Below, in pieces: positions 1 through 64,000 of a stretch of DNA of 64,000 nucleotides; within the stretch, counting starts at the first letter, position 1; each line of letters opens with the position of its first letter. A program made the position numbers and the translations under genes. The stretch is taken from contig MU619239.1 of NCBI GenBank assembly GCA_025201805.1, forward strand, positions 289,556 through 353,555. Reading direction: 5' to 3'. Source of the DNA: Parasitella parasitica NRRL 2501 (lineage: Eukaryota > Fungi > Mucoromycota). The notes below the pieces were generated by a model. It had not been told where the DNA came from. It did not search any database and saw only the letters and a program-made list of their open reading frames with translations.

Positions 1-851
1 ATCTCTTTAAACGATGAGTGATAAAACTAAACCTTCAATATTATGTAATTACAATGCAAAAATCACAATATAATGCCAACTGATTTGTTCATTAGAGCTT
101 ATGAGATTGTACTACACATTTAAATGTGGAAATAGCAATATCTAGAAAAGAAATTTGATGCATGACATACAGCAAGAGAAAAATATTCTTCTGGGTATCT
201 GATTTATGTATACTGATGCTTGGCATTTCAGCTTGTTTGAGGCAATTCTTCGGTTAATAACCAGGCCGTGATATATAATATATATATAAAAAAGCTGACA
301 ATCATCGAAAATATGGCCTGCTTTGCTTGCATTTTCCAATGTTATTTATCTATCTGTCGATTAATAAATGTAAAAGTGTCTCCTTATCGCAGCACTGAAC
401 CATTCTTGCATTCGATTACGGCTTTTTGCTGAACAAATCCACAATAATCACTAATATTTTTAAAAACCAGAATGTTTTTGTTACACTACCAGCATCGTGA
501 GAAATATGTAAACGTCAAAAATAAATGATTGAGAAAGATCTGAATCAAGAATATCCACGGTTAAAATGTATTTCTTTTTCAACTTTTATCCTAAATGACT
601 AAATTAGCTCATATGTATCAGCATTGAATTGACATGCAATGTGCATTTAAGGCCAAAATTCAATAATAATATCAGAAAGAGTTTGAATGCAAAATTGTTG
701 TTGAAAAGAATACTTGACAGACACTTTGTTTCATTTTTTTTTTTTCCAACTTATACACCCACTTTCATCAAAAAAATTTTCGCTCTTTTTTCACTTTCCT
801 TTTTATTTTGTTTGAATCAAAACAGAGTTAATTAATTTATTCTTTACAAAC

Positions 852-2597
852 ATGAAAGATCAGCTTGAACCAAGATTTGATGACTCTAGACCCGCTGAAT
901 CATCAAAAAGCTCTGCAGTTTCACTAGGAGGTAGCGGTCAATTAGAAAAGAGAAATTCTATCACATCTGTTGAATCAGGAGTGGTGACAAATGATACCTC
1001 ATCTATTGAAAGCGATGGTCCTGTTTTAGTTCCTCACATGGGCTTGATTAGTAGCTGTAACATGGTAAAGCAAATTTCTTATCCTGTTGTATAGCTATAT
1101 AAGCTAATCTAACCGATCTTTCTCTTGCTCGTCCAGATTGTTGGCCTTATCATTGGCAGCGGTATTTTTGCTTCACCTGGCCCTGTAACTTTAAAAGTAG
1201 GTGCGGTAGGTCCTTCTTTGTGCGTGTGGGCAATCGGTGGTATCCTTAGTATGATCGGTGCTCTTTGTTATGCTGAATTGGGTACAATGATCACGAAATC
1301 AGGCGGTGAATACCAGTACTTGAAAGCATCCTATGGCCTGTGTCTCGGGCTGACCTTTAGCTGGGCCAATCTTTTACTAACGAACCCTATTGGCACTGCT
1401 TCCATTGCAACTGTATTCGCTCAATATATCATGGAAATGGCATACTTTAATCCGGATGACCCCAACGGCGAAGAAGTTGAAATGCCTGATTATGCTATCA
1501 AGCTTGTATCGATTGCTTGTATTTGGGTCGTTGTATTATTTAATGCATTTGCTAGAAAGGCAGGCGCCATGGTTGCTAATGTATTTACTGCGGCCAAGTT
1601 GCTTGCTTTGGCCATGATTATCATTATCGGTTGGGTTTGGTTAGGCAAGGGCCACACAGAGAACTTTCAAAATGCGTTTACTGGTAGCTCAACGAATGCT
1701 CTCGATTACGGTACTGCTATGTACATGGCCCTCTTTTCTTACAATGGCTGGAATAATTTAAACTATGGCATTGGTGAAGTCAAGAACCCTCAACGCACTT
1801 TACCCATTGCTATTTCCGTTTCTTGTATCCTTGTTACCACGGTGTATGTCCTAGGTAATATTGCCTATTTCGCTACTTTGCCTGTCGCCACGGTTGCCAC
1901 CTCATCGACTGTGGCAATGCAGCTTGGTATGGTTGCCATGGGTGAAGGTGGTGCTTATTTCTTTGCTCTCATGGTAGTCTTATCTACGTTTGGTGCTGTC
2001 AACGGCAATGTTTGGGCTGCCTCCCGTCTTGTCATGACTGCCGCTAATGAAGATGCTGTCTTTATGCCTCCTTTTTTTGGTAAGCTAAACGAAAAGCGTG
2101 AGACGCCTATACGTGCTCTCATTCTCGTTGGCATAATCGCTACTATTTGGTGTATTCCTGGTGATTTTACGTATCTAGCAAAGATGTACAGTTTCACTGG
2201 CTGGCTTTTCTATGGTTTCACTGTCTTTGGCTTGATTTTGATGCGTTATAAGAAAAAGACAAGAGACTTACCTAGGCCATTCAAGATTTGGCTTCCTTTT
2301 GCCATCTTTTTTGTTATCATCGATATTTATCTTGTCATTGCTCCTTTGATTGATGCTGGTACTGCTGGTGTATATCAGTATATCATTTGTATCGTTATTG
2401 GTCTTTTGGCTATCCCTATTTGGTTTGTTCGCGTAAGAAAACCTAACATCGGTAATTTTTTGTTTGGCTGGATTCCCGGCTATCAAGAAGCTTTTATCCT
2501 CGAGACTCGTAGAAAAAAGGAAATCAAAAAGGCTCGCCTAGAAAACATCCAAACCCAAGAGTCTGTCATTTTGGATGATGAGAAAACTGAACTTTAG
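852..2597 (+). CDS. APC-superfamily (LAT/Mup1-like) amino acid permease, 2 exons
   Basis: Exon 1 852-1064, GT-AG intron 1065-1136, exon 2 1137-2597. Motifs GLIIGSGIF, YAELGT..SGGEY and LFSYNGWNNLN, with ~12 hydrophobic segments. Confidence 0.93.
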
Positions 2598-2926
2598 GTC
2601 ATCATCCATGTATATTACATAAATGTCTTTCGTCGATACCCCACACGAATGATATTTTTTTTTCTTTCTTTCGCCGTTTTTAACTACTATAATCAATGTA
2701 TTAATAAATTATTTAGAGAAATAAACTTGTATATCGATAATATTCACCATGTCTTGACATATAAAAAAAGGTTTGAGGTTGTCTTGTATCAATATGCTTC
2801 AAAGCAGACTTTGCTACTTGACAGAAAATATTTATTATGCAAAACCGATATCTCCAAATAAGTCGTATATATCGAGATATCTGAACATAACTTTCATTCT
2901 CATTAAAATATAACTTTAACAAGAAC

Positions 2927-3395
2927 ACAGCAAAATAAACACAATACAGCGAGGAATAGAGTGTATAAATGCTTTGTTTGGTTTTGTAATTCCCATTCAA
3001 GTTTCGAATTTTTGAGAAGTCGGCGTTAAATCAAGTATATCTCATTTTCAAAAACTAGTTAAAAATATATAGAAGCTTCAGAAAACTATAAAAAAAATTA
3101 TGTGCGTATGCAACAAAGCGTGAAAAAAATGGTCATGTATTTTGATTTGAAATAAGAGCTCTTTCAACAGAGTAAATCATGTTGAAAGTCGGGCGAAATA
3201 GCTTGAATCAACCAAATTAGGAGATTCGAAATCCAAAAAAGGCGATTTTTTAAGCTGCACACTTCGTTCTAATTAATAATATGTTAATTTCAGATACCAT
3301 TTTTGAATTGATTCAATATGAACACAGCATATTTTTACTTTTGAGCCCATTTAATTCATTGCTATCTCTTTATGCCACTTTTATATAAGGGTTAA
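2927..3395. mobile_element. Degenerate non-autonomous DNA-transposon-like repeat
   Basis: 2927-3057 is clearly similar to 43011-43141 (shared cagcaaaataaacacaat, aagtcgg..ttaaatcaag and ttttcaaaaacta). The region ends in agggttaa (~3388-3395), resembling a piggyBac-type terminus. No matching left end was found. Confidence 0.5.
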
Positions 3396-4496
3396 ACATT
3401 TCTTCAAATTTATAGTTCATAAAAACATCGCCGCATTGCTGTCAATTACTTCTTGTCCAATAATATCCACTTATATTATATAGTAAGTAGTAACCCTGAT
3501 AGTAATGTCAACAATTAGATACACCAACCGTCCATTAATATAGTACATCATTCTACCCTTACTACTAGATAATTGCACTCTTTCACATGCTAGATATCAA
3601 AACGATATGAACTGATCGGAGAAGTAAAAACAGCACAATGATATAAGATAATAAGTAATGATATAGATGACAATAAAAGGTATCATTTTGAAGTGGACTA
3701 AACTAGATTCCCGTCATAAAATACTGTCAACATCCCAATAGCAGGGATAGGAACTGACATATGCCAAAATAGCATATTGTGTCGCTAAATAAGCCTGAAA
3801 ATAAAGGATTCATCAAACAAAGAAAGCTTCCTAATCATATGAATAAAGACATGTTCAAAATGCCGTCCTTGATCCATCGTTAGATGAAGAACGTCAATAA
3901 ACAACTCAATAAGATTCACACTCATGCAAGATTAGGATAGCTACGGTAGAATTATTCTATTGCCCTTATGAACGACCATCCGTAATCAACACAAGTAATA
4001 CTATAGTATACTGTTAAACCAGAACGGCCAATCATAAATTATAGCAAGAAATAAAGAATAACGGAACCGCTAAGAAATAACGATACACTTGTCTGCTGTT
4101 AAGACCTCACCTGAATAACATAAATAGAGATGTAAACAACAGCTTGTTGCACACTTGCTGCGTATTTTATTGCACTTTCCTACAAACATTTGGTTATGAT
4201 TTCTGTTACTGCAACAATTGTTAATTCGGGAAAATCAATACTACTAAATAATTCAACTCGTCGATACAAGCATTTGGATCAAATAATTTAAAGGCCTTCC
4301 TCAAACAATGCGCTTTTGTTCTTGAGAAAAATTTAATAAAATAGTAAAAAAAAGTATTTTTGTAATATAATCAAGATGTTGTTTTATGATATTTTTGTTC
4401 TTTTTTATTTCTTGTCGTTGTAGTGATAGGTTTATGTTGTATACAATCTCTCCATAGAATTTTTTCTAATAGATTATTTTTGGGCTTCTATGGAAT

Positions 4497-6639
4497 TTAT
4501 GCGTTAGCCCTCTTGAGCTCAGCTTCAACATCTTTTCCAGCTACCCAAGCCTTTGTACATTTAGCCATGGTACTAGAAGCACGGGAGATGGGATCTGTGC
4601 GATAGAAGTTCTTGATGACAGAAGACAAGATTTCACCTGAGCTTTGTGCGGAAGGCTTACGTTGCGTAGACAAGCCGATTTGAGAAATAGAAGGAGTTTC
4701 GATAACATCATAACGAGTAAGAGCAGGACTGATATCAGAAAGACGAGAACGAACGGATGAGAGATCATCGTAGGGAAGAGTGTGACCAGCAACTTCAGAT
4801 AAAGCACGAATAATCTTCCAATCTTCACGAGCAGCGGCAGGAGGGTTAACGCCAGCACGAGTGATCTGTGTACGGCCTTCAGTGTTGACAAATGTAGCGT
4901 TCTTTTCAGTGAAAGCAGCGCCGGGGAGAATAACATCAGCATATTGGGCACCAACATCACCATGATGGCCTTGGTAAACAACAAAAGCATCTTTGGGGAT
5001 ATCAGTAGCTGAAATTTCATCAGCATTCAAAAGATAAAGGAACTTGACAGGTTCAGCGGCGGCCTCAGTGGAGGTAGGGATAAAACCAACTTCATATGCA
5101 GCAGTTCTACCAGCAGCACGTTGTAAAATGTTGATACCGTTCCAGCCATCTTGGAACAAGGTGTTCTTGAACTTGTCAGAGAGCTCAGAAACCTTGGAGA
5201 GGAGGTACTCGCTATCCTTTGAGTTCTCAATAACACTGGAACCAATAATAATCATGGGCTTTTTAGCTTCGGTAAAACGCTTGGCAAAGGGATGAGATCC
5301 ATCCAAAATCTTTTCAATGTCCTTGGAGCTATCACCGATATGTGCATACTCGTAATTCAAGTCATCAGCTTGACCGATCAAACCAAGATCTTGCCCATTG
5401 TGGAGCCATGCTTTACGAAGACGAGTGTTTAAAATAGGAGCTTCATGACGAGGATTGGAGCCAATCAAGAGAACAACATCAGCTTCCTCAGCACCGACAA
5501 TGGTAGAGTTCAAGGTATAGTTGGAACGGAAATCAGCGTTGACAGCAAGGGGCTTTGAGCCATTAGGAGCATCGATAGCCAAATTATCAGAGCCAACTCT
5601 GTTGAAGAGATCCTTGAGAGCAATCATAGATTCAGCATCAGCAAGATGACCGGCAACAGCCTTAGCAGCATTACCCTTGGTATTGGCAAGTTCATGACCA
5701 ACACGCTTCAAGGCGGCTTCCCAAGAAGAAGGAACAAAACGATCACCTTCACGAATCAAAGGAGTAGTAAGACGCTGTACCTTAAGACCATCATAGAAGA
5801 AGCGAGTCTTATCAGAGATCCATTCCTCGTTGATTTCCTCATTCAATCTGGGAAGAATACGCATTACTTCAACGCCACGGGTATCAAGACGAATGTTGGA
5901 TCCAATGGCATCAGAAACGTCGATGGTTTCATATTTCTTCAGTTCCCAAGGTCTAGCCTTCATATTGTAAGGCTTGGAAGTCAAAGCACCAACAGGACAA
6001 AGATCGATAACGTTTCCGGACATCTCGGAACCAATTGTCTTTTCAATGTAGGTTGAAATTTGCATTTCGTTGCCTCTGCCACTGGTACCGAGTTCCGTTG
6101 CACCGGCAACTTCATTAGCGAAGCGAACACAACGAGTACATTGAATGCAACGAGTCATTTCAGTGTTGATAAGAGGACCAAAATTCTTCTCCTCGACAGC
6201 ACGCTTGCCCATAGGTTCAGAAAAACGTCCACGATCAGAGCCATAACGCATACTTTGATCTTGAAGATCGCACTCACCACCTTGATCACAAATAGGACAA
6301 TCTAAAGGATGATTATAAAGCAAGAATTCCATGACGCCTTCGCGGGCCTTGTGGACTAAAGGACTGTTGGTCTTGACCTTCATACCAGGCATCACAGGGT
6401 AAGCACAAGAAGCTACTGGCTTGGGTGCACGTTCCACTTCGACGAGACACATACGACAGTTACCAGCGATTGAAAGACGTTCTATTAAAACCCTGTTAAC
6501 ATAATTACTGTAAACAAAAAAGAGAACATATAAAGAGAAAGAGCGGGAGATTTCAGAGTTGGAAGTTGATATTCAACATTTGTCGTTCATCCACAATGTT
6601 ATATTTCGTTTCTTTCAAATGCATCTACAAACACCAACA

Positions 6640-6691
<52 letters not shown>

Positions 6692-7077
6692 ACGCCTCCT
6701 TTTCTCATTTCTTAATTGACAAATTGTTGAAATATCGTACCATGATAACAGAAACGAGGAATCTATAATACCAGTGTGTTGATTAAATTGTAATTGCAAG
6801 ACTAAAATTGTATACTGTTACATACATCCGCGCCAGCTTTTTCACAAGCTTGGATCAAGGCGGCACCTTGCTCAATCATAACTGATTTTCCATCGATAAA
6901 AACCTCGACTTCTTCCTTGACATTTGACGATGCAGCGAAAGCTCGTACTAGAATTTATAAATATAAATAAATAAAGTAGGGGGGGGGTTAACCATCAGCA
7001 ATGTTACCTCCAGTTTTAAGAATAGCTGGCGATGCTCTGCAAGCTGCTACGCTTGTCTTATTAATGACACGCAACAT
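4497..7077 (-). CDS. NDUFS1: NADH:ubiquinone oxidoreductase 75 kDa Fe-S subunit (complex I), 4 exons
   Basis: Exons 7008-7077, 6826-6947, 6741-6762 (22 nt, IPRFCYH) and 4497-6481 splice to an N-terminal targeting peptide plus [39 protein letters not shown] and [11 protein letters not shown]. Confidence 0.97.
6643..6687. repeat. (CT)n microsatellite in NDUFS1 intron 3
   Basis: About 22 consecutive TC units are directly visible. Confidence 0.95.
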
Positions 7078-9997
7078 AATATTATAAAATTTGGAGTGGG
7101 GGGGTTAATACAAAAAAGAGAAAAGGATTGAAGGTAAAAAAAACAGAAAGTTGAACCGACGAAAAAATAAATAATAGAACTTTGAGGGAAGACTCCACAC
7201 ACAGTGCTTCAACCCTTGTTCTCCCCGCAAAGGGTTGCGCGAGTAACGTTTGATTTTGTAACCCGCATATGCCAAAAGGAAGAAACAAGTTTGTGACGTA
7301 AGCATGCCATCTTCTATCCTAATTGTGTATTGTCATGGTCAGGAACAGACAATACAATTTGTATTCACAAAAAGGAGATTAGCTTCTTTTCCGCCTGTGA
7401 CCAGAAGGAAAGAATAGGAAGAATAAAATTTCAGACTTGACAGAAGCTTGATGCAAGACTATAAGAAGCAGACTATTAACATTATAACTTATGATGTATG
7501 GATGTAAAAGCTTTCACAATAGAGAACAATATCTTGTCAACAATGACAGCATGTTTAGAGTATAATAAAAAAATTTAAATTCATGCATTGATTGTAAACT
7601 TTTCCAGCTGTGTTTATTACAATGGCTATCAGTTGCAGCTTTCTATATAAGTTTAAATTTATAATTTATATAAAAAAAAAAGAACAATTCCTGATCATTG
7701 CCATGGTTACAAAACACTGCAGGAACAGATTACAAGTTGAATATCCGCATTTGGAATTTAAGGTGTCAAGATCATCATAGTTCAAAGATTTAAATGGTTT
7801 GCAACAACGCGAGGGAATGTTATTTACAGCAATTTGGTACGAATTGATATACATCAAAAAAGCCTAAGACAATTAAGATTGAGTATTATTGCACTAACCC
7901 TTGGAATCATTATGTTTATGTTTATTGACATGCTCCTGTCAATGTTTTTTTTTGGGCAAGCGAATGATGTAGTAATGCTTTCATTACGCATAATTTTATT
8001 AGTTAGAATATCAAAGCAAGCTAAGTATACTAATTTTATTGATTGTTATGCTAATACCTGCTGTAGAGCTATAATTTCTCCAAAACATTTGACAGAAGCA
8101 ATATAAAAAGTTGAATGATATTCGTTTGCTTATTTGATGGGTTGGTAACTGAATTTGTGCTATTTGCAATTCTCATCTAAAAACAAAAGGCATTGTTGTT
8201 GATTAATTGTGGAGGTTTATAAGTGCTCAAGTTTTTCCACACACGCACAAGTATCGCACTAAGCAGTTTAAATGTAATGCATTTATGGCTTACAGAGTTT
8301 GGGAGCAATAAACATCATATCTTTACTTCAAATGAGATAAAGTTTGTTTTTTATTTAGTTCTATAATCTATAATAGAGTTTTTATGCCTTGCCACGCTGG
8401 ATAATCGAGGTAGCGATCTTCAGACACACGCAAAGGGCAGTCTATTTTTGATTTGACACAATTTTGCCCATGTTTCCGGATTCAAATCCCTCCCCCTTTT
8501 TTCGGCAGAGAAACTTGTGGATATTTGATATATGGACCTCAAGAACATTAAAGAAGAAGATCGTACATATTTTATTTTTGTCTCTTCAATTCATGAAGGC
8601 GTCGATGATCGATCAATGAATGCCTCCTTTTTTATACAAGTTATTATCATTGATTTCCCGATGCAGATGCAGTATTTGTATAACAAGATAAAATAGCATT
8701 GTTTCCAACATTGTGGCATATTTACCTATCTATAATATCACAATATTAATAATAGAGAAAGCGCTAATCTAGTATAGTGTATATAGTATATTGGACATAT
8801 TATTTTAGGATTTGAAGATTCTTGTATATGTTTGTTTACTATTATGGGTATCCAGGAGTTGTATAGAAGCCGTTTTTATGATATAATCACACACCTTTAA
8901 TGTAAAAAAAAGGGTTGTTGGCGCAGATAAGTATTATATAAATACATTATTGCATAGCTATGTATCAGTACTATAATAATAGTGAATGTATCTAGTATTT
9001 AGTTTACAAGTTTTGTATAAAGCGCGTTTTTACAAGTTCCATCAAAATAATCTAAGCTTACATGTCATGTTTAAAAAATGATATAGAGGATACTGCTAAA
9101 TCAAGTAATATGAATCCATCGAATATTATAGAAGCATTTTCATATGGACGATGATTTCAGATAACAAAACTAGACATGTTAACATGAAAGAAGCTATTTT
9201 AGACGGTGGTATTTGTATATATACATTTACAATCAATGGACCTACCAAAGGCTACTCCTTCATTCATGGTACAGGTGTCATTGATTCTTTGAAATTGCTG
9301 TTGTTGTAATTGTTGTAATTGCTCCCCCACTGTACTCCTATACTCTCATGCCTCTTGATTCCTCCTTGCAAAACTTACGCTTTTTGGTCCCCCCGATATT
9401 ACATCCCCTTTATTTTTCTAAATTAAACGCATTAGTTGAGATGGAAATACATAATAACGCGCGATCTTTGGTTCTATCCAGGCACACTACCATTATAATA
9501 AAATTTGAATGTCTTGTACTCATACATACATATTAACTTTCATAGAAAGAAACTCTTCAAACTACCACCCCTTCCTTTTTTTTTCTCAAATGTCTAATGT
9601 CTCTCCCTTTTTTTTACTTGGTATTTCCTTGCTGTGTAATGTTTGAAATAAGTATCCCCTATCGTAAAATAGTCTTTATGTTTTCTCTTGAGAACTAAAT
9701 AATGATAACGAAATGATTGTAACTCGACGAGACATTACTTCAAGGAGTCGAGAGGCACTCTTTTACAGCTGTGTTTGTGTGGGCGTGGATGTATGACATT
9801 TACAGATTTTTGTAATGATCGTTGTCATCTCATACTGATGGGTCCAAAGCTTATGCCTCTTTTAGTCAATCATATATAAACCCTTTGCATTTTTTTTTTT
9901 TTTTTTTTTTTAATTTCTTTTTTTTTTTTTTTTTTTCTATAACATTTCTTTTTCTTTCTTATTCCTTCTACATCACAATAGCAATATATTGTATAAA

Positions 9998-10612
9998 ATG
10001 TATCAAGACTGCTTTTACATAAACGAAACCAACAGCATATTAGATCAAGATCAATTGCTGTTACAAGCGAGCTATTATCCCACTGTTAATGTTGGCCATC
10101 CGTACTTTAATCTGCCTACAAATCAAGGCCTGGATCTCGTCATTGACACTACATTATCTTCCTCGTATACGGACTCAACAGCTTGGTCTTCTTGCTCATC
10201 ATCTCCTTCACTTGATTTTGAGAATGGGTTTAATTTTAACTTGCAGCAAAACAATATTGAATCCTTCTTATTGTCTGATTTACCCAGCGAGATTTCATTT
10301 GAAGAGCTTCAGAAGCAGCAGCGCCCACAGCATCAATACCAACAATCACAAGAACAAAATCAGCAGCAGCAACGCCAACTGAAATCGTTTCCATGTAGTG
10401 TCTGTCCACGTTCATTTGCTCGTAAGCATGACCTTCAGCGCCATATCAGAGTGCATACAGGCGCTAAACCCTATTCTTGTCTCAACTGTACAAAGGCATT
10501 CGCACGCACTGATGCATTGAAACGACATTTACGAATGGAAGATACATGCAGAATGAGTCCTGTCATTCAAGCCATGAAAAACACTGGAAGCAGACGATAC
10601 AGGAACTTGTAA
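9998..10612 (+). CDS. C2H2 zinc-finger transcription factor (two C-terminal fingers)
   Basis: Single exon. FPCSVCPRSFARKHDLQRHIRVHTGAKPYSCLNCTKAFARTDALKRH follows a Ser/Gln-rich activation-like region. TATATAAA lies at ~9873. Confidence 0.92.
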   Translation: MYQDCFYINETNSILDQDQLLLQASYYPTVNVGHPYFNLPTNQGLDLVIDTTLSSSYTDSTAWSSCSSSPSLDFENGFNFNLQQNNIESFLLSDLPSEISFEELQKQQRPQHQYQQSQEQNQQQQRQLKSFPCSVCPRSFARKHDLQRHIRVHTGAKPYSCLNCTKAFARTDALKRHLRMEDTCRMSPVIQAMKNTGSRRYRNL

Positions 10613-11020
10613 AGCATCTCCTGCACTCGTTCAATATTACCATTTACAAAAATAATATCTATTTTTCCTTCACACTTTCAAGACTCTTGCCATTCATTAC
10701 ACGCAAAACTACATATGAAGAGCCACTACATTTTGAATACTTTATAGTTATGCCTTTTTTTTTTATCATATAAATATACATATACATAATATATTTCCTT
10801 CTTCTCCCCTTTCTTTCCATATAGCGATATGTGCAATTTTTTTTCTCATTTCATAAGTATATTATATATAAATTGATTTCCATGTATACTAAATGTCCAG
10901 CTTTCGAATAGAGCAAAGTTTATATGCGTTTGTTATCCTTACAATGCATTGTAAGTTGAATAAATAAACAATTATGTTAGACATTAGTCCTTACAGTGTT
11001 CTTTTTTTTTTNNNNNNNNN

Positions 11021-13890
11021 NTAAGGAATACACTTCATTGAAACTTGAATTAATCCATAAGGGTCACTTTGCGATACACGAATCTGACTTTTTGAAGCCA
11101 ACTCTAAATTTTCACAAAAATAAGCATTTTAAAAGGAGACCTACATTAACAGAAAAAAAAAAAGGAGTGCAGGAATATAAACAATGATCAAAACGTACCA
11201 AGAATATTTGAGAATGACTTGGCTATTATGGACGCTTCTTCTTCTGCCATCTGGAAGAATTCATTAAACACAAAAGGATTAGGCAGCTGTTTGATATGTC
11301 TGTATCGTAGGAATTTTGTTTAATTAGTTACAAATCAAGTAATCAAATAATAAATGTATGTAGATACTCCATAAATTCTTGCATATTATCTTCTTGTGGG
11401 TGCAAAAGATGATCATCAAAGCCAACATTTACGTCTGTATCTATATGAAATACATGATGAGTTTCAAATAGATTGCATCTGCTGCTTAGGCTATATACTG
11501 TACTAAAATCAATGTCGTCTCCTCCATAATCCACTGTATCATCGTTATTCATGACTTCGAACTGCTGCTTCTGCCATCTCACTGTGTCTTCTTGTCTATA
11601 CTAAACATGTGAGACCATCATGAACGAAAAAAAAAAGCGCATAATACATGTAGTTACGCTTGATTTGGTTCTACATCGCCATCAAAAACAAGTTTGTGCA
11701 GTTCAGGAGTACTGTGCACATCTATAAGATGTAATACATGTTGGTAGATCTATAAATCTATACTTTGTTACAACATAGCATCTTTTTAATACCTGAATTG
11801 GATCGAATAGAAACACCTCCACTACTGATTTGGTGGGATAAACGTCGAATGCCGTTAGCAGTAAAGTGAGAGGAGAGCGAACCGCTTGTATTGCGCCTAC
11901 GCAGGTGCTCGTATCTTCTAGATTTCTCAATCTATATTATTGCATAGCATGTTAATAAACGTGCGCGTGCAATTTATTTCCTAAAAAGTGCAATTCCTGT
12001 AATTTGAACAAAACCAAGGGAAGTTTTATGCGCCAACTAACCTGATCGTCCGCAAGTCGGTTTCTATTAAAAAATGCTAATACTTGATGCTGCTGTCCTC
12101 CTGCTCCTTGTTCAGTCAATAAATTTGTATTGTAACTAAACGTATCAAGCACAGTAGAAGGGTAGCGCAAACATTTCCTGATTATTGCCATTCTTTGCTT
12201 TTCTGTCAATTTTTGCTGTCGCTGGCTCTTCTGAATGGATGGGGTAAGTCCACGCAAAAGTCGGTCTGTAGAATAGTCCTCTGCGTAGGATAACATGGTA
12301 GTGCTTGCGACCATACGTCGCACACGTCTTGTCGTGTTAACATCAGTACGTGGTGTAACACTATCATTCACTACTCTAATTGGAAAAATAGTGCTTAAAT
12401 TACCAGTTGAAATTGAAGAAATACTCATGTTGTCTTGCTCCTCGTCTTCTTCTTGAATAAGTGATGGGGGTCCACTACGGTTATGAATAGGACCAAGACT
12501 ATAGTAGTCTGCCGTGGTAATCAAATCAGGGGCACCAAGGCGAGGAGAAGCCTGTCATAGTTTGAATATAATACAGTTTGAGTTTGTGATTTAATATTTA
12601 ATAAAATCATGTCTTGCCTGGTTTAAAGGAGAGATGTAACGAGCTCTTGCATCTGACTGTTGCTTCTGGTGGTCCAAGTGCATGTCTGCAGTATCAAGAG
12701 GAAAGTCAAACGCATTGCTCTGTGCTTGATTCTGCCTTGCCAAAGGTGCATTTAATACAGCACTGACTTCCTGCTGTTGTTGAATATCACTATTTAATAC
12801 TTATTAATGACAAGTGCATATTCAAATCAAAGATTTGCTTACAAGCCATAATCAAACATATCATAATCTTCCATTCTACCCATGTCACTCATATAGATAT
12901 GGTCAAATATATGCTGCTGCTTTATCAACGAATCAAAGGGTTGGTCTGGGTGGATCGAATCTTTTGCCATGTCGAAGGTATTGTCAGTCATTAAATTAGA
13001 TATATCTCGAGAGTTTTCAATTCTCATGATAAAAGATGAATTGTTAGCATCATTGTCCATATCATTTGAATAACTGAAATTGTAATCAAACTGTGTATAT
13101 GAAAAAGCATATTAGTTGGAAATGATAACGTAATGCCGTCTATTCATGTGATATGTACCAAAGATGAAAATGAAGGGCCTTCAGAAGACGTTTGAAATTG
13201 CAACATACTTTCAACATCAGATAGCGTGATAGCACCGGATCTATGTAGTAGTAATGAAAGACTTAGCATGCAGCCAAAAGTAATATTTTGTGCAAGGTAC
13301 TTGCGGTACAGTGGTCTTTTCCATATCAATAAAGGATGATACTGTGGGATTGAGCATGTCAGATTTCAATTTACTCCAGAGTTTAGTAGAATCATCTATA
13401 TGTGCATGTATGTAATGTAATGCGCGAGTATATTAGATCCTTAAATCGTGCTTCGTTCATATTTATGATACCATATAAAAAATAGCTTTGTTGGCGCATT
13501 ATTTTGGAAGCACCATACAATAACTGAGCTTTAGTCTTGAGTTTAAATGAGGTTTCATTTTCTAAAATCAACTGGCTGTAGTAGGCATGTACATATGGTT
13601 CAGTTGCCTGCATTATATAGCGCAACACACGCATAGTATATATATAAGTACATATATGTACACATACCACAGTTTACTGGTGTTATAAGCCTGAATTGTA
13701 TCACGCCCTATTCTCTTTTTGATATCAATTACGCCTGTTAATTGGCTTCGACTGGCTGCAAGCCTGTATGTACAATTTCTGCATGTTATTTTTCGTTACA
13801 TCTATTAAATTCAGCAAAGGATACTTTCCAAGCAATATTGAAATGTTTATTTGTTTTCAGTAATTGCTCTTCTTCAGTGACTAAAGCCAT
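11021..13890 (-). CDS. rec8: Rec8/Rad21-family cohesin kleisin (Rec8-like), ~13 exons
   Basis: The spliced N-terminus reads HFNIAWLAAS...SKLCQLILENETSFKLKTKAQLLYGASKIMRQQSYFLYDD...IDM...AITL (Rad21/Rec8 N domain). The C-terminal winged helix reads FNEFF...IAKSFSNILELASKSQIRVSQSDPYGLI. The presumed stop codon overlaps the N gap at 11021. The model needs one GA and two GC donors. Confidence 0.88.
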
Positions 13891-13937
13891 GGTGCAAAAG
13901 AGGGAAGAGAGACGAATAAATGATAAATTTAGCTACG

Positions 13938-15136
13938 CTACAATTGAATCAAAAAGTCGTCTAAATTATGTGATCTGCGTGGTATCGGCGACGAAGAAGT
14001 TGAGTTGGAAGATAGCAAGAGCGCCTGCTTGTACTTTTTCAAATCTTCAATCTCTTTGTCCAGCTCTACAGCCTTTAAATCTAGTATGTGTGTGGTTGGA
14101 ATTATCATATTATCAACTAAACTGGTCAATAATTGACCATAAACACCTGCATTGTACATTTGGGTCATGGTATTCGGTAAACTAGATGTGTTTACATTTA
14201 TAGCTGACCTCAGATCATATTTGATGCATTCGTTAGATGCTGCAAATTCTTTTTTGTACTCTTCGTACATGTGCTCGGGCAATTTCAGTAAAAGCTCTCG
14301 AATATCACTGTCTACGTCTAAGCTGGGCTCAATCAACAATGGAATATTGACTTTTTGGTTATTTTGTGCCGATTGGAAGCATGTTATTTGGACTTTTTCA
14401 GTCTGTTTAGCTGTTTAGTACGCATACACAAACTATCTGACAAAAATGAAATATGGACACATATCATCATACATACATTATCATTATGCGACTCAAAACA
14501 GGATACTATGATCCCAAAAAACTTTTCATCCATAAATTGCTGTGATAACTGTGTTCGTAAATCTAGAGTATTATACGGTAAACAACTGCATACAAGACTT
14601 GAATCAAGCTACTTACCAACATGTGACGGGAACACTGTGATATGTGGATGACTATGGTACCAGCCAATTACCATCATAGGCTTGCCTACTTTATTTCCAA
14701 ATTCCTGCAATATACAATACAGTTTAATATGCAGGCAGGGTCGAGCATTCTTCTGACAAAATTACCTCTGCCTCAAGAGCGGCCAAATGCAAATTTTCGG
14801 GTGCAATTTCAACCCTATCTTTGCGCTTATCAGATCGACTCAAGAAGGAAATGTATTTTACATGAGCTACTGATTTTGACTTTAGGTATGGATTATTGCT
14901 AGCAACAGCCTAAATACGATAGGTTATTACTTCTGCTTAAAAAATAAAATAGTTCATCTATATCTTTCCTCCCAATATCCTATCAGCATACCGATAATCT
15001 CTTCCTAATTTGACAATTTCTTGTTAGTATGTATTTTGTATTTTTACGAAAGCACTGCTTATACATTTTCTGTAGAGTAAGCGTGAGTTAGAATAAGATG
15101 ATATATGTAGGCTGGTAAAATGACTTGGTTCAACAT
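13938..15136 (-). CDS. BRCC3: BRCC36-like Lys63-specific JAMM/MPN+ deubiquitinase, 6 exons
   Basis: The spliced product contains LTHAYSTENEEIIGMLIG, RSDKRKDRVEIAPE, VIGWYHSHPHITVFPSHVDLRTQ, FFGIIVSCF and VQITCFQS, plus a C-terminal coiled coil. Intron 2 needs a GA donor. Confidence 0.93.
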
Positions 15137-15422
15137 AGTTGGTGCCAAGCAAAACAAACAAAAGAGAAAAGAGAAAAAATTTGAGTTGGCGAAATCAGGA
15201 TTAAGCATGTTAGTACTGCAATACAACCGAACCATATTACCTTAATAGATATAAACTAGATATTTTTGGGAAATAAAAAATATAAGCAAGCATATAATAG
15301 TTGCAATAAAACATTTATTATTGTTTTATAGCATGAAGCTCACTAACTACTCTATAAAAATTCTTAAAGATTGAAATTGTCATATCCGGATCCTTTTTGC
15401 CGTATTTGGCTANNNNNNNNNN

Positions 15423-15456
<34 letters not shown>

Positions 15457-16303
15457 ATAAAAAAAAAGAAGCTTCCTAAAAAGAGAAGTCGCCAAGTTTC
15501 CATATCAAAACGGTAATGGGATGATTTTACTTTACTGTCATGCTCTCGGATAAATACTTCCGTTCTTAACAAAAGTCTTATCACCTAGTATCTAATAATC
15601 ATTATTCAAATAGCTATATAACACTGAGCATCTTATTTATTGGATTTTGATCATTTCTTAATAGCTTTTTTTAATAGATGGTACGATTCCGCGGAAAAAA
15701 ATTAGAGATCTCGATCCGATCTAGTAACAAACATTCATAATAAAGTTTCGATTTCAATCTTCCATAATTACGCAATGAAGTTTTCTGCTATTTTAATACG
15801 TAAATGCGGTGAATTCTTTGAGTCCCAAAATCAATTTTGAATCTCGTGTCTTCATCATCGTTTCTTTGGAGCATTGATGCTCCATTGCCAATAAAAAAAA
15901 AAATACAAAATTATAATGTTGTTTATTACCCTAGACAATGCCAGATTGAGATAAACTCATTATTATCTGTTTATTATTACCGTTCTTTTGCGTTAAAAAA
16001 AAATCTTGAAAAGAAAAGTTCTTTTTCGAGCCTTTCATTTTATGAAACTTAGCAAAAGAATGAGCAAAGATACAAATTATATCTGTGCCTTGAACAATTT
16101 CACATTAATAAGTTTTATTGTTCTTCTAAAACTATTGCCCGCGTTTAACTTATATGTTGTTGAAACCAGTATATTCAACTAAGTTTTTTTCCAATCTTCT
16201 ATTTTTGAGCATAGATCCTTTCCCTTATAAAAAAGACTCTTTCCTTTCTATTGCTATTCCCTTGCATACTTTTTCATCTTTATATTTTTTCAACGGAATC
16301 TAT

Positions 16304-18074
16304 ATGTCAACAACTGAACAGACACCATCAAACTTTACATCAGCCGATTTGCTATACAATATACAGCAATACATGAACCTATTGACTGCTTCTAGCGCCA
16401 CATTAGCCATTTCTATGGTTTGCTCACTTTTAATTACAATAACCTACATCCATTTGCGAATCTCCCACCCTGATATAGCCAACAGAGTATCGCTAAGATG
16501 TGTTTTCATGGCAAGCCTCATGAATCTAATCAATTCGATATTCGACATTGCTATCGTGTTAATTGTCGGCGATACATACCTCTGCAGAGCTAGTGCAATA
16601 ATCTCAATGTTTACAAGAGTCATGAGTGCTGTATTTTTGGCTCTGGTGGGTGTCAATTTAGTACTTGTTTTTGTTTGTAATGTCAGTGCCTCGGCCCATC
16701 GATTGGAGTGCTTCTATTACCCAAGTGCCATCATCTATGGCTTGTTAACTATCACCATGCCTATAGTAGAGTCATCTGACGACGTTATATCGCCCGACAC
16801 TGACCTTCGATGCTATTATTACATACATTACTATCAATTCCTCGGCCACAGAAACATGCTATGGGTAAGCAGAAACACATAGAAGGTAGCCAAGTCTTTC
16901 AATTAACGCTGTTGTATGTGTAGATGTGGTTTTATGGCTTCTTATTTCTATCAATTGTCATAGCTGTCATTTGCTCAATCATTTCCCTGATAAAATTGAT
17001 GCGCGAACATCGCGCATTGATTCGAAAGTGGGTTCATATTGCCTCCATGTCTCAAACAGCCGAATCCGCCCAACCAAATGTGGAGCAGCGTGTCAAATCG
17101 CAATCAAACATATTCATGCGGGTAGTTTCACGATGTGTCTTGTATCCCCTTGGTAAAGTATACATATTTTAGTGCCATGAATATTCACACATTTAACACT
17201 CGGTAATATAGTTCCATTTATCAGCAACATTTGGGGATTTATTTTCCAAATCTATCTGATCAACCCTAAGAACGGAGTCCCCAGCTTTGCATTCTCCATT
17301 ACTGATGCTGTGTTCCGATGTCTACAAGGCTTTTTTGTATCCATTGTTTTCTTTAGCGATCCAGCAATCACGCATTATATGTACAAGCAATGGAGTCTCT
17401 GTAAAGAAAAGTACATTGATGACTTTAGCCAAATTCGTAGATACAGTGATGGTCAAGTGGAAATTGTAATTTTGGACAACGAAAAAAGCAACCACACAGA
17501 AGGATCAAAAGGCCAACCATCCTCTATCTCCATAATGCCCTTTTCTTCTCCGCGCAAGCCTTCTGTTTGCAATAAAAGCAAAACAGTTCAGCAGACACCA
17601 GCAACAGATAGCAATGAAGGGCTACAAAGCAATGTCGATTTTGAAACCAATGCTCTTAAACGTATCAACAACGATTGTGTAACTTTCAATACAGTTCCTA
17701 TGCGACGCTTAAGCGTGCCACTGTCTGTCTATACTCGAATTCACCATACTGATACTTGCATCAGCTTGTCTTCGTCTTTGCCATTACCACAGTCATCAAT
17801 TTCATCGTCTAGTATTACAGCAGTAGATTTTTACCCTCCTTCACAGTCTGGTGTTGCTGATCGTCGCTCTAATTATCGTATATTGGTGCCTTACAAGCAT
17901 CCTCGCTTAGCGTCTGCCTTTCATTGGTTCCTGGTCAAATGTGGATTTGGAAAATCAAATTTGCCTAGTTCTCCCGCTGCCTTAACATCTTTTCAGCCAA
18001 ACCAACTCTCACCTACCTCTGATTCCTCTTTGGTTGTGGATCCTCCCTCCCCTGTTCATCCTCTGACCGAATAG
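16304..18074 (+). CDS. 7-TM GPCR-like receptor (cAMP-receptor/Git3-like), 3 exons
   Basis: GT-AG introns at 16865-16923 and ~17153-17211. Seven hydrophobic helices, NRVSLR after TM1, Cys at the TM3 start and in ECL2, TM7 LQGFFVSIVFFSDP, and a long Ser-rich tail. Confidence 0.8.
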
Positions 18075-19149
18075 TAATTGATAGCATCATTTATGCCATA
18101 AGAAGCGTACCACATTATACCTATTAAGCTTCTTTAGGCAACCCTTATATACCCATTTTTTTCTAATGTCAAAACCAAACATTACTTGTTCTATTTAAAC
18201 GAGATTATATACTCCAAAAACAAACAATGAAGTCAAGTAAAGTTATTAGGATCATTACCTTCATTAAGCGTTACAAGCTATGCAAGTTAAGAATGTGCAT
18301 GTAGCTCTTAAAATCCAGATCTTCAACGAGATATCAACCGTAAGGCATAATGCGCCATATAATGTTAACGAGTATTGTAATGATGGTTTGATAGCTGTAT
18401 TCAATAGCAAACGTATCTTAATTTACATGGCAAAAAATCTGTTGTTTAAGAGTTTTCGATTTTTATTATCCAGTTAATCTTATTCAAGGAAAACAAACGC
18501 ATTGATAACGTATTATGCAATGGCAAGCATGATGACGGTGAATGAACGAGTCAACTATCCTTTTTCTTTCCATTATTATCTCTCTTTTCTTTCCTCTAGT
18601 TTGTCTCTACTTTTCCCTTGCACTTTGCTGTTTTGTAAAAAAAACCAAAAAAAAAATCTGTTATGAATTTCTTGCAAACCCTTGTTTCCGATAACAATGA
18701 TCATAAGTACCAAGCAGAGCTGATACAGACAGAATTACTGCGTATTTTAGCAACAAGCCTAACTTACGCGATTTGGGATTGGCGATTGGCATCAATTGCC
18801 ATAGATACGAACTTTTTTCTACACTATTTGCGCCAATGGATCAAGCTACAGCGGCGAAAATCTGCTGGTTTTGCACTGGATGGCTGATAGGCTATACAAG
18901 GCTATTTGGGAAAATATCCTGGAGCATTCAGCTAACAAGCAGTCCGCTAATCTCGGTCTACAGTCTGGACATATGGTGCTGTAGAAGGTGAAACAGATGC
19001 TTCCTTCAACCCCTCGCAACCCCACCAATCAACATTCATTTCCTATGCAACACCGCCGCCATAGTCTTTTTTTATAAAATGAATAACGCAACATTGCTCG
19101 TAATATGTGGAAGAAGAGAAATTATGAAATTCCTTAGTACGGCCTCCAA

Positions 19150-21410
19150 AAATGCTGGTTCCATTGATCATACTTCTGAATCAAGTGATACTCCTAATAA
19201 TATTTCGCCTGGTATGCCTGGTATCTGGAGTAACATCAGATGTAAAGAGGAGCAACCCAGATTGTTATCACTTTTGATCCATCAAATCATATCACTCGTC
19301 AAGCGATTGTCCCTAATGTCACTGCCGTTGCCATTGCTTCTGCTCCTGCTATGATAGCCTCTCTAATATTTTGAGCCTGTCCCTGCTGATCTTACACCTC
19401 CGGCAAACTATTTAACAAATGTTAATTGGGGACCTACTACCACCACCGCTGGCTGGCCGGCTCCACTTCAAACCTCACTTTTACCTCAAGTACAGGCTTC
19501 ACTGCAGCAACCACAATCATTTTTTAATCAACTCACAGATGTGCCAATTGTTTTTATACGCCTACAGCAAACCAATTCAATCAAATTGATTTTGCTTGTA
19601 TGGTAGCCCTCACGAATAGCAACAAACATCAGCATTATCAACAGCAATATAGACAATATCAGCAGTATCGATAATGTCAACGATACCAACAACAGTTTTT
19701 GCTGCACCAACAAAATGCTCAGAATTAAAATGCTCAACTGTAACAAAAATATCAGCAACAATATCAATGCCAATATAGCCCTCAACACTATTTATCACAA
19801 CAATCTCTTCATATTTTCAATAGCAGGACGAAGAAGATGATGAGCAGCAGCAGCGACAACAACAAACCAAACACCGTATAGCTTAAATGCTAGCTCCAGT
19901 ATTGTTACCAGCCAATTCATCTGGAACTGGCAGCGCTCAGGGTAATAAAAAACAGCTTATGCACGAGGCCTCTGAAGCAATATACACAAAGGCAGGATAT
20001 TTGCAGCTACGATACAGAAGAGGAATGGCTGGCTTTTGTAATCGTCTAAGAGACAAGCTGGATAACCGTTTTAGAGTGCGATACACCAAGTACATTTTTC
20101 AAGTCAATGAAGAAGTCGGCAGTGGTACTGCAGGCGCGGCGAAGGCTATTAACTACGTGAAGGGCGCTGGCAGCGACTTTGCTGGCCAGTTCGCGATGAA
20201 GGAGATATCGGTGATGCGCCAGTTGGAATTCTTCGACGTTGAATTGAACGCTTTGGATATTATGAATGAAGTCAAAGGCCTGAACCTGAAACATCCCAAC
20301 TTGATGTGATTGCGTGAAGTCTTTTTGAATCCTGGATCCCTAACGATGCAAATCATTATGCCTAAAATGGTCCTTAGTGTTGATATCATGACATGTAATG
20401 TCGGTCAACGGTACGGATGTGCTTTTAATGAATAATCCGCATGATATATTTCAAATGAGGTTAGAAGTGTATATTGAGCCTTGTTGAGTCGTATCTACTC
20501 ACTGTTACTTGTTTGTAGCTCATGAGTGGCCTGGCTTATTTAATACATGGCGATTGGTTCTTCCATGCTGATATCAAACCGGGAATTCTCCTCGTAGACC
20601 GCAATGGTAATATCAAGTTGACTGGCTTTGGGTTTCTGGGCAGAGTGGGTGTCAAAGAAGGCGAATTAAGAGGAACGTCCATTATTGGAATCCAAAAAAT
20701 ATAAAAGCCAGAGGTTAACGAGATACGAAAACTTTATGATACTTTATTTAAGATCAAAATTGCATCTACTAAGGGTGATTTATTTAGGTTACTAATTGAG
20801 AAGGCTAAATTTCAGTAACAATCTACTTGATAGAGTGCGATGTAAGGTTGTACAATAAGGGCTACACATCTTTGATCTGACAGTGCCCTAACCTTTATCC
20901 TGGTGCACAGGTCTGCGTTACAGGAATACCCTTCTTGATTTGAAACAAAACAGAGACTTTATTTTCAAGTGTACACAAGCGTATAATATCACACCATTGG
21001 ACAATCTTCAATCTTCAATTGACATACATCGCCATAATCTCCTGTCTCTAATTATAGAAGATCATTCATGGTAAGAGACAAAGAATGCTTTAAACGTATA
21101 ACATTTCATCTCTCACTCTAATAACATCATGTAGCTCCAGAATTAGCCGATCTAGACAAGCTGTGTGACGAAAAATCTGATATGTGATCTCTTGGCACTT
21201 TATTGTATGAATTGGCTGCAGGCGTTCCATTAGTGGGTGGCTACACTCCAGAAGAAATATATGAAAAAATTATCTTTTGCAGGTTCGATAAGTACTGTCC
21301 ACTAGACATCCACCTACTCTTCAAGTAACTGATATCTCTCAAAATTACATCGACCTGGTGCATTCTTTGTTGCAAAAAAATCCAGAGAGTATCGCCCTAC
21401 GCCGCCCTCG
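19150..21410 (+). pseudogene. Degenerate Ser/Thr protein kinase pseudogene with decayed Q-rich N-terminus
   Basis: Kinase motifs appear in order (EVGSGTAG, FAMK, HPNL*, HADIKPG, IKLTGFG, VAPE, KSDM*SLGTLLYELAAG) with several in-frame stops and a 444-bp insertion. Confidence 0.8.
20684..21127. mobile_element. Insertion (solo-LTR-like) inside the kinase pseudogene
   Basis: Removing it restores in-frame GTSIHVAPE. It is AT-rich, non-coding and ends in ...ctaataaca(t). It has no GT-AG boundaries and no clean TSD. Confidence 0.55.
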
Positions 21411-23119
21411 CTTTTTTGATGTTGGGCCGTGTATTTTCTGTGCCAATTCCTCTTTTTTTTTTTTTAAAAAAAAAAAACGGTACGTGCAGTATATTGGGTT
21501 GCAAAGTATGTATTTTCTTATTGACATCATCTGTTTAGAGTCATTTTCTCCATCTCAAAGTTGGTACTAGAAATAAAGAAACGAGAAAAGCATTTGCAAA
21601 AATTTTACGCAAAGCTCAAAGCTGATGAAAGCTCGCTACTTTCTCATGTGCTTTAAATAAATTAGTCTTAACCTATAGTCTTTCTCCTTCAAACGCTGAC
21701 AGTTTGAAAATATGATAAAAACCTTAAAAACATGCTGCTGCAAAGCTTGTGATAGATCCTCAATTAAGGAAGTTTCTCGCCAATTCACAAGCAGCGAATA
21801 GAATAGGTTTCTATTCAAGAGCATGTTGATACATAACCAAGGCAATCGATTTTTTGTTAAATACTAATCAGCACCATTACTTGTTTAAAGAATCCTTGTC
21901 TTTGACGATTTGCGCTGTATTATCATCTTGAACCTGTCAATGTTGAATTCACTTATTACAAAAATTTTGGTTTCTTGAAATAAATTTATAGATTGAAGCA
22001 ATTCGTAGGCATTATAGAATCATTCATATGCTAGTTGGTTGCTCCGGTTGCGCATAAAGTTTTGCTTCTGCAGATATGCTCCTTGGGACCGACAATAAGT
22101 GGATAACAATACTCGTACGGTTTGAACATTAACCGTAGAAATTCTGCCGCAAAGCATATAAAATCGAACACAGCAAACAAATCTACTAAAGGCAGCTTTG
22201 AAAACTTTATTACTTCATCTTCGACTCAACTGTTGTACGTTGTATGGTGGAGACGGATTTGAATCTCTGAATTACTACTTTTTTTTGGGTCATTTGGGGC
22301 GCTTTTACAAAATTATAAGGCATACTTAATTACCCAAAGTCTATCTTTTATACCGACCTCATTATAACTATTAATAGCTATTTACAAAGTTTTTAATCTC
22401 TGAAATATGTTAATTTTTCGTCGAGATAAACGCAGAGTAATTTGCAAAAGTGGGACCCCGTATCATTCTTTGAGTTTTCATGAGCAATTACTCATCTTTG
22501 TTTTTTAAACTCCTCCAAATAAGGATGAAAAGCTTGTTATCTCCACGAGATGTGTAGATACAATGACAAACTAGGCCTTTAAAGATGGTGTATAAGGTAG
22601 GGTATATTGCAAAGTTTTTAAATTCTAAAAATGTGTATTAAAATAAGCCTGTATTGACAGAAAACAGCTAAAAATGTAAGTACGGTTTATGATAAATTTT
22701 GTCAGGAAAAAACCAATAAAAATTGTATTATTCAATTTATAATTGTTCTCTATGCATAAAGTATCTAATTTTCCAAGGTAACTTACTATACAATTTGTTG
22801 TTAAATCAACCTGTCTTTCATTTTACATCATTTTGCCTAAAAGAAAGCTCAACCACGGTTCAAACTCAGCCAAGACTGGCTATTTGTTTGAGCCGTCTTG
22901 AAGACATTCAAAATGTCTTCTAGTCCAAGACGTTTGTAATCTATGCTACTTGCGTATATGCATATATTGTAACACAACCTTCTTGCTATGTGTTTTGATT
23001 AAAAAAAGTAATAGTAATAAATTTATTGCATATACAAAGACATATCACAAACTGGGTAGATCATGAAAAGTGGTATAGTTGACTTTTTTTTTGATGTAAA
23101 TGATATAGAAATGACAGGG

Positions 23120-24487
23120 CTAGTTCCAGCGCGAAAAATGCAAATGCCCCAAACTGCTACACATTTAAAATAAACTTGTTAGATGCAATACACATGGTTA
23201 ATCACGAAGTAAAGAGCACATACGGAATCTTGTGTTCTTCGACCGCATAGTCATCATCATTATCGGATAACAGAGAGAATTGTCTAAAATTGCCATTAGT
23301 GTACTGTCAAGTGAATCGAAAATGCATATTTACCGTTTCAAAGTCTGACGATTAGCATTATGTCTATTGTAACTATTTTGATGGCTGCTGTTGCTACTAC
23401 TATTACTAGTAATACTACTACTAAAAGGAATGAACATTTTGATCAAGCTGCAATTGACATTTTGATTGATACCTTTCTTCTGCTATTAACACGGGGCTAT
23501 CTGAATCATCATCATCTAAAGTAATATTGTCTTCTTCTGAATTGTCTTCCTCTGAGTCATCCAAGATAATGATATTGCCAGTTCTTTTTGGTTTGGGTTG
23601 TGCAGATTGTCCTGTTTCTGCAGCCTGTAGCTGTTCTTTTAATCTTTCAATCTTCTTCTGGAGATGCAGATTATCTCTTTCAAGGGTCGAAGATTTTCTT
23701 ACAGCATCATCACGCTCCCTAAATAAAAAAAACAATAGCGAATTAGTGAATCAAAAAGCCGAGACATCACTATAAACAAATGTAATTGGTGGGGGGGGGG
23801 AGGGGGGAGTGGATTTGAGATTTACGTATGAGCTTTTTTTAATCTACTTTGCATAGCCCTATTCTGCACAAGCAAGTCATCTTTGGAGAATGACTCCAGA
23901 TTTTGAAAAAATGCTTTAGCAGTAGGGCTATTCATAAGATCATCCAACTCTGCTACTCTGATATACAACGGTCAAATATTAAATCACCAAGCAAGTTGTG
24001 TAGCAAGTTTACCTTCGAATTTGCTTCATGTGCCTTACTGCCTTTGTAGCGCCACGAAGATCATTAGCCATCACCTGGGATTTTTCTCTTTCATCTTGCA
24101 AGGCCTGCTTTGCTGTATTAAAATTCTGAGTTGCAGTCTCTTTCTCTCTTGTTAGGCTTATTACTCGCAGCTGTAAACTTTGTGTGTGTTCAGATGTCTC
24201 GGTGGTAATGAATCCGCTGTCGTGCTCGTCCTCACTAGACAGGTACAAAGGAGAAATGATTTGTCGGTGATTGCAGCTTTTTTTGCACAGAGGGCAATTG
24301 CGGTTTTCATTCACCCAAGGACGAAGACTGAAAGAGATATTGTTGAGTATTTAATGAGACTCCTTTTCTCTTGCTTCCTTCGTAATACCAACCAATTTTT
24401 ATGATAGACATGTCCGCAAGGAATGGTGGCAGCATGGTCACCGCTTGCTAGCAAGGGCTGTAAACAAATAATACATTGAAAAGGCAT
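23120..24487 (-). CDS. RING-H2 E3 ligase with coiled coil, TRAIP-like, ~7 exons (3' end uncertain)
   Basis: The spliced N-terminus MPFQCIICLQPL...TIPCGHVYHKNCLRPWVNENRNCPLCK...IISPLYL is followed by coiled-coil exons and an acidic tail. Confidence 0.8.
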
Positions 24488-24665
24488 GTCGCAGGGTAAA
24501 GAACAAAGAGTGTTTTGACAAAAATGAAAACACAGTTGTTGCGCATAGCTTTTTAAACATTGACCCATTGCCAGTCCATGTGTGACCTCCATGCTGTGTA
24601 GACATAAAATTTTATCATGGCCATATGAATTGGATACAGTCCTTCTCTTTGTCCCTCTTAGCATA

Positions 24666-26649
24666 ATGTCTAGCAAAAACCAACAAGCCGAGAAGATTGT
24701 CAAAGGTGGAAAGAACGATACAGTTGTCCAAAAAAATACGATTTCCAATCTGTTGAACCGATCCATCAAATTTAGAAAATCGAGATATGTGGACCAGAAA
24801 CTGGAGCTGTTCAAAAAGAAGTTTGCGCCAGTCAATGGTGTCTCGGGAGTCGTCCATGCTGCCTCTGCATACGACAACGTAAGTATGGGAGGAGACAACG
24901 TAGCAGCTAAGGTGGATTCGAATGGATTTTCCAGACCTTCCCAGGTTTTGTTTTCCAAAGACAAACTGAACTCAGGATGGGATGGCATTCATCCTGTTGG
25001 ATCAGGTCTCAAGGATCTCGGCCATTTGTCGTCGCTCAATGCTGTCTTGCAAGCACTGACATACACGCCCGCTCTAGCCAACTATATGATGAATAAGACG
25101 CACAGCGCTAATTGTAAGCCTTTTGTTTCGTTTGTGAATTGTGCCAGCTCATTCAATGTTTGGGCCAAAATAGGTACCATCCAGGATTACTGCTTTGTCT
25201 GCGCCGTCGAAGAGCATATTAGAACAGCACTCAAAGGATCAACCTATGCACTTCAGCCTCGGGTATTCGTGGGCAAATTAAAAAGTAAGCGGTACATTGA
25301 ATGAATCAGTGTAGAATTAACACGGTCTCGACTTAGAAATGCCACACGGGTCCTCCAACAAAGACGCTTTTGATGTTTGGAACTACTTTATAGAGCAAAT
25401 TCAGTCCTTCTTGTTGTCTGAAAAAAGATCCAAAGACAAGCTCGTCCAAGAAACCACAGCACTATACCAGATTTTTGGAGGATACATTCAAAGCAAGCTG
25501 GAGTGTCCTTTATGCAGCAAGGTTGAAAACACCTACAATTCTTTTTTGAATCTAAGCTTGGATTTAACACAGTGCAGCACTGTTGAGAGATGTTTAACCA
25601 AGCATTTCAAACAGCAAGCCTCAGCATTTAAAGAATGCTCAAGCTGTCAGCACGAAGGCAACCAAAGCGGAACTCAAAGTATATATAGATCGCCCATGGC
25701 ACTAGCTCTTCGACTTGAAAGATTCAGGTCCGATGCAGATAAAACAAAGATCAACAAACTTGTGAAATTCGAGGAATCGATGGATATCAAACGAGTCGTC
25801 ACAGAAAAGGAAACTGTCCTTACAAAATACAATCTATACGCTGTTATTGTACATACCGGACAAACGATCAACGATGGTCATTATGTGGCATATGTGAAAA
25901 GCTCGAATGGCATTTGGTACAGTATGGATAACGATAGTGTGCAGGTTGTGAGTGTGAAGAGGCTCTTGGAAACAACACCGTACATGCTATTTTACAGCAA
26001 CCCCCCTGTGGCTGTTGAACGACCAAAGAGACGTACTCTTACCGCAGCATTGGACAAGGAAAAGGAGGAAGCGGAAGAGGCGATGCAAGGCGAAATAATA
26101 CTGGATCATAAAGACACGGAGGAAAGCGACGGTGACATTGCAGTGCCTCAAATTGACAACCAAGAAGAAGAAGAAGAAAAAGAAGAAAAAGAAGAAAAAG
26201 AATCAGAGTTGTTGCGATTGAAGCAGGCAATGGAACAAGCATCTACAAAAGAAAAGGTGGAGAATGCAGCTGCTATTGTAATTGACCACAACGAGAGTAT
26301 GAAGTCGAAGCGAGAAAAGCTAGAGGCGCTCATCGAAAAAGAAAGCTCGCAGAGTAAAAGCGCAGAGGCAAAGGGGAAATTGCTGTCGAAAACACCCAAC
26401 GGCCAGTTTCAAGAGGATATTGGTACATGGGATGAAGACGGCGAGACAAATGCTGCTGCCAAGCGAGATCAAGTGCTTAGGCAAATTAAACCCAAGAGAA
26501 AGAGGGTCGACATGTACGACCTCGATTACGACCGTGGCAAGCTGAAAAAGGTCAAGAAAAGGCAAGAGGGAAAGTTCGATAAGCCGAATCTATTCCAAAT
26601 AACTGCTGACATGGAACGAAGCAAGAAGTCCAAGAAGCATAGCAAATAA
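24666..26649 (+). CDS. USP36/USP42-like ubiquitin-specific protease with degenerate Cys box, 3 exons
   Basis: LQALTYTPALANY, C..C..E.H, IFGG, YNLYAVIVH.G...GHYVAYVK and WY.MDND, plus a USP36-type tail DMYDLDYDRGKLKKVK. Two GT-AG introns at ~25114-25173 and ~25286-25336. Confidence 0.88.
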
Positions 26650-26797
26650 ACATACATGCCTCTTTTAAACATGTAGTCGTGACTGCAGTCATACAACTCG
26701 ACACCATTCTACGTTGGAAGATTTACTCTAAAAAAAGTTTTACAAGTGTTGATACATCTTTTCTCTCTCTTTAATTGTCAACCAAATATTGCTAACC

Positions 26798-29700
26798 ATG
26801 AGTGGAGAAGCAACATCTGACAGTGAGGACAAAGCTCTCTTCAGACAATGCATAACAGCGCTGGATAGTTTTTATTCGCAGCCTGATATTGAGCATCACA
26901 TCAAGGCGTTGGAGCAACTCGAAGCAAGGGTTTTTGTCAATCAAATAAAGGATTATGAATCTTTCAAGACGGAACTTTCAACTATCAAAGGCCTTTCTTT
27001 GAACGCGTTAGACACGAGGTAAAAAAAAAAACAACCGAAAAAACGTTTGAAAACCGAGATGTCAGTATGTGCCTACTGATGTTATCTTGTCTTCAACATG
27101 ATTTGACGTCTATAGCCACAACGACAATGCAGCAGATAAGATCATTGAAGAAAACTACAAGTTGCCCATCTTTTCCTCCATTACCTACAAACCCCAGAGG
27201 TACACCTCACCAAAATGGATAGTGCACCGCTTAGCTAATCCGTCTCATGTCCTTGCTTTTCATTTAGTATCATGTACTCGATCCATTACAAATCACCAAA
27301 CTTGTTGAGCAGTTGGCTTCCTGAGGTCTGGGATACCGCTGCTAAATACTACAAAGATGCACCACCACTCCACCGCCTGTTTGTCACTCAAAACGGAAAT
27401 CTATTGGTGAATGCTAGAGATAATAGTGATGCCATCTTGACCATATTCTTCAACACTATCGTCACTCCCTGTCAAGATAACACCAGCCTCGTCCAGGTGG
27501 AGTCGAATGCAATTGTCGCCCATCCTCTAGGTCCTTTCCACAAATCAAATGTCCTTGGCTTTGAAGGCTGGATGAAAGTTAGCATAATCAAGAAAGCCAA
27601 GGTGCGCCATGTCATTTCAGCGTCTTTGGCCAACACCCTCTTTCAAGAAAATGATGGCTGTGTGCATGAAATATCCTCCAAGGGTGCGTCTGATGTCGAA
27701 AGGACCCAAGATAACGAGTTTGCACACACGATCATTGCAAACGGTGCTAATATTGCGGATAATTTTTACCATGTCGAGCCCTATTTCGAAACAGTGTTGG
27801 TGGTGCAGGGAGAATCAGTGTTGGAAGAAAAGGTCTTGCAGGGAGGCGTTCCTATTCTTCACACTCATAGTCATGCCAAAGATTTCCAAGCGGACGAGCC
27901 AGCCAAAGAGTAAAAGCGAACAATACTGTTGATCTATACGAATGCTAAACATGTTTACACTTAGCGAGGAGCCTGAAGATGGAGACGGTTGCGATACACA
28001 GAGCGCCCTAATTAATCCGTCAAACATAGTTCAGTGAGTCGATCTGCTGCAACTGTTCTATGCCTCGCACTGATTTTTCTGTTGGATAGGCATTATTCTG
28101 ACGAAACTCACGATGTCACATTAGAAAACCACTGGAAATTGCTCGAAAAATGTAAAACTCTACCAAAAAGAGTCAGCATCCGTACACAATTTTTACTTAC
28201 GGCTTCGTTCTGTAGATGCCACCGAAAAAAGATGCGGTGTAGTCTACAAAGACGATTACGACGATGTCATTAGAAAGCCTATCGATGCAGTTGGACATTT
28301 CAAACAAGTCTATTTCACCGATAGAGACGTTATCCAAATCTTCCAGAAATCAACGGCTGCGCAACGAGTTACAGAAATCGCCTCTCTTTTAAAGCTTCGT
28401 AAAAAGCAACACATTGGCCACATCAAGCAGATTATCCGAGACGACAAGGGTGTCGAAATGATCGGCATCATTATGCCTAAATATGACATGACATTGCATG
28501 AATATCTAAAGCAGCATACGCATCCTCGGTTGAGCAGCCTTCAACGCATGGATATAATTATTCAGATGATCAAATCTATCAAGGCCATTCACGAGGAAGG
28601 CATTGCCCACCGTGATTTATCTCCTTTTAACTTTATGGTGAGCTCTTCAACTACCGATAAACTAGCTGATGGTTCTCCCAAAGTGCAACTTTATCTCATT
28701 GACTTTGGCAAAGCAGTTTTCTTCACCCCAGAGGATGCTAAAAAATGGTGGGTAAACAATACAAACGAGCAAGCTTTGGATCAAACTCAAGTGAATCCCA
28801 AAACACCGGATGAATTGACTGTTTGGTGTAGAAACTTGCCCTATGTGATGACCCGTCCTGACCACGGCTATCGTTTTTACAGATCAATCCAAACTCTACC
28901 CAAAACTAGAAAGGACCATGCTATTTTGCCATATCTCATCAACGCCCCTGCGGAGGATCTTTACTCGCTAGGTGTTTTGATTTGGAAGGTTTTCTCTGGT
29001 AAAGAACCGTGGCCAGGAGTATTTGATGTTGACCTCAAAAAGCTTCGTGAGACCGTCTGTAGTAGCTACCACATTGATCTGTTGATTGACCGAATCTTGC
29101 CTGGCCCACTCAGCACAAGATTGCTAAAGAAATTAGTGCGTTTTCATCCTGAAGAGCGTAAATCTGCTGCTGATATCTTGTCATGGATTGAAACCAGCAC
29201 CATTCACGATGGTTTGTTAGCCGAATGGAACTCTATTATAATCCGTACAGAAACAATAACTCCCCCTATTCACACTGAAATCAAGCAGGGCTCTAAGCGG
29301 GGTGCTGCCACTGAAGACGCCGTGCAATCTCCTCCTTCAAAGAGAGGTCGCCCAAGGAGAGCCACTCAATCCAAAACAAGCACCGAAGTTAAAAAGCCCA
29401 GAGCTTACAAAAAGAGAGCCGCCAAAGAAAAAACTGAAGCCGACCAAGATCATGCCATGGCAGATGCCTCTTTAGATGGCCAAGCTGCCCAGACGTCGCA
29501 TCCACCTGAACCCAAGAAACCAAAACAATACTATATCCCCACTGGACGGCCGGTTGGAAGACCACGAAAGAAGGCCAAATTTAAGCCTACCGGCAGGCCT
29601 AAGGGCAGTAAAAATAAGGTCTATTACTATGCTGATGAAGAGACTGAACAAGCCAAACAAGAGGCAGCTAATCTAGAATCACAATTAACTGCAGAGATAA

Positions 29701-29969
29701 GCACGAATATTACTGATGCAGCACTTAAAGTTGCTGATACCTCTATCGTCAATGTCGCTGATGCATCGACCAGCAATTTGACCGATGCCTCCACATTTCT
29801 TAATGCCATCACTACTGGCTCTACTACTCATACCACCGACGCCTCTACAATTGCAGAATTCAACGCTACTGCAGAAATGATCAGAGCGGTAACTAGCGAC
29901 ATCATTGTAGAAGACATCTCCAAGGAATCTACGAGTGCAACCATCAATGGTAATTTGCCATCTAAATAA
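26798..29969 (+). CDS. Atypical protein kinase with C-terminal AT-hooks, multi-exon
   Basis: Kinase core GIAHRDLSPFN, LIDFG and DLYSLGVLIW. The C-terminus carries KRGRPRR, GRPVGRPRKK and GRPKGSKNK. The upstream exons join through GT-AG introns. Confidence 0.82.
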
Positions 29970-30466
29970 AATATCTATGAATAAAATATGTATATAATTC
30001 CCTCCTAAAAATTTGCCCCGTTTTTCTTGCAAGATGTCTTGGAATACCTGAATTAAGATGTCAATATGTTGTAAAAAAAAACTGACGCTATATACTTCTG
30101 ACCTTTGTATTTGAGATTTAGAAAATCAATATAAAACAAGGCCTATTAAAAATAAGATGCAACGGCTGGAAACTGAAGCTTATAACGCTTGCATTGTTGG
30201 TTTGGTTGGGCTATTGGTGATGGGTGGCTACAGTGACTCTTTTCGACTCGATTCTGCTGCTATAAAGAGACCCCTCGCTACATTGCACTGGATCTCTTTT
30301 ACCAATCAAACATATCAAAGAAGATATCCCCCACTCGAGCCATATCTTCCCATTTGTATTTGTCTTCTTTATCCAGCAGACCACACCAAAGAAGAAAAGG
30401 AACCTTACTTGAAAATCGCATATCAGATACTCTACTTTTTGCCATCTCTTTTCTCCCCACTAGTTC

Positions 30467-33016
30467 ATGTCTTTTACTCAAAACCCTAATTCCATAACAG
30501 ATACAGATAACGAATATATAAACCAAAGCAGCAACAGAAAGAACTCACAAACTATCCAGCATGATTTGCCTCAATTCAGAAAAGGAAAGAAGAAGCAGTG
30601 TCTCCCAGAAGTCGACCCAAAGTATGTATTACATTTTACCATTTTGACTACGCATAAAAAAATTTTCAAGTCTTGCTCAACCTTCTTTGTATCTAGTCAA
30701 CCTTGCTTTGTGCACCAACTGTCGGTAGAGCTTATCACGCATATATTTTCAAGATTAGATCCTTCCAGCTTAGCTACCGTTGCCACGGTTTGCACCTACT
30801 GGAGGCACATTGTAATGGATGATAGCTGTTGTAAGTTTGGTGTATCCAGCAAAAGCACTCTTTCTATTTTTTTTTTNNNNNNNNNNNNNNNNNNNNNNNN
30901 NNNNNNNNNNNNNNNNNNNNNNNNNNACTTATAACGCACTCTAGGGAAAAGTGCATTTGTATCTTATTTTGGTGGCCTGCCGTTCAAAAGACTCTCTGTT
31001 GACAGCTGGAAGACTGAATACATTCTGCGCACTCATTTGCTAAGGCAGGCATAACAACATTACAGTGCACATCTGTTCAAAACTAATTTCGTTTTGATTA
31101 GAAAATGGACAAAAGGTCGAGGCAATGTCATGACATTCAACCCTAAAATCGGGTCATTGGAAGCATTGCAAGTCGAGTTTGACGGCTCAGCTATGCTGGT
31201 TGCTAGCACAGAACATGGAGTGGCCGCCAAATGTAACCCAATGACTGGAAAAGTCTCTCATCGACACTTGCTTTACAGCACAAACGAGAGCATTCGACTT
31301 CAACTCACTGCTGTAAAGACGGATAAAGACCGCATTTTATGGGGATTTGACCCAGGTTTTATTACGCTTTCAATACGCACAAAATCGACTAGTCGCCTTA
31401 AAGTGTTCTCTGATTTTCATCAGGGCCCCGTGCGGATACTATCTCTGCCGCAGCATGTACAAGATGTCGTTCTGAGTGGTGCACAGGATGGCACTGTCAA
31501 AGTTTGGGATGTAACTACAACGTCTTGTGCCTGGACTCTGTTACCTGCATCTTCATCTGCTAGAGTACCGACTTGTCTTGAAGCAACATCTGATCACCGT
31601 ATCATTATTGGGTATGACGATGGTTCAATCGTCGTGTGGCATGCAAATTTGCACCATATTGCACAGCTGAATCGAAATCATCACCAGGAAGACTTTGTCG
31701 AAAAAAGAGAGCTGCTGGAAAAGAAGATGCAAGAGGAAAAAATACTGCTGGATGTCCCTATCAGCGATACACGTATTGGAGTTCAACATGCTATTTATGA
31801 TGCTAGTTCAAATATGGTTATTGTAGCCTATCAAAACCATTCAGATGTTTTGAAATTTTGCACCAACACAGGCAATTGCGTTGGTGTCTTTAGGCACAGC
31901 CATGTTCCAGGCACATCTATTACATGCATGAAATGGGATACATCTCCAGTGGCAATGACCCTTTCGTTAGAAACCGCTTTGAAACCTCGTTCTGTGAATG
32001 CGAAACGACGAGGTGGTGGAATCTCTGATCTACTACTAGGATCATCGTCTTCCTCGCCTGCAAGTAGATCCGGACAAGGCACACCATCCTCTCACAAAAC
32101 AACGCGATTGCTAGTTACTGGTGACGATTTGGGAACTATATGCTTGTGGAATGGCGACAATGTGAATCAAGATGGTACTTTGATCAAGCCAATTCGCGTT
32201 TTGACTGAACATCAGGCTGGTATAAGCGCAATATACATTGACGCTTGCAAAATTGTCACTGGCAGCGACGATGGCTGGATCTACATGTGGGATCCTCTCA
32301 CAGGCGACAACATAAACACATTAGGCAACAAAATCCCCAAGAATGCGCCTGTCGATCGTACGGATACAAACGTGATGCGGGTCAAAAATCTGTGGTGCAA
32401 CGATTATCAAGGTGTAGCCACCATCGGTCATCAAGTCAAAGCTTGGGACTTCTCTCACGGCAAGCAGTTTTTGACTAGACGTGTCGTGAAGCAAAACGGA
32501 AAACCATGCAATAATGTAGTAAGAGACAAACTACGATATGAGATTGGCCGTGAGGTGAAAGAATCCATCAGTAAATTGGAATCAGAAAAATTAGAACGAG
32601 AGCTAGCAGAGAGAGAAATCAATAAGCTCTCGCTCGGTGGACTATCAGATGAAGAAATGCTGGCCTATGCAATGATGCTTTCAGAGCAAGAGAACAGTAG
32701 GGAAGCATTGCCATCGCCGCTAAACAATATTGATTTCGTGGATGAAAATGACGAAGAATTAATGAAGGCTGTTATTGCAAGTCTAGAAGAACCAATACTT
32801 GGACAAACAAGCCTTGATACGAGTGCCAATGGCAGCGTAAGCAATAGTATAGACACGAATACTTTATCTCAATGTTCCAATAATAATTCTGGTGATGTTC
32901 ATGGTTATTGTCACTGGCCCGCAGTGGATGATTCTGCTGCAATGTCACCAATACCTCAAGAGGAAGATGACAGAGAACTGCGTTATATCCTGGAATTGAG
33001 TAAAACAGATAAATAA
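30467..33016 (+). CDS. F-box/WD40 protein with C-terminal UIM motifs (Pof10-like), 4 exons
   Basis: F-box LSVELITHIFSRLD...VCTYWRHI. WD repeats SGAQDGTVKVWD and TGSDDGWIYMWD. UIMs DEEMLAYAMMLS, DEELMKAVIASL and DRELRYILELS. Intron 3 (31045-31101) is GC-AG. Confidence 0.88.
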
Positions 33017-33479
33017 GTTGAAATATAAGAAATGGATATATCAAATAAAACACTACATCAAATCTGATATCATAGAAATATACAGCGTCATGTCGAAAGT
33101 CGAGCGAAACAGCCTAGATCTCTTCCTTAAAAGGGTTAAATAATTAATACAATACGATATAAGACATAAAAGATGATGCAACTAGCAATTTTCATTATGC
33201 AGCACAAGCATGCCAAAGAGTATAAAGTCGTTTTGGCAGTACGATCCTCTGAGGGTGAGATAATTCCTTAAAATCTAGGAGCCATGAGTGTCTTGCCCTT
33301 TATGATGGGTTGGGGATTGGGATATTTGAAATTGACAACGAAACAAATAAAATACTGCCTATTTGATTCGCATTTGTTAGCATAATATCGAAGCGATAAT
33401 GTCATTCACATTGCTTACGATTAATCCGACAAGCAATAAACAACCTAAAGTCATGGTTATCTACTCGTTTCTTCCCCAA

Positions 33480-33800
33480 AATAGCTAATCGGAATCAGGT
33501 CGATGTTCAAAGCATATGCTTCGATAATCAAACATACTGATGCGTACCACCTGAAGAAAAAAAAGGCTGATTGAAGCCAAAAATTTCGGCTATGTTTCTA
33601 AAGGCTTTTCAAGAAAACTTCGTTCCTCGGTTCGTCTACATGACTCTTTCCTTGGAAGAGACTATAAAATATTGATGCAGTAATCGCTAATTTTGTGATC
33701 TCGACTTTTGTTGTCAAAAAAAAAATTGTAGAATGCATCCTTTGAGAGACGCAGCTGTTGCTTTTTTCAAAAGATTGATCGCTTGGCAGGTGGAATGCTC
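33480..33800 (+). mobile_element. Possible DNA-transposon coding remnant
   Basis: A short broken frame reads SKGFSRKLRSSVRLHDSFLGRDYKILMQ*. From memory this resembles a motif in fungal transposase-like repeat families; not verified. Confidence 0.35.
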
Positions 33801-34116
33801 AAGTACAACACTTATGCTAGGGATGATGGCGGAAACTTGGTTGTAACAAGACTATCAACAACTTGTAGCATAAAATGAGGATGGAGACCAGTTCGTTGAG
33901 ATGCTTGAATTATCAAAGAAGTATGGCGACCAACACAAGTCAACTAGCACGTACAAGTATGGCACCTTCTGGTGGATCTTGTCCCATAATACTCACAACA
34001 TAGATTACTGTAAATAAATACGCTGAATGCTATTTGTCATGAATTGCGAAAGTTGAAAAGTGAAAAGTTTTGAAATTCAGGTGTAGACTTCTTCTTTTAG
34101 TTTCCCACAGTTCGAC

Positions 34117-35215
<1,099 letters not shown>

Positions 35216-35217
35216 AC

Positions 35218-35885
35218 TCATGTTTGTTGTGATACAGTTTTTGGTCCAAAACCAAACATTTTGCCAAATGATGAACGGAGAGAATACTGACCATGGGGAG
35301 GCTTCCTTTTGTACCCGTCCAGGAATGTTATCTGAGGTTTATTGAATGATCCTCTTCGTTTTTCTCGAATAAATTGAACAGCATCTAATGGCGCCATACC
35401 CAATTCAATCAGTGCGATTGCGACAAGAACGGGTGCTCTGCCTAATCCAGCTACACAGTGTACAGCGATGGTCGTATTTGAGGCATTTTGTAGAATGTGA
35501 AGCCAATCATGAATGACATTTTCGGGCGGCTGTACATTTTGGTCATAAGCATACTATGAAACAAAGAAAACTTTTAATGACAACTTACTATACCACCATC
35601 TTTGAACGGTAAATCAATAACAGATATGCCTCTGGATTCCAATTGCTGTGAATTATACGTTGGCTGGCAGCACCGAACTACAGTAGAGACATTGTAATTG
35701 ATAAATTCATCCAGATAAAATCCTAGTGTAGATTCTGTCGGGCAATCTAATATCAGAAATCGAACATTTGATGCTCCTGGTGTTTCAATCAATGATAGCA
35801 TATGCCCCAAGGGTGTATTGACATGCTTTGGAGGGTGGTGATAGTAATGGTGCTGTTGCTTTTTGTTCGTAGTGTCTATAGCCAT
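35218..35885 (-). CDS. PRL/PTP4A-type protein tyrosine phosphatase, 2 exons
   Basis: RFLILDCPT, VVRCCQPTY, PFKDG..PP, the PRL signature AVHCVAGLGRAPVL, and IREKRRGSFN. Confidence 0.92.
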
Positions 35886-36113
35886 TTATAAAGGATAATG
35901 CCATACCAATGAATGTTCATAAATTTATATATTGTATAACAAAAAGGAGCAAAAAAAGGATTATTATTTAATGGTTTTGAGCCATCTTTAAATAGACACA
36001 ATGGATGACTTTTTTTTTTTTATTCAAAAAATGAAAATGGCTCTTTTTGAAGTAAACACGGAAAATAAGATGATGAGGGGATTAGGAGGGAGATTGGATG
36101 TAGATCAACTAGA

Positions 36114-37858
36114 TTACCACAAGAATTTTGATGATACAACCATTGTGCTTGTGTCTTCGTCAGCTGGCTTTTCCAGCCTAAATTCAGTATCGTTGTTTAC
36201 CTTGGTCGCGACGTAGTTTTCATCGTATCTAAATTCATTAATGAGCGAAGCAGCATGCATTAAAGCAAATTCCCATTCTTGTGAGCGTTCGTGATCATCT
36301 GGCAAAATATACATGCGGTATTCAAAGTCAGCGTACATGCTGTTTTCCGCTGACAGGCTTTCACGAGAAAACTGCAACGCTAATCCAAGTGATCCAACAT
36401 CGACTAGTCTTTCATCGTCATCTGTTGGAGGGTGAAACACATCTAACAATGCCTTGATGGATATCTTGTAAAGAGCCTTTCTTCTCTGTGAAAATATCAA
36501 ATGTTTCAAAGTGATTGATGTGTTAGAACATCCAATAATTAAATCCTATCAATAGTTGAGAAAAAATTACCTCTTTGTACTCAAAATCGTATAGCTCAAT
36601 ATGACCAGGATATAATGTGGCCCAATAACGTGCCCATCTCTATAGAATTACAGTTAGCCTGCTACTCGAGAATATTTCTCACAATACTTGCAGGAATTAA
36701 TTTTCCTCTGGTGTAAACCGTGATAAATCCCTCATAAATGAGCTTATTATCAAGCAATGTTATGACTCTTGAACTGACAAATGTTCCATAAACGATGAGC
36801 ACTTGGTACTGATTATTGCCTTCTGCATCGTGTATTGTTATCCTTTTCAACTTTTTTTCTGATGGCCTCATTGGAATCTTGAACACTTGACTGCCCACAC
36901 AATTCTCAGGCTGGCGAAAACGGGAATTAAATACACCCAGGGTTGTTTTTGGTTGAGCATAGATGGATAATGTAGTTGTCGACGGTTTTTCGACATCTCT
37001 ATCAGTAAACATACATATTAGTTATTTCTTTTTTTTTTTGTGTGTGTGTGTATGTGTGTCGACGGTATATACTTGCAATATATAGGTTTCGTCCAAATTG
37101 GCTTGCGATCCGTTTTTACCACATTTCTGGCTTACAGCAAAAGAACCTTCGAATAACTGCTCATTTAATTCGATGGAAGACCTCAACAAACAAGCTGATG
37201 CAGAAAAATTAGTTATGGTGGTATAATGTTTGATCAGAAACTCACGTTTGGATGAATTTTGATTGATCACTTGTAACACTATCAAAAGCAGTAGATTAGA
37301 TCATGCAATGATGACAGAAAAAAAGTTGAGCTTTTACCTCGAATGTAAAATGTAGCCTTAGGTTTCATCAAATTAGATGGATGGTGATAATCACCCAGCA
37401 GTGAGCTAAATTATAGATAGATCAGTGTTTGCATCAGCCAGTATATTATTATCCACTCACGAGCTTTTGCAATGCGGTTTTCTCAATACGATTGATCGAG
37501 GATAGTCCAACAGAGGGTGCCTCAATTCTTTACCACTGTTAGTCTCTTGTGTTATCCAGTCCAGTTTTTCTTTAGGCAGTTGATCTAATGTCTCAAAAGG
37601 GCCGTTGTAGTGGACATATGGCTCACTCTGTTCTCGTTGATGTTGTTTAATATGTTGGGACAGAAGAACAGCAGGACTCACCTTCTTCTTTCTCTCTTTG
37701 GAAGAAGTCGGTACGACCTTTCTGGATGAATGATTGAAACGATTGAATAGCTTGACGTGAGATTGATGAATGAAACTTCTGAATGAAATGACTGATTCTC
37801 GAAATCCTTGCTCTTGATCTTCTAATAGTGGGTTGCGTACAGTTTTAAATGTAGACAT
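36114..37858 (-). CDS. Hypothetical protein with C2/anillin-like region and C-terminal PH domain, ~7 exons
   Basis: The spliced C-terminus reads YEGFITVY...RWARYWATL...IELYDFEY...MYILPD....QEWEFAL (PH-like). Two GC-AG introns at 36999-37076 and 36640-36691. Confidence 0.72.
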
Positions 37859-38069
37859 GATGGATATTGTGCATTAAAGAAGGAGGATTTCTCGGATTTC
37901 ACAAGATCCTGCTTATAATAAATAACTTTCGGAAACTTTTTCTTCAATGATGGTAGGGTATTTTTCCACAGCAGGTATTTCCAGTGGGTACTAACGCTCT
38001 AAATCTTAATAGTAAGCTCTGGAGAGCGTTGTTTTTTTTTGCGATAAGCGGAACATTTCTCTGCATGAT

Positions 38070-39411
38070 TTATTGCTTATTTCTATATTCTTTAAACCAA
38101 ACAGGTTCCATTTCCTCCAATTTAACCAATTCCTCCCTGACTCGACTCTCGATTTCCTTGCGAATTTCACTGACAGTTTTTACTTGCAGTCTAGGACTTT
38201 TGACTGACGATTCAGTTGTGTCTGGCAGTGCGCCTAATCCAATTGTTTTTTGATTTTCATCCATTTTTTCGATGCGTGATAGCATATTTCTCTCTGCCCA
38301 TACTCTAAATAATTGCTTCAAGTAGTCTTTGTTTTGGTTTTCATAATTGGGATAAGCTTGAATTCTGTCATCTTTCCAATCCACTGTATTTGTTTGAAAT
38401 TCCCCAACAGCTTGAGTCAAATAACGCTGAACCAGCTGCCTTAATGGTGCTTGGTTACCGAAACCCATTTGCCATTCTGGTTCAGTAACATCTAATTTAA
38501 CCCATGGGCCATTGTTAATCCATTGCTCAGCTCCTGACTTTTTCGAATCCCACTGATATAAAGGAGGGTCATCGCTATGTGCTCCAATTACCACTGTCTT
38601 TGGCGGCCCTTGGCTCTCCTTTTTGTCAGTGAACTGTGCGATATAAACAGGCCAATAGATAGGATAAGCGGCATTAAATAACACTTCAGCATTGCTCATT
38701 GTATACATGCCGTGTTTGTGTGTCGAAGAATTCACTGTCAAGTTCTCTAGTGCACGTGGAGCACGTTCGGTAATGTCTTTCAAAGAGTCCACAGTGAATG
38801 GAATTACTTCCACGTCATTATCCTCACATAGATCAGATGTAAACGGCACTAATTTCTCCAAGCGAGTAGCCGCTGATTGTCCAAAACTTAAATAACAAAC
38901 AGGATCCCAGGTATGGCCCGGCCAAAAACAATCGAGTCCAATGCCCAACATCTGACGTGGCGGACCCATTGCTTTGGTCAATGCTTCAAGTGATTCTTTC
39001 TTCTGGGGATTGCCGCTTGATGGCTTCACGTCTGCCGAAACGGCTATGTCGTAGTACCAAAACGGGATATATGCTTTTCGAACTTGCATGGATGACACTG
39101 ATTCTTTGACATCTGGCATTTTTTGCGTGAATATCTACATGAGGTAGGATGTGCTGTTACGAATATTATCTTTGTAATGGCATAACATAACTTACGCTTT
39201 TGATTATCTTGAAGATACTGTAAAATGCGTGTTGATTCACATATGATGCGATATTGACGATTTGGTGTACTTTTTCTTCTGGAAGTTTGAAGGGTAAAGC
39301 GTATATCTTATTCGTATGATCGAATGCAGAGCTTGTGTTATATCTAGTAGCACGGTATAATGCCACTCGTCGAGTTACTACAATGTGATTTTTCGCACAA
39401 ATCCTCAGCAT
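38070..39411 (-). CDS. Conserved-looking hypothetical protein with predicted mitochondrial presequence, 2 exons
   Basis: Arg-rich, acid-free N-terminus (MLRICAKNHIVVTRRVALYRATRY), one GT-AG intron and a long open exon 2. No family recognised. Confidence 0.75.
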
Positions 39412-39476
39412 GAAGGTTAGAGCAAAAGTGAGAAGAGGTTATACTAAGAAAAAAAAGGGTATTTTTTCATTTTTAT

Positions 39477-42210
39477 TTATGACGTTTTGTTTGGAAGCTG
39501 TCCTAAGAAATTGCTAGGGACAAGGCCAGTACGAACAATCTTCTGGTTTTTTAGTAAACTGGCCTCCCACCACCCTTGCTCATCATCTTTATTCTTGCTG
39601 ATTATACCGAGCAAATCGCCTTCTTTGAAGCCAATTTCCCCTTCATCGGCTGCTTCATAATCGTATACTGCACATGCTACGCATAAATAGCGTTAGTAAA
39701 TGCGCTGCAATTTGGCTCGAAAACTTACCAAAATCAATGAATTGGGCTTCACTATCCTCCCTCTGTCTTGGTGTCTTTCTTCCAACGCTGTAATAATCTT
39801 GAATGAAATTGTCGTTTTGGTAGGGCTTTTGACGGCTGTTTCGAAGTGAGTCGCCAAAGGAAGAGGCAGATGAGACAGAACCATGGGGACCCATTGGAGT
39901 ATTTTGCATTATGCGCTCATGCAATGATTGCGCAGAGGGAGATGTGGTTGTTGATACGCTACTTCTTCTACTGCCATCATAAGTACTGATAGTACCGGTT
40001 TTCTTGGAAGAAAGAGAATTAAATGGATCATAAGGGTCCATATAATTATTTGAACTGGTACTACGAACAGATCCCCCAGATTGGCCAAATAAAGGTCTCG
40101 AGGATTCTACAGAGCTCATACGACGAAAGCTTGGATATGAGGGTTTTTGAAAGTATTGCGAACTGATGCTCTTTCTTTGCTTTTGTTGCTGTTGCATCAA
40201 GCTTGGAGAAGAAATAGATGCAGTCGGCTGGATGTCAGGATAGCGATTGTAACGAGGACTTTCCTCACGAGTGATACGTTTGGAATCTAATTCGCGCAAC
40301 ATATCATCGAGTTCGAGTGCTGCAGATTCAGATGTAATCTCATAATCCTCATTACTGTCATCCACTTCTGGCTGATGCCGTTGTTGTTTATCCTGGACGA
40401 TAGGGCTTTTGGTATAAATAGGAGTCGGATCACGGCTATTACGATTCATTTTGCTAGTGTCTGGATCATTATGTTCTGCAAATGACACTCGTCTTGGACG
40501 GCTGCTAAATGATTGTTGTGCTGGAAATGAGGAGGGTGGTGTTCGTCGATCGCTCTTGATATCTTGGTAAGCAGACTTGAGACGATCTATTTTTTTATCT
40601 TGTCCATCTTCAGCATGAATAGCTCTTACTCCGGTAGGCTTTTGAGTAGCTTCAGTTACTTTAGGTCGAGCGATTTCTTTAATGTTTTCGGTTGAGGTGG
40701 CCTCACTATTAACCTTAGAAAGATCTTCTTTAGCTTCGATCACTTCTACTTCTTCACCCGCAGACTCAGTCTCAGGAACATCTTCATACTCTTCTTCGCC
40801 GTCTTCTTCGTCAGAGGGGTAAACTTCCATGACACCCATCACAAGAACTGGTTCTTTAGTAACTGATTCAGTAGTTGGAGATGATTGGGTAATTTCCTTC
40901 AGACTGGTTTTTTTATCATCTGCTACAGATGTCGCAACCGCAGCTCTCAACAATAGTGATGATTTGCTAATACTGCTAGTAGCCTCTGAAGCCATGCTCG
41001 AAACAGATGATCTTCGTCTTCTATGTTGAGCCCTATCCTCGGATCCACTATTTCCCTCAGCATCCATATTGTCGCGCAGCATATTGTGTGGATGCCTTAG
41101 GTCGCCTTTATCTTGGTTTGTTTCGTGGTAGGCATGCAATTTAATATACTCCATAGGCACTGTTGCATTGCGTTGGTTAATCTGAAGGCTTTACTGCATT
41201 TACGACTTACATGGAACAACGTCGCTGGATTTATTGATTTTAACAAAGTCGCCAAGATCCTGCTCAACGTCTATTTTGGTTGCTTCTGTATCGATTCGCT
41301 CGCATGCGTGTACTTCATTTTCAAGGCAACCGATCATTAAATTAGCATAGTTTGACAAGTTTGATTTGAAAAACTCTAATCTCTCAGCCTCCAACTGTTC
41401 AAAGCTCTCGCAAGTCCTTTTCCATTTAACATTCCAGTCTTGTACAATCTTGTCTAAATTCGCCAAGGCTTCATCGTATACTTTCTTCAAGCTATCGATA
41501 TTTATTTCGGCTTTTTTGAAAGTAGCACGCTTTTCATTGTCAGTCGTTTGCTGTTGAACGAGTAGATTTGCTTTTTCGATTTCGAGATTGTGTCGCTTAT
41601 GGGCCTAATGTAGATAATGTTGATATATAGACGTATTCGCAACTACGAGATATTCATTTACCTTTCTTACAGCATGAACTTGCAATTGTCTGCTGTCGTA
41701 CAATCTCTGAATAGATGCTTGTGCCTGTGACAGGTGTGAGTTGGTGTCTGTTTCACGTAGCGTGAAGATATCTTGCTTACCTCTTTTCTCAGTAATTTTT
41801 GTTTATTTAATAAGTCGCTTAAAGGTGCAGCCACCTTTTCACGCAGCAACCTGGATAACTGCAGATGAGATTCACCCACTGACATGAACTCGCGCTGCAT
41901 CGTATCCATGGCTGATTTACTAGACCCGTTTTCAACACTGGAAGCCTTTTGCTTCTGCGCTATCTGTACTAATGTTTTACCGTACTCTTCTTCTAATAAT
42001 ATTCTAGCTTCATATGCATGTTTGTATCTTTCGCAGGTTTGTTTTGCACCTCGCATTCTTTCTATTAAAATAGTGATGCCATTCTTGTCTAAGCTTTCCT
42101 ATACTAGCATTGTCAATATGAACTGTTAAAAAAAAAAAATTCAACCTGCAATTTACCCAAAAATTATCTTTGAAATGCGAGGTCGTTGTTGCTGTCTTAT
42201 CTGAAATCAT
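39477..42210 (-). CDS. F-BAR + SH3 protein (Cdc15/Hof1/PSTPIP family), 6 exons
   Basis: FKDNFW...G...L..RM..AKQTC...RILLEEEYGK.L (F-BAR). The terminal SH3 reads AVYDYEAADEGEIGFKEGD...GWWEA...GLVPSNF. Confidence 0.9.
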
Positions 42211-43010
42211 GGTTTATCAAAGAGTAATGTGCCGTAAAAAAGAGAAAAAGGAGTTTTTTCTTTTCTTGCTGTTGAACACAAAAATAAACTCGTTTACATT
42301 TGACAATTGTTTTCATATGGTTCTAATTTAGGAAATGACAAAAGATAAACAAACCTTGATGCGGATAGTGAATTACAACGCATATGATTATGTTCTCTAT
42401 TGTGTCGTTTTTAATTTATCTAATATTCATTGTCTTTTTTATTGTTTTTCTTACAACTCGACATTCGTTGTAGTGCTGGTACGGGAAGATATGCTAAATT
42501 TATTTCTACAGTACTTATTGTAACTGCCTCTACCACTTTTCCAATGTGGTCAGGTGTAATTTTGCTCTTTTGCAAATGTCTAATGGACTTCTTTCCTGAT
42601 TGTTTAGTCATTTACGGTACAGTATAAAAAAAAAACTCGCCATTCACAGATCAAAAAGTTTTGCAATAAAAGTTAAAAAATGTGTGTCTTTATAGAAGAA
42701 AAAAGGCTTACTTCAAAGCTAATGCCAAGATTCTTTAAAACTAATTTCCTCTCACGGGAAAGATGGGTTACGGCAATAATACAGCAGGTAGTTCTCTTTA
42801 ACTTACAACGAAGACCAAAAAGCTTGAGAATCTAACATTAGGTACTGAAATAACCTTATAAAATATATGCTTAAGAAGGTGGTTCGATAAACACATATCT
42901 ATTTTTCAAACGTTTCCATAAGATTACCTCCTGGTATTTAAGACAAATAATTTTTTTCAGTAATTTCTTAGTTTTATAGCAGACTGAAAACTCATTATTG
43001 TTCATAAGAT

Positions 43011-43141
43011 ACAGCAAAATAAACACAATCCAACGAGGCATAGAGTTTACAAACGCTTTGTATAGTTTTTCAACTCCACTCTAATTTGTTGATTTTTTAC
43101 AAGTCGGGTTAAATCAAGAAGCCCATGTTTTTCAAAAACTA
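43011..43141. repeat. Second copy of the dispersed repeat at 2927-3057
   Basis: Direct similarity to 2927-3057 in the same orientation. Confidence 0.7.
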
Positions 43142-43499
43142 AACTTCAAACTATCCAAGAATTTTTCACAAAGATCGCAATCATCAAGACAAGGCTATTA
43201 CGGATTCAAGGAAACGTAATCCAATAGCAAGAACGAATAGAAGTAACTCCAACACTCGTCAAATTTGTTATTAGTTCTCTCTTTCTCAATTCTTGCTGCC
43301 AAGACGTCCTTGATGAATAATCCACTATAAGGTAGGTGCACATCCATAATCATTTATCCTTGGAAAACTGGTATAAAAAATAGTTTTCAAATGATATTTT
43401 GGTGATCTTCATCCAAAAATAAACAACAGTTTTACATATATTTTTAATAGTACTTTTACAACGGTCTTGTTTACGATACAGGTCAAATTTTAGCGGTAA

Positions 43500-43980
43500 T
43501 GTATTATACTCTGTATAATACATCATAAAGCGAGCATGAGTAGAAATGCGTAGTAGAATGGAATGACTTTATTTAGACATGGCAAAGAGACATGAGCGGT
43601 GCCATTGAATGGCAGATCTTTATCCCAGTACAAGGTGGTGATATCCTATGACATTTGGTTCCTGAGGTCGGTGTTAAATCCTGATGAATGTCCTTCCATC
43701 AAAGCTACTAGGAACAACATTCTATCCTTCATACGCGTCTATGCTCTTGTCTTACTTGTAACTCGGAAACTCTTATCCACCAAGCTCCTAGGGACTGGTT
43801 CAAGGTGTACCCAATTATCCCTCATCCTAGATCAAGGTCCTATTGCTGCGGCACTGTCAAATACCTATAAATACCTTCAAAACATACACTAGTTTAAATC
43901 TTCATTCAATCTTGGAATAACAAAATAAATATATTCAGTTCTAATTGTATTTCTCCTGTCTATATTTTGTTATTTTAAAC
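43500..43980 (+). mobile_element. Possible solo LTR
   Basis: ~480 bp non-coding segment bounded by tgt...aaca, with ctataaata and a downstream aataaa in LTR-like order. It lies in a gene-free, repeat-like interval. Confidence 0.35.
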
Positions 43981-45395
43981 AGGTCTCACAAAAAAGGAAA
44001 GTCTATTAAGCTTTACCAACTTTGTTATATTTGTTAATACTTCAAGGATGATCAGATAATGAACAATGGATTCTCACATAATAATGCAGGATAATATACA
44101 ATCAAAGACTACACAGACTGCGACCTTAATGCACTCCCATGTAACTACCTGCAATCACATCTTTGAAAAATAATACCAAACTTGTCCATGAAAAACACAT
44201 AAACAAAACACGTGACAAAATTTTTCAAACTCCGACAATGAAAAAAAAATTTTGATAGAGACATCGCTCAATGGTAACCAAATTATGCTCAGATAGCGAT
44301 GATCATGCCTGTTCTTATGGCCCATAAGACAATGTTTATTTTGCTCTTTATCGAAGCCTATCATCGATTATATGCAATTCTGATATTTAAATTTGTGATA
44401 TCATCTGATAATTTTGTAGATATCAATGAAAACATGAAAGCCAATGTTGTTGCCAGATAGCGCCAAGTCAATGCTAAGTTTTCCAAGTTAGATCATGGTT
44501 CTACGGTCATTTTAGCAAAAGTTATGAACAACAACGTGATTGTAGTATATGTGTAGAGTACCGTTATTACCACTATTCCAACTCTATTTTTATGGCAACC
44601 GTTCCAGATTGGATGTAATGTTAAATCGCATCGATGACTCTATCTAGCAGATAGAAGTATTCAGTAAAATGTCTTGTATAAGATACCATTTATTTGGGTT
44701 CTACTTATTGCAAGTTGTGAAGTTCAAGTTATCGATGAATGAGTCACATTCATAACGATCGTTAGCTGATTAAATTTAGATAGAGGTCTTGCTCTGACTA
44801 CTACTTTGTGATTATCTTGTTTGACAATCAAATGTCAAACATGACCTGATTGTATTTATAGATTCATTCAAATAGATTTATTCTAATATAAATAGAAGAC
44901 AGCCTCTTGTCAATCAATAAATCAATAGTTTTGTATCTGGTAAATTAAGTCTTTATTACTTTCTTATATTCTCTATATCACATTCAATTACCTGCTGTGC
45001 TCATTTTTAAGACCAGGCACAACAGTGATATTTATGATAAATTATGAAAAGTAACATGTTCGACTTAATAAAACAGAAAACGTCCCACCTGAGGAAATGA
45101 AGAGGTTGTCTGGAAAGAGTAAAGATGTAGAGCAGCGATTAAATAGCATATTTATTTGAAGTTGTTTTTAGAATACTGAAGTTTGTTTTAGGAATGGTTT
45201 ACAACTAGTTTTTGTAAATTTCGTTTTACACTTTGTATTCGAGTAATTGTGTTTGCAGTGGAATATCAAGTAGGTGAAGAATACAGCTTTCTATATTTGC
45301 ATTAAATTGCCGCGCACAATGCGCTACTTGTCACAGTCAGTTTTTGCTCAAAATTTTTCGTTCTAGATTACTTTTTAGCAGCAAAATTTTGTAAC

Positions 45396-46241
45396 ATGGT
45401 TAACTCTGTAAGATTCTTTTTTTCAAAAAGCAGGATCAAATTAAGACATTCATTTTTGTTCGATAGGAAGAGCAATCTGAGTTAATGAAACAGCCAGAAT
45501 GGTATACGAAAGCTCAGGATTATTGGAATGGAGTAGCACCAACGGTTGATGGCATGCTTGGCGGATTTTCAGTTGTAGATCCTATAGATGTCAAGGGCTC
45601 ATTAAATTTTATCGATGAGTTTGTACATCGCAAGGAGGACAAAAACAATGTCATGAAAGAACCAGCTATTACCAATGGCTATGCTTGCGATTGCGGAGCA
45701 GGCATTGGTCGCGTTACAAAGAACTTTTTGTTACAGATCCCTTTCGAAAAAGTTGATCTTGTTGAGCAAGAAGCATCATTCGTTGAACAAGCTAAGTCTA
45801 GCTACCTTAAAAAAGAGATTGAGGAAGGCAAGATTGGGCAAATTTTGTGTCAAGGTCTTCAAGATTTTGAGCCAAAACAAGGCAAATATGACTTGATTTG
45901 GTGTCAATGGGTGCTAGGACACTTGACAGATGGTAATATCAATACAATAACAAGGCAACCTTGTAACTGATAAAAATATTTGTACAGATCATTTTATCGC
46001 CTTTTTCAAACGTTGTATCCAAGGGTTAAAATCTAATGGCCTCATCGGCGTAAAAGAAAATAATGCATCAAAAGAAGCATTAGTTGATGATGAGGATAGT
46101 AGTATAACTAGAACAAATGATGAACTGAAGCAGTTATTTATGAAAGCCGGTTTGAAATGCATTAAAGAAGATGTGCAGCAAGGAATGCCTGCTGGGCTGT
46201 TTGCTGTCAGAATGTACATGTTAAAACCAATAGAGCAGTAA
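45396..46241 (+). CDS. NTMT1: Alpha-N-terminal protein methyltransferase (NTMT1/Tae1), 3 exons
   Basis: YW....TVDGMLGGF, DCGAGIGRVTK, YDLIWCQWVLGHLTD, VKEN and DDEDSSITR. Exon 1 is probably ATG only. Confidence 0.93.
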
Positions 46242-46258
46242 TAAAAAGTTTATTTCAA

Positions 46259-47173
46259 TTAAGACATTTGAACTGTAGTTGAGCTGTTGCTGCTATCTCT
46301 ATCTTGACTCTTGACAGAGTCTGCTGGAGTGGGTGCATGGGATCTAGTAAGAGTTAGGGTATACGTGGCTACTCTCTCTTGTTGTCCCGGATCATGGGAT
46401 ATCCAAATGCATGTTTTTGATTTCAATGTATTTTCTACGAGTTTAACTGATTCTGGATCTAATGCTGAGGTTGGTTCTGCAATGAAAGTGCATGAGTATA
46501 TCAAAATAAAAATTATTTGAATTGAAAATTATTGTATATATATATATTTACCATCTAGTAACAAAATATCAGGATTTAAAGCAAGAGCAATAGCTAAAGC
46601 ACATCTCTGCATTTCTCCACCAGAAAGATTCCTCCATTTCTCCGCAAAATGGCTATATGACAAGTTCCACTCAGAGCCAATTTCGACCTGATTTAATTTA
46701 GTATGTATATATAAGGTTGATATATTCGGTGAATGACTTACGGGATCAAGCAATTTTTTGGATTTTTGGCTTGCATATTTTTTAACCATATTAAAGAAAT
46801 CCAAAGGAGTACCAGGATGAACAGCAGGTCTTTGAGGAACATACATGACACGAGATCTCCAGACTGGAACAGTATACTCGTTTACGTCTTGGTCGAACAA
46901 TGTGCAATAACCTTTTTCATATGGAATCAATTCAGCGATACACTTCAGTAAAGTCGTTTTTCTTGCAAAAAAAAAAAAAAAAAAAAAAAAATAAGATTAT
47001 AAATAAAATTAGATTGTTGTACAAAAAAACGGTTTGAAGGATGGTTACCCAACACCACTTGGCCCTCGCATTACCAGCGTATTACCCTCCTCTAGATCAA
47101 AAGAAATATCTTTAAATAACCATCTACCGTCAGGTAGTTGCATTGAGATATCATGAGCTTGAAACATTGGCAT
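46259..47173 (-). CDS. Stand-alone ABC ATPase (single NBD, FetA/STAR1-like), 4 exons
   Basis: Walker A GPSGVGKTT, WRSRVMYVPQ, signature LSGGEMQR and Walker B LLLDEPTSALD. No transmembrane segments. Confidence 0.88.
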
Positions 47174-47781
47174 TTTTAAGATGAGAATGAAGGAAAGAGG
47201 AGGTAGTACCCAATCAAACAGGCCATGGATTTATTTATTTGTGTGAAAAGCTCCAGTGACGTCTTTTGAATTTATAGTGATGGATACGATGTTGATCATC
47301 TAGACAACATACAGAAGAAGCATTGGAAAATGTTCATGTGCAAGATAAGGGAGACCAAAATGATGGCAGGAAATGCATGACGAGAACAGTCAAAGAATAA
47401 GCAACGTTTTTGGATGCCATAGTAACCAACTCAACTCAAACCAGATCATGAAAAATTTCAGCATTGTAATCTGAATCACTTTATAAAGATGAAATAAAGT
47501 AATTAATAGGATGGTTCAGCAGCTAATTCTCGTTAATTTTGAACATGTTTGATGGTCGAAACCAACTCAAAAAAAATCTGACTTTTTCAAATTTTTTTTT
47601 ATTTTATTTGCCTACTGGTTCTTGAGAATATTATATTCTTGTAGTTCAACTTGTATCCTCCTCCTCCTCTTATTCCTTTGTCTTGATTTTTTTAATTTTT
47701 ATTATCCATAATCAAGAAGCAACTATACATATTTTAACCTTTCAGACAATCCAACCGAAAAAGAACGTTATTTATAAACTT

Positions 47782-49725
47782 ATGACAGAAGCAAAGCAAG
47801 ATTGGAAAATCGACTTTTATAAAAACGGTGTTCCAAAGGAAGTTATTGTGATTGAAGATACACCGCCACCATCCTCAACAGGGAATGTACCAAACACGTC
47901 AAGGTATCATGTCGAACAACAGAATGTGTCTTATCTAATAGGCCCTCCAGCGGCATCTACACGCTCAAAACGCTCACGAAAAGACACCGTCCAGGATAAT
48001 AATGGTTTACCACCTCCCCCACCTCCTCAACAATCTGTTAAAAGGAGACGTAAAGATTTAAATGCTCCATTACAGCCAGGTAAGTGGGCGTGGGCGTCTT
48101 TTTTTTTTTTTTTTTTTNNNNNNNNNNTTGATCGATGTTCACTTAAAGAGCACACATAGTTTTAAGAAGACCAAATCCAAATACAGCATCTAATGCAACA
48201 ACATCAGTTGTACCAATATCTACAGTAAGTACACATTCGATATCTTTTTACTCACTGTTTCTAATCGTATCATGTACTTGCAGTCTTGTGACGATAAAGA
48301 CGGCCATTACATTATCAAGCCGAACGAATCCCTCACACCGAGATGTAAAGTGACAACACGAACATGCGAAATTACTACTAACAACAAACATAGATAAAAT
48401 GATGAGGTTACTAGGTCAAGGAACGTTTGGAAAGGTTGTAGAATGCTATGATAGAGTCAAGAGGACATTTTGTGCAATTAAAATCATAAGGGCGATACCT
48501 AAATACAGAGATGCCAGCAAAATCGAGATTAGAGTGCTGAATAGCTTGAAAGAGCATGATCCCATCAATCTTAAGTGAGTATACATCTCTGTTAATGCTT
48601 GTATCAGGTGGCTAATCCAATCCAATCCAATCCAATCCAAAAAAAAAAAAAAAAAAAAACTCAAAACAAAAAAGCAAATGCATACATCTGATTGAATGGT
48701 TTGATTACCATAATCACATTTGCATGGTATTCGAACTACTGGGTCCTTCTGTATTCGATTTTTTAAAATCAAACGAATTTCGGCCATTTCCGATTCACCA
48801 TATACAACAGTTTGCGAAACAGATACTGACAAGTGTTGCCTGTAAGTCCAGTTTGAAAATATACGCCGGGACACACCATGATTAACTCAAACTGCTTAGT
48901 TGTCCATGAATTAAAATTGATCCATACAGATTTGAAGCCTGAGAACATTCTACTAGTTGACAATTCTAGCATTGAAGCTGGAAACGTAGGTAAGCCTCAT
49001 TTCTCAGCGTTGTGAAAACTTAACATTGTCCTTAGATCTATGGTGTGGATCCAAAATCTAGGGTCCTGACTAATACGGACATACGATTGATCGATTTCGG
49101 TTCAGCGACATTTGAACAGGATTACCACTCAAGCGTGGTATCAACAAGACATTATAGAGCTCCAGAGATTATTTTGGGTATGGGCTGGTCCTATCCTTGT
49201 GATATCTGGTCCATTGGCTGTATTCTGGTAGAATTCCTAACCGGCGATGCTTTGTTCCAAACCCACGATAATCTTGAACATTTAGCGATGATGGTAGTCG
49301 TTTTAGGCAAGATACCTGCAAAATTAATCAAAACGGCAAAGTAAGTGAGATGAACTAATACAAACAAATCTTCTTTTTTTTAACCCAATACGAATATATG
49401 TGTAGCCATGATGCCCAGAAATTCTTCAAAGATGGCAAACTGAAATACCCAGATGTTGATACCACAAAACAAAGTAAAAAGTATGTCCGTGCATTGAAGT
49501 TGTTGAAGGTAAACGAAAATTCGATGCTCTTTTGTGTTTGTTGCTAATACATCTTAGCTTATCATCAACCCACATACTAATGCACGTTTTCAATTTCTGG
49601 ATCTTTTGTCGAAAATGCTGGTATACGACCCTGCAGCCAGAATCACTGCTAGAGAAGCATTAAGACACCCTTTTTTCTTGATCCCTTTTGATGACCTTGG
49701 TCAAGAAATCGATGAAGGCCGATAA
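47782..49725 (+). CDS. LAMMER/CLK dual-specificity kinase, 9 exons
   Basis: [45 protein letters not shown] and EHLAMM. Confidence 0.95.
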
Positions 49726-50209
49726 AAATTGTACACAGCTTGTAATTTCTCTTCTTCTATGTCACAGTTACATATATAACTATATTTCATGGACTACATC
49801 CCTATATACTATACTTGAGCGTTCTTTGTAAATCTAACCTTTGCTTGGCCATGGAGCAGCTCTATCCATTCCTTTTTGCTTGCACTATAAAATTCTGCTG
49901 CCATATTATACCTTCAAATGGCCAAATAGTGTTTGACCAAGTAAAACATATTGTGAGTGGTTTGTAGCATCATAGTTAAAGAGGAAAGCCTTCGGATCAA
50001 ATCAAAAGAACGTTCGTATTCGTGTAACCACAGGGAAGAAGGTTTTCATTTGTGGTGCTTCTAAATCATGCAAGCCTATATGAACACAGTAGATGCTTTG
50101 AAATTCGAAACTTTATTTGACTTTGGATGGATATATGTGATTAAGATCAACATGTGAAGTGGTATATCTGTAAGTGTGCGTGTGTACAATAACCTATCGG
50201 GCCATGTAT

Positions 50210-50449
50210 TCAAATTATAAATGAACAAGAAGGACACCAACTAAAACTGTAGTATTTCTGGTGCTTTAAACAAAAACTTTGTGTGAATACTTTTTGCGCA
50301 GGAATAGCTGCGGCTGCAGTAACTACCATATCTGAAGCTAATGGTGATGGAGCGTGCACTATGCTTATCGGCTTAATCGAAATATCGTGGAATCCAGATA
50401 ATGGTGATCTTTTTGTGATTCGACTTGGTAGTAAGTTTGGATTGACCAT
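50210..50449 (-). CDS. Small hypothetical protein (79 aa) with C-terminal C-x2-H-x8-C-x2-C motif
   Basis: Start context aataaacATG with a pyrimidine-rich leader. Ser/Pro-rich N-terminus, and all three Cys cluster at the C-terminus. Confidence 0.55.
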   Translation of the reverse strand: MVNPNLLPSRITKRSPLSGFHDISIKPISIVHAPSPLASDMVVTAAAAIPAQKVFTQSFCLKHQKYYSFSWCPSCSFII

Positions 50450-50549
50450 GTTTATTTAATGAACTGAAAAAAAAATGGCGGGGGGTGGAAGAAGAAAGAG
50501 AGAAAAGGTATGATTTTATTGTGCAAACAAATTTTTTCATTTTAATGTG

Positions 50550-52422
50550 TCAAGAATCTAATCCGCTCAAACGTTGAGCCAGTTCCAGATTCTTACTGAA
50601 AAGAACTAGTGCCTCTTCCTCCAAAATTGAAACTTTCTGATTTGACTTCATCAGTTCAGATTTCAATCCGGCCTCTTTGTCTTTCCAGTTCATCAACTCC
50701 TTTTCTAATGTTGCCAGTTTCGGTTTGTATTGTTGGATTGATTTAATATCTCGCAAATGTTGACGTTCCAAATCTTGCAGTTCAGTTTCAAGCTCAACAA
50801 TCTGGCCTGACATGTTTCGTAGCTCTCTTGAAAGCCCTAGTTGATATGTGTCGACTTCTTTTCTGTGTTGTAATTTCAAACTCGATTTCAGCTCGTTGAG
50901 CCGGGTGTCTAATTCCAATTGCATTTGCTTTTTGGTGAGCTTTTGCAGTTGCTCATAGTGGCGTTTGGATTTCTCCAGCTCAAGTTTCGTTTTAGCCAAC
51001 TCGGCATCGCGCTCAGCAACGGTGCGTCGAAGCGCCTCTTCCAACTCGCTGTTATGCTCTGCAGCTGATTTTGCTGCTTGTATTAATCTTGCACGAAGCT
51101 CTTCTTTTTCAAAGACAAGTGCATTGATCTGATGTGTGTGTGTTGCGTGGATTCGAGAACTTTCTTTAGCAAAATCTTGCTTGCTTTGCTCGAGCTTATC
51201 AATTTTCTCCTGATTGGTAGCTTCCAAATGATCAACTTGCGCTTCTGATTCTTGCAATAAGCTCTGCAATGCAAGGACATCTGGATTTTTGGTATTGGGT
51301 GACTGTAACGCTTTTAAACCATCTTGGAGCCGCTTTGATTTCTGCTCCGAGTGCTCTCGTTGTTGCTTGCTTTGGTTTAACTCCTTAATCATCACCTCTA
51401 GTTCACGGCGCATGTCATCTAAAACTTGTTCCATTTCGCTTTGTTCTTGTCTATTGTTGTTCAGCTTTGATTGTAGATGTCGCCTAAGCTGTTTCTTTTG
51501 TTTTTCAAATGCTGCTTGCAAAGAAACAATGTGAACTCTTTTCTTTCGGACAGCTTCATGGTGGGCAGCCTTTTTTTGGCGACTTAGTCGCTTTAAGCCT
51601 TCTATCAGCCGTTTTTCTCTTTCGGATGCAACCACCTCGTTTTTCAGGTCTTGTTTTGGCGATTGTTTATGTCCTATTACACTACCAATCCATCTGTCAA
51701 TCGCCTGGGTGGAGAAAAATACTTGAGATTGGATGTTTTCTGCTGTGTATATGTTTAAAAGCATGTCAAAATACAACTGACCTGACAAAAAAAAACTCGC
51801 TGTATTTACCTTGTAGCTTATTCAGTGTCAAAGAACCGCCGTCTCTATCCACAATCTCCTTCAATTCAGTCAATTTTTCGAGCACTAATCTACCAGCATT
51901 ATGCTGGAAACTGCCTTCGTCTTTTTCTATCAACTTCTTTTCATTTGCACTACTGTGCTTGGATGACGGTAGTTCTAGGTCAAGATTACTACGCTTAGCG
52001 CCCAAGAAAGTTTGAATGGCTTGAGACATTCTTTTGACAATAGCCTCGTTTGAATGCCTGGACAGCTCTATTTGTTCTTCCAGTTTTTCAATTCTCTTGT
52101 AAGCCGCTTCCTTTGTTGGATACAGGATACTTTTGTCTCCATTAGATAAAGGAAAGCTTTGACAATGCTTTTTTCGTAGATTGAACTTGTTAGGAGAGTT
52201 GTGATATGATGCTGAGGATACAGATGAATATGAAGATCTTTGAGATGAGCTCCAACTGCTTGTAGGTGATGTAGCTATTGTAGTGCGGTCATCTTCGGCT
52301 GAATACTGTGTGGTGAAATCAGTCTCAGTTGTATACTTCGTTTCTAATTCCTGATCTGAGCTAGTGGAGTGAATAAATGTGTCGTATGAAGGCGCTTTGG
52401 TTGCGACTTGTAGATCTATCAT
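50550..52422 (-). CDS. Long coiled-coil hypothetical protein, 2 exons
   Basis: Two long ORFs joined by a GT-AG intron (~51744-51809). Ser-rich N-terminus, then a heptad-rich E/K/L/Q body. Confidence 0.8.
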
Positions 52423-52830
52423 TCTCTAAAGAAATGGTTGTCAAGTAAAGTAAAAGAAAAAAGAAAGTTGATTATCAATCGAACTGTCAATTGCTTATAA
52501 TAAATATTATTTAGACATGCTTTGTTTGTTACATTTGAGCGCAGTATATGACACCAACTAGAACCTTTAGCCGTGTAACATTTAATATGATTATCATCAT
52601 AGGCAAATTAATCCTGTTTATGTTGGATTTAATATACTCACAGACTTCGAACTTGTATCAGAACGATGATCTTTCCGTATTGGCTTGGGCACTGACATTG
52701 ACAGTTGGGAAATGCGTTTCATTTACTGCTAAATAGCAGGAGTCACGACAAAGAGGAGGGAGGGACTTCAAAAGCAGGTACTCGCAGCCGAATGCAATAA
52801 AACCACTTTTTCATTTAGCAATCTTCCAGT

Positions 52831-53814
52831 ATGGGTAATGACGGAGGATCCATTCCAAGACGTATTGAACTCGTAAAAGAAAAGGCCAAGAACATCATTC
52901 TCAACCCTGATCTTGAGAGAGCTGCTGCTTGGCTATACTGTGCGCTATCAAAGGTACGCTCTTGATTTTTTCTTGCAAAAATAGATTTACCGTAGCTGAC
53001 GACCTGCATAGCTTCTCCTTGAACAGCCTGTAGTATCAGATGGATTGGGTAAGCTGTATAATCAAGATGCTATTATTGAATACTTGTTGGACCCTTCCAT
53101 TTATGGTGATGGCGACAAGATTTGCTCTCACATCACTTCTTTGAAAGACACCACTAAACTGAATTTGACGCCCAATCCAGCTTACAATGAAAAGGACTCA
53201 AATTTGGACTCGGCAACGATGGGAAGTCTTGATAGGGATCTCAAGAGCAAGTTTGTTTGTTCAGTGTCGATGAAGGAAATGAATGGAAAGCATCGTTTTG
53301 TTTATTTGGATACATGTGGTTGTGTTTTTGCTGAGCAAGCAATGAAGGAGATCCCTAGCAGGGAATGTGTAACGGTAAGTGGTCCGCTTTGAGTCATCCA
53401 CACTTCATCGCATTGACTAATCGCATGTCGCAGTGTGGAAAACCATTCGAAAGTCAAAACGTCATTGTTATTAATCCAACCAAGGAAGAGCAAGAGGCAA
53501 TGAGAAAGGTCATGGAGGAGAAAAAAGCAAAAGCTAAAATGGAAAGAAAAGCCAAAAAGGCAGAAAGCAAGAAGAACGGTGTTGCATCAGAGAAAAAGAG
53601 AAAAAGAGAATCGGATTCATCAGAGAAGCCAGCTAAGAAAGCATCTTCGATTCAATCATCAGCTGCTGCTGCTGTCATGGGTAAAGTAGCTCAAGATTTG
53701 GCTGAAAAGAAAAAGAATACTCCACTCTCAAGCGCTATCCAAAGCATTTATGGAACAAAGGATAAAAAGGAGACAGGCAATTATCTTACTAAAGGGACAT
53801 TCAATCGCTACTAA
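52831..53814 (+). CDS. RTF2: Replication termination factor 2 (Rtf2), 3 exons
   Basis: Diagnostic start MGNDGGSIPRRIELVK, then LGKLYN..AIIEYLL, F.C.VS.KEMNGKHRF...CGCVF and a Lys-rich tail. Confidence 0.94.
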
Positions 53815-55809
53815 ATAATAGTATAGTATATATTTTGTATATAGTGAAATAAAATTATGATTTTTGAATACAGTGACATCCTCCCATTAGCTATATGGCA
53901 GTGCACTTTTGTTTTTTATATCTCACAGCTAAATCTGGGAGGGGGGGCTCAACAATTTTAAAAGTTAAATGAGTAAAGAGGAGCTAATATGTTTTGGAAA
54001 TCTATTTACGAACGTATGGAAAGCCAGCTTCAATTGATATTGTATTGCTTATCCATGCAATGTAAACAAGGGTAAATGCTTTCCATCGTCAGCTATTTTT
54101 GCTTGTAATAAATGTTGTAATTATTATGAAGTTGAAACTTCTTTCAAGCTCAAAAAGTGATTTGTAATTAAATTGTACATTAATGGTAGCAATTCCTGAT
54201 CGGGTAAACTGTAAAACCATCAAGCAAAGGGTTTCTTCTCTAATAAAATGGCATCATCATTTTGACATGTGTAGTAAGATATGCCAGGAACGCTTTAAAG
54301 TCCAAAGAAACGAGATGTAATAAAGTACAATAGGAGGGATGTTAGAAATGTTGTTGCCATATTAAGTATACACATCTATGATTACAATGCTTATAGATGG
54401 TCGTAATCTTCTTATAACCTCATTATGAAGCAAACCTACGAAGTTATTCAATGTCCAAGAATTTTTTCAGTCTAGCAACGATTTTTCCTGGGATATTATG
54501 GTTTAAATTTTGTTGATGATAAATGACAGACTATGATGTCTTAATAAGAAAGAGTCGATTATTATTGATTCGATGGTCCCGATTTTGTGATTAAAATAGA
54601 TGACATGAGACATTTATGGTTGCACAGTTAAAAAAAAGCCAAATAAACTATTGTCCTTCATTGATAGTACCTGCATTTACAATGTTGTAAGTAACTCATC
54701 TTTGAAAATTATCTGTGAATTTGCAACCTGGTTCTCGTATCAGGTTGTCATGAAGCTCCTAATTTATATAATAGTCTACAAACTGCATAGATACTTTGTG
54801 TAGAATGTCACCTTTTTGTGATTACTTGACACATAATACCACACAGATCAAGGATTTAATTTCATGACAAAACTGTGTTTCAGTTTGTAAATTGCTACAT
54901 CGTCATGCTAAACAATCTGGGTTCGGTGCACATGTTTTCCCGATACTACAGGTTTTTAATATTAATATGCCTAATTTTGGATTATAAGATATCAATTGAT
55001 GCTGAAAAATCATGATTACAAATATTTGTAATAATCATTTACAGCTATTATTTATGCTACGGAAACGTAAAAATGGAGCAACGTTTACTAATATGTACCA
55101 ATTGTACTGAAAACCCTTCAACAGCCTATTTTTTTTTTTTGCTTTTATCCAGTAACAGTATCATCAAAAATAGCAATGATGTTTCAATTCTTTTTTGTCA
55201 GATTATTTTTGGCAATTCTTATTTGGGCAAATAGGTCTGTCAGACTAAATCGTACATTTTCAAACTACAGTATCTTGCTTGACATGTTAATTCACCGCAT
55301 CATTATGTGGACATAATAGTATGTCATTGTTGCCTTGAAAGATTAACATAGGCATCAGCTGAGCTCATAATAATGATCCTTATGGAAAAACATTTGTCAA
55401 GTTTGGGAATGGATGTTCATATACACGGAATATCGGGGTACATGTAAAGCACAAATCTTCTGCTGTGTCATCTGGAATCACCAAGATATGTACTTGTACG
55501 CTCAATAAAATTAGTGGCATTTAGTAGCTCATGCTTTTTTTTTTCAGAAACATTAAGAAGAAAAGTGAGTGAAGCAACAATAGCAAGAAATAGTGCCATG
55601 GAAACTAGTAGAAATGCCGCGTAAAACAGAGTAAATTTTACTTGATTTAGCAGAATAATATGAATTTTTATAAATAGCCTTTGGCATCCGAATGCGGTGA
55701 CACACGGCGTTGATTTATCCTGGATTTTGGCTGTATATAACCCTATTATTTTTCCAAAGATCAGTGCTGGAAGTCTCTCATTTCTTTTGTCTCTTATTTC
55801 AAAATTATA

Positions 55810-58372
55810 ATGGCAAAAGCTACCCAAGAATTAAAATATAAACGCCTCAAGGTTGGGCATGCTTGCTTTGTTTGTCGCAGTAAGAAAATCAAGGTGTGTG
55901 TGATACAGTTTAATTTTACATCAACCCACCTTTAACGAATTTAACAATTATAAACGATGCTATCTAGTGCGATGGATTGAGACCATGTATGCAGGTTAGA
56001 GATGATAAAATTATTAGCCGAGTATTTTAAATTGACTTTATTTATATTTCTGCGATTCCATCTTAACATTCATTAGTGCAAAGGTAAAGATGTTACGCTG
56101 AAAATCTATATATAAAATGCTAACATCTTTGATAGCACGCGGACGAGATTGTATATCGTCTAATTCAGAAACACAGGCTGAAAACTTGAACTACAGCAGT
56201 GCAGGCAGCGATAACCAGGATGAAGCAGATAGCAACCACAGCATCATTGATTCTGACGATGATTCCATTTTATTCTCTCGCTCAAGGACAAATATTGACG
56301 ACAATCCATGTGTGCCTAAATCCAGTGATACCTGGACTAGTAATGCAGCCAAACAAACAACAGCAACTTACTGCAAATCACAAGAGCTGCCTTTAGGTGA
56401 TTTTCCAACATTTGGTAGCTTTGTGCGCTGGAGAGTCGAACCATCTTTGCCATCTAGATATTCTACTGATATTGAAATGCCATCAGGTGAAATACAAATG
56501 CATTTAATCAACCTTTTTTTTGAAACTGGATACAAGGTGTCTCCCATCATACCAAAACGACACTTTTACGAGCAACTGCGCACCAAAGGACCTCTGATAA
56601 CGCCTCTTTTACTGAATGCCATCTATTGTATAGCCAGCAGCGGTTGCACGCTGAAAGATGTGCCCAAGTCAATCGTATTCTTCAACCGTGCCAAGAAATT
56701 ATTGGATGATTTTCTGGATGTGCCAAGAGTTAGCACAGTAGCAGCTCTCTGCCTTCTATCCTTATATGAGCCTGTTCCTACCAAGTCTAAATCCGCGGTA
56801 GATCAGCATTGTCGCTCGTGGATGTACAGTGGCATGGCTTTCCGCATGTGTCTTGAGCTCGGTTTGAACATGGAGACGCTTTACTCACGCGATAACATGG
56901 CATTGGAATGCATCGAGCTTCGCAGAAGAATCTTTTGGTCATGTTATTGTTTAGATAAGCTACAAAGCGCTGAATGGGAAAGACTGTGGGCGATTCCTGC
57001 CTCTTTGGCGAGAACAGCATTGCCTCAAATACTGCCTCAAGATGATGATTCCGAGCGCTGGGTTGTGCAAACATTTCAGCAAAAAATTAAGCTTGCTCTG
57101 CTAGGCGAAGAAGGCCTGCAGATTCGTGCCTGTATTACAATTCGTGATGATGTTTACAACGGGAGATTCCATGAGCAGCTTGACCAGTACCGTGCCAAAT
57201 TGCTGCATTGGAGCTGCAATCTACCTTGCCCAACAGTTTGGGGCATTCGCCCTTGTGAAACCGTTGAAGATGTGATGAAAGAGCCAAGAAAATCTGCAGA
57301 GATAGGCTATTTCCTTTCGTTGTACTACTTTATGCTTAGTGACACATTATTCTGTCTTCCTGATAACGCAAAGACATCTGTCCAACGTCGTATCTATGCT
57401 GCCCAACTTACCAGATGCGTTGAAAGTGCCTGCGACAAGCCTTTACTTGTAGTCCGCTATGAATTTCTCGCTCATGCTCTCATCGCTGCCATTCGTGTCC
57501 ATTCAAGATATCTGAATAATCAGGATTCGGTTGTAGCTGGTCAATCTTTGCATCTTTTCAATCAGTGTATTGATCTACTGCGAAAGTTACAAACATTTGC
57601 TATTATTCCAGAATGCACAGCTGTTTTGCAAAAGATCTCTGCTATTCACGAACACTCACGATTGCACACTGTTCGCTCTGAGGCCCCACTGTCCAAAGCT
57701 GCAGCTATTCTTGATTCCACACCTCATCAGTTTGGCAATAGGGTTCCGTTTCAGCAAATGGACACTAATGGTGATATAGCTCAATTTTCGTCAGAACAGC
57801 AGCAACGGCACGCACAAAATCTTGCTGACCCATATCAAACAGATATACCTCACAATAGCTCATCCTTTGATTCCCAAAATATGGAAAAAACTCTTATTAA
57901 TTCTCCTTTCAACAACATAACAGCATTTGGCACAAGCATTGGTGTTGATTTCGGCGATCGGAGGCATTTATGGGAAGTCGCAGTAGACGCATCGCAAAAC
58001 TGTGAATTCGAATCTACCCCATCTACACCTGAAGGTAGTATAAACCAGACAGCGTTTCCAACATCTAGCACCTCTGAATGGAGTCCCTGCAATACTAGCG
58101 ACTTTATATGGCCTGATCCCATTGTATCACAAACGTCATTCCATCCCCAACCACCACACTACAGCATGACATCGTCTTCTCATCAACTACCGCTGTCAAA
58201 CTCAATGGCAACATATCCTCAGCAACAGCAAAGTACATACATACAACCACCTCCGCAGCAAATCGTAAATGTTAGTGCCCACATCACACCCACACTAAAC
58301 TCGAACTTGTGCTACTCAAGCCTGGCAGATTCTGTGATAAATGTTCCTCAGCACGCGTATTACCCCTGTTGA
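55810..58372 (+). CDS. Zn(II)2Cys6 transcription factor with fungal TF middle-homology domain, 4 exons
   Basis: ACFVCRSKKIK|CDGLRPCMQ|CK|ARGRDC assembled from micro-exons 55968-55994 and 56077-56083. MHR motifs WMYSGMAFRMCLELGLN and ELRRRIFWSCY.LD. Confidence 0.92.
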
Positions 58373-59483
58373 TTTTTTTTACTCGAAGTATATAGAATCA
58401 CTTGTACTATAGTTTTTTATTACTTTATGTATATAACATTAAAAAACACAGATTGAAACAACTTATCTTACACTTGGGGACTCTAACGCCTGCAAAAGCT
58501 AGACATGACATTGGTGCGCCTTACATGGCAATAACAATGACATTAAGCCATTTGAACTAGCTTGCTATCACAGATGAAAAGAATAAGATTGTTGTTGGAT
58601 AAAATGCGAATCAGCTCAAGAACATGCAACGATAGACACCATCGCTCTTCTAAGCTATGATCACATGCATGTGTACGTGATGCTTGTTATCTACGGTAAT
58701 GACTTTTGTAAGAGTATATGATGACTAGGTGATAGATCCGTTTGCTGTGAAGCTTGCATTTGGAATGCAGTATATGCGCGTCATATGCCAATAAAGTCCA
58801 AGTAGGATGTCTTGTTGTGATGCGCGATTTTTAGATCATAATGACCAGGCAACAGTACACTACTGAATTATTTTGTAATGATGGTTAGATGTACCATCAA
58901 GAATGTACAATAAAAATAGCGTTTTAAGGGGCACATTGGCAGCTTGGCAAGACAGACCTCTGTGCTATTTTACTATGTATACTGATTAGAGTAGCTTTTA
59001 CACATTTTTGTACATGGCATTTCCAAATAAATATTGCTGTACAATTGATGCGTAGATCAAACATTCAGGCAAGGCTTATAAAATGTACATTCTGTTGAAC
59101 GTGAATAAAATCGTCAGGGAGATCGATGCGTTGTACACCGTGACAGAAAATGTGTTGTTTGTTGAGCACCCAATTTCTCTGCTGATCACCAAGTTGATGG
59201 TGATACAAAAAAAAAAGGATAAAGAAAGCAAGCAGATCTACGGCAAAATAACAAATACAAACATTTATTATCCTTTAGCAGCTGGCCATTCGGGCAAAAC
59301 GTTAAATTGGCAGTATTTTGTCGAATCCAAATTTAACATGCTTTGATGTTTTCAGCATTCCTGCACGAATATGTATCGTAATGCNNNNNNNNNNNNNNNN
59401 NNNNNNNNNNNNNNNNNNNNNNNNNTGCAACATGTAGATGATTTCAAACCTTTTCTTTTCTTCTTATCTTTTCCTTTAAAAAA

Positions 59484-62400
59484 ATGAAAATTTCAAGCCA
59501 TTTAGACAAGAAGACAGCAAAGGCAAACAATGCAAAGACATTTACACAGCAGCAACCGCCATCTGCTAAAAAGCCAAAAGTTTCCGTTATAAAGTTGTTT
59601 CGATTTGCCACACCAGCAGAGATAGTCGTAATCTTTATTTCTGCCATGTTATCAGCAATGTCAGGGTGTGTGCCGCCACTGTCTATCCTCATTTATGGAT
59701 CTTATATATCTACAATAAGCAGAGATGCCAAGGGCAACCAGCAAGTCCTAGAGAGTGCTGCACCAACCATCCGATTCATGCTGATAATTGGCACAGCAGC
59801 AATTGTTACATCATACATGTCGTCTTGTTTGTGGATACGAGTTGGAGAGCGGCAGATACGCCGCATTAGAGCCATGTACTTGCACTCAATCTTAAATCAA
59901 GACATGGCGTGGTTCGACAGGGCTAAAGACGACTCCCTATTGACTAGACTGCAAGCCGATACACAACTGATCCAAGAGGGTATCTCTGAAAAGTGTGGTT
60001 TATGCATATCATCTGCTTTTCAGTTTACTGCCGGATTTGCAGTCAGCGTCTACAAAGGTATATTTACATAAACAGTCGATTATGTCATGATTCACTCAAT
60101 GCGCATCATTAAAATGGCAACAGGCTACCAAATGGCATTAACCATGTTTGCCGTATGTCCGCTTTTGCTTGCCATATCCTTGACAATGATTATTTTGGTC
60201 AAGAAATACGTTGTCCAAAACCAGAGATCGTATGCACAAGCTGGTGCAGTGGCCGAGCAAGCATTGCAATCTATTCGTACAGTTCACACCTTTTCACTGC
60301 AGGAGAGGTTTCTGAAACGCTTTCAAGAAAAGCTCAAGGGAGCTGAAAAATATGGAGTCAAAAGAGTCTTTGTAAGCGGTGTTGGCATTGCTTTGTTCAC
60401 GTTCTGCTTCTATAGTTCTTTGGGATTGGCTCTTTGGTATGGGTCCCAGCTAGTCTTGGAAGGAAAGTCGACAGCTTCAGCAGTATTCGTTGTGTATCTC
60501 GGAATGATCATGGCCAGTATATCCCTGTCTCAAACGTCTGTCAATCTAAGTTCGATTCTAAATGCATGTGCAATTTCGTACAAAGTGTTTAAAGTCATTG
60601 ATACAATGCCCAGCATAAACTGTGACGACTGCAGTGGCGAGACACCCTCTCGCATTGATGGTGCTATTGAATTCAAGCATGCCAAATTCGCTTATGCCTC
60701 AAGGCCCACTGTGTCTGTGCTCGATGATATTTCACTTGAGATCGTTCCGGGAATGACTGTTGCATGCGTAGGATCGTCAGGCTCTGGGAAATCAACCATC
60801 ATTCAGCTTTTACAGCGATTTTATGACCCAACTGAGGGCCAAATTACGCTGGACGGGCATGATTTGAAAAAGCTAAATGTCAAATGGCTTCGCCAAAGCA
60901 TCGGTATTGTCGGCCAGCAGCCAGTGTTATTCAACATGACGATCCGAGAGAACATTCAGATGGGCAGTTCTGTTCCTGTGTCAGACAGAGATATCATTGC
61001 AGCAGCCAAAGAGGCAAACTGTCACAAATTTATCAAGCAGCTACCTCAGGGCTACAATACTTTGATCGGGGAGCAGGGAAATATGCTCTCAGGTGGCCAA
61101 CGACAGAGAATTGCAATTGCCAGGGCAATCATAAAGAACCCGAGGATTTTATTGTTGGATGAGGCAAGCTGATAGAATATATGTATATGTACTGTGCATT
61201 TTGATCTAATCTAATTCGCTAGGCAACGTCGGCATTAGACACTCGATCAGAAAAACTGGTTCAAAATGCGCTAGATAAAGCATCAGCAACTCGAACCACT
61301 ATCATCGTTGCACACCGCTTATCTACTATCACCAAAGCAGACAAGATTGTTGTCATAGACCAAGGAAGAATAGTGGAAACAGGCACACACCAGCAGTTGA
61401 TATCTCAAAACGGAATTTACGCTGATCTAGTAGCCAAACAGACCATTAATACTGACAGCGACGACCAAGATGCGTCAACCATAGACGAAGAAATCGATCG
61501 TGAAGAATTAACGATGAAACAGAAAATAGAAGATGAATCACATCTTCTTAGTGCTCTAACCAAGGTGAATACGATGGACTCGACGAGTGGATTTACCGTC
61601 AAGGACAGCATACACAACGAAAAAAGTCTTGCAGGAGACGCTTCTGTCGATAATGACAACAGAAAATCCAAGAAGAAATTTTCAAGCACTTGGAGTGTTG
61701 TCAAAAGAATGCGACAAGAGCGAAAACTGATTGCCTTGGGCGTTGTGGGAGCCTTGATCCAGGGCTCTATCTTCCCTCTGTACGGATATTCTTTCTCTTG
61801 CGTTATTGGCATACTATCTGACCCAGAATACCAATCAGCACCACCTCTACAAGGAACAAACCTATATGCATTTGTATTTTTCATCATTGGAGTTTCATCA
61901 TTTCTTGGCGCCGGATCAAAGAGTATTTGCTTTGGGCTCAGTGGCGAGTATTTCACGCATCGACTTCGTGGCCAAATGTTCAGCGCTTACATGAAGCAAG
62001 ATATCGAATTCTTTGATAGGAAAGAGAATAATACGGGTGTACTAACAACCAACCTAGCCATCAATGCACGAAGCGTCAGCGACATGGTGTCTAAAGTCTG
62101 GGGAGATGTCATCAGCTTGTTCGCTACCTTGGTAACCGGTCTCGTCATAGCGTTTAAGCATAGCTGGGCCCTCACGTTGATAACTATGGGTATGATGCCC
62201 TTCATTGCCCTTTCAAACGCATTTGATTTATATTTGCAGCGAAGCTTCAACGACAAGACAATGCGTGATAATGTCCAAAGCAGTCAAGTGGCAGGCGAAG
62301 CTATCCGGGAAGTGCGCACAGTAGCTGCTCTTGGCAAACAAGATTATTTCGAAGAACAGTATGCCAAAGCGACGGTATACTCCTACCAACTAGCAAAGAA

Positions 62401-63454
62401 AAAGGCGTATTTTTCATCAATTGGGTTTGCGCTACATCGAGGAACCAAGATATATACCAATGCATTGGCCTTTTACGCTGGAACCAGACTGCTTGTCAGT
62501 GGCAGCATTGAATTCAGTCAGTTATTTGTCTGTATGACAGTGTTGATCCTTACAGCAGAAGCAGCCGGCCGTGATAGCTTGTTTGCGACGATTCTCACAA
62601 AGGGGAAACAGGCTACTTCAACCATATTTGAGCTTTTGGATCATTCTTCGTCTGCTATCGACGCTGAGCTTGAAGGAGCAGAGCCCATGGTTGGCACTAT
62701 TGAGGGAGCGATCAAGTTTGACCATGTTAAATTTGCATACCCAACAAGACCAGATCAGTTGATTTTAGACGGCGATTTCACTCTTGAAATCAAATCAGGT
62801 CAAACAATTGCTTTAGTTGGTTCATCTGGCTGTGGAAAATCAACCACAATTGGCTTGTTGCAGCGATGGTATGATGCTATCGAAGGGTCTGTATCTTTAG
62901 ATCAAAGAGACGTAAAATCGTACTCTGTCCACAACCTTCGAAGTCATATGTCGATCGTCGGCCAAGAGCCCATTCTATTCAACGTGTCAATTGGCGAGAA
63001 TATCAGGTATGGGGTCGACGAAAAGGCAACGCATGTAACACAACAAGATGTCGACAACGCATGCAAGGCTGCAAACATCTACGATTTTATCACGAGTCTT
63101 CCCAATGGATTTTCAACGATTGTTGGCCATAAAGGGTCTCAACTCTCCGGTGGTCAAAAACAGCGCATTGCTATTGCTCGAGCTATTTTACGGAAGCCCA
63201 AGGTTCTGCTTTTGGATGAAGCCACATCAGCACTAGACAGTGAAAGTGAAAGATTGGTTCAAGAGGCGCTTGATAAGATTATACAGGAGGGAAACAAGAC
63301 GACCATTACCATTGCGCATCGACTATCGACTGTCATCAATGCAGATGTCATTTGCGTAATGGAAGACGGTAAAATCAAGGAAAAAGGTAGACATAAAGAC
63401 CTTTTGGCATTGAATGGCTTGTACTCCAGACTAGTAACAGAGCAATTACTGTGA
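59484..63454 (+). CDS. Full-length ABCB/MDR (P-glycoprotein-like) transporter, 3 exons
   Basis: TMD-NBD-TMD-NBD. Walker A GSSGSGKST and GSSGCGKST, two LSGGQ signatures, and DEATSALD (the first copy is split by GC-AG intron 61164-61222). Confidence 0.96.
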
Positions 63455-63724
63455 ACAATAAAAAGAAACTCTCATGTATATACTTTCGCAACATCATTTT
63501 CTGTATTCAAAGAGTCTAGGTCACAATATGTATACCCAACCATGCATTTGGTTTTATTTCCCTAATTCAAAGAAATTGACTCTAGCTCTTTTCTATTTGT
63601 TAGATTTCAGCATGCTTGGAGGCGGGAAAATTTATATTTGCGCGTACCCAATAAAAACCACATTACAATACTTGTATCTCTCTCTCTCTTTCTCTTCCCC
63701 TGTTATATTTTTTTTATAAAAAAA

Positions 63725-64000
63725 ATGAGCAACCCAGATACAAACAATCCTAAAGTCGGTCGTCATAGGGTTTTTTCGAATGAGCAGCGTAAAGTACGCA
63801 ATAGGCAGGCTCAAGCAGCATTCAGAGATCGACGCAGTAAATATACAAATTCTCTAGAAACTGCTATTCTTAATTTTGAAGAGACAATAAAAAATTTGAA
63901 GGAAACGAACAACCAGTCGATGAAGCGGGCCCAGTTAGCGGAAGATCGTTCGCATCATCTTGCGTCCGAAGTAGTTTCATTGCAAAAGTTACTGGAGATG
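63725..64000 (+). CDS. bZIP transcription factor (Yap-like basic region), truncated by window end
   Basis: Open frame from ATG 63725: RKVRNRQAQAAFRDRRSKYTNSLE followed by leucine heptads. Absent from the ORF track because it has no stop in the window. Confidence 0.85.
   Translation, partial: MSNPDTNNPKVGRHRVFSNEQRKVRNRQAQAAFRDRRSKYTNSLETAILNFEETIKNLKETNNQSMKRAQLAEDRSHHLASEVVSLQKLLEM

Follow-up and report, generated by a model that had tools for sequence, protein, structure and literature searches.

The eight introns with non-GT 5' splice sites in a 64,000-nucleotide window of the Parasitella parasitica NRRL 2501 genome (contig MU619239.1, positions 289,556 to 353,555) are real and correctly spliced, and they look like ordinary rare variants, not the mark of a new donor-recognition system. 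Six of the donors are GC and two are GA, the GA pair lying 1.1 kb apart. Together they make up 8 of ~76 introns (~10%), the denominator being the count obtained by manual splicing in the original prediction. Each site was confirmed to have the sequence and position given in that prediction, a length within 52-78 nt and a YAG acceptor. Spliced transcript contigs supported use of the junctions at 12617, 13304, 13828 and 14968, and protein or domain continuity supported the remaining four (31045, 36691, 37076 and 61164). We favor, with reasonable confidence, a model in which all eight are U2-type introns whose +2 T has become C or A, which are read by unmodified U1 and U6, and whose share in the window reflects a local cluster.

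The RNA evidence came from spliced transcript contigs with loose poly(A) or poly(T) ends, which were aligned to positions 9500-15400 (run X1). The alignment contained 17 joints, and 11 of the 15 joints listed were GT..AG. The joint at 13304 read GC..AG without ambiguity. At 12617, the joint had an ambiguity of 5 nt, and the sole reading ending in AG was GC..AG. The joints at 13828 and 14968 were ambiguous by 2-3 nt, and GA..AG was the sole reading with both a +1 G and an AG end. Alternative readings of these two joints (GG..CA, AA..GG and similar) lacked that combination and were rejected. All four junctions fit the GC or GA boundaries alone. With the homology evidence described below, GC-AG termini were found at used junctions for 12617, 13304, 31045, 36691, 37076 and 61164, and GA-AG termini were found at the RNA joints of 13828 and 14968.

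Three of the RNA-supported sites belong to a Rec8/Rad21-like kleisin gene (11040..13890, minus strand) that was delineated by RNA joints. The Pfam domain Rad21_Rec8_N is present in its orthologues from M. circinelloides, Rhizopus and Phycomyces. These three non-GT donors occur among ~12 detected introns (10 RNA joints and 2 comparison calls). The GA-AG intron 1 (13764..13828, minus strand, 65 nt, TTG/GAAAGT...CAG, with the slash marking the junction) is skipped in its entirety by an RNA joint and splits the Trp codon of ...IAW/LAAS. The same GA donor is found in M. plumbeus, two M. circinelloides-type assemblies and Benjaminiella, and the position holds a GT donor (TG/GTATGG) in Rhizopus microsporus. 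The GA donor is common to five assemblies from three genera, which suggests good tolerance of GA in this clade. The GC-AG intron at 13241..13304 (minus strand, 64 nt, ACC/GCAAGT...TAG) appears as a CT..GC joint on the plus strand. M. plumbeus and M. circinelloides share its GC donor, and Benjaminiella and Rhizopus have GT instead. The third intron (12552..12617, minus strand, 66 nt, CAG/GCAAGA...CAG) is likewise skipped in full by an RNA joint, and CAG/GCAAGA is kept in M. plumbeus and M. circinelloides. The Phycomyces locus available for comparison stops short of the kleisin gene 5' end, and synteny of the kleisin/BRCC36 region is not kept in Backusella.

The neighboring gene codes for a BRCC36-like JAMM deubiquitinase (13940..15136, minus strand) and has six exons, with Pfam BRCC36_C on the last. 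All five of its introns were seen as RNA joints, and one has a GA donor. This GA-AG intron 2 (14910..14968, minus strand, 59 nt, GAG/GAAAGA...TAG) corresponds to an RNA joint that skips 59 nt. The orthologous intron starts with GT in all relatives compared, namely M. plumbeus, M. circinelloides, Benjaminiella and a JGI Mucor-like contig. Intron 3 presents the reverse case, with GT in the window and GC in M. circinelloides. Of the 15 orthologous introns in the kleisin and BRCC36 genes, 5 have a non-GT donor in one or more species. A GA-AG intron kept in three fungal genera, along with lineage-specific changes from GT to GA or GC that leave splicing at the same junction intact, provides a natural series for studying how far U1 pairing can make up for a +2 mismatch.

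Homology supported the other four GC-AG introns. An F-box/WD40 gene contains the intron at 31045..31101 (plus strand, 57 nt, AAG/GCAGGC...TAG), and the Parasitella protein P0121 spans its junction, reading ...THLLR/KWTKGRG. In M. circinelloides this position is occupied by a GT intron (CAG/GTAATT). Two introns lie in a conserved minus-strand gene at about 36114-37858 whose exons, each searched singly, have no Pfam match. At the upstream one (36999..37076, minus strand, 78 nt, ATT/GCAAGT...TAG), homologues read ETYIL/DV with no insertion. At the downstream one (36640..36691, minus strand, 52 nt, CCT/GCAAGT...TAG), an in-frame GT donor (GTGAGA) 9 nt further on would insert the residues ASI; it was rejected because full-length homologues read GKLIP/RWARYW without added residues. 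The species represented by locus L033 has GT donors at both positions (ATT/GTAAGT for 37076 and CCA/GTAGGT for 36691). The last intron (61164..61222, plus strand, 59 nt, GAG/GCAAGC...TAG) interrupts an ABCB-type transporter gene between the Walker B and D-loop residues LLLDE/ATSALD, and reading through it meets a stop codon. Its upstream exon ends ...LLLDE at position 134 of the 137 positions of Pfam ABC_tran (the match covers 1-134), and continuity of this domain supports the junction. This site was also recovered by a coding-potential scan. None of 10 window ORFs had an exact counterpart in a protein collection.

Comparison with relatives showed that the kleisin non-GT donors are shared across species: 3 of the 8 sites are inherited, all within one gene. 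Relatives have GT at 14968, 31045, 36691 and 37076, and these 4 of 8 represent lineage-specific changes at +2 (T to C or T to A). Gene predictors limited to GT, or to GT and GC, will break genes in Mucor-type fungi. In M. plumbeus, the kleisin model from NCBI (490 aa) begins only downstream of its GA and GC introns, whereas models of the orthologues have ~550-600 aa in M. circinelloides, Benjaminiella and Rhizopus. Annotation of Mucorales should therefore permit GC and GA donors with strong AAGT context.

GC-AG introns typically make up about 1% of introns, and we examined how the window compares with the rest of the genome. A two-species comparison outside the window found GT at 23 of 25 introns, along with one GC candidate and one GG call. 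The GG call proved to be a GT site shifted by 1 nt, and no true GG donor was present among the compared introns. The non-GT share outside the window is thus at most 1 of 25, a small sample with a 95% interval of ~0.1-20%. One GC-AG intron outside the window, in Exo84, was validated by Pfam continuity between 95-155 and 157-195. Genes of the relatives other than the kleisin/BRCC36 pair had no non-GT donor in ~37 tallied. Published EST counts give 71 GC-AG against 5520 GT-AG introns in Rhizopus oryzae (1.3%) and 446 against 13504 in Phycomyces (3.2%) (PMC2846911), and pathogenic fungi range from 0.02 to 2.97% GC-AG (PMC6176087). Our literature search found no report of GC or GA donor frequencies for Mucor or Parasitella. 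Given a GC rate of 3.2%, the Poisson probability of at least 6 GC donors in the window is ~0.04. The window's 10% is probably a local peak over a genome-wide rate of a few percent.

Direct scans of the sequence proved too noisy for a genome-wide rate. Counts of joined ORFs, made for every dinucleotide with AAG- or AAGT-type cores and with or without exclusion of sites having a GT alternative, yielded no usable rate because any dinucleotide gives a background of 5-10%. Short exons score just 0.5-5 bits, too little for a fourth-order coding model to solve ORF pairs. When the coding model was used as a filter, it set GC donors apart from controls in the window (4 against ~0.1 expected), but returned 6 against ~3 expected in 200 kb elsewhere, a result that fits any rate from 0 to ~10% or more. 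Several candidates from the scans were discarded on inspection. At C1:166375 (GCAGGT, in Med13), AAG/GTTAGC offers a good alternative with GT, the true donor at C62:166501 is CAG/GTAAAA, and the upstream frames of window sites 51255, 39000 and 27839 look like junk.

The original prediction proposed four spliceosomal components that might have changed, and our check covered two of them, U1 and U6. A search of 32.8 Mb identified two U1 genes, both with the 5' end ATACTTACCTG. No variant copy was found beyond these two canonical TCATACTTACCTGGGTCGTG genes when up to 3 mismatches were allowed in the same 32.8 Mb. The U6 gene has an intact ACAGAGA box; a second, sub-threshold match was not a U6. 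U1 and U6 are both canonical. GC-AG introns generally show a compensating, stronger consensus at other donor positions, and such a match to the U1 consensus was found here. The non-GT donors match the consensus at 4.75 of 7 positions on average, compared with 3.74 in a set of 50 GT donors (p=0.005, Mann-Whitney test), and AAG occupies +3 to +5 in 5 of the 6 GC donors. With canonical U1 and U6, compensatory consensus and a share of a few percent outside the window, we saw no sign of an altered recognition system. Splicing of G-C and G-A donors by the local spliceosome, seen in RNA at four sites, is the part of the relaxed-recognition claim that held; a special or altered system was unsupported, and on present evidence the window donors do not reveal a new one.

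Canonical U1 and U6 and donors unlike the U12 type indirectly suggest that the eight introns are removed by the major spliceosome, and U1 pairing is the likely compensating factor. Point substitutions at +2 (T to C or T to A) in pre-existing GT introns would create the non-GT donors. The +1 G and the AAG at +3 to +5, often joined by +6 T and -1 G, would keep pairing to the U1 5' end near perfect, so that the one mismatch, at U1 A7, may be offset. GT donors in this genome are themselves degenerate (GTACAT, GTATCA, GTATAA), which suggests that a small number of U1 base pairs is enough and that a G-C or G-A donor matching well elsewhere would pass the threshold. Such variants may be long-lived, as the kleisin GA donor appears to predate the split between Mucor and Benjaminiella.

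Other explanations deserve consideration. The Mucoraceae spliceosome could accept G-N donors through a change in a protein such as Prp8 or U1C, with non-GT sites building up genome-wide in a near-neutral manner. We consider this doubtful. It would account for a local share (8 of ~76) well above the 1-3% expectation, for two RNA-backed GA-AG introns, for a GA donor kept in three genera and for the fast turnover among GT, GC and GA within two genes of related species, and Phycomyces already has a high GC-AG rate of 3.2%. Yet U1 and U6 are canonical, GG was never observed as a donor, and the strong consensus elsewhere in every non-GT donor argues that +2 still counts. The ~37 donors of relatives outside the kleisin/BRCC36 pair and the count of at most 1 in 25 outside the window in Parasitella also speak against a general build-up. 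The more specific proposal that Mucoraceae (Mucor, Parasitella and Benjaminiella) relaxed the requirement for +2 U through a spliceosomal protein and not U1 or U6, making GC several-fold commoner than usual and GA stably usable, with the kleisin GA-AG intron as the oldest visible trace, strikes us as unlikely.

Selection on individual introns would explain the concentration of sites in one gene. The three kleisin donors might serve as a splicing switch, for example through weaker splicing outside the sexual cycle; they stay constant among the Mucor species even though the interiors of these introns have diverged, and the GA donor is kept out to Benjaminiella. This idea covers at most 3 of the 8 sites, however, and the sole RNA run assembled the fully spliced form, in contigs that are silent on efficiency or intron retention. 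We judge it improbable. Far less probable still is an artefact of assembly base errors, of misdrawn introns or of GU being restored through C-to-U editing of the RNA. The donor bases at 14968, 31045, 36691, 37076 and 61164 are known from the assembly alone, and assembly gaps betray trouble at homopolymer runs: 3 of the 4 gaps in the window fall within such runs. None of the four touches a claimed donor. The gap at 30877-30926 lies inside a GT intron upstream of 31045 whose flanking exons are in frame according to P0121, that at 48118 lies within an intron, and those at 15413 and 59385 interrupt no coding sequence. Moreover, at three sites other species have the identical GC or GA in their own, independent assemblies, the RNA junctions are compatible only with the boundaries given here, five independent errors all at donor +2 are implausible, and a change from GA to GU is beyond the reach of editing.

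We compared the eight introns to known classes of noncanonical introns, which brings us back to the model of U2-type introns read by unmodified U1 and U6. Mucorales retain U12-type (minor) introns; the Parasitella genome has a U11 gene, and the motif GTATCCTTT lies 4 nt inside the 13828 intron. The RNA junction lies away from the GT of GTATCCTTT, and the motif is missing from the orthologous introns, so 13828 was rejected as a U12-type intron. The window donors read G[CA]AAG[TAC] or GCAGGC instead of /RTATCCTT, and no TCCTTAAC-type branch site was seen in the window intron sequences. GA-AG introns are known from Eurytemora affinis and Oikopleura dioica, with a reported share, in one species, of 3.2% among the supported splice-site combinations (PMC7072748), and from human FGFR genes (cited in PMC7072748); the text of the supplements to PMC7072748 has no Mucorales entry. 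The Parasitella introns share with these systems the GA..AG ends, RNA support and +3 A. They differ in that the window has two cases, one of which is kept in five assemblies of three fungal genera. A C8U U1 variant has been proposed for E. affinis, whereas no U1 isoform in Parasitella departs from the canonical 5' end. A canonical GT six bases upstream has been invoked for FGFR, whereas the window GA donors have no such GT. The GC donors exceed published GC-AG rates for Mucorales several-fold (6 of ~76), and relative to sister species 3 of the 6 (31045, 36691 and 37076) are recent T-to-C changes. In their GC..AG ends, ordinary lengths and acceptors, above-average consensus elsewhere and canonical U1, they resemble U2-type GC-AG introns.

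The eight introns in the window that need a GC or GA donor are correctly described, as both RNA and comparative evidence show. All eight donors were supported, four by RNA joints and four by protein or domain continuity. The RNA joints come from X1, the only public sequence run containing the stretch. Its contigs are spliced and carry poly(A)/poly(T) loose ends, and it is therefore a transcript assembly, one that is silent on splicing efficiency and minor isoforms. Aligning X1 to window positions 9500-15400 gave 17 joints, of which 15 were listed; 11 of these 15 read GT..AG on the minus strand. The joint 13240>13305 reads CT..GC with zero ambiguity, which is a GC-AG intron with its donor at 13304(-). 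The joint 12549>12616, for the donor at 12617(-), has a 5-nt ambiguity, and GC..AG is alone among its readings (CA..GA, AG..AC, GG..CA, GC..AG, CA..GG and AA..GC) in ending with AG. The options are GG..CA, GA..AG and AA..GG at 13828(-), and AG..TT, GG..TA, GA..AG and AA..GG at 14968(-); at both sites, only GA..AG combines G at +1 with an AG end. Genuine splicing is therefore shown for two introns of the GC-AG type and two of the GA-AG type. The GA-AG intron of 13828 also contains, 4 nt in, a perfect U12-type donor motif (GTATCCTTT, 13816-13824(-)). The RNA junction does not fall there, and the motif is absent from the M. plumbeus, M. circinelloides and Benjaminiella orthologues.

Homology supports the other four donors. 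At 61164(+), in an ABCB-type transporter gene, ...ILLLDE is the end of one exon and ATSALD the start of the following one, and the intron between them opens with GCAAGC TGA, which includes an in-frame stop; the Pfam ABC_tran match, positions 1-134 of 137, finishes exactly at the exon end. The Parasitella parasitica protein P0121, to which the F-box/WD40 exon of the window is 96% identical, is continuous across the junction at 31045(+) (...YILRTHLLR|KWTKGRGNVMTF, with the bar marking the exon boundary). The exon between 37076(-) and 36691(-) returned full-length homologues in a whole-library search, with matches ending at query residue 107-108. In homologues of this conserved gene, P0293 among them, the two junctions read ...DETYIL|DVDRP and ...TRGKLIP|RWARYWA, and no residues are added. 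These homologues exclude two alternative donors: GTGAGA, in frame 9 nt beyond 36691, which would insert ASI, and an out-of-frame GT lying 4 nt within the 37076 donor.

None of the eight donors is touched by an assembly gap. The assembly holding the window comprises 32.8 Mb in 450 contigs, and four gaps fall in the window. Three of the four (15413-15422, 30877-30926 and 48118-48127) fall right at long runs of A or T, as if reads had failed to pass the homopolymer, and do not look like any length of missing sequence. The gap at 30877-30926 is inside the GT intron upstream of the 31045 donor; with the Ns removed this intron is collinear with its M. circinelloides counterpart, and P0121 places the flanking exons in frame. 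The gap at 48118-48127 lies 3' of a CAG|GTAAGT donor and is therefore intronic. Those at 15413 and 59385 are both outside coding sequence.

We compared seven of the donors, all but 61164, with syntenic loci from M. plumbeus (L025), Benjaminiella poitrasii (L029), M. circinelloides and a near-identical assembly (L030, L031), a JGI Mucor-like contig (L027), a Mucoraceae assembly (L033) and Rhizopus microsporus (L058). An NDUFS1 exon of the window is 96% identical to its M. plumbeus counterpart. The order NDUFS1, C2H2 zinc finger and Rec8/Rad21-like kleisin is common to Phycomyces, Rhizopus and Mucor (window 4300-15200; L025, L029, L058 and the further locus L059), and BRCC36 adjoins this block only in the Mucor/Benjaminiella group. 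In the window, only ~47 nt separate the BRCC36-like stop codon from the kleisin ATG, and a single 2513-nt transcript contig (11793-14908(-)) spans both genes; their transcripts either overlap or read through. Elsewhere in the M. plumbeus locus, a stretch of ~350 bp (L025:13835-14190) matches more than 30 places in the Parasitella genome at 67-71% identity and is a dispersed repeat family common to both species.

The kleisin donor at 13828 is TG|GAAAGT in five assemblies (the window, M. plumbeus, the two M. circinelloides-type assemblies and Benjaminiella), whose intron interiors have diverged; Rhizopus has TG|GTATGG at this codon position. At 13304 the Mucor species compared have GC, whereas Benjaminiella and Rhizopus have GT, and CAG|GCAAGA at 12617 is also found in these Mucor species. 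The BRCC36-like donor at 14968 is GA in the window only, with GAG|GTA... in four relatives. The donors at 31045, 37076 and 36691 are likewise GC in the window only and GT in the relative compared: CAG|GTAATT in M. circinelloides at 31045, and ATT|GTAAGT and CCA|GTAGGT in L033 at exactly the 37076 and 36691 positions. By this sequence comparison, three sites are inherited and four are lineage-specific T-to-C or T-to-A changes. The converse case is BRCC36 intron 3 (L030, ~17200), which is GAG|GCAAGT in M. circinelloides, GTAATT in the window and also GT in M. plumbeus and Benjaminiella, an independent gain of a non-GT donor by a relative. Of all these observations, the most notable is the GA-AG intron conserved in three genera; its Rec8/Rad21-like host gene has retained two GC donors as well. 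The M. plumbeus kleisin orthologue model (L025:3096-5320, GCA_016758945.1) is 490 aa long and begins only after the GA and GC introns; the predictor's inability to use these donors seems to have cut it short.

The original prediction attributed these donors to a relaxed recognition system, possibly through U1 or U6 snRNA, Prp8, U1C or an accessory factor. That G-C and G-A donors are really spliced held at the four RNA-supported sites, but the snRNAs gave no support for a special system acting through U1 or U6. The Rfam U1 profile identified two U1 genes, on contigs C60 and C91, both starting ATACTTACCTGG, and a 20-mer search of the genome allowing up to 3 mismatches found no further copies. 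U6 carries GATACAGAGAAGATTAGC; a second, sub-threshold match is not a U6. U11 is present in the genome, and the eight donors are not U12-like. A special system acting via spliceosomal proteins is unproven. Most likely, the canonical spliceosome simply tolerates a +2 mismatch where the remaining donor is strong. GT donors are loose in this genome (RNA-confirmed examples are GTACAT, GTATCA, GTATAA and GTAATT). The eight non-GT donors match CAG|G.AAGT at 4.75/7 positions versus 3.74/7 for 50 GT donors called by cross-species comparison (Mann-Whitney p=0.005), and on the intron side alone at 3.4/4 versus 2.6/4 (p=0.02). This better consensus speaks for a continuing role of +2 in recognition. Stronger consensus elsewhere in the donor is a known pattern of GC-AG introns generally.

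Sequence-only statistics are too noisy for a genome-wide non-GT rate. Introns were called from collinear protein-level matches between two species, taking the donor/acceptor pair with the best gap-free junction peptide in both; GT, GC, GA and GG donors were treated equally, with ties going to GT. On the RNA-verified stretch, most known joints were recovered in at least one comparison, with a small number of errors where conservation is low, such as a false call at 11996. Four regions outside the window (contigs C1, C62, C118 and C90) yielded 25 confident introns, 23 with GT, one called GG (a GT site displaced by 1 nt) and one GC candidate. The candidate is ARPC2 (p34-Arc) intron 1 (C62:165410, AGA|GCAGAT; AGA|GTAAGG in M. 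bainieri), where splicing could instead use a GTAAAT that is in frame 18 nt further downstream, adding 6 residues. Exo84 (C1:82358; L008:2358) has a 51-nt GC-AG intron, CAG|GCAAGTAT, validated by a Pfam Exo84_C match continuous across it (95-155 | 157-195). Identical AAG|GCAAGTGG candidate donors occur inverted and ~4 kb apart at C1:239904(+) and 243971(-) (L023/L024), with C2H2 zinc-finger-like flanks; they may belong to a gene that contains a GC-AG intron and has been duplicated or is mobile. In the two-species comparisons, the relatives had no non-GT donors outside the kleisin/BRCC36 pair.

ESTs give 71 GC-AG versus 5520 GT-AG introns (1.3%) in Rhizopus oryzae and 446 versus 13504 (3.2%) in Phycomyces (PMC2846911). 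Taking the ~76 introns of the original prediction, at least 6 GC donors among 76 has a Poisson probability of ~6e-4 at the Rhizopus rate and ~0.04 at the Phycomyces rate, the latter unremarkable for a window picked from several hundred scanned. A genome-wide non-GT rate of a few percent, with the window as a local peak, fits best.

What the first reader, a model, noticed from the sequence alone, without database searches (positions are those of the whole stretch)
13764..13828. GA-AG intron splitting the conserved W-L-A-A of the Rec8-like kleisin
Exon 1 ends ...ATT GCT TG and exon 2 starts G CTT GCA GCC, rebuilding IAW-LAA of the Rad21/Rec8 N-terminal domain. The 65-nt intron begins GAAAGT, which is consensus GTAAGT with +2 T>A. 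The nearby GT at 13824 is phase 0 and runs into TGA after ~12 codons with either adjacent AG. A functional protein therefore appears to require the GA donor.
Basis: partly seen in the sequence, partly recalled or inferred. Interest (0 to 1): 0.8.

Follow-up and report, generated by a model that had tools for sequence, protein, structure and literature searches.

The report
Conserved GA-AG intron in mould kleisin
The first intron of a Rec8-like chromosome-cohesion gene in pin moulds begins with GA instead of the almost universal GT; every related genome examined keeps this oddity, so it is real and probably spliced, and it explains why all public gene models miss the start of the protein.

Summary
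On the minus strand, exon 1 (13890-13829) and exon 2 (13763-13668) of a Rad21/Rec8-type kleisin are separated by 65 nt that begin GAAAGT and end ACAG. Removing exactly these 65 nt rebuilds I-A-W-L-A-A.

It is not an assembly error or a private loss-of-function allele. The same G|GAAAGT donor and YAG acceptor occur in all seven distinct orthologues fetched (two Parasitella lineages, five Mucor species) and in four further independent assemblies. Both flanking exons evolve as coding sequence in different frames (pN/pS 0.18 and 0.43). In this species no GT-AG or GC-AG excision that keeps both exons preserves the frame; the few in-frame AT-AC excisions lack any splice-site context.

Nine public protein models all lack the exon 1-2 junction. 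U1 and U6 snRNA genes are canonical.

A second GA-AG intron lies in the neighbouring BRCC36-like gene (14968-14910). There Mucor has GT at the same position.

Rival in-frame excisions exist: AT-AG 6 nt further in, which is GT-AG in four Mucor species, and a U12-like GTATCCTTT. No RNA evidence could be reached. This is a new, unusually well conserved member of the known rare GA-AG class.

The parts
13829..13890 (-). Exon 1 of the Rec8-like kleisin (ATG at 13890; 20 codons plus TG of the Trp codon)
   Evidence: 62 nt in all 7 orthologues; pN/pS 0.18 in this frame versus 0.60 and 1.45 in the other frames
13764..13828 (-). Intron 1, 65 nt, GA...AG (donor G|GAAAGTAT, +2 A at 13827; acceptor ACAG|G)
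   Evidence: donor hexamer, branch motif and AG invariant in 7 orthologues; length 64-73 nt in all
13816..13824 (-). GTATCCTTT, a perfect match to the U12-type donor consensus, 4 nt inside the intron; phase 0
   Evidence: Degenerate in orthologues: GTATCTTTA in L005; GTGTCATTT (four species) or GTGCCATTT (M. ambiguus) in Mucor. Part of a conserved intronic block
13785..13788 (-). TAAC, likely branch-point motif (branch A about 13786, 22 nt before the 3' splice site); its TAA is also the in-frame stop of the unspliced reading
   Evidence: Invariant A.A.TAAC columns in alignment A1; read-through translation
13668..13763 (-). Exon 2 (G + LAASRSQLTGVIDIKKRIGRDTIQAYNTSKL + TG)
   Evidence: 96 nt in 6 of 7 orthologues and 99 in one; pN/pS 0.43 in this frame versus 0.91 and 0.74; the other two frames hold stops
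13576..13667 (-). Intron 2, GTATGT...CTACTACAG, phase 2
   Evidence: Junction SKLC|QLIL is present in the M. circinelloides model P0011; same boundaries in all orthologues
13472..13575 (-). Exon 3, core of the Rad21_Rec8_N domain (QLILENETSFKLKTKAQLLYGASKIMRQQSYFLY)
   Evidence: Pfam PF04825 hit on this piece alone, 18.4 bits; orthologue P0011 scores 30.5 bits against a cut-off of 23.1, covering profile positions 35-101 only; pN/pS 0.17
13241..13304 (-). Intron 4, GC-AG (CC|GCAAGT)
   Evidence: Exact threading of the same-species model P0002; same GC donor in L005
12552..12617 (-). Intron 7, GC-AG (CAG|GCAAGA)
11031..12551 (-). Exon 8 (12551-12042) and the remaining 3' exons up to the stop, which lies at the run of N (11021-11030)
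   Evidence: collinear with orthologue P0003, which carries the C-terminal Rad21_Rec8 domain at 28.3 bits
14910..14968 (-). Second GA-AG intron, in the upstream BRCC36-like (JAB/MPN) gene: GAG|GAAAGA...TTTAG|GCT
   Evidence: Parasitella CBS 412.66 also has GA, while all five Mucor species have GT at exactly this position

Best explanation
Window 13828-13764 (minus strand) is a real major-spliceosome (U2-type) intron whose donor is GA instead of GT. Its removal joins exon 1 to exon 2 and completes the N-terminal SMC3-binding domain of the genome's second, divergent alpha-kleisin (Rec8-like). Inferred mechanism: the canonical U1 snRNA (5' ATACTTACCTG) pairs with the donor at -1 and at +1 and +3 to +8 (G|GAAAGTAT). 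That gives eight of nine positions with the single mismatch at +2, and this extended pairing compensates for the missing U. Branch site (TAAC) and YAG acceptor are ordinary. A GA donor is expected to be slow at the second catalytic step, so splicing is probably less efficient than for GT introns. Unspliced RNA ends in a stop inside or just beyond the intron. The A at +2 has stayed unchanged through a divergence at which synonymous sites are near saturation, although one A-to-T change would give the consensus GTAAGT. This suggests the weak donor is kept by selection, possibly to limit or time expression. Shown here: the sequence, its conservation, coding constraint on both exons, and the absence of a canonical alternative in this species. 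Inferred: that the GA junction is the one used, how it is recognised, and any regulatory role.
For: - Anatomy and frames.
- The same G|GAAAGT...YAG|G(A) is found in Parasitella CBS 412.66, M. circinelloides, and M. lusitanicus, M. ambiguus, M. fragilis and M. velutinosus. It is also in M. circinelloides 1006PhL and three Logan assemblies from other read sets.
- Alignment A1: positions -1 to +6, the TAAC motif and the AG are invariant.
- pN/pS is 0.18 (exon 1) and 0.43 (exon 2) in the modelled frames, against 0.6-1.45 in the others.
- Enumeration of in-frame, stop-free excisions: no GT-AG or GC-AG keeps both exons in the window, and the in-frame AT-AC excisions lack any splice-site context. In L005 the one GC-AG hit starts 15 nt inside the intron at a non-conserved GCATTT. 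GA-AG is the only pair of termini present in all seven.
- The orthologue model P0011 matches Pfam Rad21_Rec8_N only from profile position 35, so the first third of the domain must lie in exons 1-2.
- All nine public models omit the junction, as expected if predictors reject GA.
- The neighbouring BRCC36-like gene has G|GAAAGA in both Parasitella lineages exactly where Mucor has G|GT. This shows a GT-to-GA change retained in a gene that keeps its catalytic exon.
- Both U1 genes and the U6 gene are canonical, so recognition must rest on the site itself.
- Functional GA-AG introns are documented elsewhere (PMC4176328, PMC7072748, PMC10668435, PMC3577648, PMC11590231).
Against: - No transcript evidence: the only related ORFs from read-set assemblies are unspliced genomic read-throughs.
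- Other in-frame excisions cannot be excluded from DNA alone: a donor 6 nt further in (GT-AG in four Mucor species), and GT-AC or GT-GG from the U12-like site.
- In M. velutinosus a canonical GT-AG pair happens to give the same protein.
- In M. fragilis the Trp is Arg and L-A-A is M-V-A, so the motif that anchors the reading is not inviolate.
- The intron block at +7 to +20 is more conserved than in neighbouring introns and is not explained by U1 pairing alone.
- The joined exon 1-2 product was not searched or folded, by operators' rule. The fit to the domain's first third therefore rests on the short W-L-A-A motif, the own-genome Rad21 and my knowledge of the family.
Confidence: 0.62

Rival explanations
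1. The donor lies 6 nt further in (after GAAAGT), with the same AG acceptor. The intron would then be AT-AG in both Parasitella lineages, GT-AG in four Mucor species and GC-AG in M. ambiguus. The protein would carry Lys-Val inserted between Trp and Leu-Ala-Ala. The two sites could also be alternative tandem donors 6 nt apart.
For:: this excision is in frame and stop-free in all seven sequences and is canonical GT-AG in L006, L007, L009 and L010. Tandem GA/GT donors 6 nt apart are the arrangement described for the FGFR genes (as summarised in PMC4176328).
Against: The putative donor is GTCATT, GCCATT or ATCCTT. It has C at +3 and no G at +5, unlike every other donor seen in these two genes. The first intron base would vary between G and A among orthologues, which U2-type splicing tolerates poorly. 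A GC donor with so weak a context is unlikely to work. None of the gene predictors chose it although it is GT-AG in four genomes. It would interrupt the W-L-A-A motif, which is contiguous in the own-genome Rad21. In this window it is still non-canonical.
Confidence: 0.12
2. A minor-spliceosome (U12-type) intron or its relic. The donor is the GTATCCTTT at 13824, and the 3' end is set by distance from a branch site and falls at AC|AGG (Lys-Arg inserted) or at GG|CTT (Lys inserted).
For: There is a perfect 9-nt match to the U12 donor consensus in the window; I estimate the chance of this within 10 nt of the junction at about 4 in 10,000. The genome holds a U12 snRNA candidate with the branch-site-binding sequence (49 bits, E 1.6e-7). 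First readers noted U12-type introns elsewhere in it. The motif sits in the conserved intronic block. Both excisions are in frame by my own phase arithmetic (one search printed only excisions with canonical termini or ending in AG).
Against: The motif is degenerate in orthologues: 7 of 9 in L005, 6-7 of 9 in Mucor with G at +3. No TCCTTAAC-like branch site lies in the intron; the best matches share only TAAC. With the conserved AG the site is out of frame. The in-frame 3' ends would be AC, AC, GT, AT, AT, GT, AT across species, so not conserved. G at the first and C at the last intron base is a disfavoured pair in both spliceosomes (established knowledge).
Confidence: 0.06
3. Exons 1 and 2 are never productively joined. 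The gene makes an N-terminally truncated kleisin from a downstream start, as the public models assume, or is decaying. Exon 1 would then be a conserved upstream ORF or small peptide.
For: All nine public models start downstream or fuse to the upstream gene. M. lusitanicus and M. fragilis carry an ATG at the first codon of exon 2, and M. fragilis has lost the Trp. The unspliced exon-1 reading frame ends at the same codon, after seven extra codons (K-V-S/P-F-D-A), in three of the five Mucor species.
Against: Exon 2 has no ATG in four of the seven sequences, this window included, yet is under coding constraint. Without exons 1-2 the Rad21_Rec8_N domain lacks profile positions 1-34. Branch motif, pyrimidine tract and AG of intron 1 are conserved. 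Exon 1 ends with the ...I-A-W expected just before L-A-A.
Confidence: 0.08
4. Assembly or sequencing error at 13827, or a strain-private loss-of-function mutation.
For: The assembly is a draft with N-runs.
Against: The same A is present in eleven assemblies of at least seven lineages made by different groups and methods.
Confidence: 0.01

Closest known systems
GA 5' splice site of human FGFR1-3 (Twigg et al. 1998; Brackenridge et al. 2003, as cited and summarised in PMC4176328)
   Same: An evolutionarily conserved U2-like GA-AG intron. A second potential donor lies 6 nt away. Use is reported to depend on nearby sequences, including intronic sequence just downstream. Here too a block just after the donor is conserved.
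   Different: In FGFR the GA lies 6 nt downstream of a canonical GT and the two give alternative isoforms. Here the GA is upstream, the neighbouring site is weak and is AT in this species, and use of either site is unproven. The organism is a fungus with short introns. I could not read the original paper.
Abundant GA-AG introns of Eurytemora affinis and Oikopleura dioica (PMC7072748)
   Same: The donor context is G|GA followed by A-rich positions. The intron is removed by the ordinary machinery.
   Different: In those animals GA-AG is a genome-wide class (about 3% of supported junctions), and a U1 variant was proposed.
GA-AG intron 12 of Trema orientalis SYMRK (PMC10668435)
   Same: A single-base change at +2 leaves a fully functional gene. 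The BRCC36-like neighbour shows the same kind of change (GT in Mucor, GA in Parasitella).
   Different: The Trema allele is recent and population-level and derives from GC. The kleisin GA is old and fixed across two genera.
Sporadic GA-AG introns in other fungi (Fusarium graminearum, PMC3577648; Ganoderma lingzhi, 35 of about 92,000 introns or 0.038%, PMC11590231)
   Same: Fungal precedent that GA-AG junctions exist and are confirmed by sequencing of transcripts.
   Different: Those are isolated cases with no reported deep conservation. None is reported from Mucoromycota in the papers I could search.
Meiosis-regulated splicing of weak donors in yeasts (Mer1 regulon of S. cerevisiae; meiotic intron retention in S. 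pombe) - from my own knowledge, not tested
   Same: A meiotic gene carries a non-consensus 5' splice site, has an intronic conserved element next to it, and gives a premature stop when unspliced.
   Different: No regulator, no expression data and no condition-dependent splicing are known here. Mer1 itself is restricted to budding yeasts.

Membership tests
U2-type GA-AG non-canonical intron | Excision between G-A and A-G restores the reading frame and a conserved protein motif | tested here: met
   65 nt removed, and TG|G rebuilds Trp followed by L-A-A. This is the only pair of termini shared by all seven orthologues
U2-type GA-AG non-canonical intron | Boundaries conserved in orthologues (not an error or private mutation) | tested here: met
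   eleven assemblies, 7-8 distinct sequences, two genera
U2-type GA-AG non-canonical intron | Ordinary branch site, pyrimidine-rich 3' end and YAG; rest of donor complementary to U1 | tested here: met
   TAAC motif and AG invariant. Donor +3 to +8 AAGTAT/AAGTGT complements the 5' end of both U1 genes
U2-type GA-AG non-canonical intron | Spliced junction seen in RNA | not testable with these tools
   No transcript-derived sequence found
U12-type (minor spliceosome) intron | Donor /RTATCCTT at the exon boundary | tested here: inconclusive
   A perfect motif lies at 13824-13816 in the window. It is 4 nt past the position that fits the conserved AG, and it is degenerate in the six orthologues
U12-type (minor spliceosome) intron | Branch site TCCTTAAC 10-20 nt before the 3' splice site | tested here: not met
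   Only TAAC is shared, with no CCTT before it, in any of the seven introns
U12-type (minor spliceosome) intron | Minor spliceosome present in the genome | tested here: inconclusive
   One U12 candidate at 49.1 bits, below the gathering score of 53, but full length with E 1.6e-7 and carrying AGTAAGGA
Rad21/Rec8 alpha-kleisin | N-terminal Rad21_Rec8_N domain | tested here: met
   Window exon 3 alone scores 18.4 bits. Orthologue P0011 scores 30.5 bits, over the cut-off of 23.1
Rad21/Rec8 alpha-kleisin | C-terminal Rad21_Rec8 winged-helix domain | tested here: met
   Orthologue P0003 scores 28.3 bits, over the cut-off of 22.7. The window's last two exons are collinear with it. They were not scanned on their own because each piece is too short
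Rec8 (meiotic paralogue) as opposed to Rad21/Scc1 | Second, divergent alpha-kleisin beside a canonical Rad21 | tested here: met
   The own genome holds two PF04825 loci: C128 at 98 bits (canonical Rad21) and this one
Rec8 (meiotic paralogue) as opposed to Rad21/Scc1 | Meiosis-specific expression and function | not testable with these tools
   No expression data

The most novel reading that the evidence does not exclude
The A at +2 is held by selection because the crippled donor acts as a switch. In growing hyphae the intron is mostly retained, or the nearby out-of-frame GT is used, so no kleisin is made. In the zygospore a factor binding the conserved block just after the donor allows use of the GA site. 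Alternatively, or in addition, Mucoraceae (Parasitella above all) have a spliceosome that reads G|GAAAG donors routinely, so GA-AG is a regular intron class there that current annotations miss across the genome.
Probability: 0.25. Interest if true: 0.7.

Novelty: new member of a known kind. Interest (0 to 1): 0.45.

Why it matters
- It corrects a systematic annotation error. Every public model of this kleisin in Mucor and Parasitella lacks the N-terminal third of the SMC3-binding domain or is fused to the neighbouring gene, which can mislead surveys of the meiotic toolkit in early-diverging fungi.
- It is, as far as I could find, the first GA-AG intron shown to be conserved across genera in Mucoromycota. 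It comes paired with a clean natural GT-to-GA replacement in the next gene.
- That makes this locus a convenient system for asking how a spliceosome with canonical U1 and U6 copes with A at +2.
- If the weak donor is regulatory, it would extend meiosis-linked splicing control beyond yeasts.

Tried and rejected
- Assembly error: rejected by eleven assemblies.
- Variant U1 or U6: both U1 genes start ATACTTACCTG and U6 has ACAGAGA.
- Conserved RNA fold around the donor: RNAalifold gives -1.35 kcal/mol and no covariation.
- U12-type reading: no branch site, 3' ends not conserved, motif degenerate in orthologues.
- Twin-intron (stwintron) rescue: removing any internal GT...AG does not create a GT at the outer donor (by inspection).
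- Transcript evidence: the word searches and the representative search returned only annotated models and unspliced ORFs. The same-species model could not be located on a contig.
- Wider phylogenetic reach: a metagenome scan with an alignment of orthologues found nothing. No orthologue outside Mucor and Parasitella was obtained.
- Rfam and tRNA scans of the window were blank.
- Pfam on exon 1 and exon 2 alone gave nothing; 20 and 26 residues are too short.
- My first enumeration of excisions was too permissive and was redone with limits.
- The original FGFR paper was not held.
Full report
**What is there.** The window comes from a mucoralean fungus. A same-species NCBI model (P0002, KAI8647438.1, labelled Parasitella parasitica) threads onto the window with 391 of 392 residues exact. 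The gene lies on the minus strand.
- ATG at 13890; exon 1 runs 13890-13829 and ends ...ATT GCT TG.
- The next 65 nt (13828-13764) start GAAAGT and end ACAG.
- Exon 2 (13763-13668) starts G CTT GCA GCC.
- Removing the 65 nt gives ...N-I-A-W-L-A-A-S-R-S....
- Unspliced, the exon-1 frame stops at TAA 13788-13786.

**Gene identity.**
- Exon 3 alone gives a weak Rad21_Rec8_N hit (18.4 bits).
- The M. circinelloides orthologue model P0011 passes the Pfam cut-off (30.5 against 23.1 bits), but only from profile position 35. Parasitella CBS orthologue P0003 passes the cut-off for the C-terminal Rad21_Rec8 domain (28.3 against 22.7 bits).
- The own genome holds just two Rad21_Rec8_N loci: a canonical Rad21 on contig 128 (98 bits), with no intron at the W-L-A position, and this one.

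It is therefore the second, divergent alpha-kleisin, and 'Rec8-like' is reasonable. Meiotic expression is untested. Profile positions 1-34 are missing from every model, and they are where exons 1 and 2 would map.

**Orthologues.** A search with the 190-residue exon 8 found orthologous proteins. Their contigs were fetched: Parasitella parasitica CBS 412.66 (L005), M. circinelloides (L006), M. lusitanicus (L007), M. ambiguus (L008), M. fragilis (L009) and M. velutinosus (L010). All have the same gene order: BRCC36-like, kleisin, C2H2.
- In all six, exon 1 is 62 nt.
- The intron (64-73 nt) starts G|GAAAGT and ends YAG.
- Exon 2 (96 or 99 nt) starts G or A, followed by a variable codon and then GCA/GTA GCC/GCT.
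- Four more assemblies show the same GA: M. circinelloides 1006PhL and three Logan assemblies of other read sets.
- In alignment A1, positions -1 to +6, a TAAC branch motif and the AG are invariant.

**Are both exons coding?** Across the seven sequences, pN/pS is as follows:

| Exon | Modelled frame | Other frames |
|---|---|---|
| 1 | 0.18 | 0.60, 1.45 |
| 2 | 0.43 | 0.91, 0.74 |
| 3 | 0.17 | 0.77, 3.26 |

Synonymous differences reach 0.4-0.7 per site, so the lineages are well separated. Synonymous changes run right up to the junction (ATT/ATC, GCT/GCA/GCG). The two exons are in different frames of the genomic sequence, so they must be joined by removal of 3n+2 bases.

**Which excision?** I enumerated all in-frame, stop-free excisions that keep both exons, using phase arithmetic only and building no joined product.
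- In the window no GT-AG or GC-AG solution exists. The in-frame AT-AC excisions listed lack any splice-site context.
- In L005 the one GC-AG hit starts 15 nt inside the intron at a non-conserved GCATTT.
- GA-AG is the only pair of termini found in all seven.

Three rivals remain.
- **Rival C.** The donor lies 6 nt further in: AT-AG in both Parasitella, GT-AG in four Mucor species, GC-AG in M. ambiguus. It would insert Lys-Val between Trp and Leu. Its donor (GTCATT, GCCATT or ATCCTT) has C at +3 and no G at +5, unlike all other donors of these two genes, and its first base would vary between G and A.
- **Rivals B and D.** The donor is the GT at 13824, which in the window opens a perfect U12-type nonamer GTATCCTTT (13824-13816). 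The 3' end would fall at AC|AGG or GG|CTT. The genome probably has a minor spliceosome (U12 candidate; first-reader notes). However, the motif is degenerate in the orthologues, there is no TCCTTAAC-like branch site, and the required 3' ends are not conserved.
- **M. velutinosus.** By coincidence it has a GT-AG pair that yields the same protein as GA-AG.

I rank GA-AG first (0.62), rival C second (0.12), and a never-joined or truncated product third (0.08).

**Independent support from the neighbour.** A first-reader note on this window pointed to 14968-14910 in the BRCC36-like gene. I confirmed it: the exon encoding E-E-I-I-G-M-L-I-G-Y-W-E ends GAG and is followed by GAAAGA...TTTAG. Parasitella CBS has the same GA. 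All five Mucor species have GT at exactly this position, with an otherwise unchanged exon. This is a clean GT-to-GA replacement retained in two Parasitella lineages that differ by about 18-20% in nucleotides here. It shares the G|GAAAG context with the kleisin donor and has no nearby alternative. It argues that this lineage's spliceosome can use such donors. A further first-reader note reports a GA-AG intron in an ABCC gene elsewhere in the genome; I did not check it.

**Mechanism.** Both U1 genes begin ATACTTACCTG and U6 carries ACAGAGA, so no compensating snRNA variant exists. The kleisin donor pairs with U1 at -1, +1 and +3 to +8. Positions +7/+8 are AT in Parasitella and GT in most Mucor, a wobble plus a pair, so there is a single mismatch at +2.

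From established structural knowledge, the +2 U helps dock the 3' splice site for exon ligation. GA sites were therefore called 'dead-end', yet some are used efficiently (FGFR genes, as summarised in PMC4176328; SYMRK in Trema, PMC10668435). I infer ordinary U1/U2-dependent splicing with reduced efficiency.

The intron block at +7 to +20 (R-Y-C-(N)-T-T-T-N-N-T-G-N-A-T) is more conserved between the genera than the same stretch of introns 2 and 3: 5 invariant columns of 20 ungapped and 8 in the gapped alignment, against 0. It forms no conserved fold. It may be a binding site that assists the weak donor. This is unexplained.

No lineage has made the one-step change to the consensus GTAAGT despite near-saturated neutral divergence. 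That hints at selection for the weak site, but with eight lineages it is suggestive only.

**Consequences for annotation.** None of nine public models contains the exon 1-2 junction (P0002, P0003, P0011-P0018). They start at internal Met codons of exon 2, exon 3 or later. In M. ambiguus and M. lusitanicus they are fused to the BRCC36-like gene, whose stop lies only 47 nt before the kleisin ATG.

**Comparison with the known.** GA-AG introns are a known rare class: about 0.01-0.04% of introns in plants and in Ganoderma, single confirmed cases in Fusarium, and abundant only in a copepod and a tunicate (PMC10668435, PMC11590231, PMC3577648, PMC7072748). I found no report from Mucoromycota. This is a new, unusually deeply conserved member of that class, not a new kind of element.

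**Limits.**
- No RNA evidence could be reached.
- No orthologue outside Mucor and Parasitella was obtained.
- The joined exon 1-exon 2 product was not searched, scanned or folded.

Noticed in passing
window 14910-14968 (minus): The BRCC36-like deubiquitinase gene has a GA-AG intron (GAG|GAAAGA...TTTAG|GCT) just after the exon with the catalytic Glu. Parasitella CBS 412.66 shares the GA, and all five Mucor species have GT at the same position.
   Followed up: yes
window 13241-13304 and 12552-12617 (minus): Two GC-AG introns in the same kleisin gene (CC|GCAAGT and CAG|GCAAGA). The first is also GC in L005. In the BRCC36-like gene four Mucor species have GAG|GCAAGT where Parasitella has GT. Variation at donor +2 seems common in this clade.
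   Followed up: partly
window 13891-13937: Only 47 nt separate the stop of the BRCC36-like gene from the kleisin ATG on the same strand, so the kleisin promoter must overlap the upstream gene. Public models in M. ambiguus (P0014) and M. lusitanicus (P0015) fuse the two genes.
   Followed up: partly
window 13809-13822 (minus); alignment A1 columns 20-33: The intronic block right after the donor (RYC-TTT--TG-AT) is conserved between Parasitella and Mucor far better than the same stretch of introns 2 and 3. There is no conserved fold, and its function is unknown.
   Followed up: partly
L005 versus window (whole syntenic region): Two assemblies both labelled Parasitella parasitica (window genome, BD408DRAFT tags; CBS 412.66, GCA_000938895.1) are only about 80-82% identical in nucleotides here and 69% in the kleisin exon 8. 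That is more than expected within one species.
   Followed up: no
L009:2321-2413 and L014:1418-1510: M. fragilis (two independent assemblies) has Arg instead of the conserved Trp, M-V-A instead of L-A-A, and an ATG as the first full codon of exon 2. This may indicate relaxed constraint or an alternative start.
   Followed up: partly
L010:2732-2817: In M. velutinosus, exon 2 starts GAAG, so a canonical GT-AG pair (donor 4 nt in, acceptor 4 nt in) would give the same protein as the GA-AG pair.
   Followed up: yes
window 11021-11030: A run of ten N sits on the kleisin stop codon (CCT TAN...). The orthologue ends at the same Pro.
   Followed up: no
proteins P0010, P0019: Proteins labelled Rhizopus arrhizus (G6F42 tags), on contigs of about 1.1 kb, are near-identical to Mucor circinelloides kleisin fragments (P0019 92% identical). 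This probably reflects Mucor contamination in that assembly.
   Followed up: no
G000:C1:510054-510178 (L004): A U12 snRNA candidate scores just below the Rfam gathering score (49.1 against 53 bits) but is full length and carries the branch-site-binding AGTAAGGA. The minor spliceosome is probably present.
   Followed up: partly
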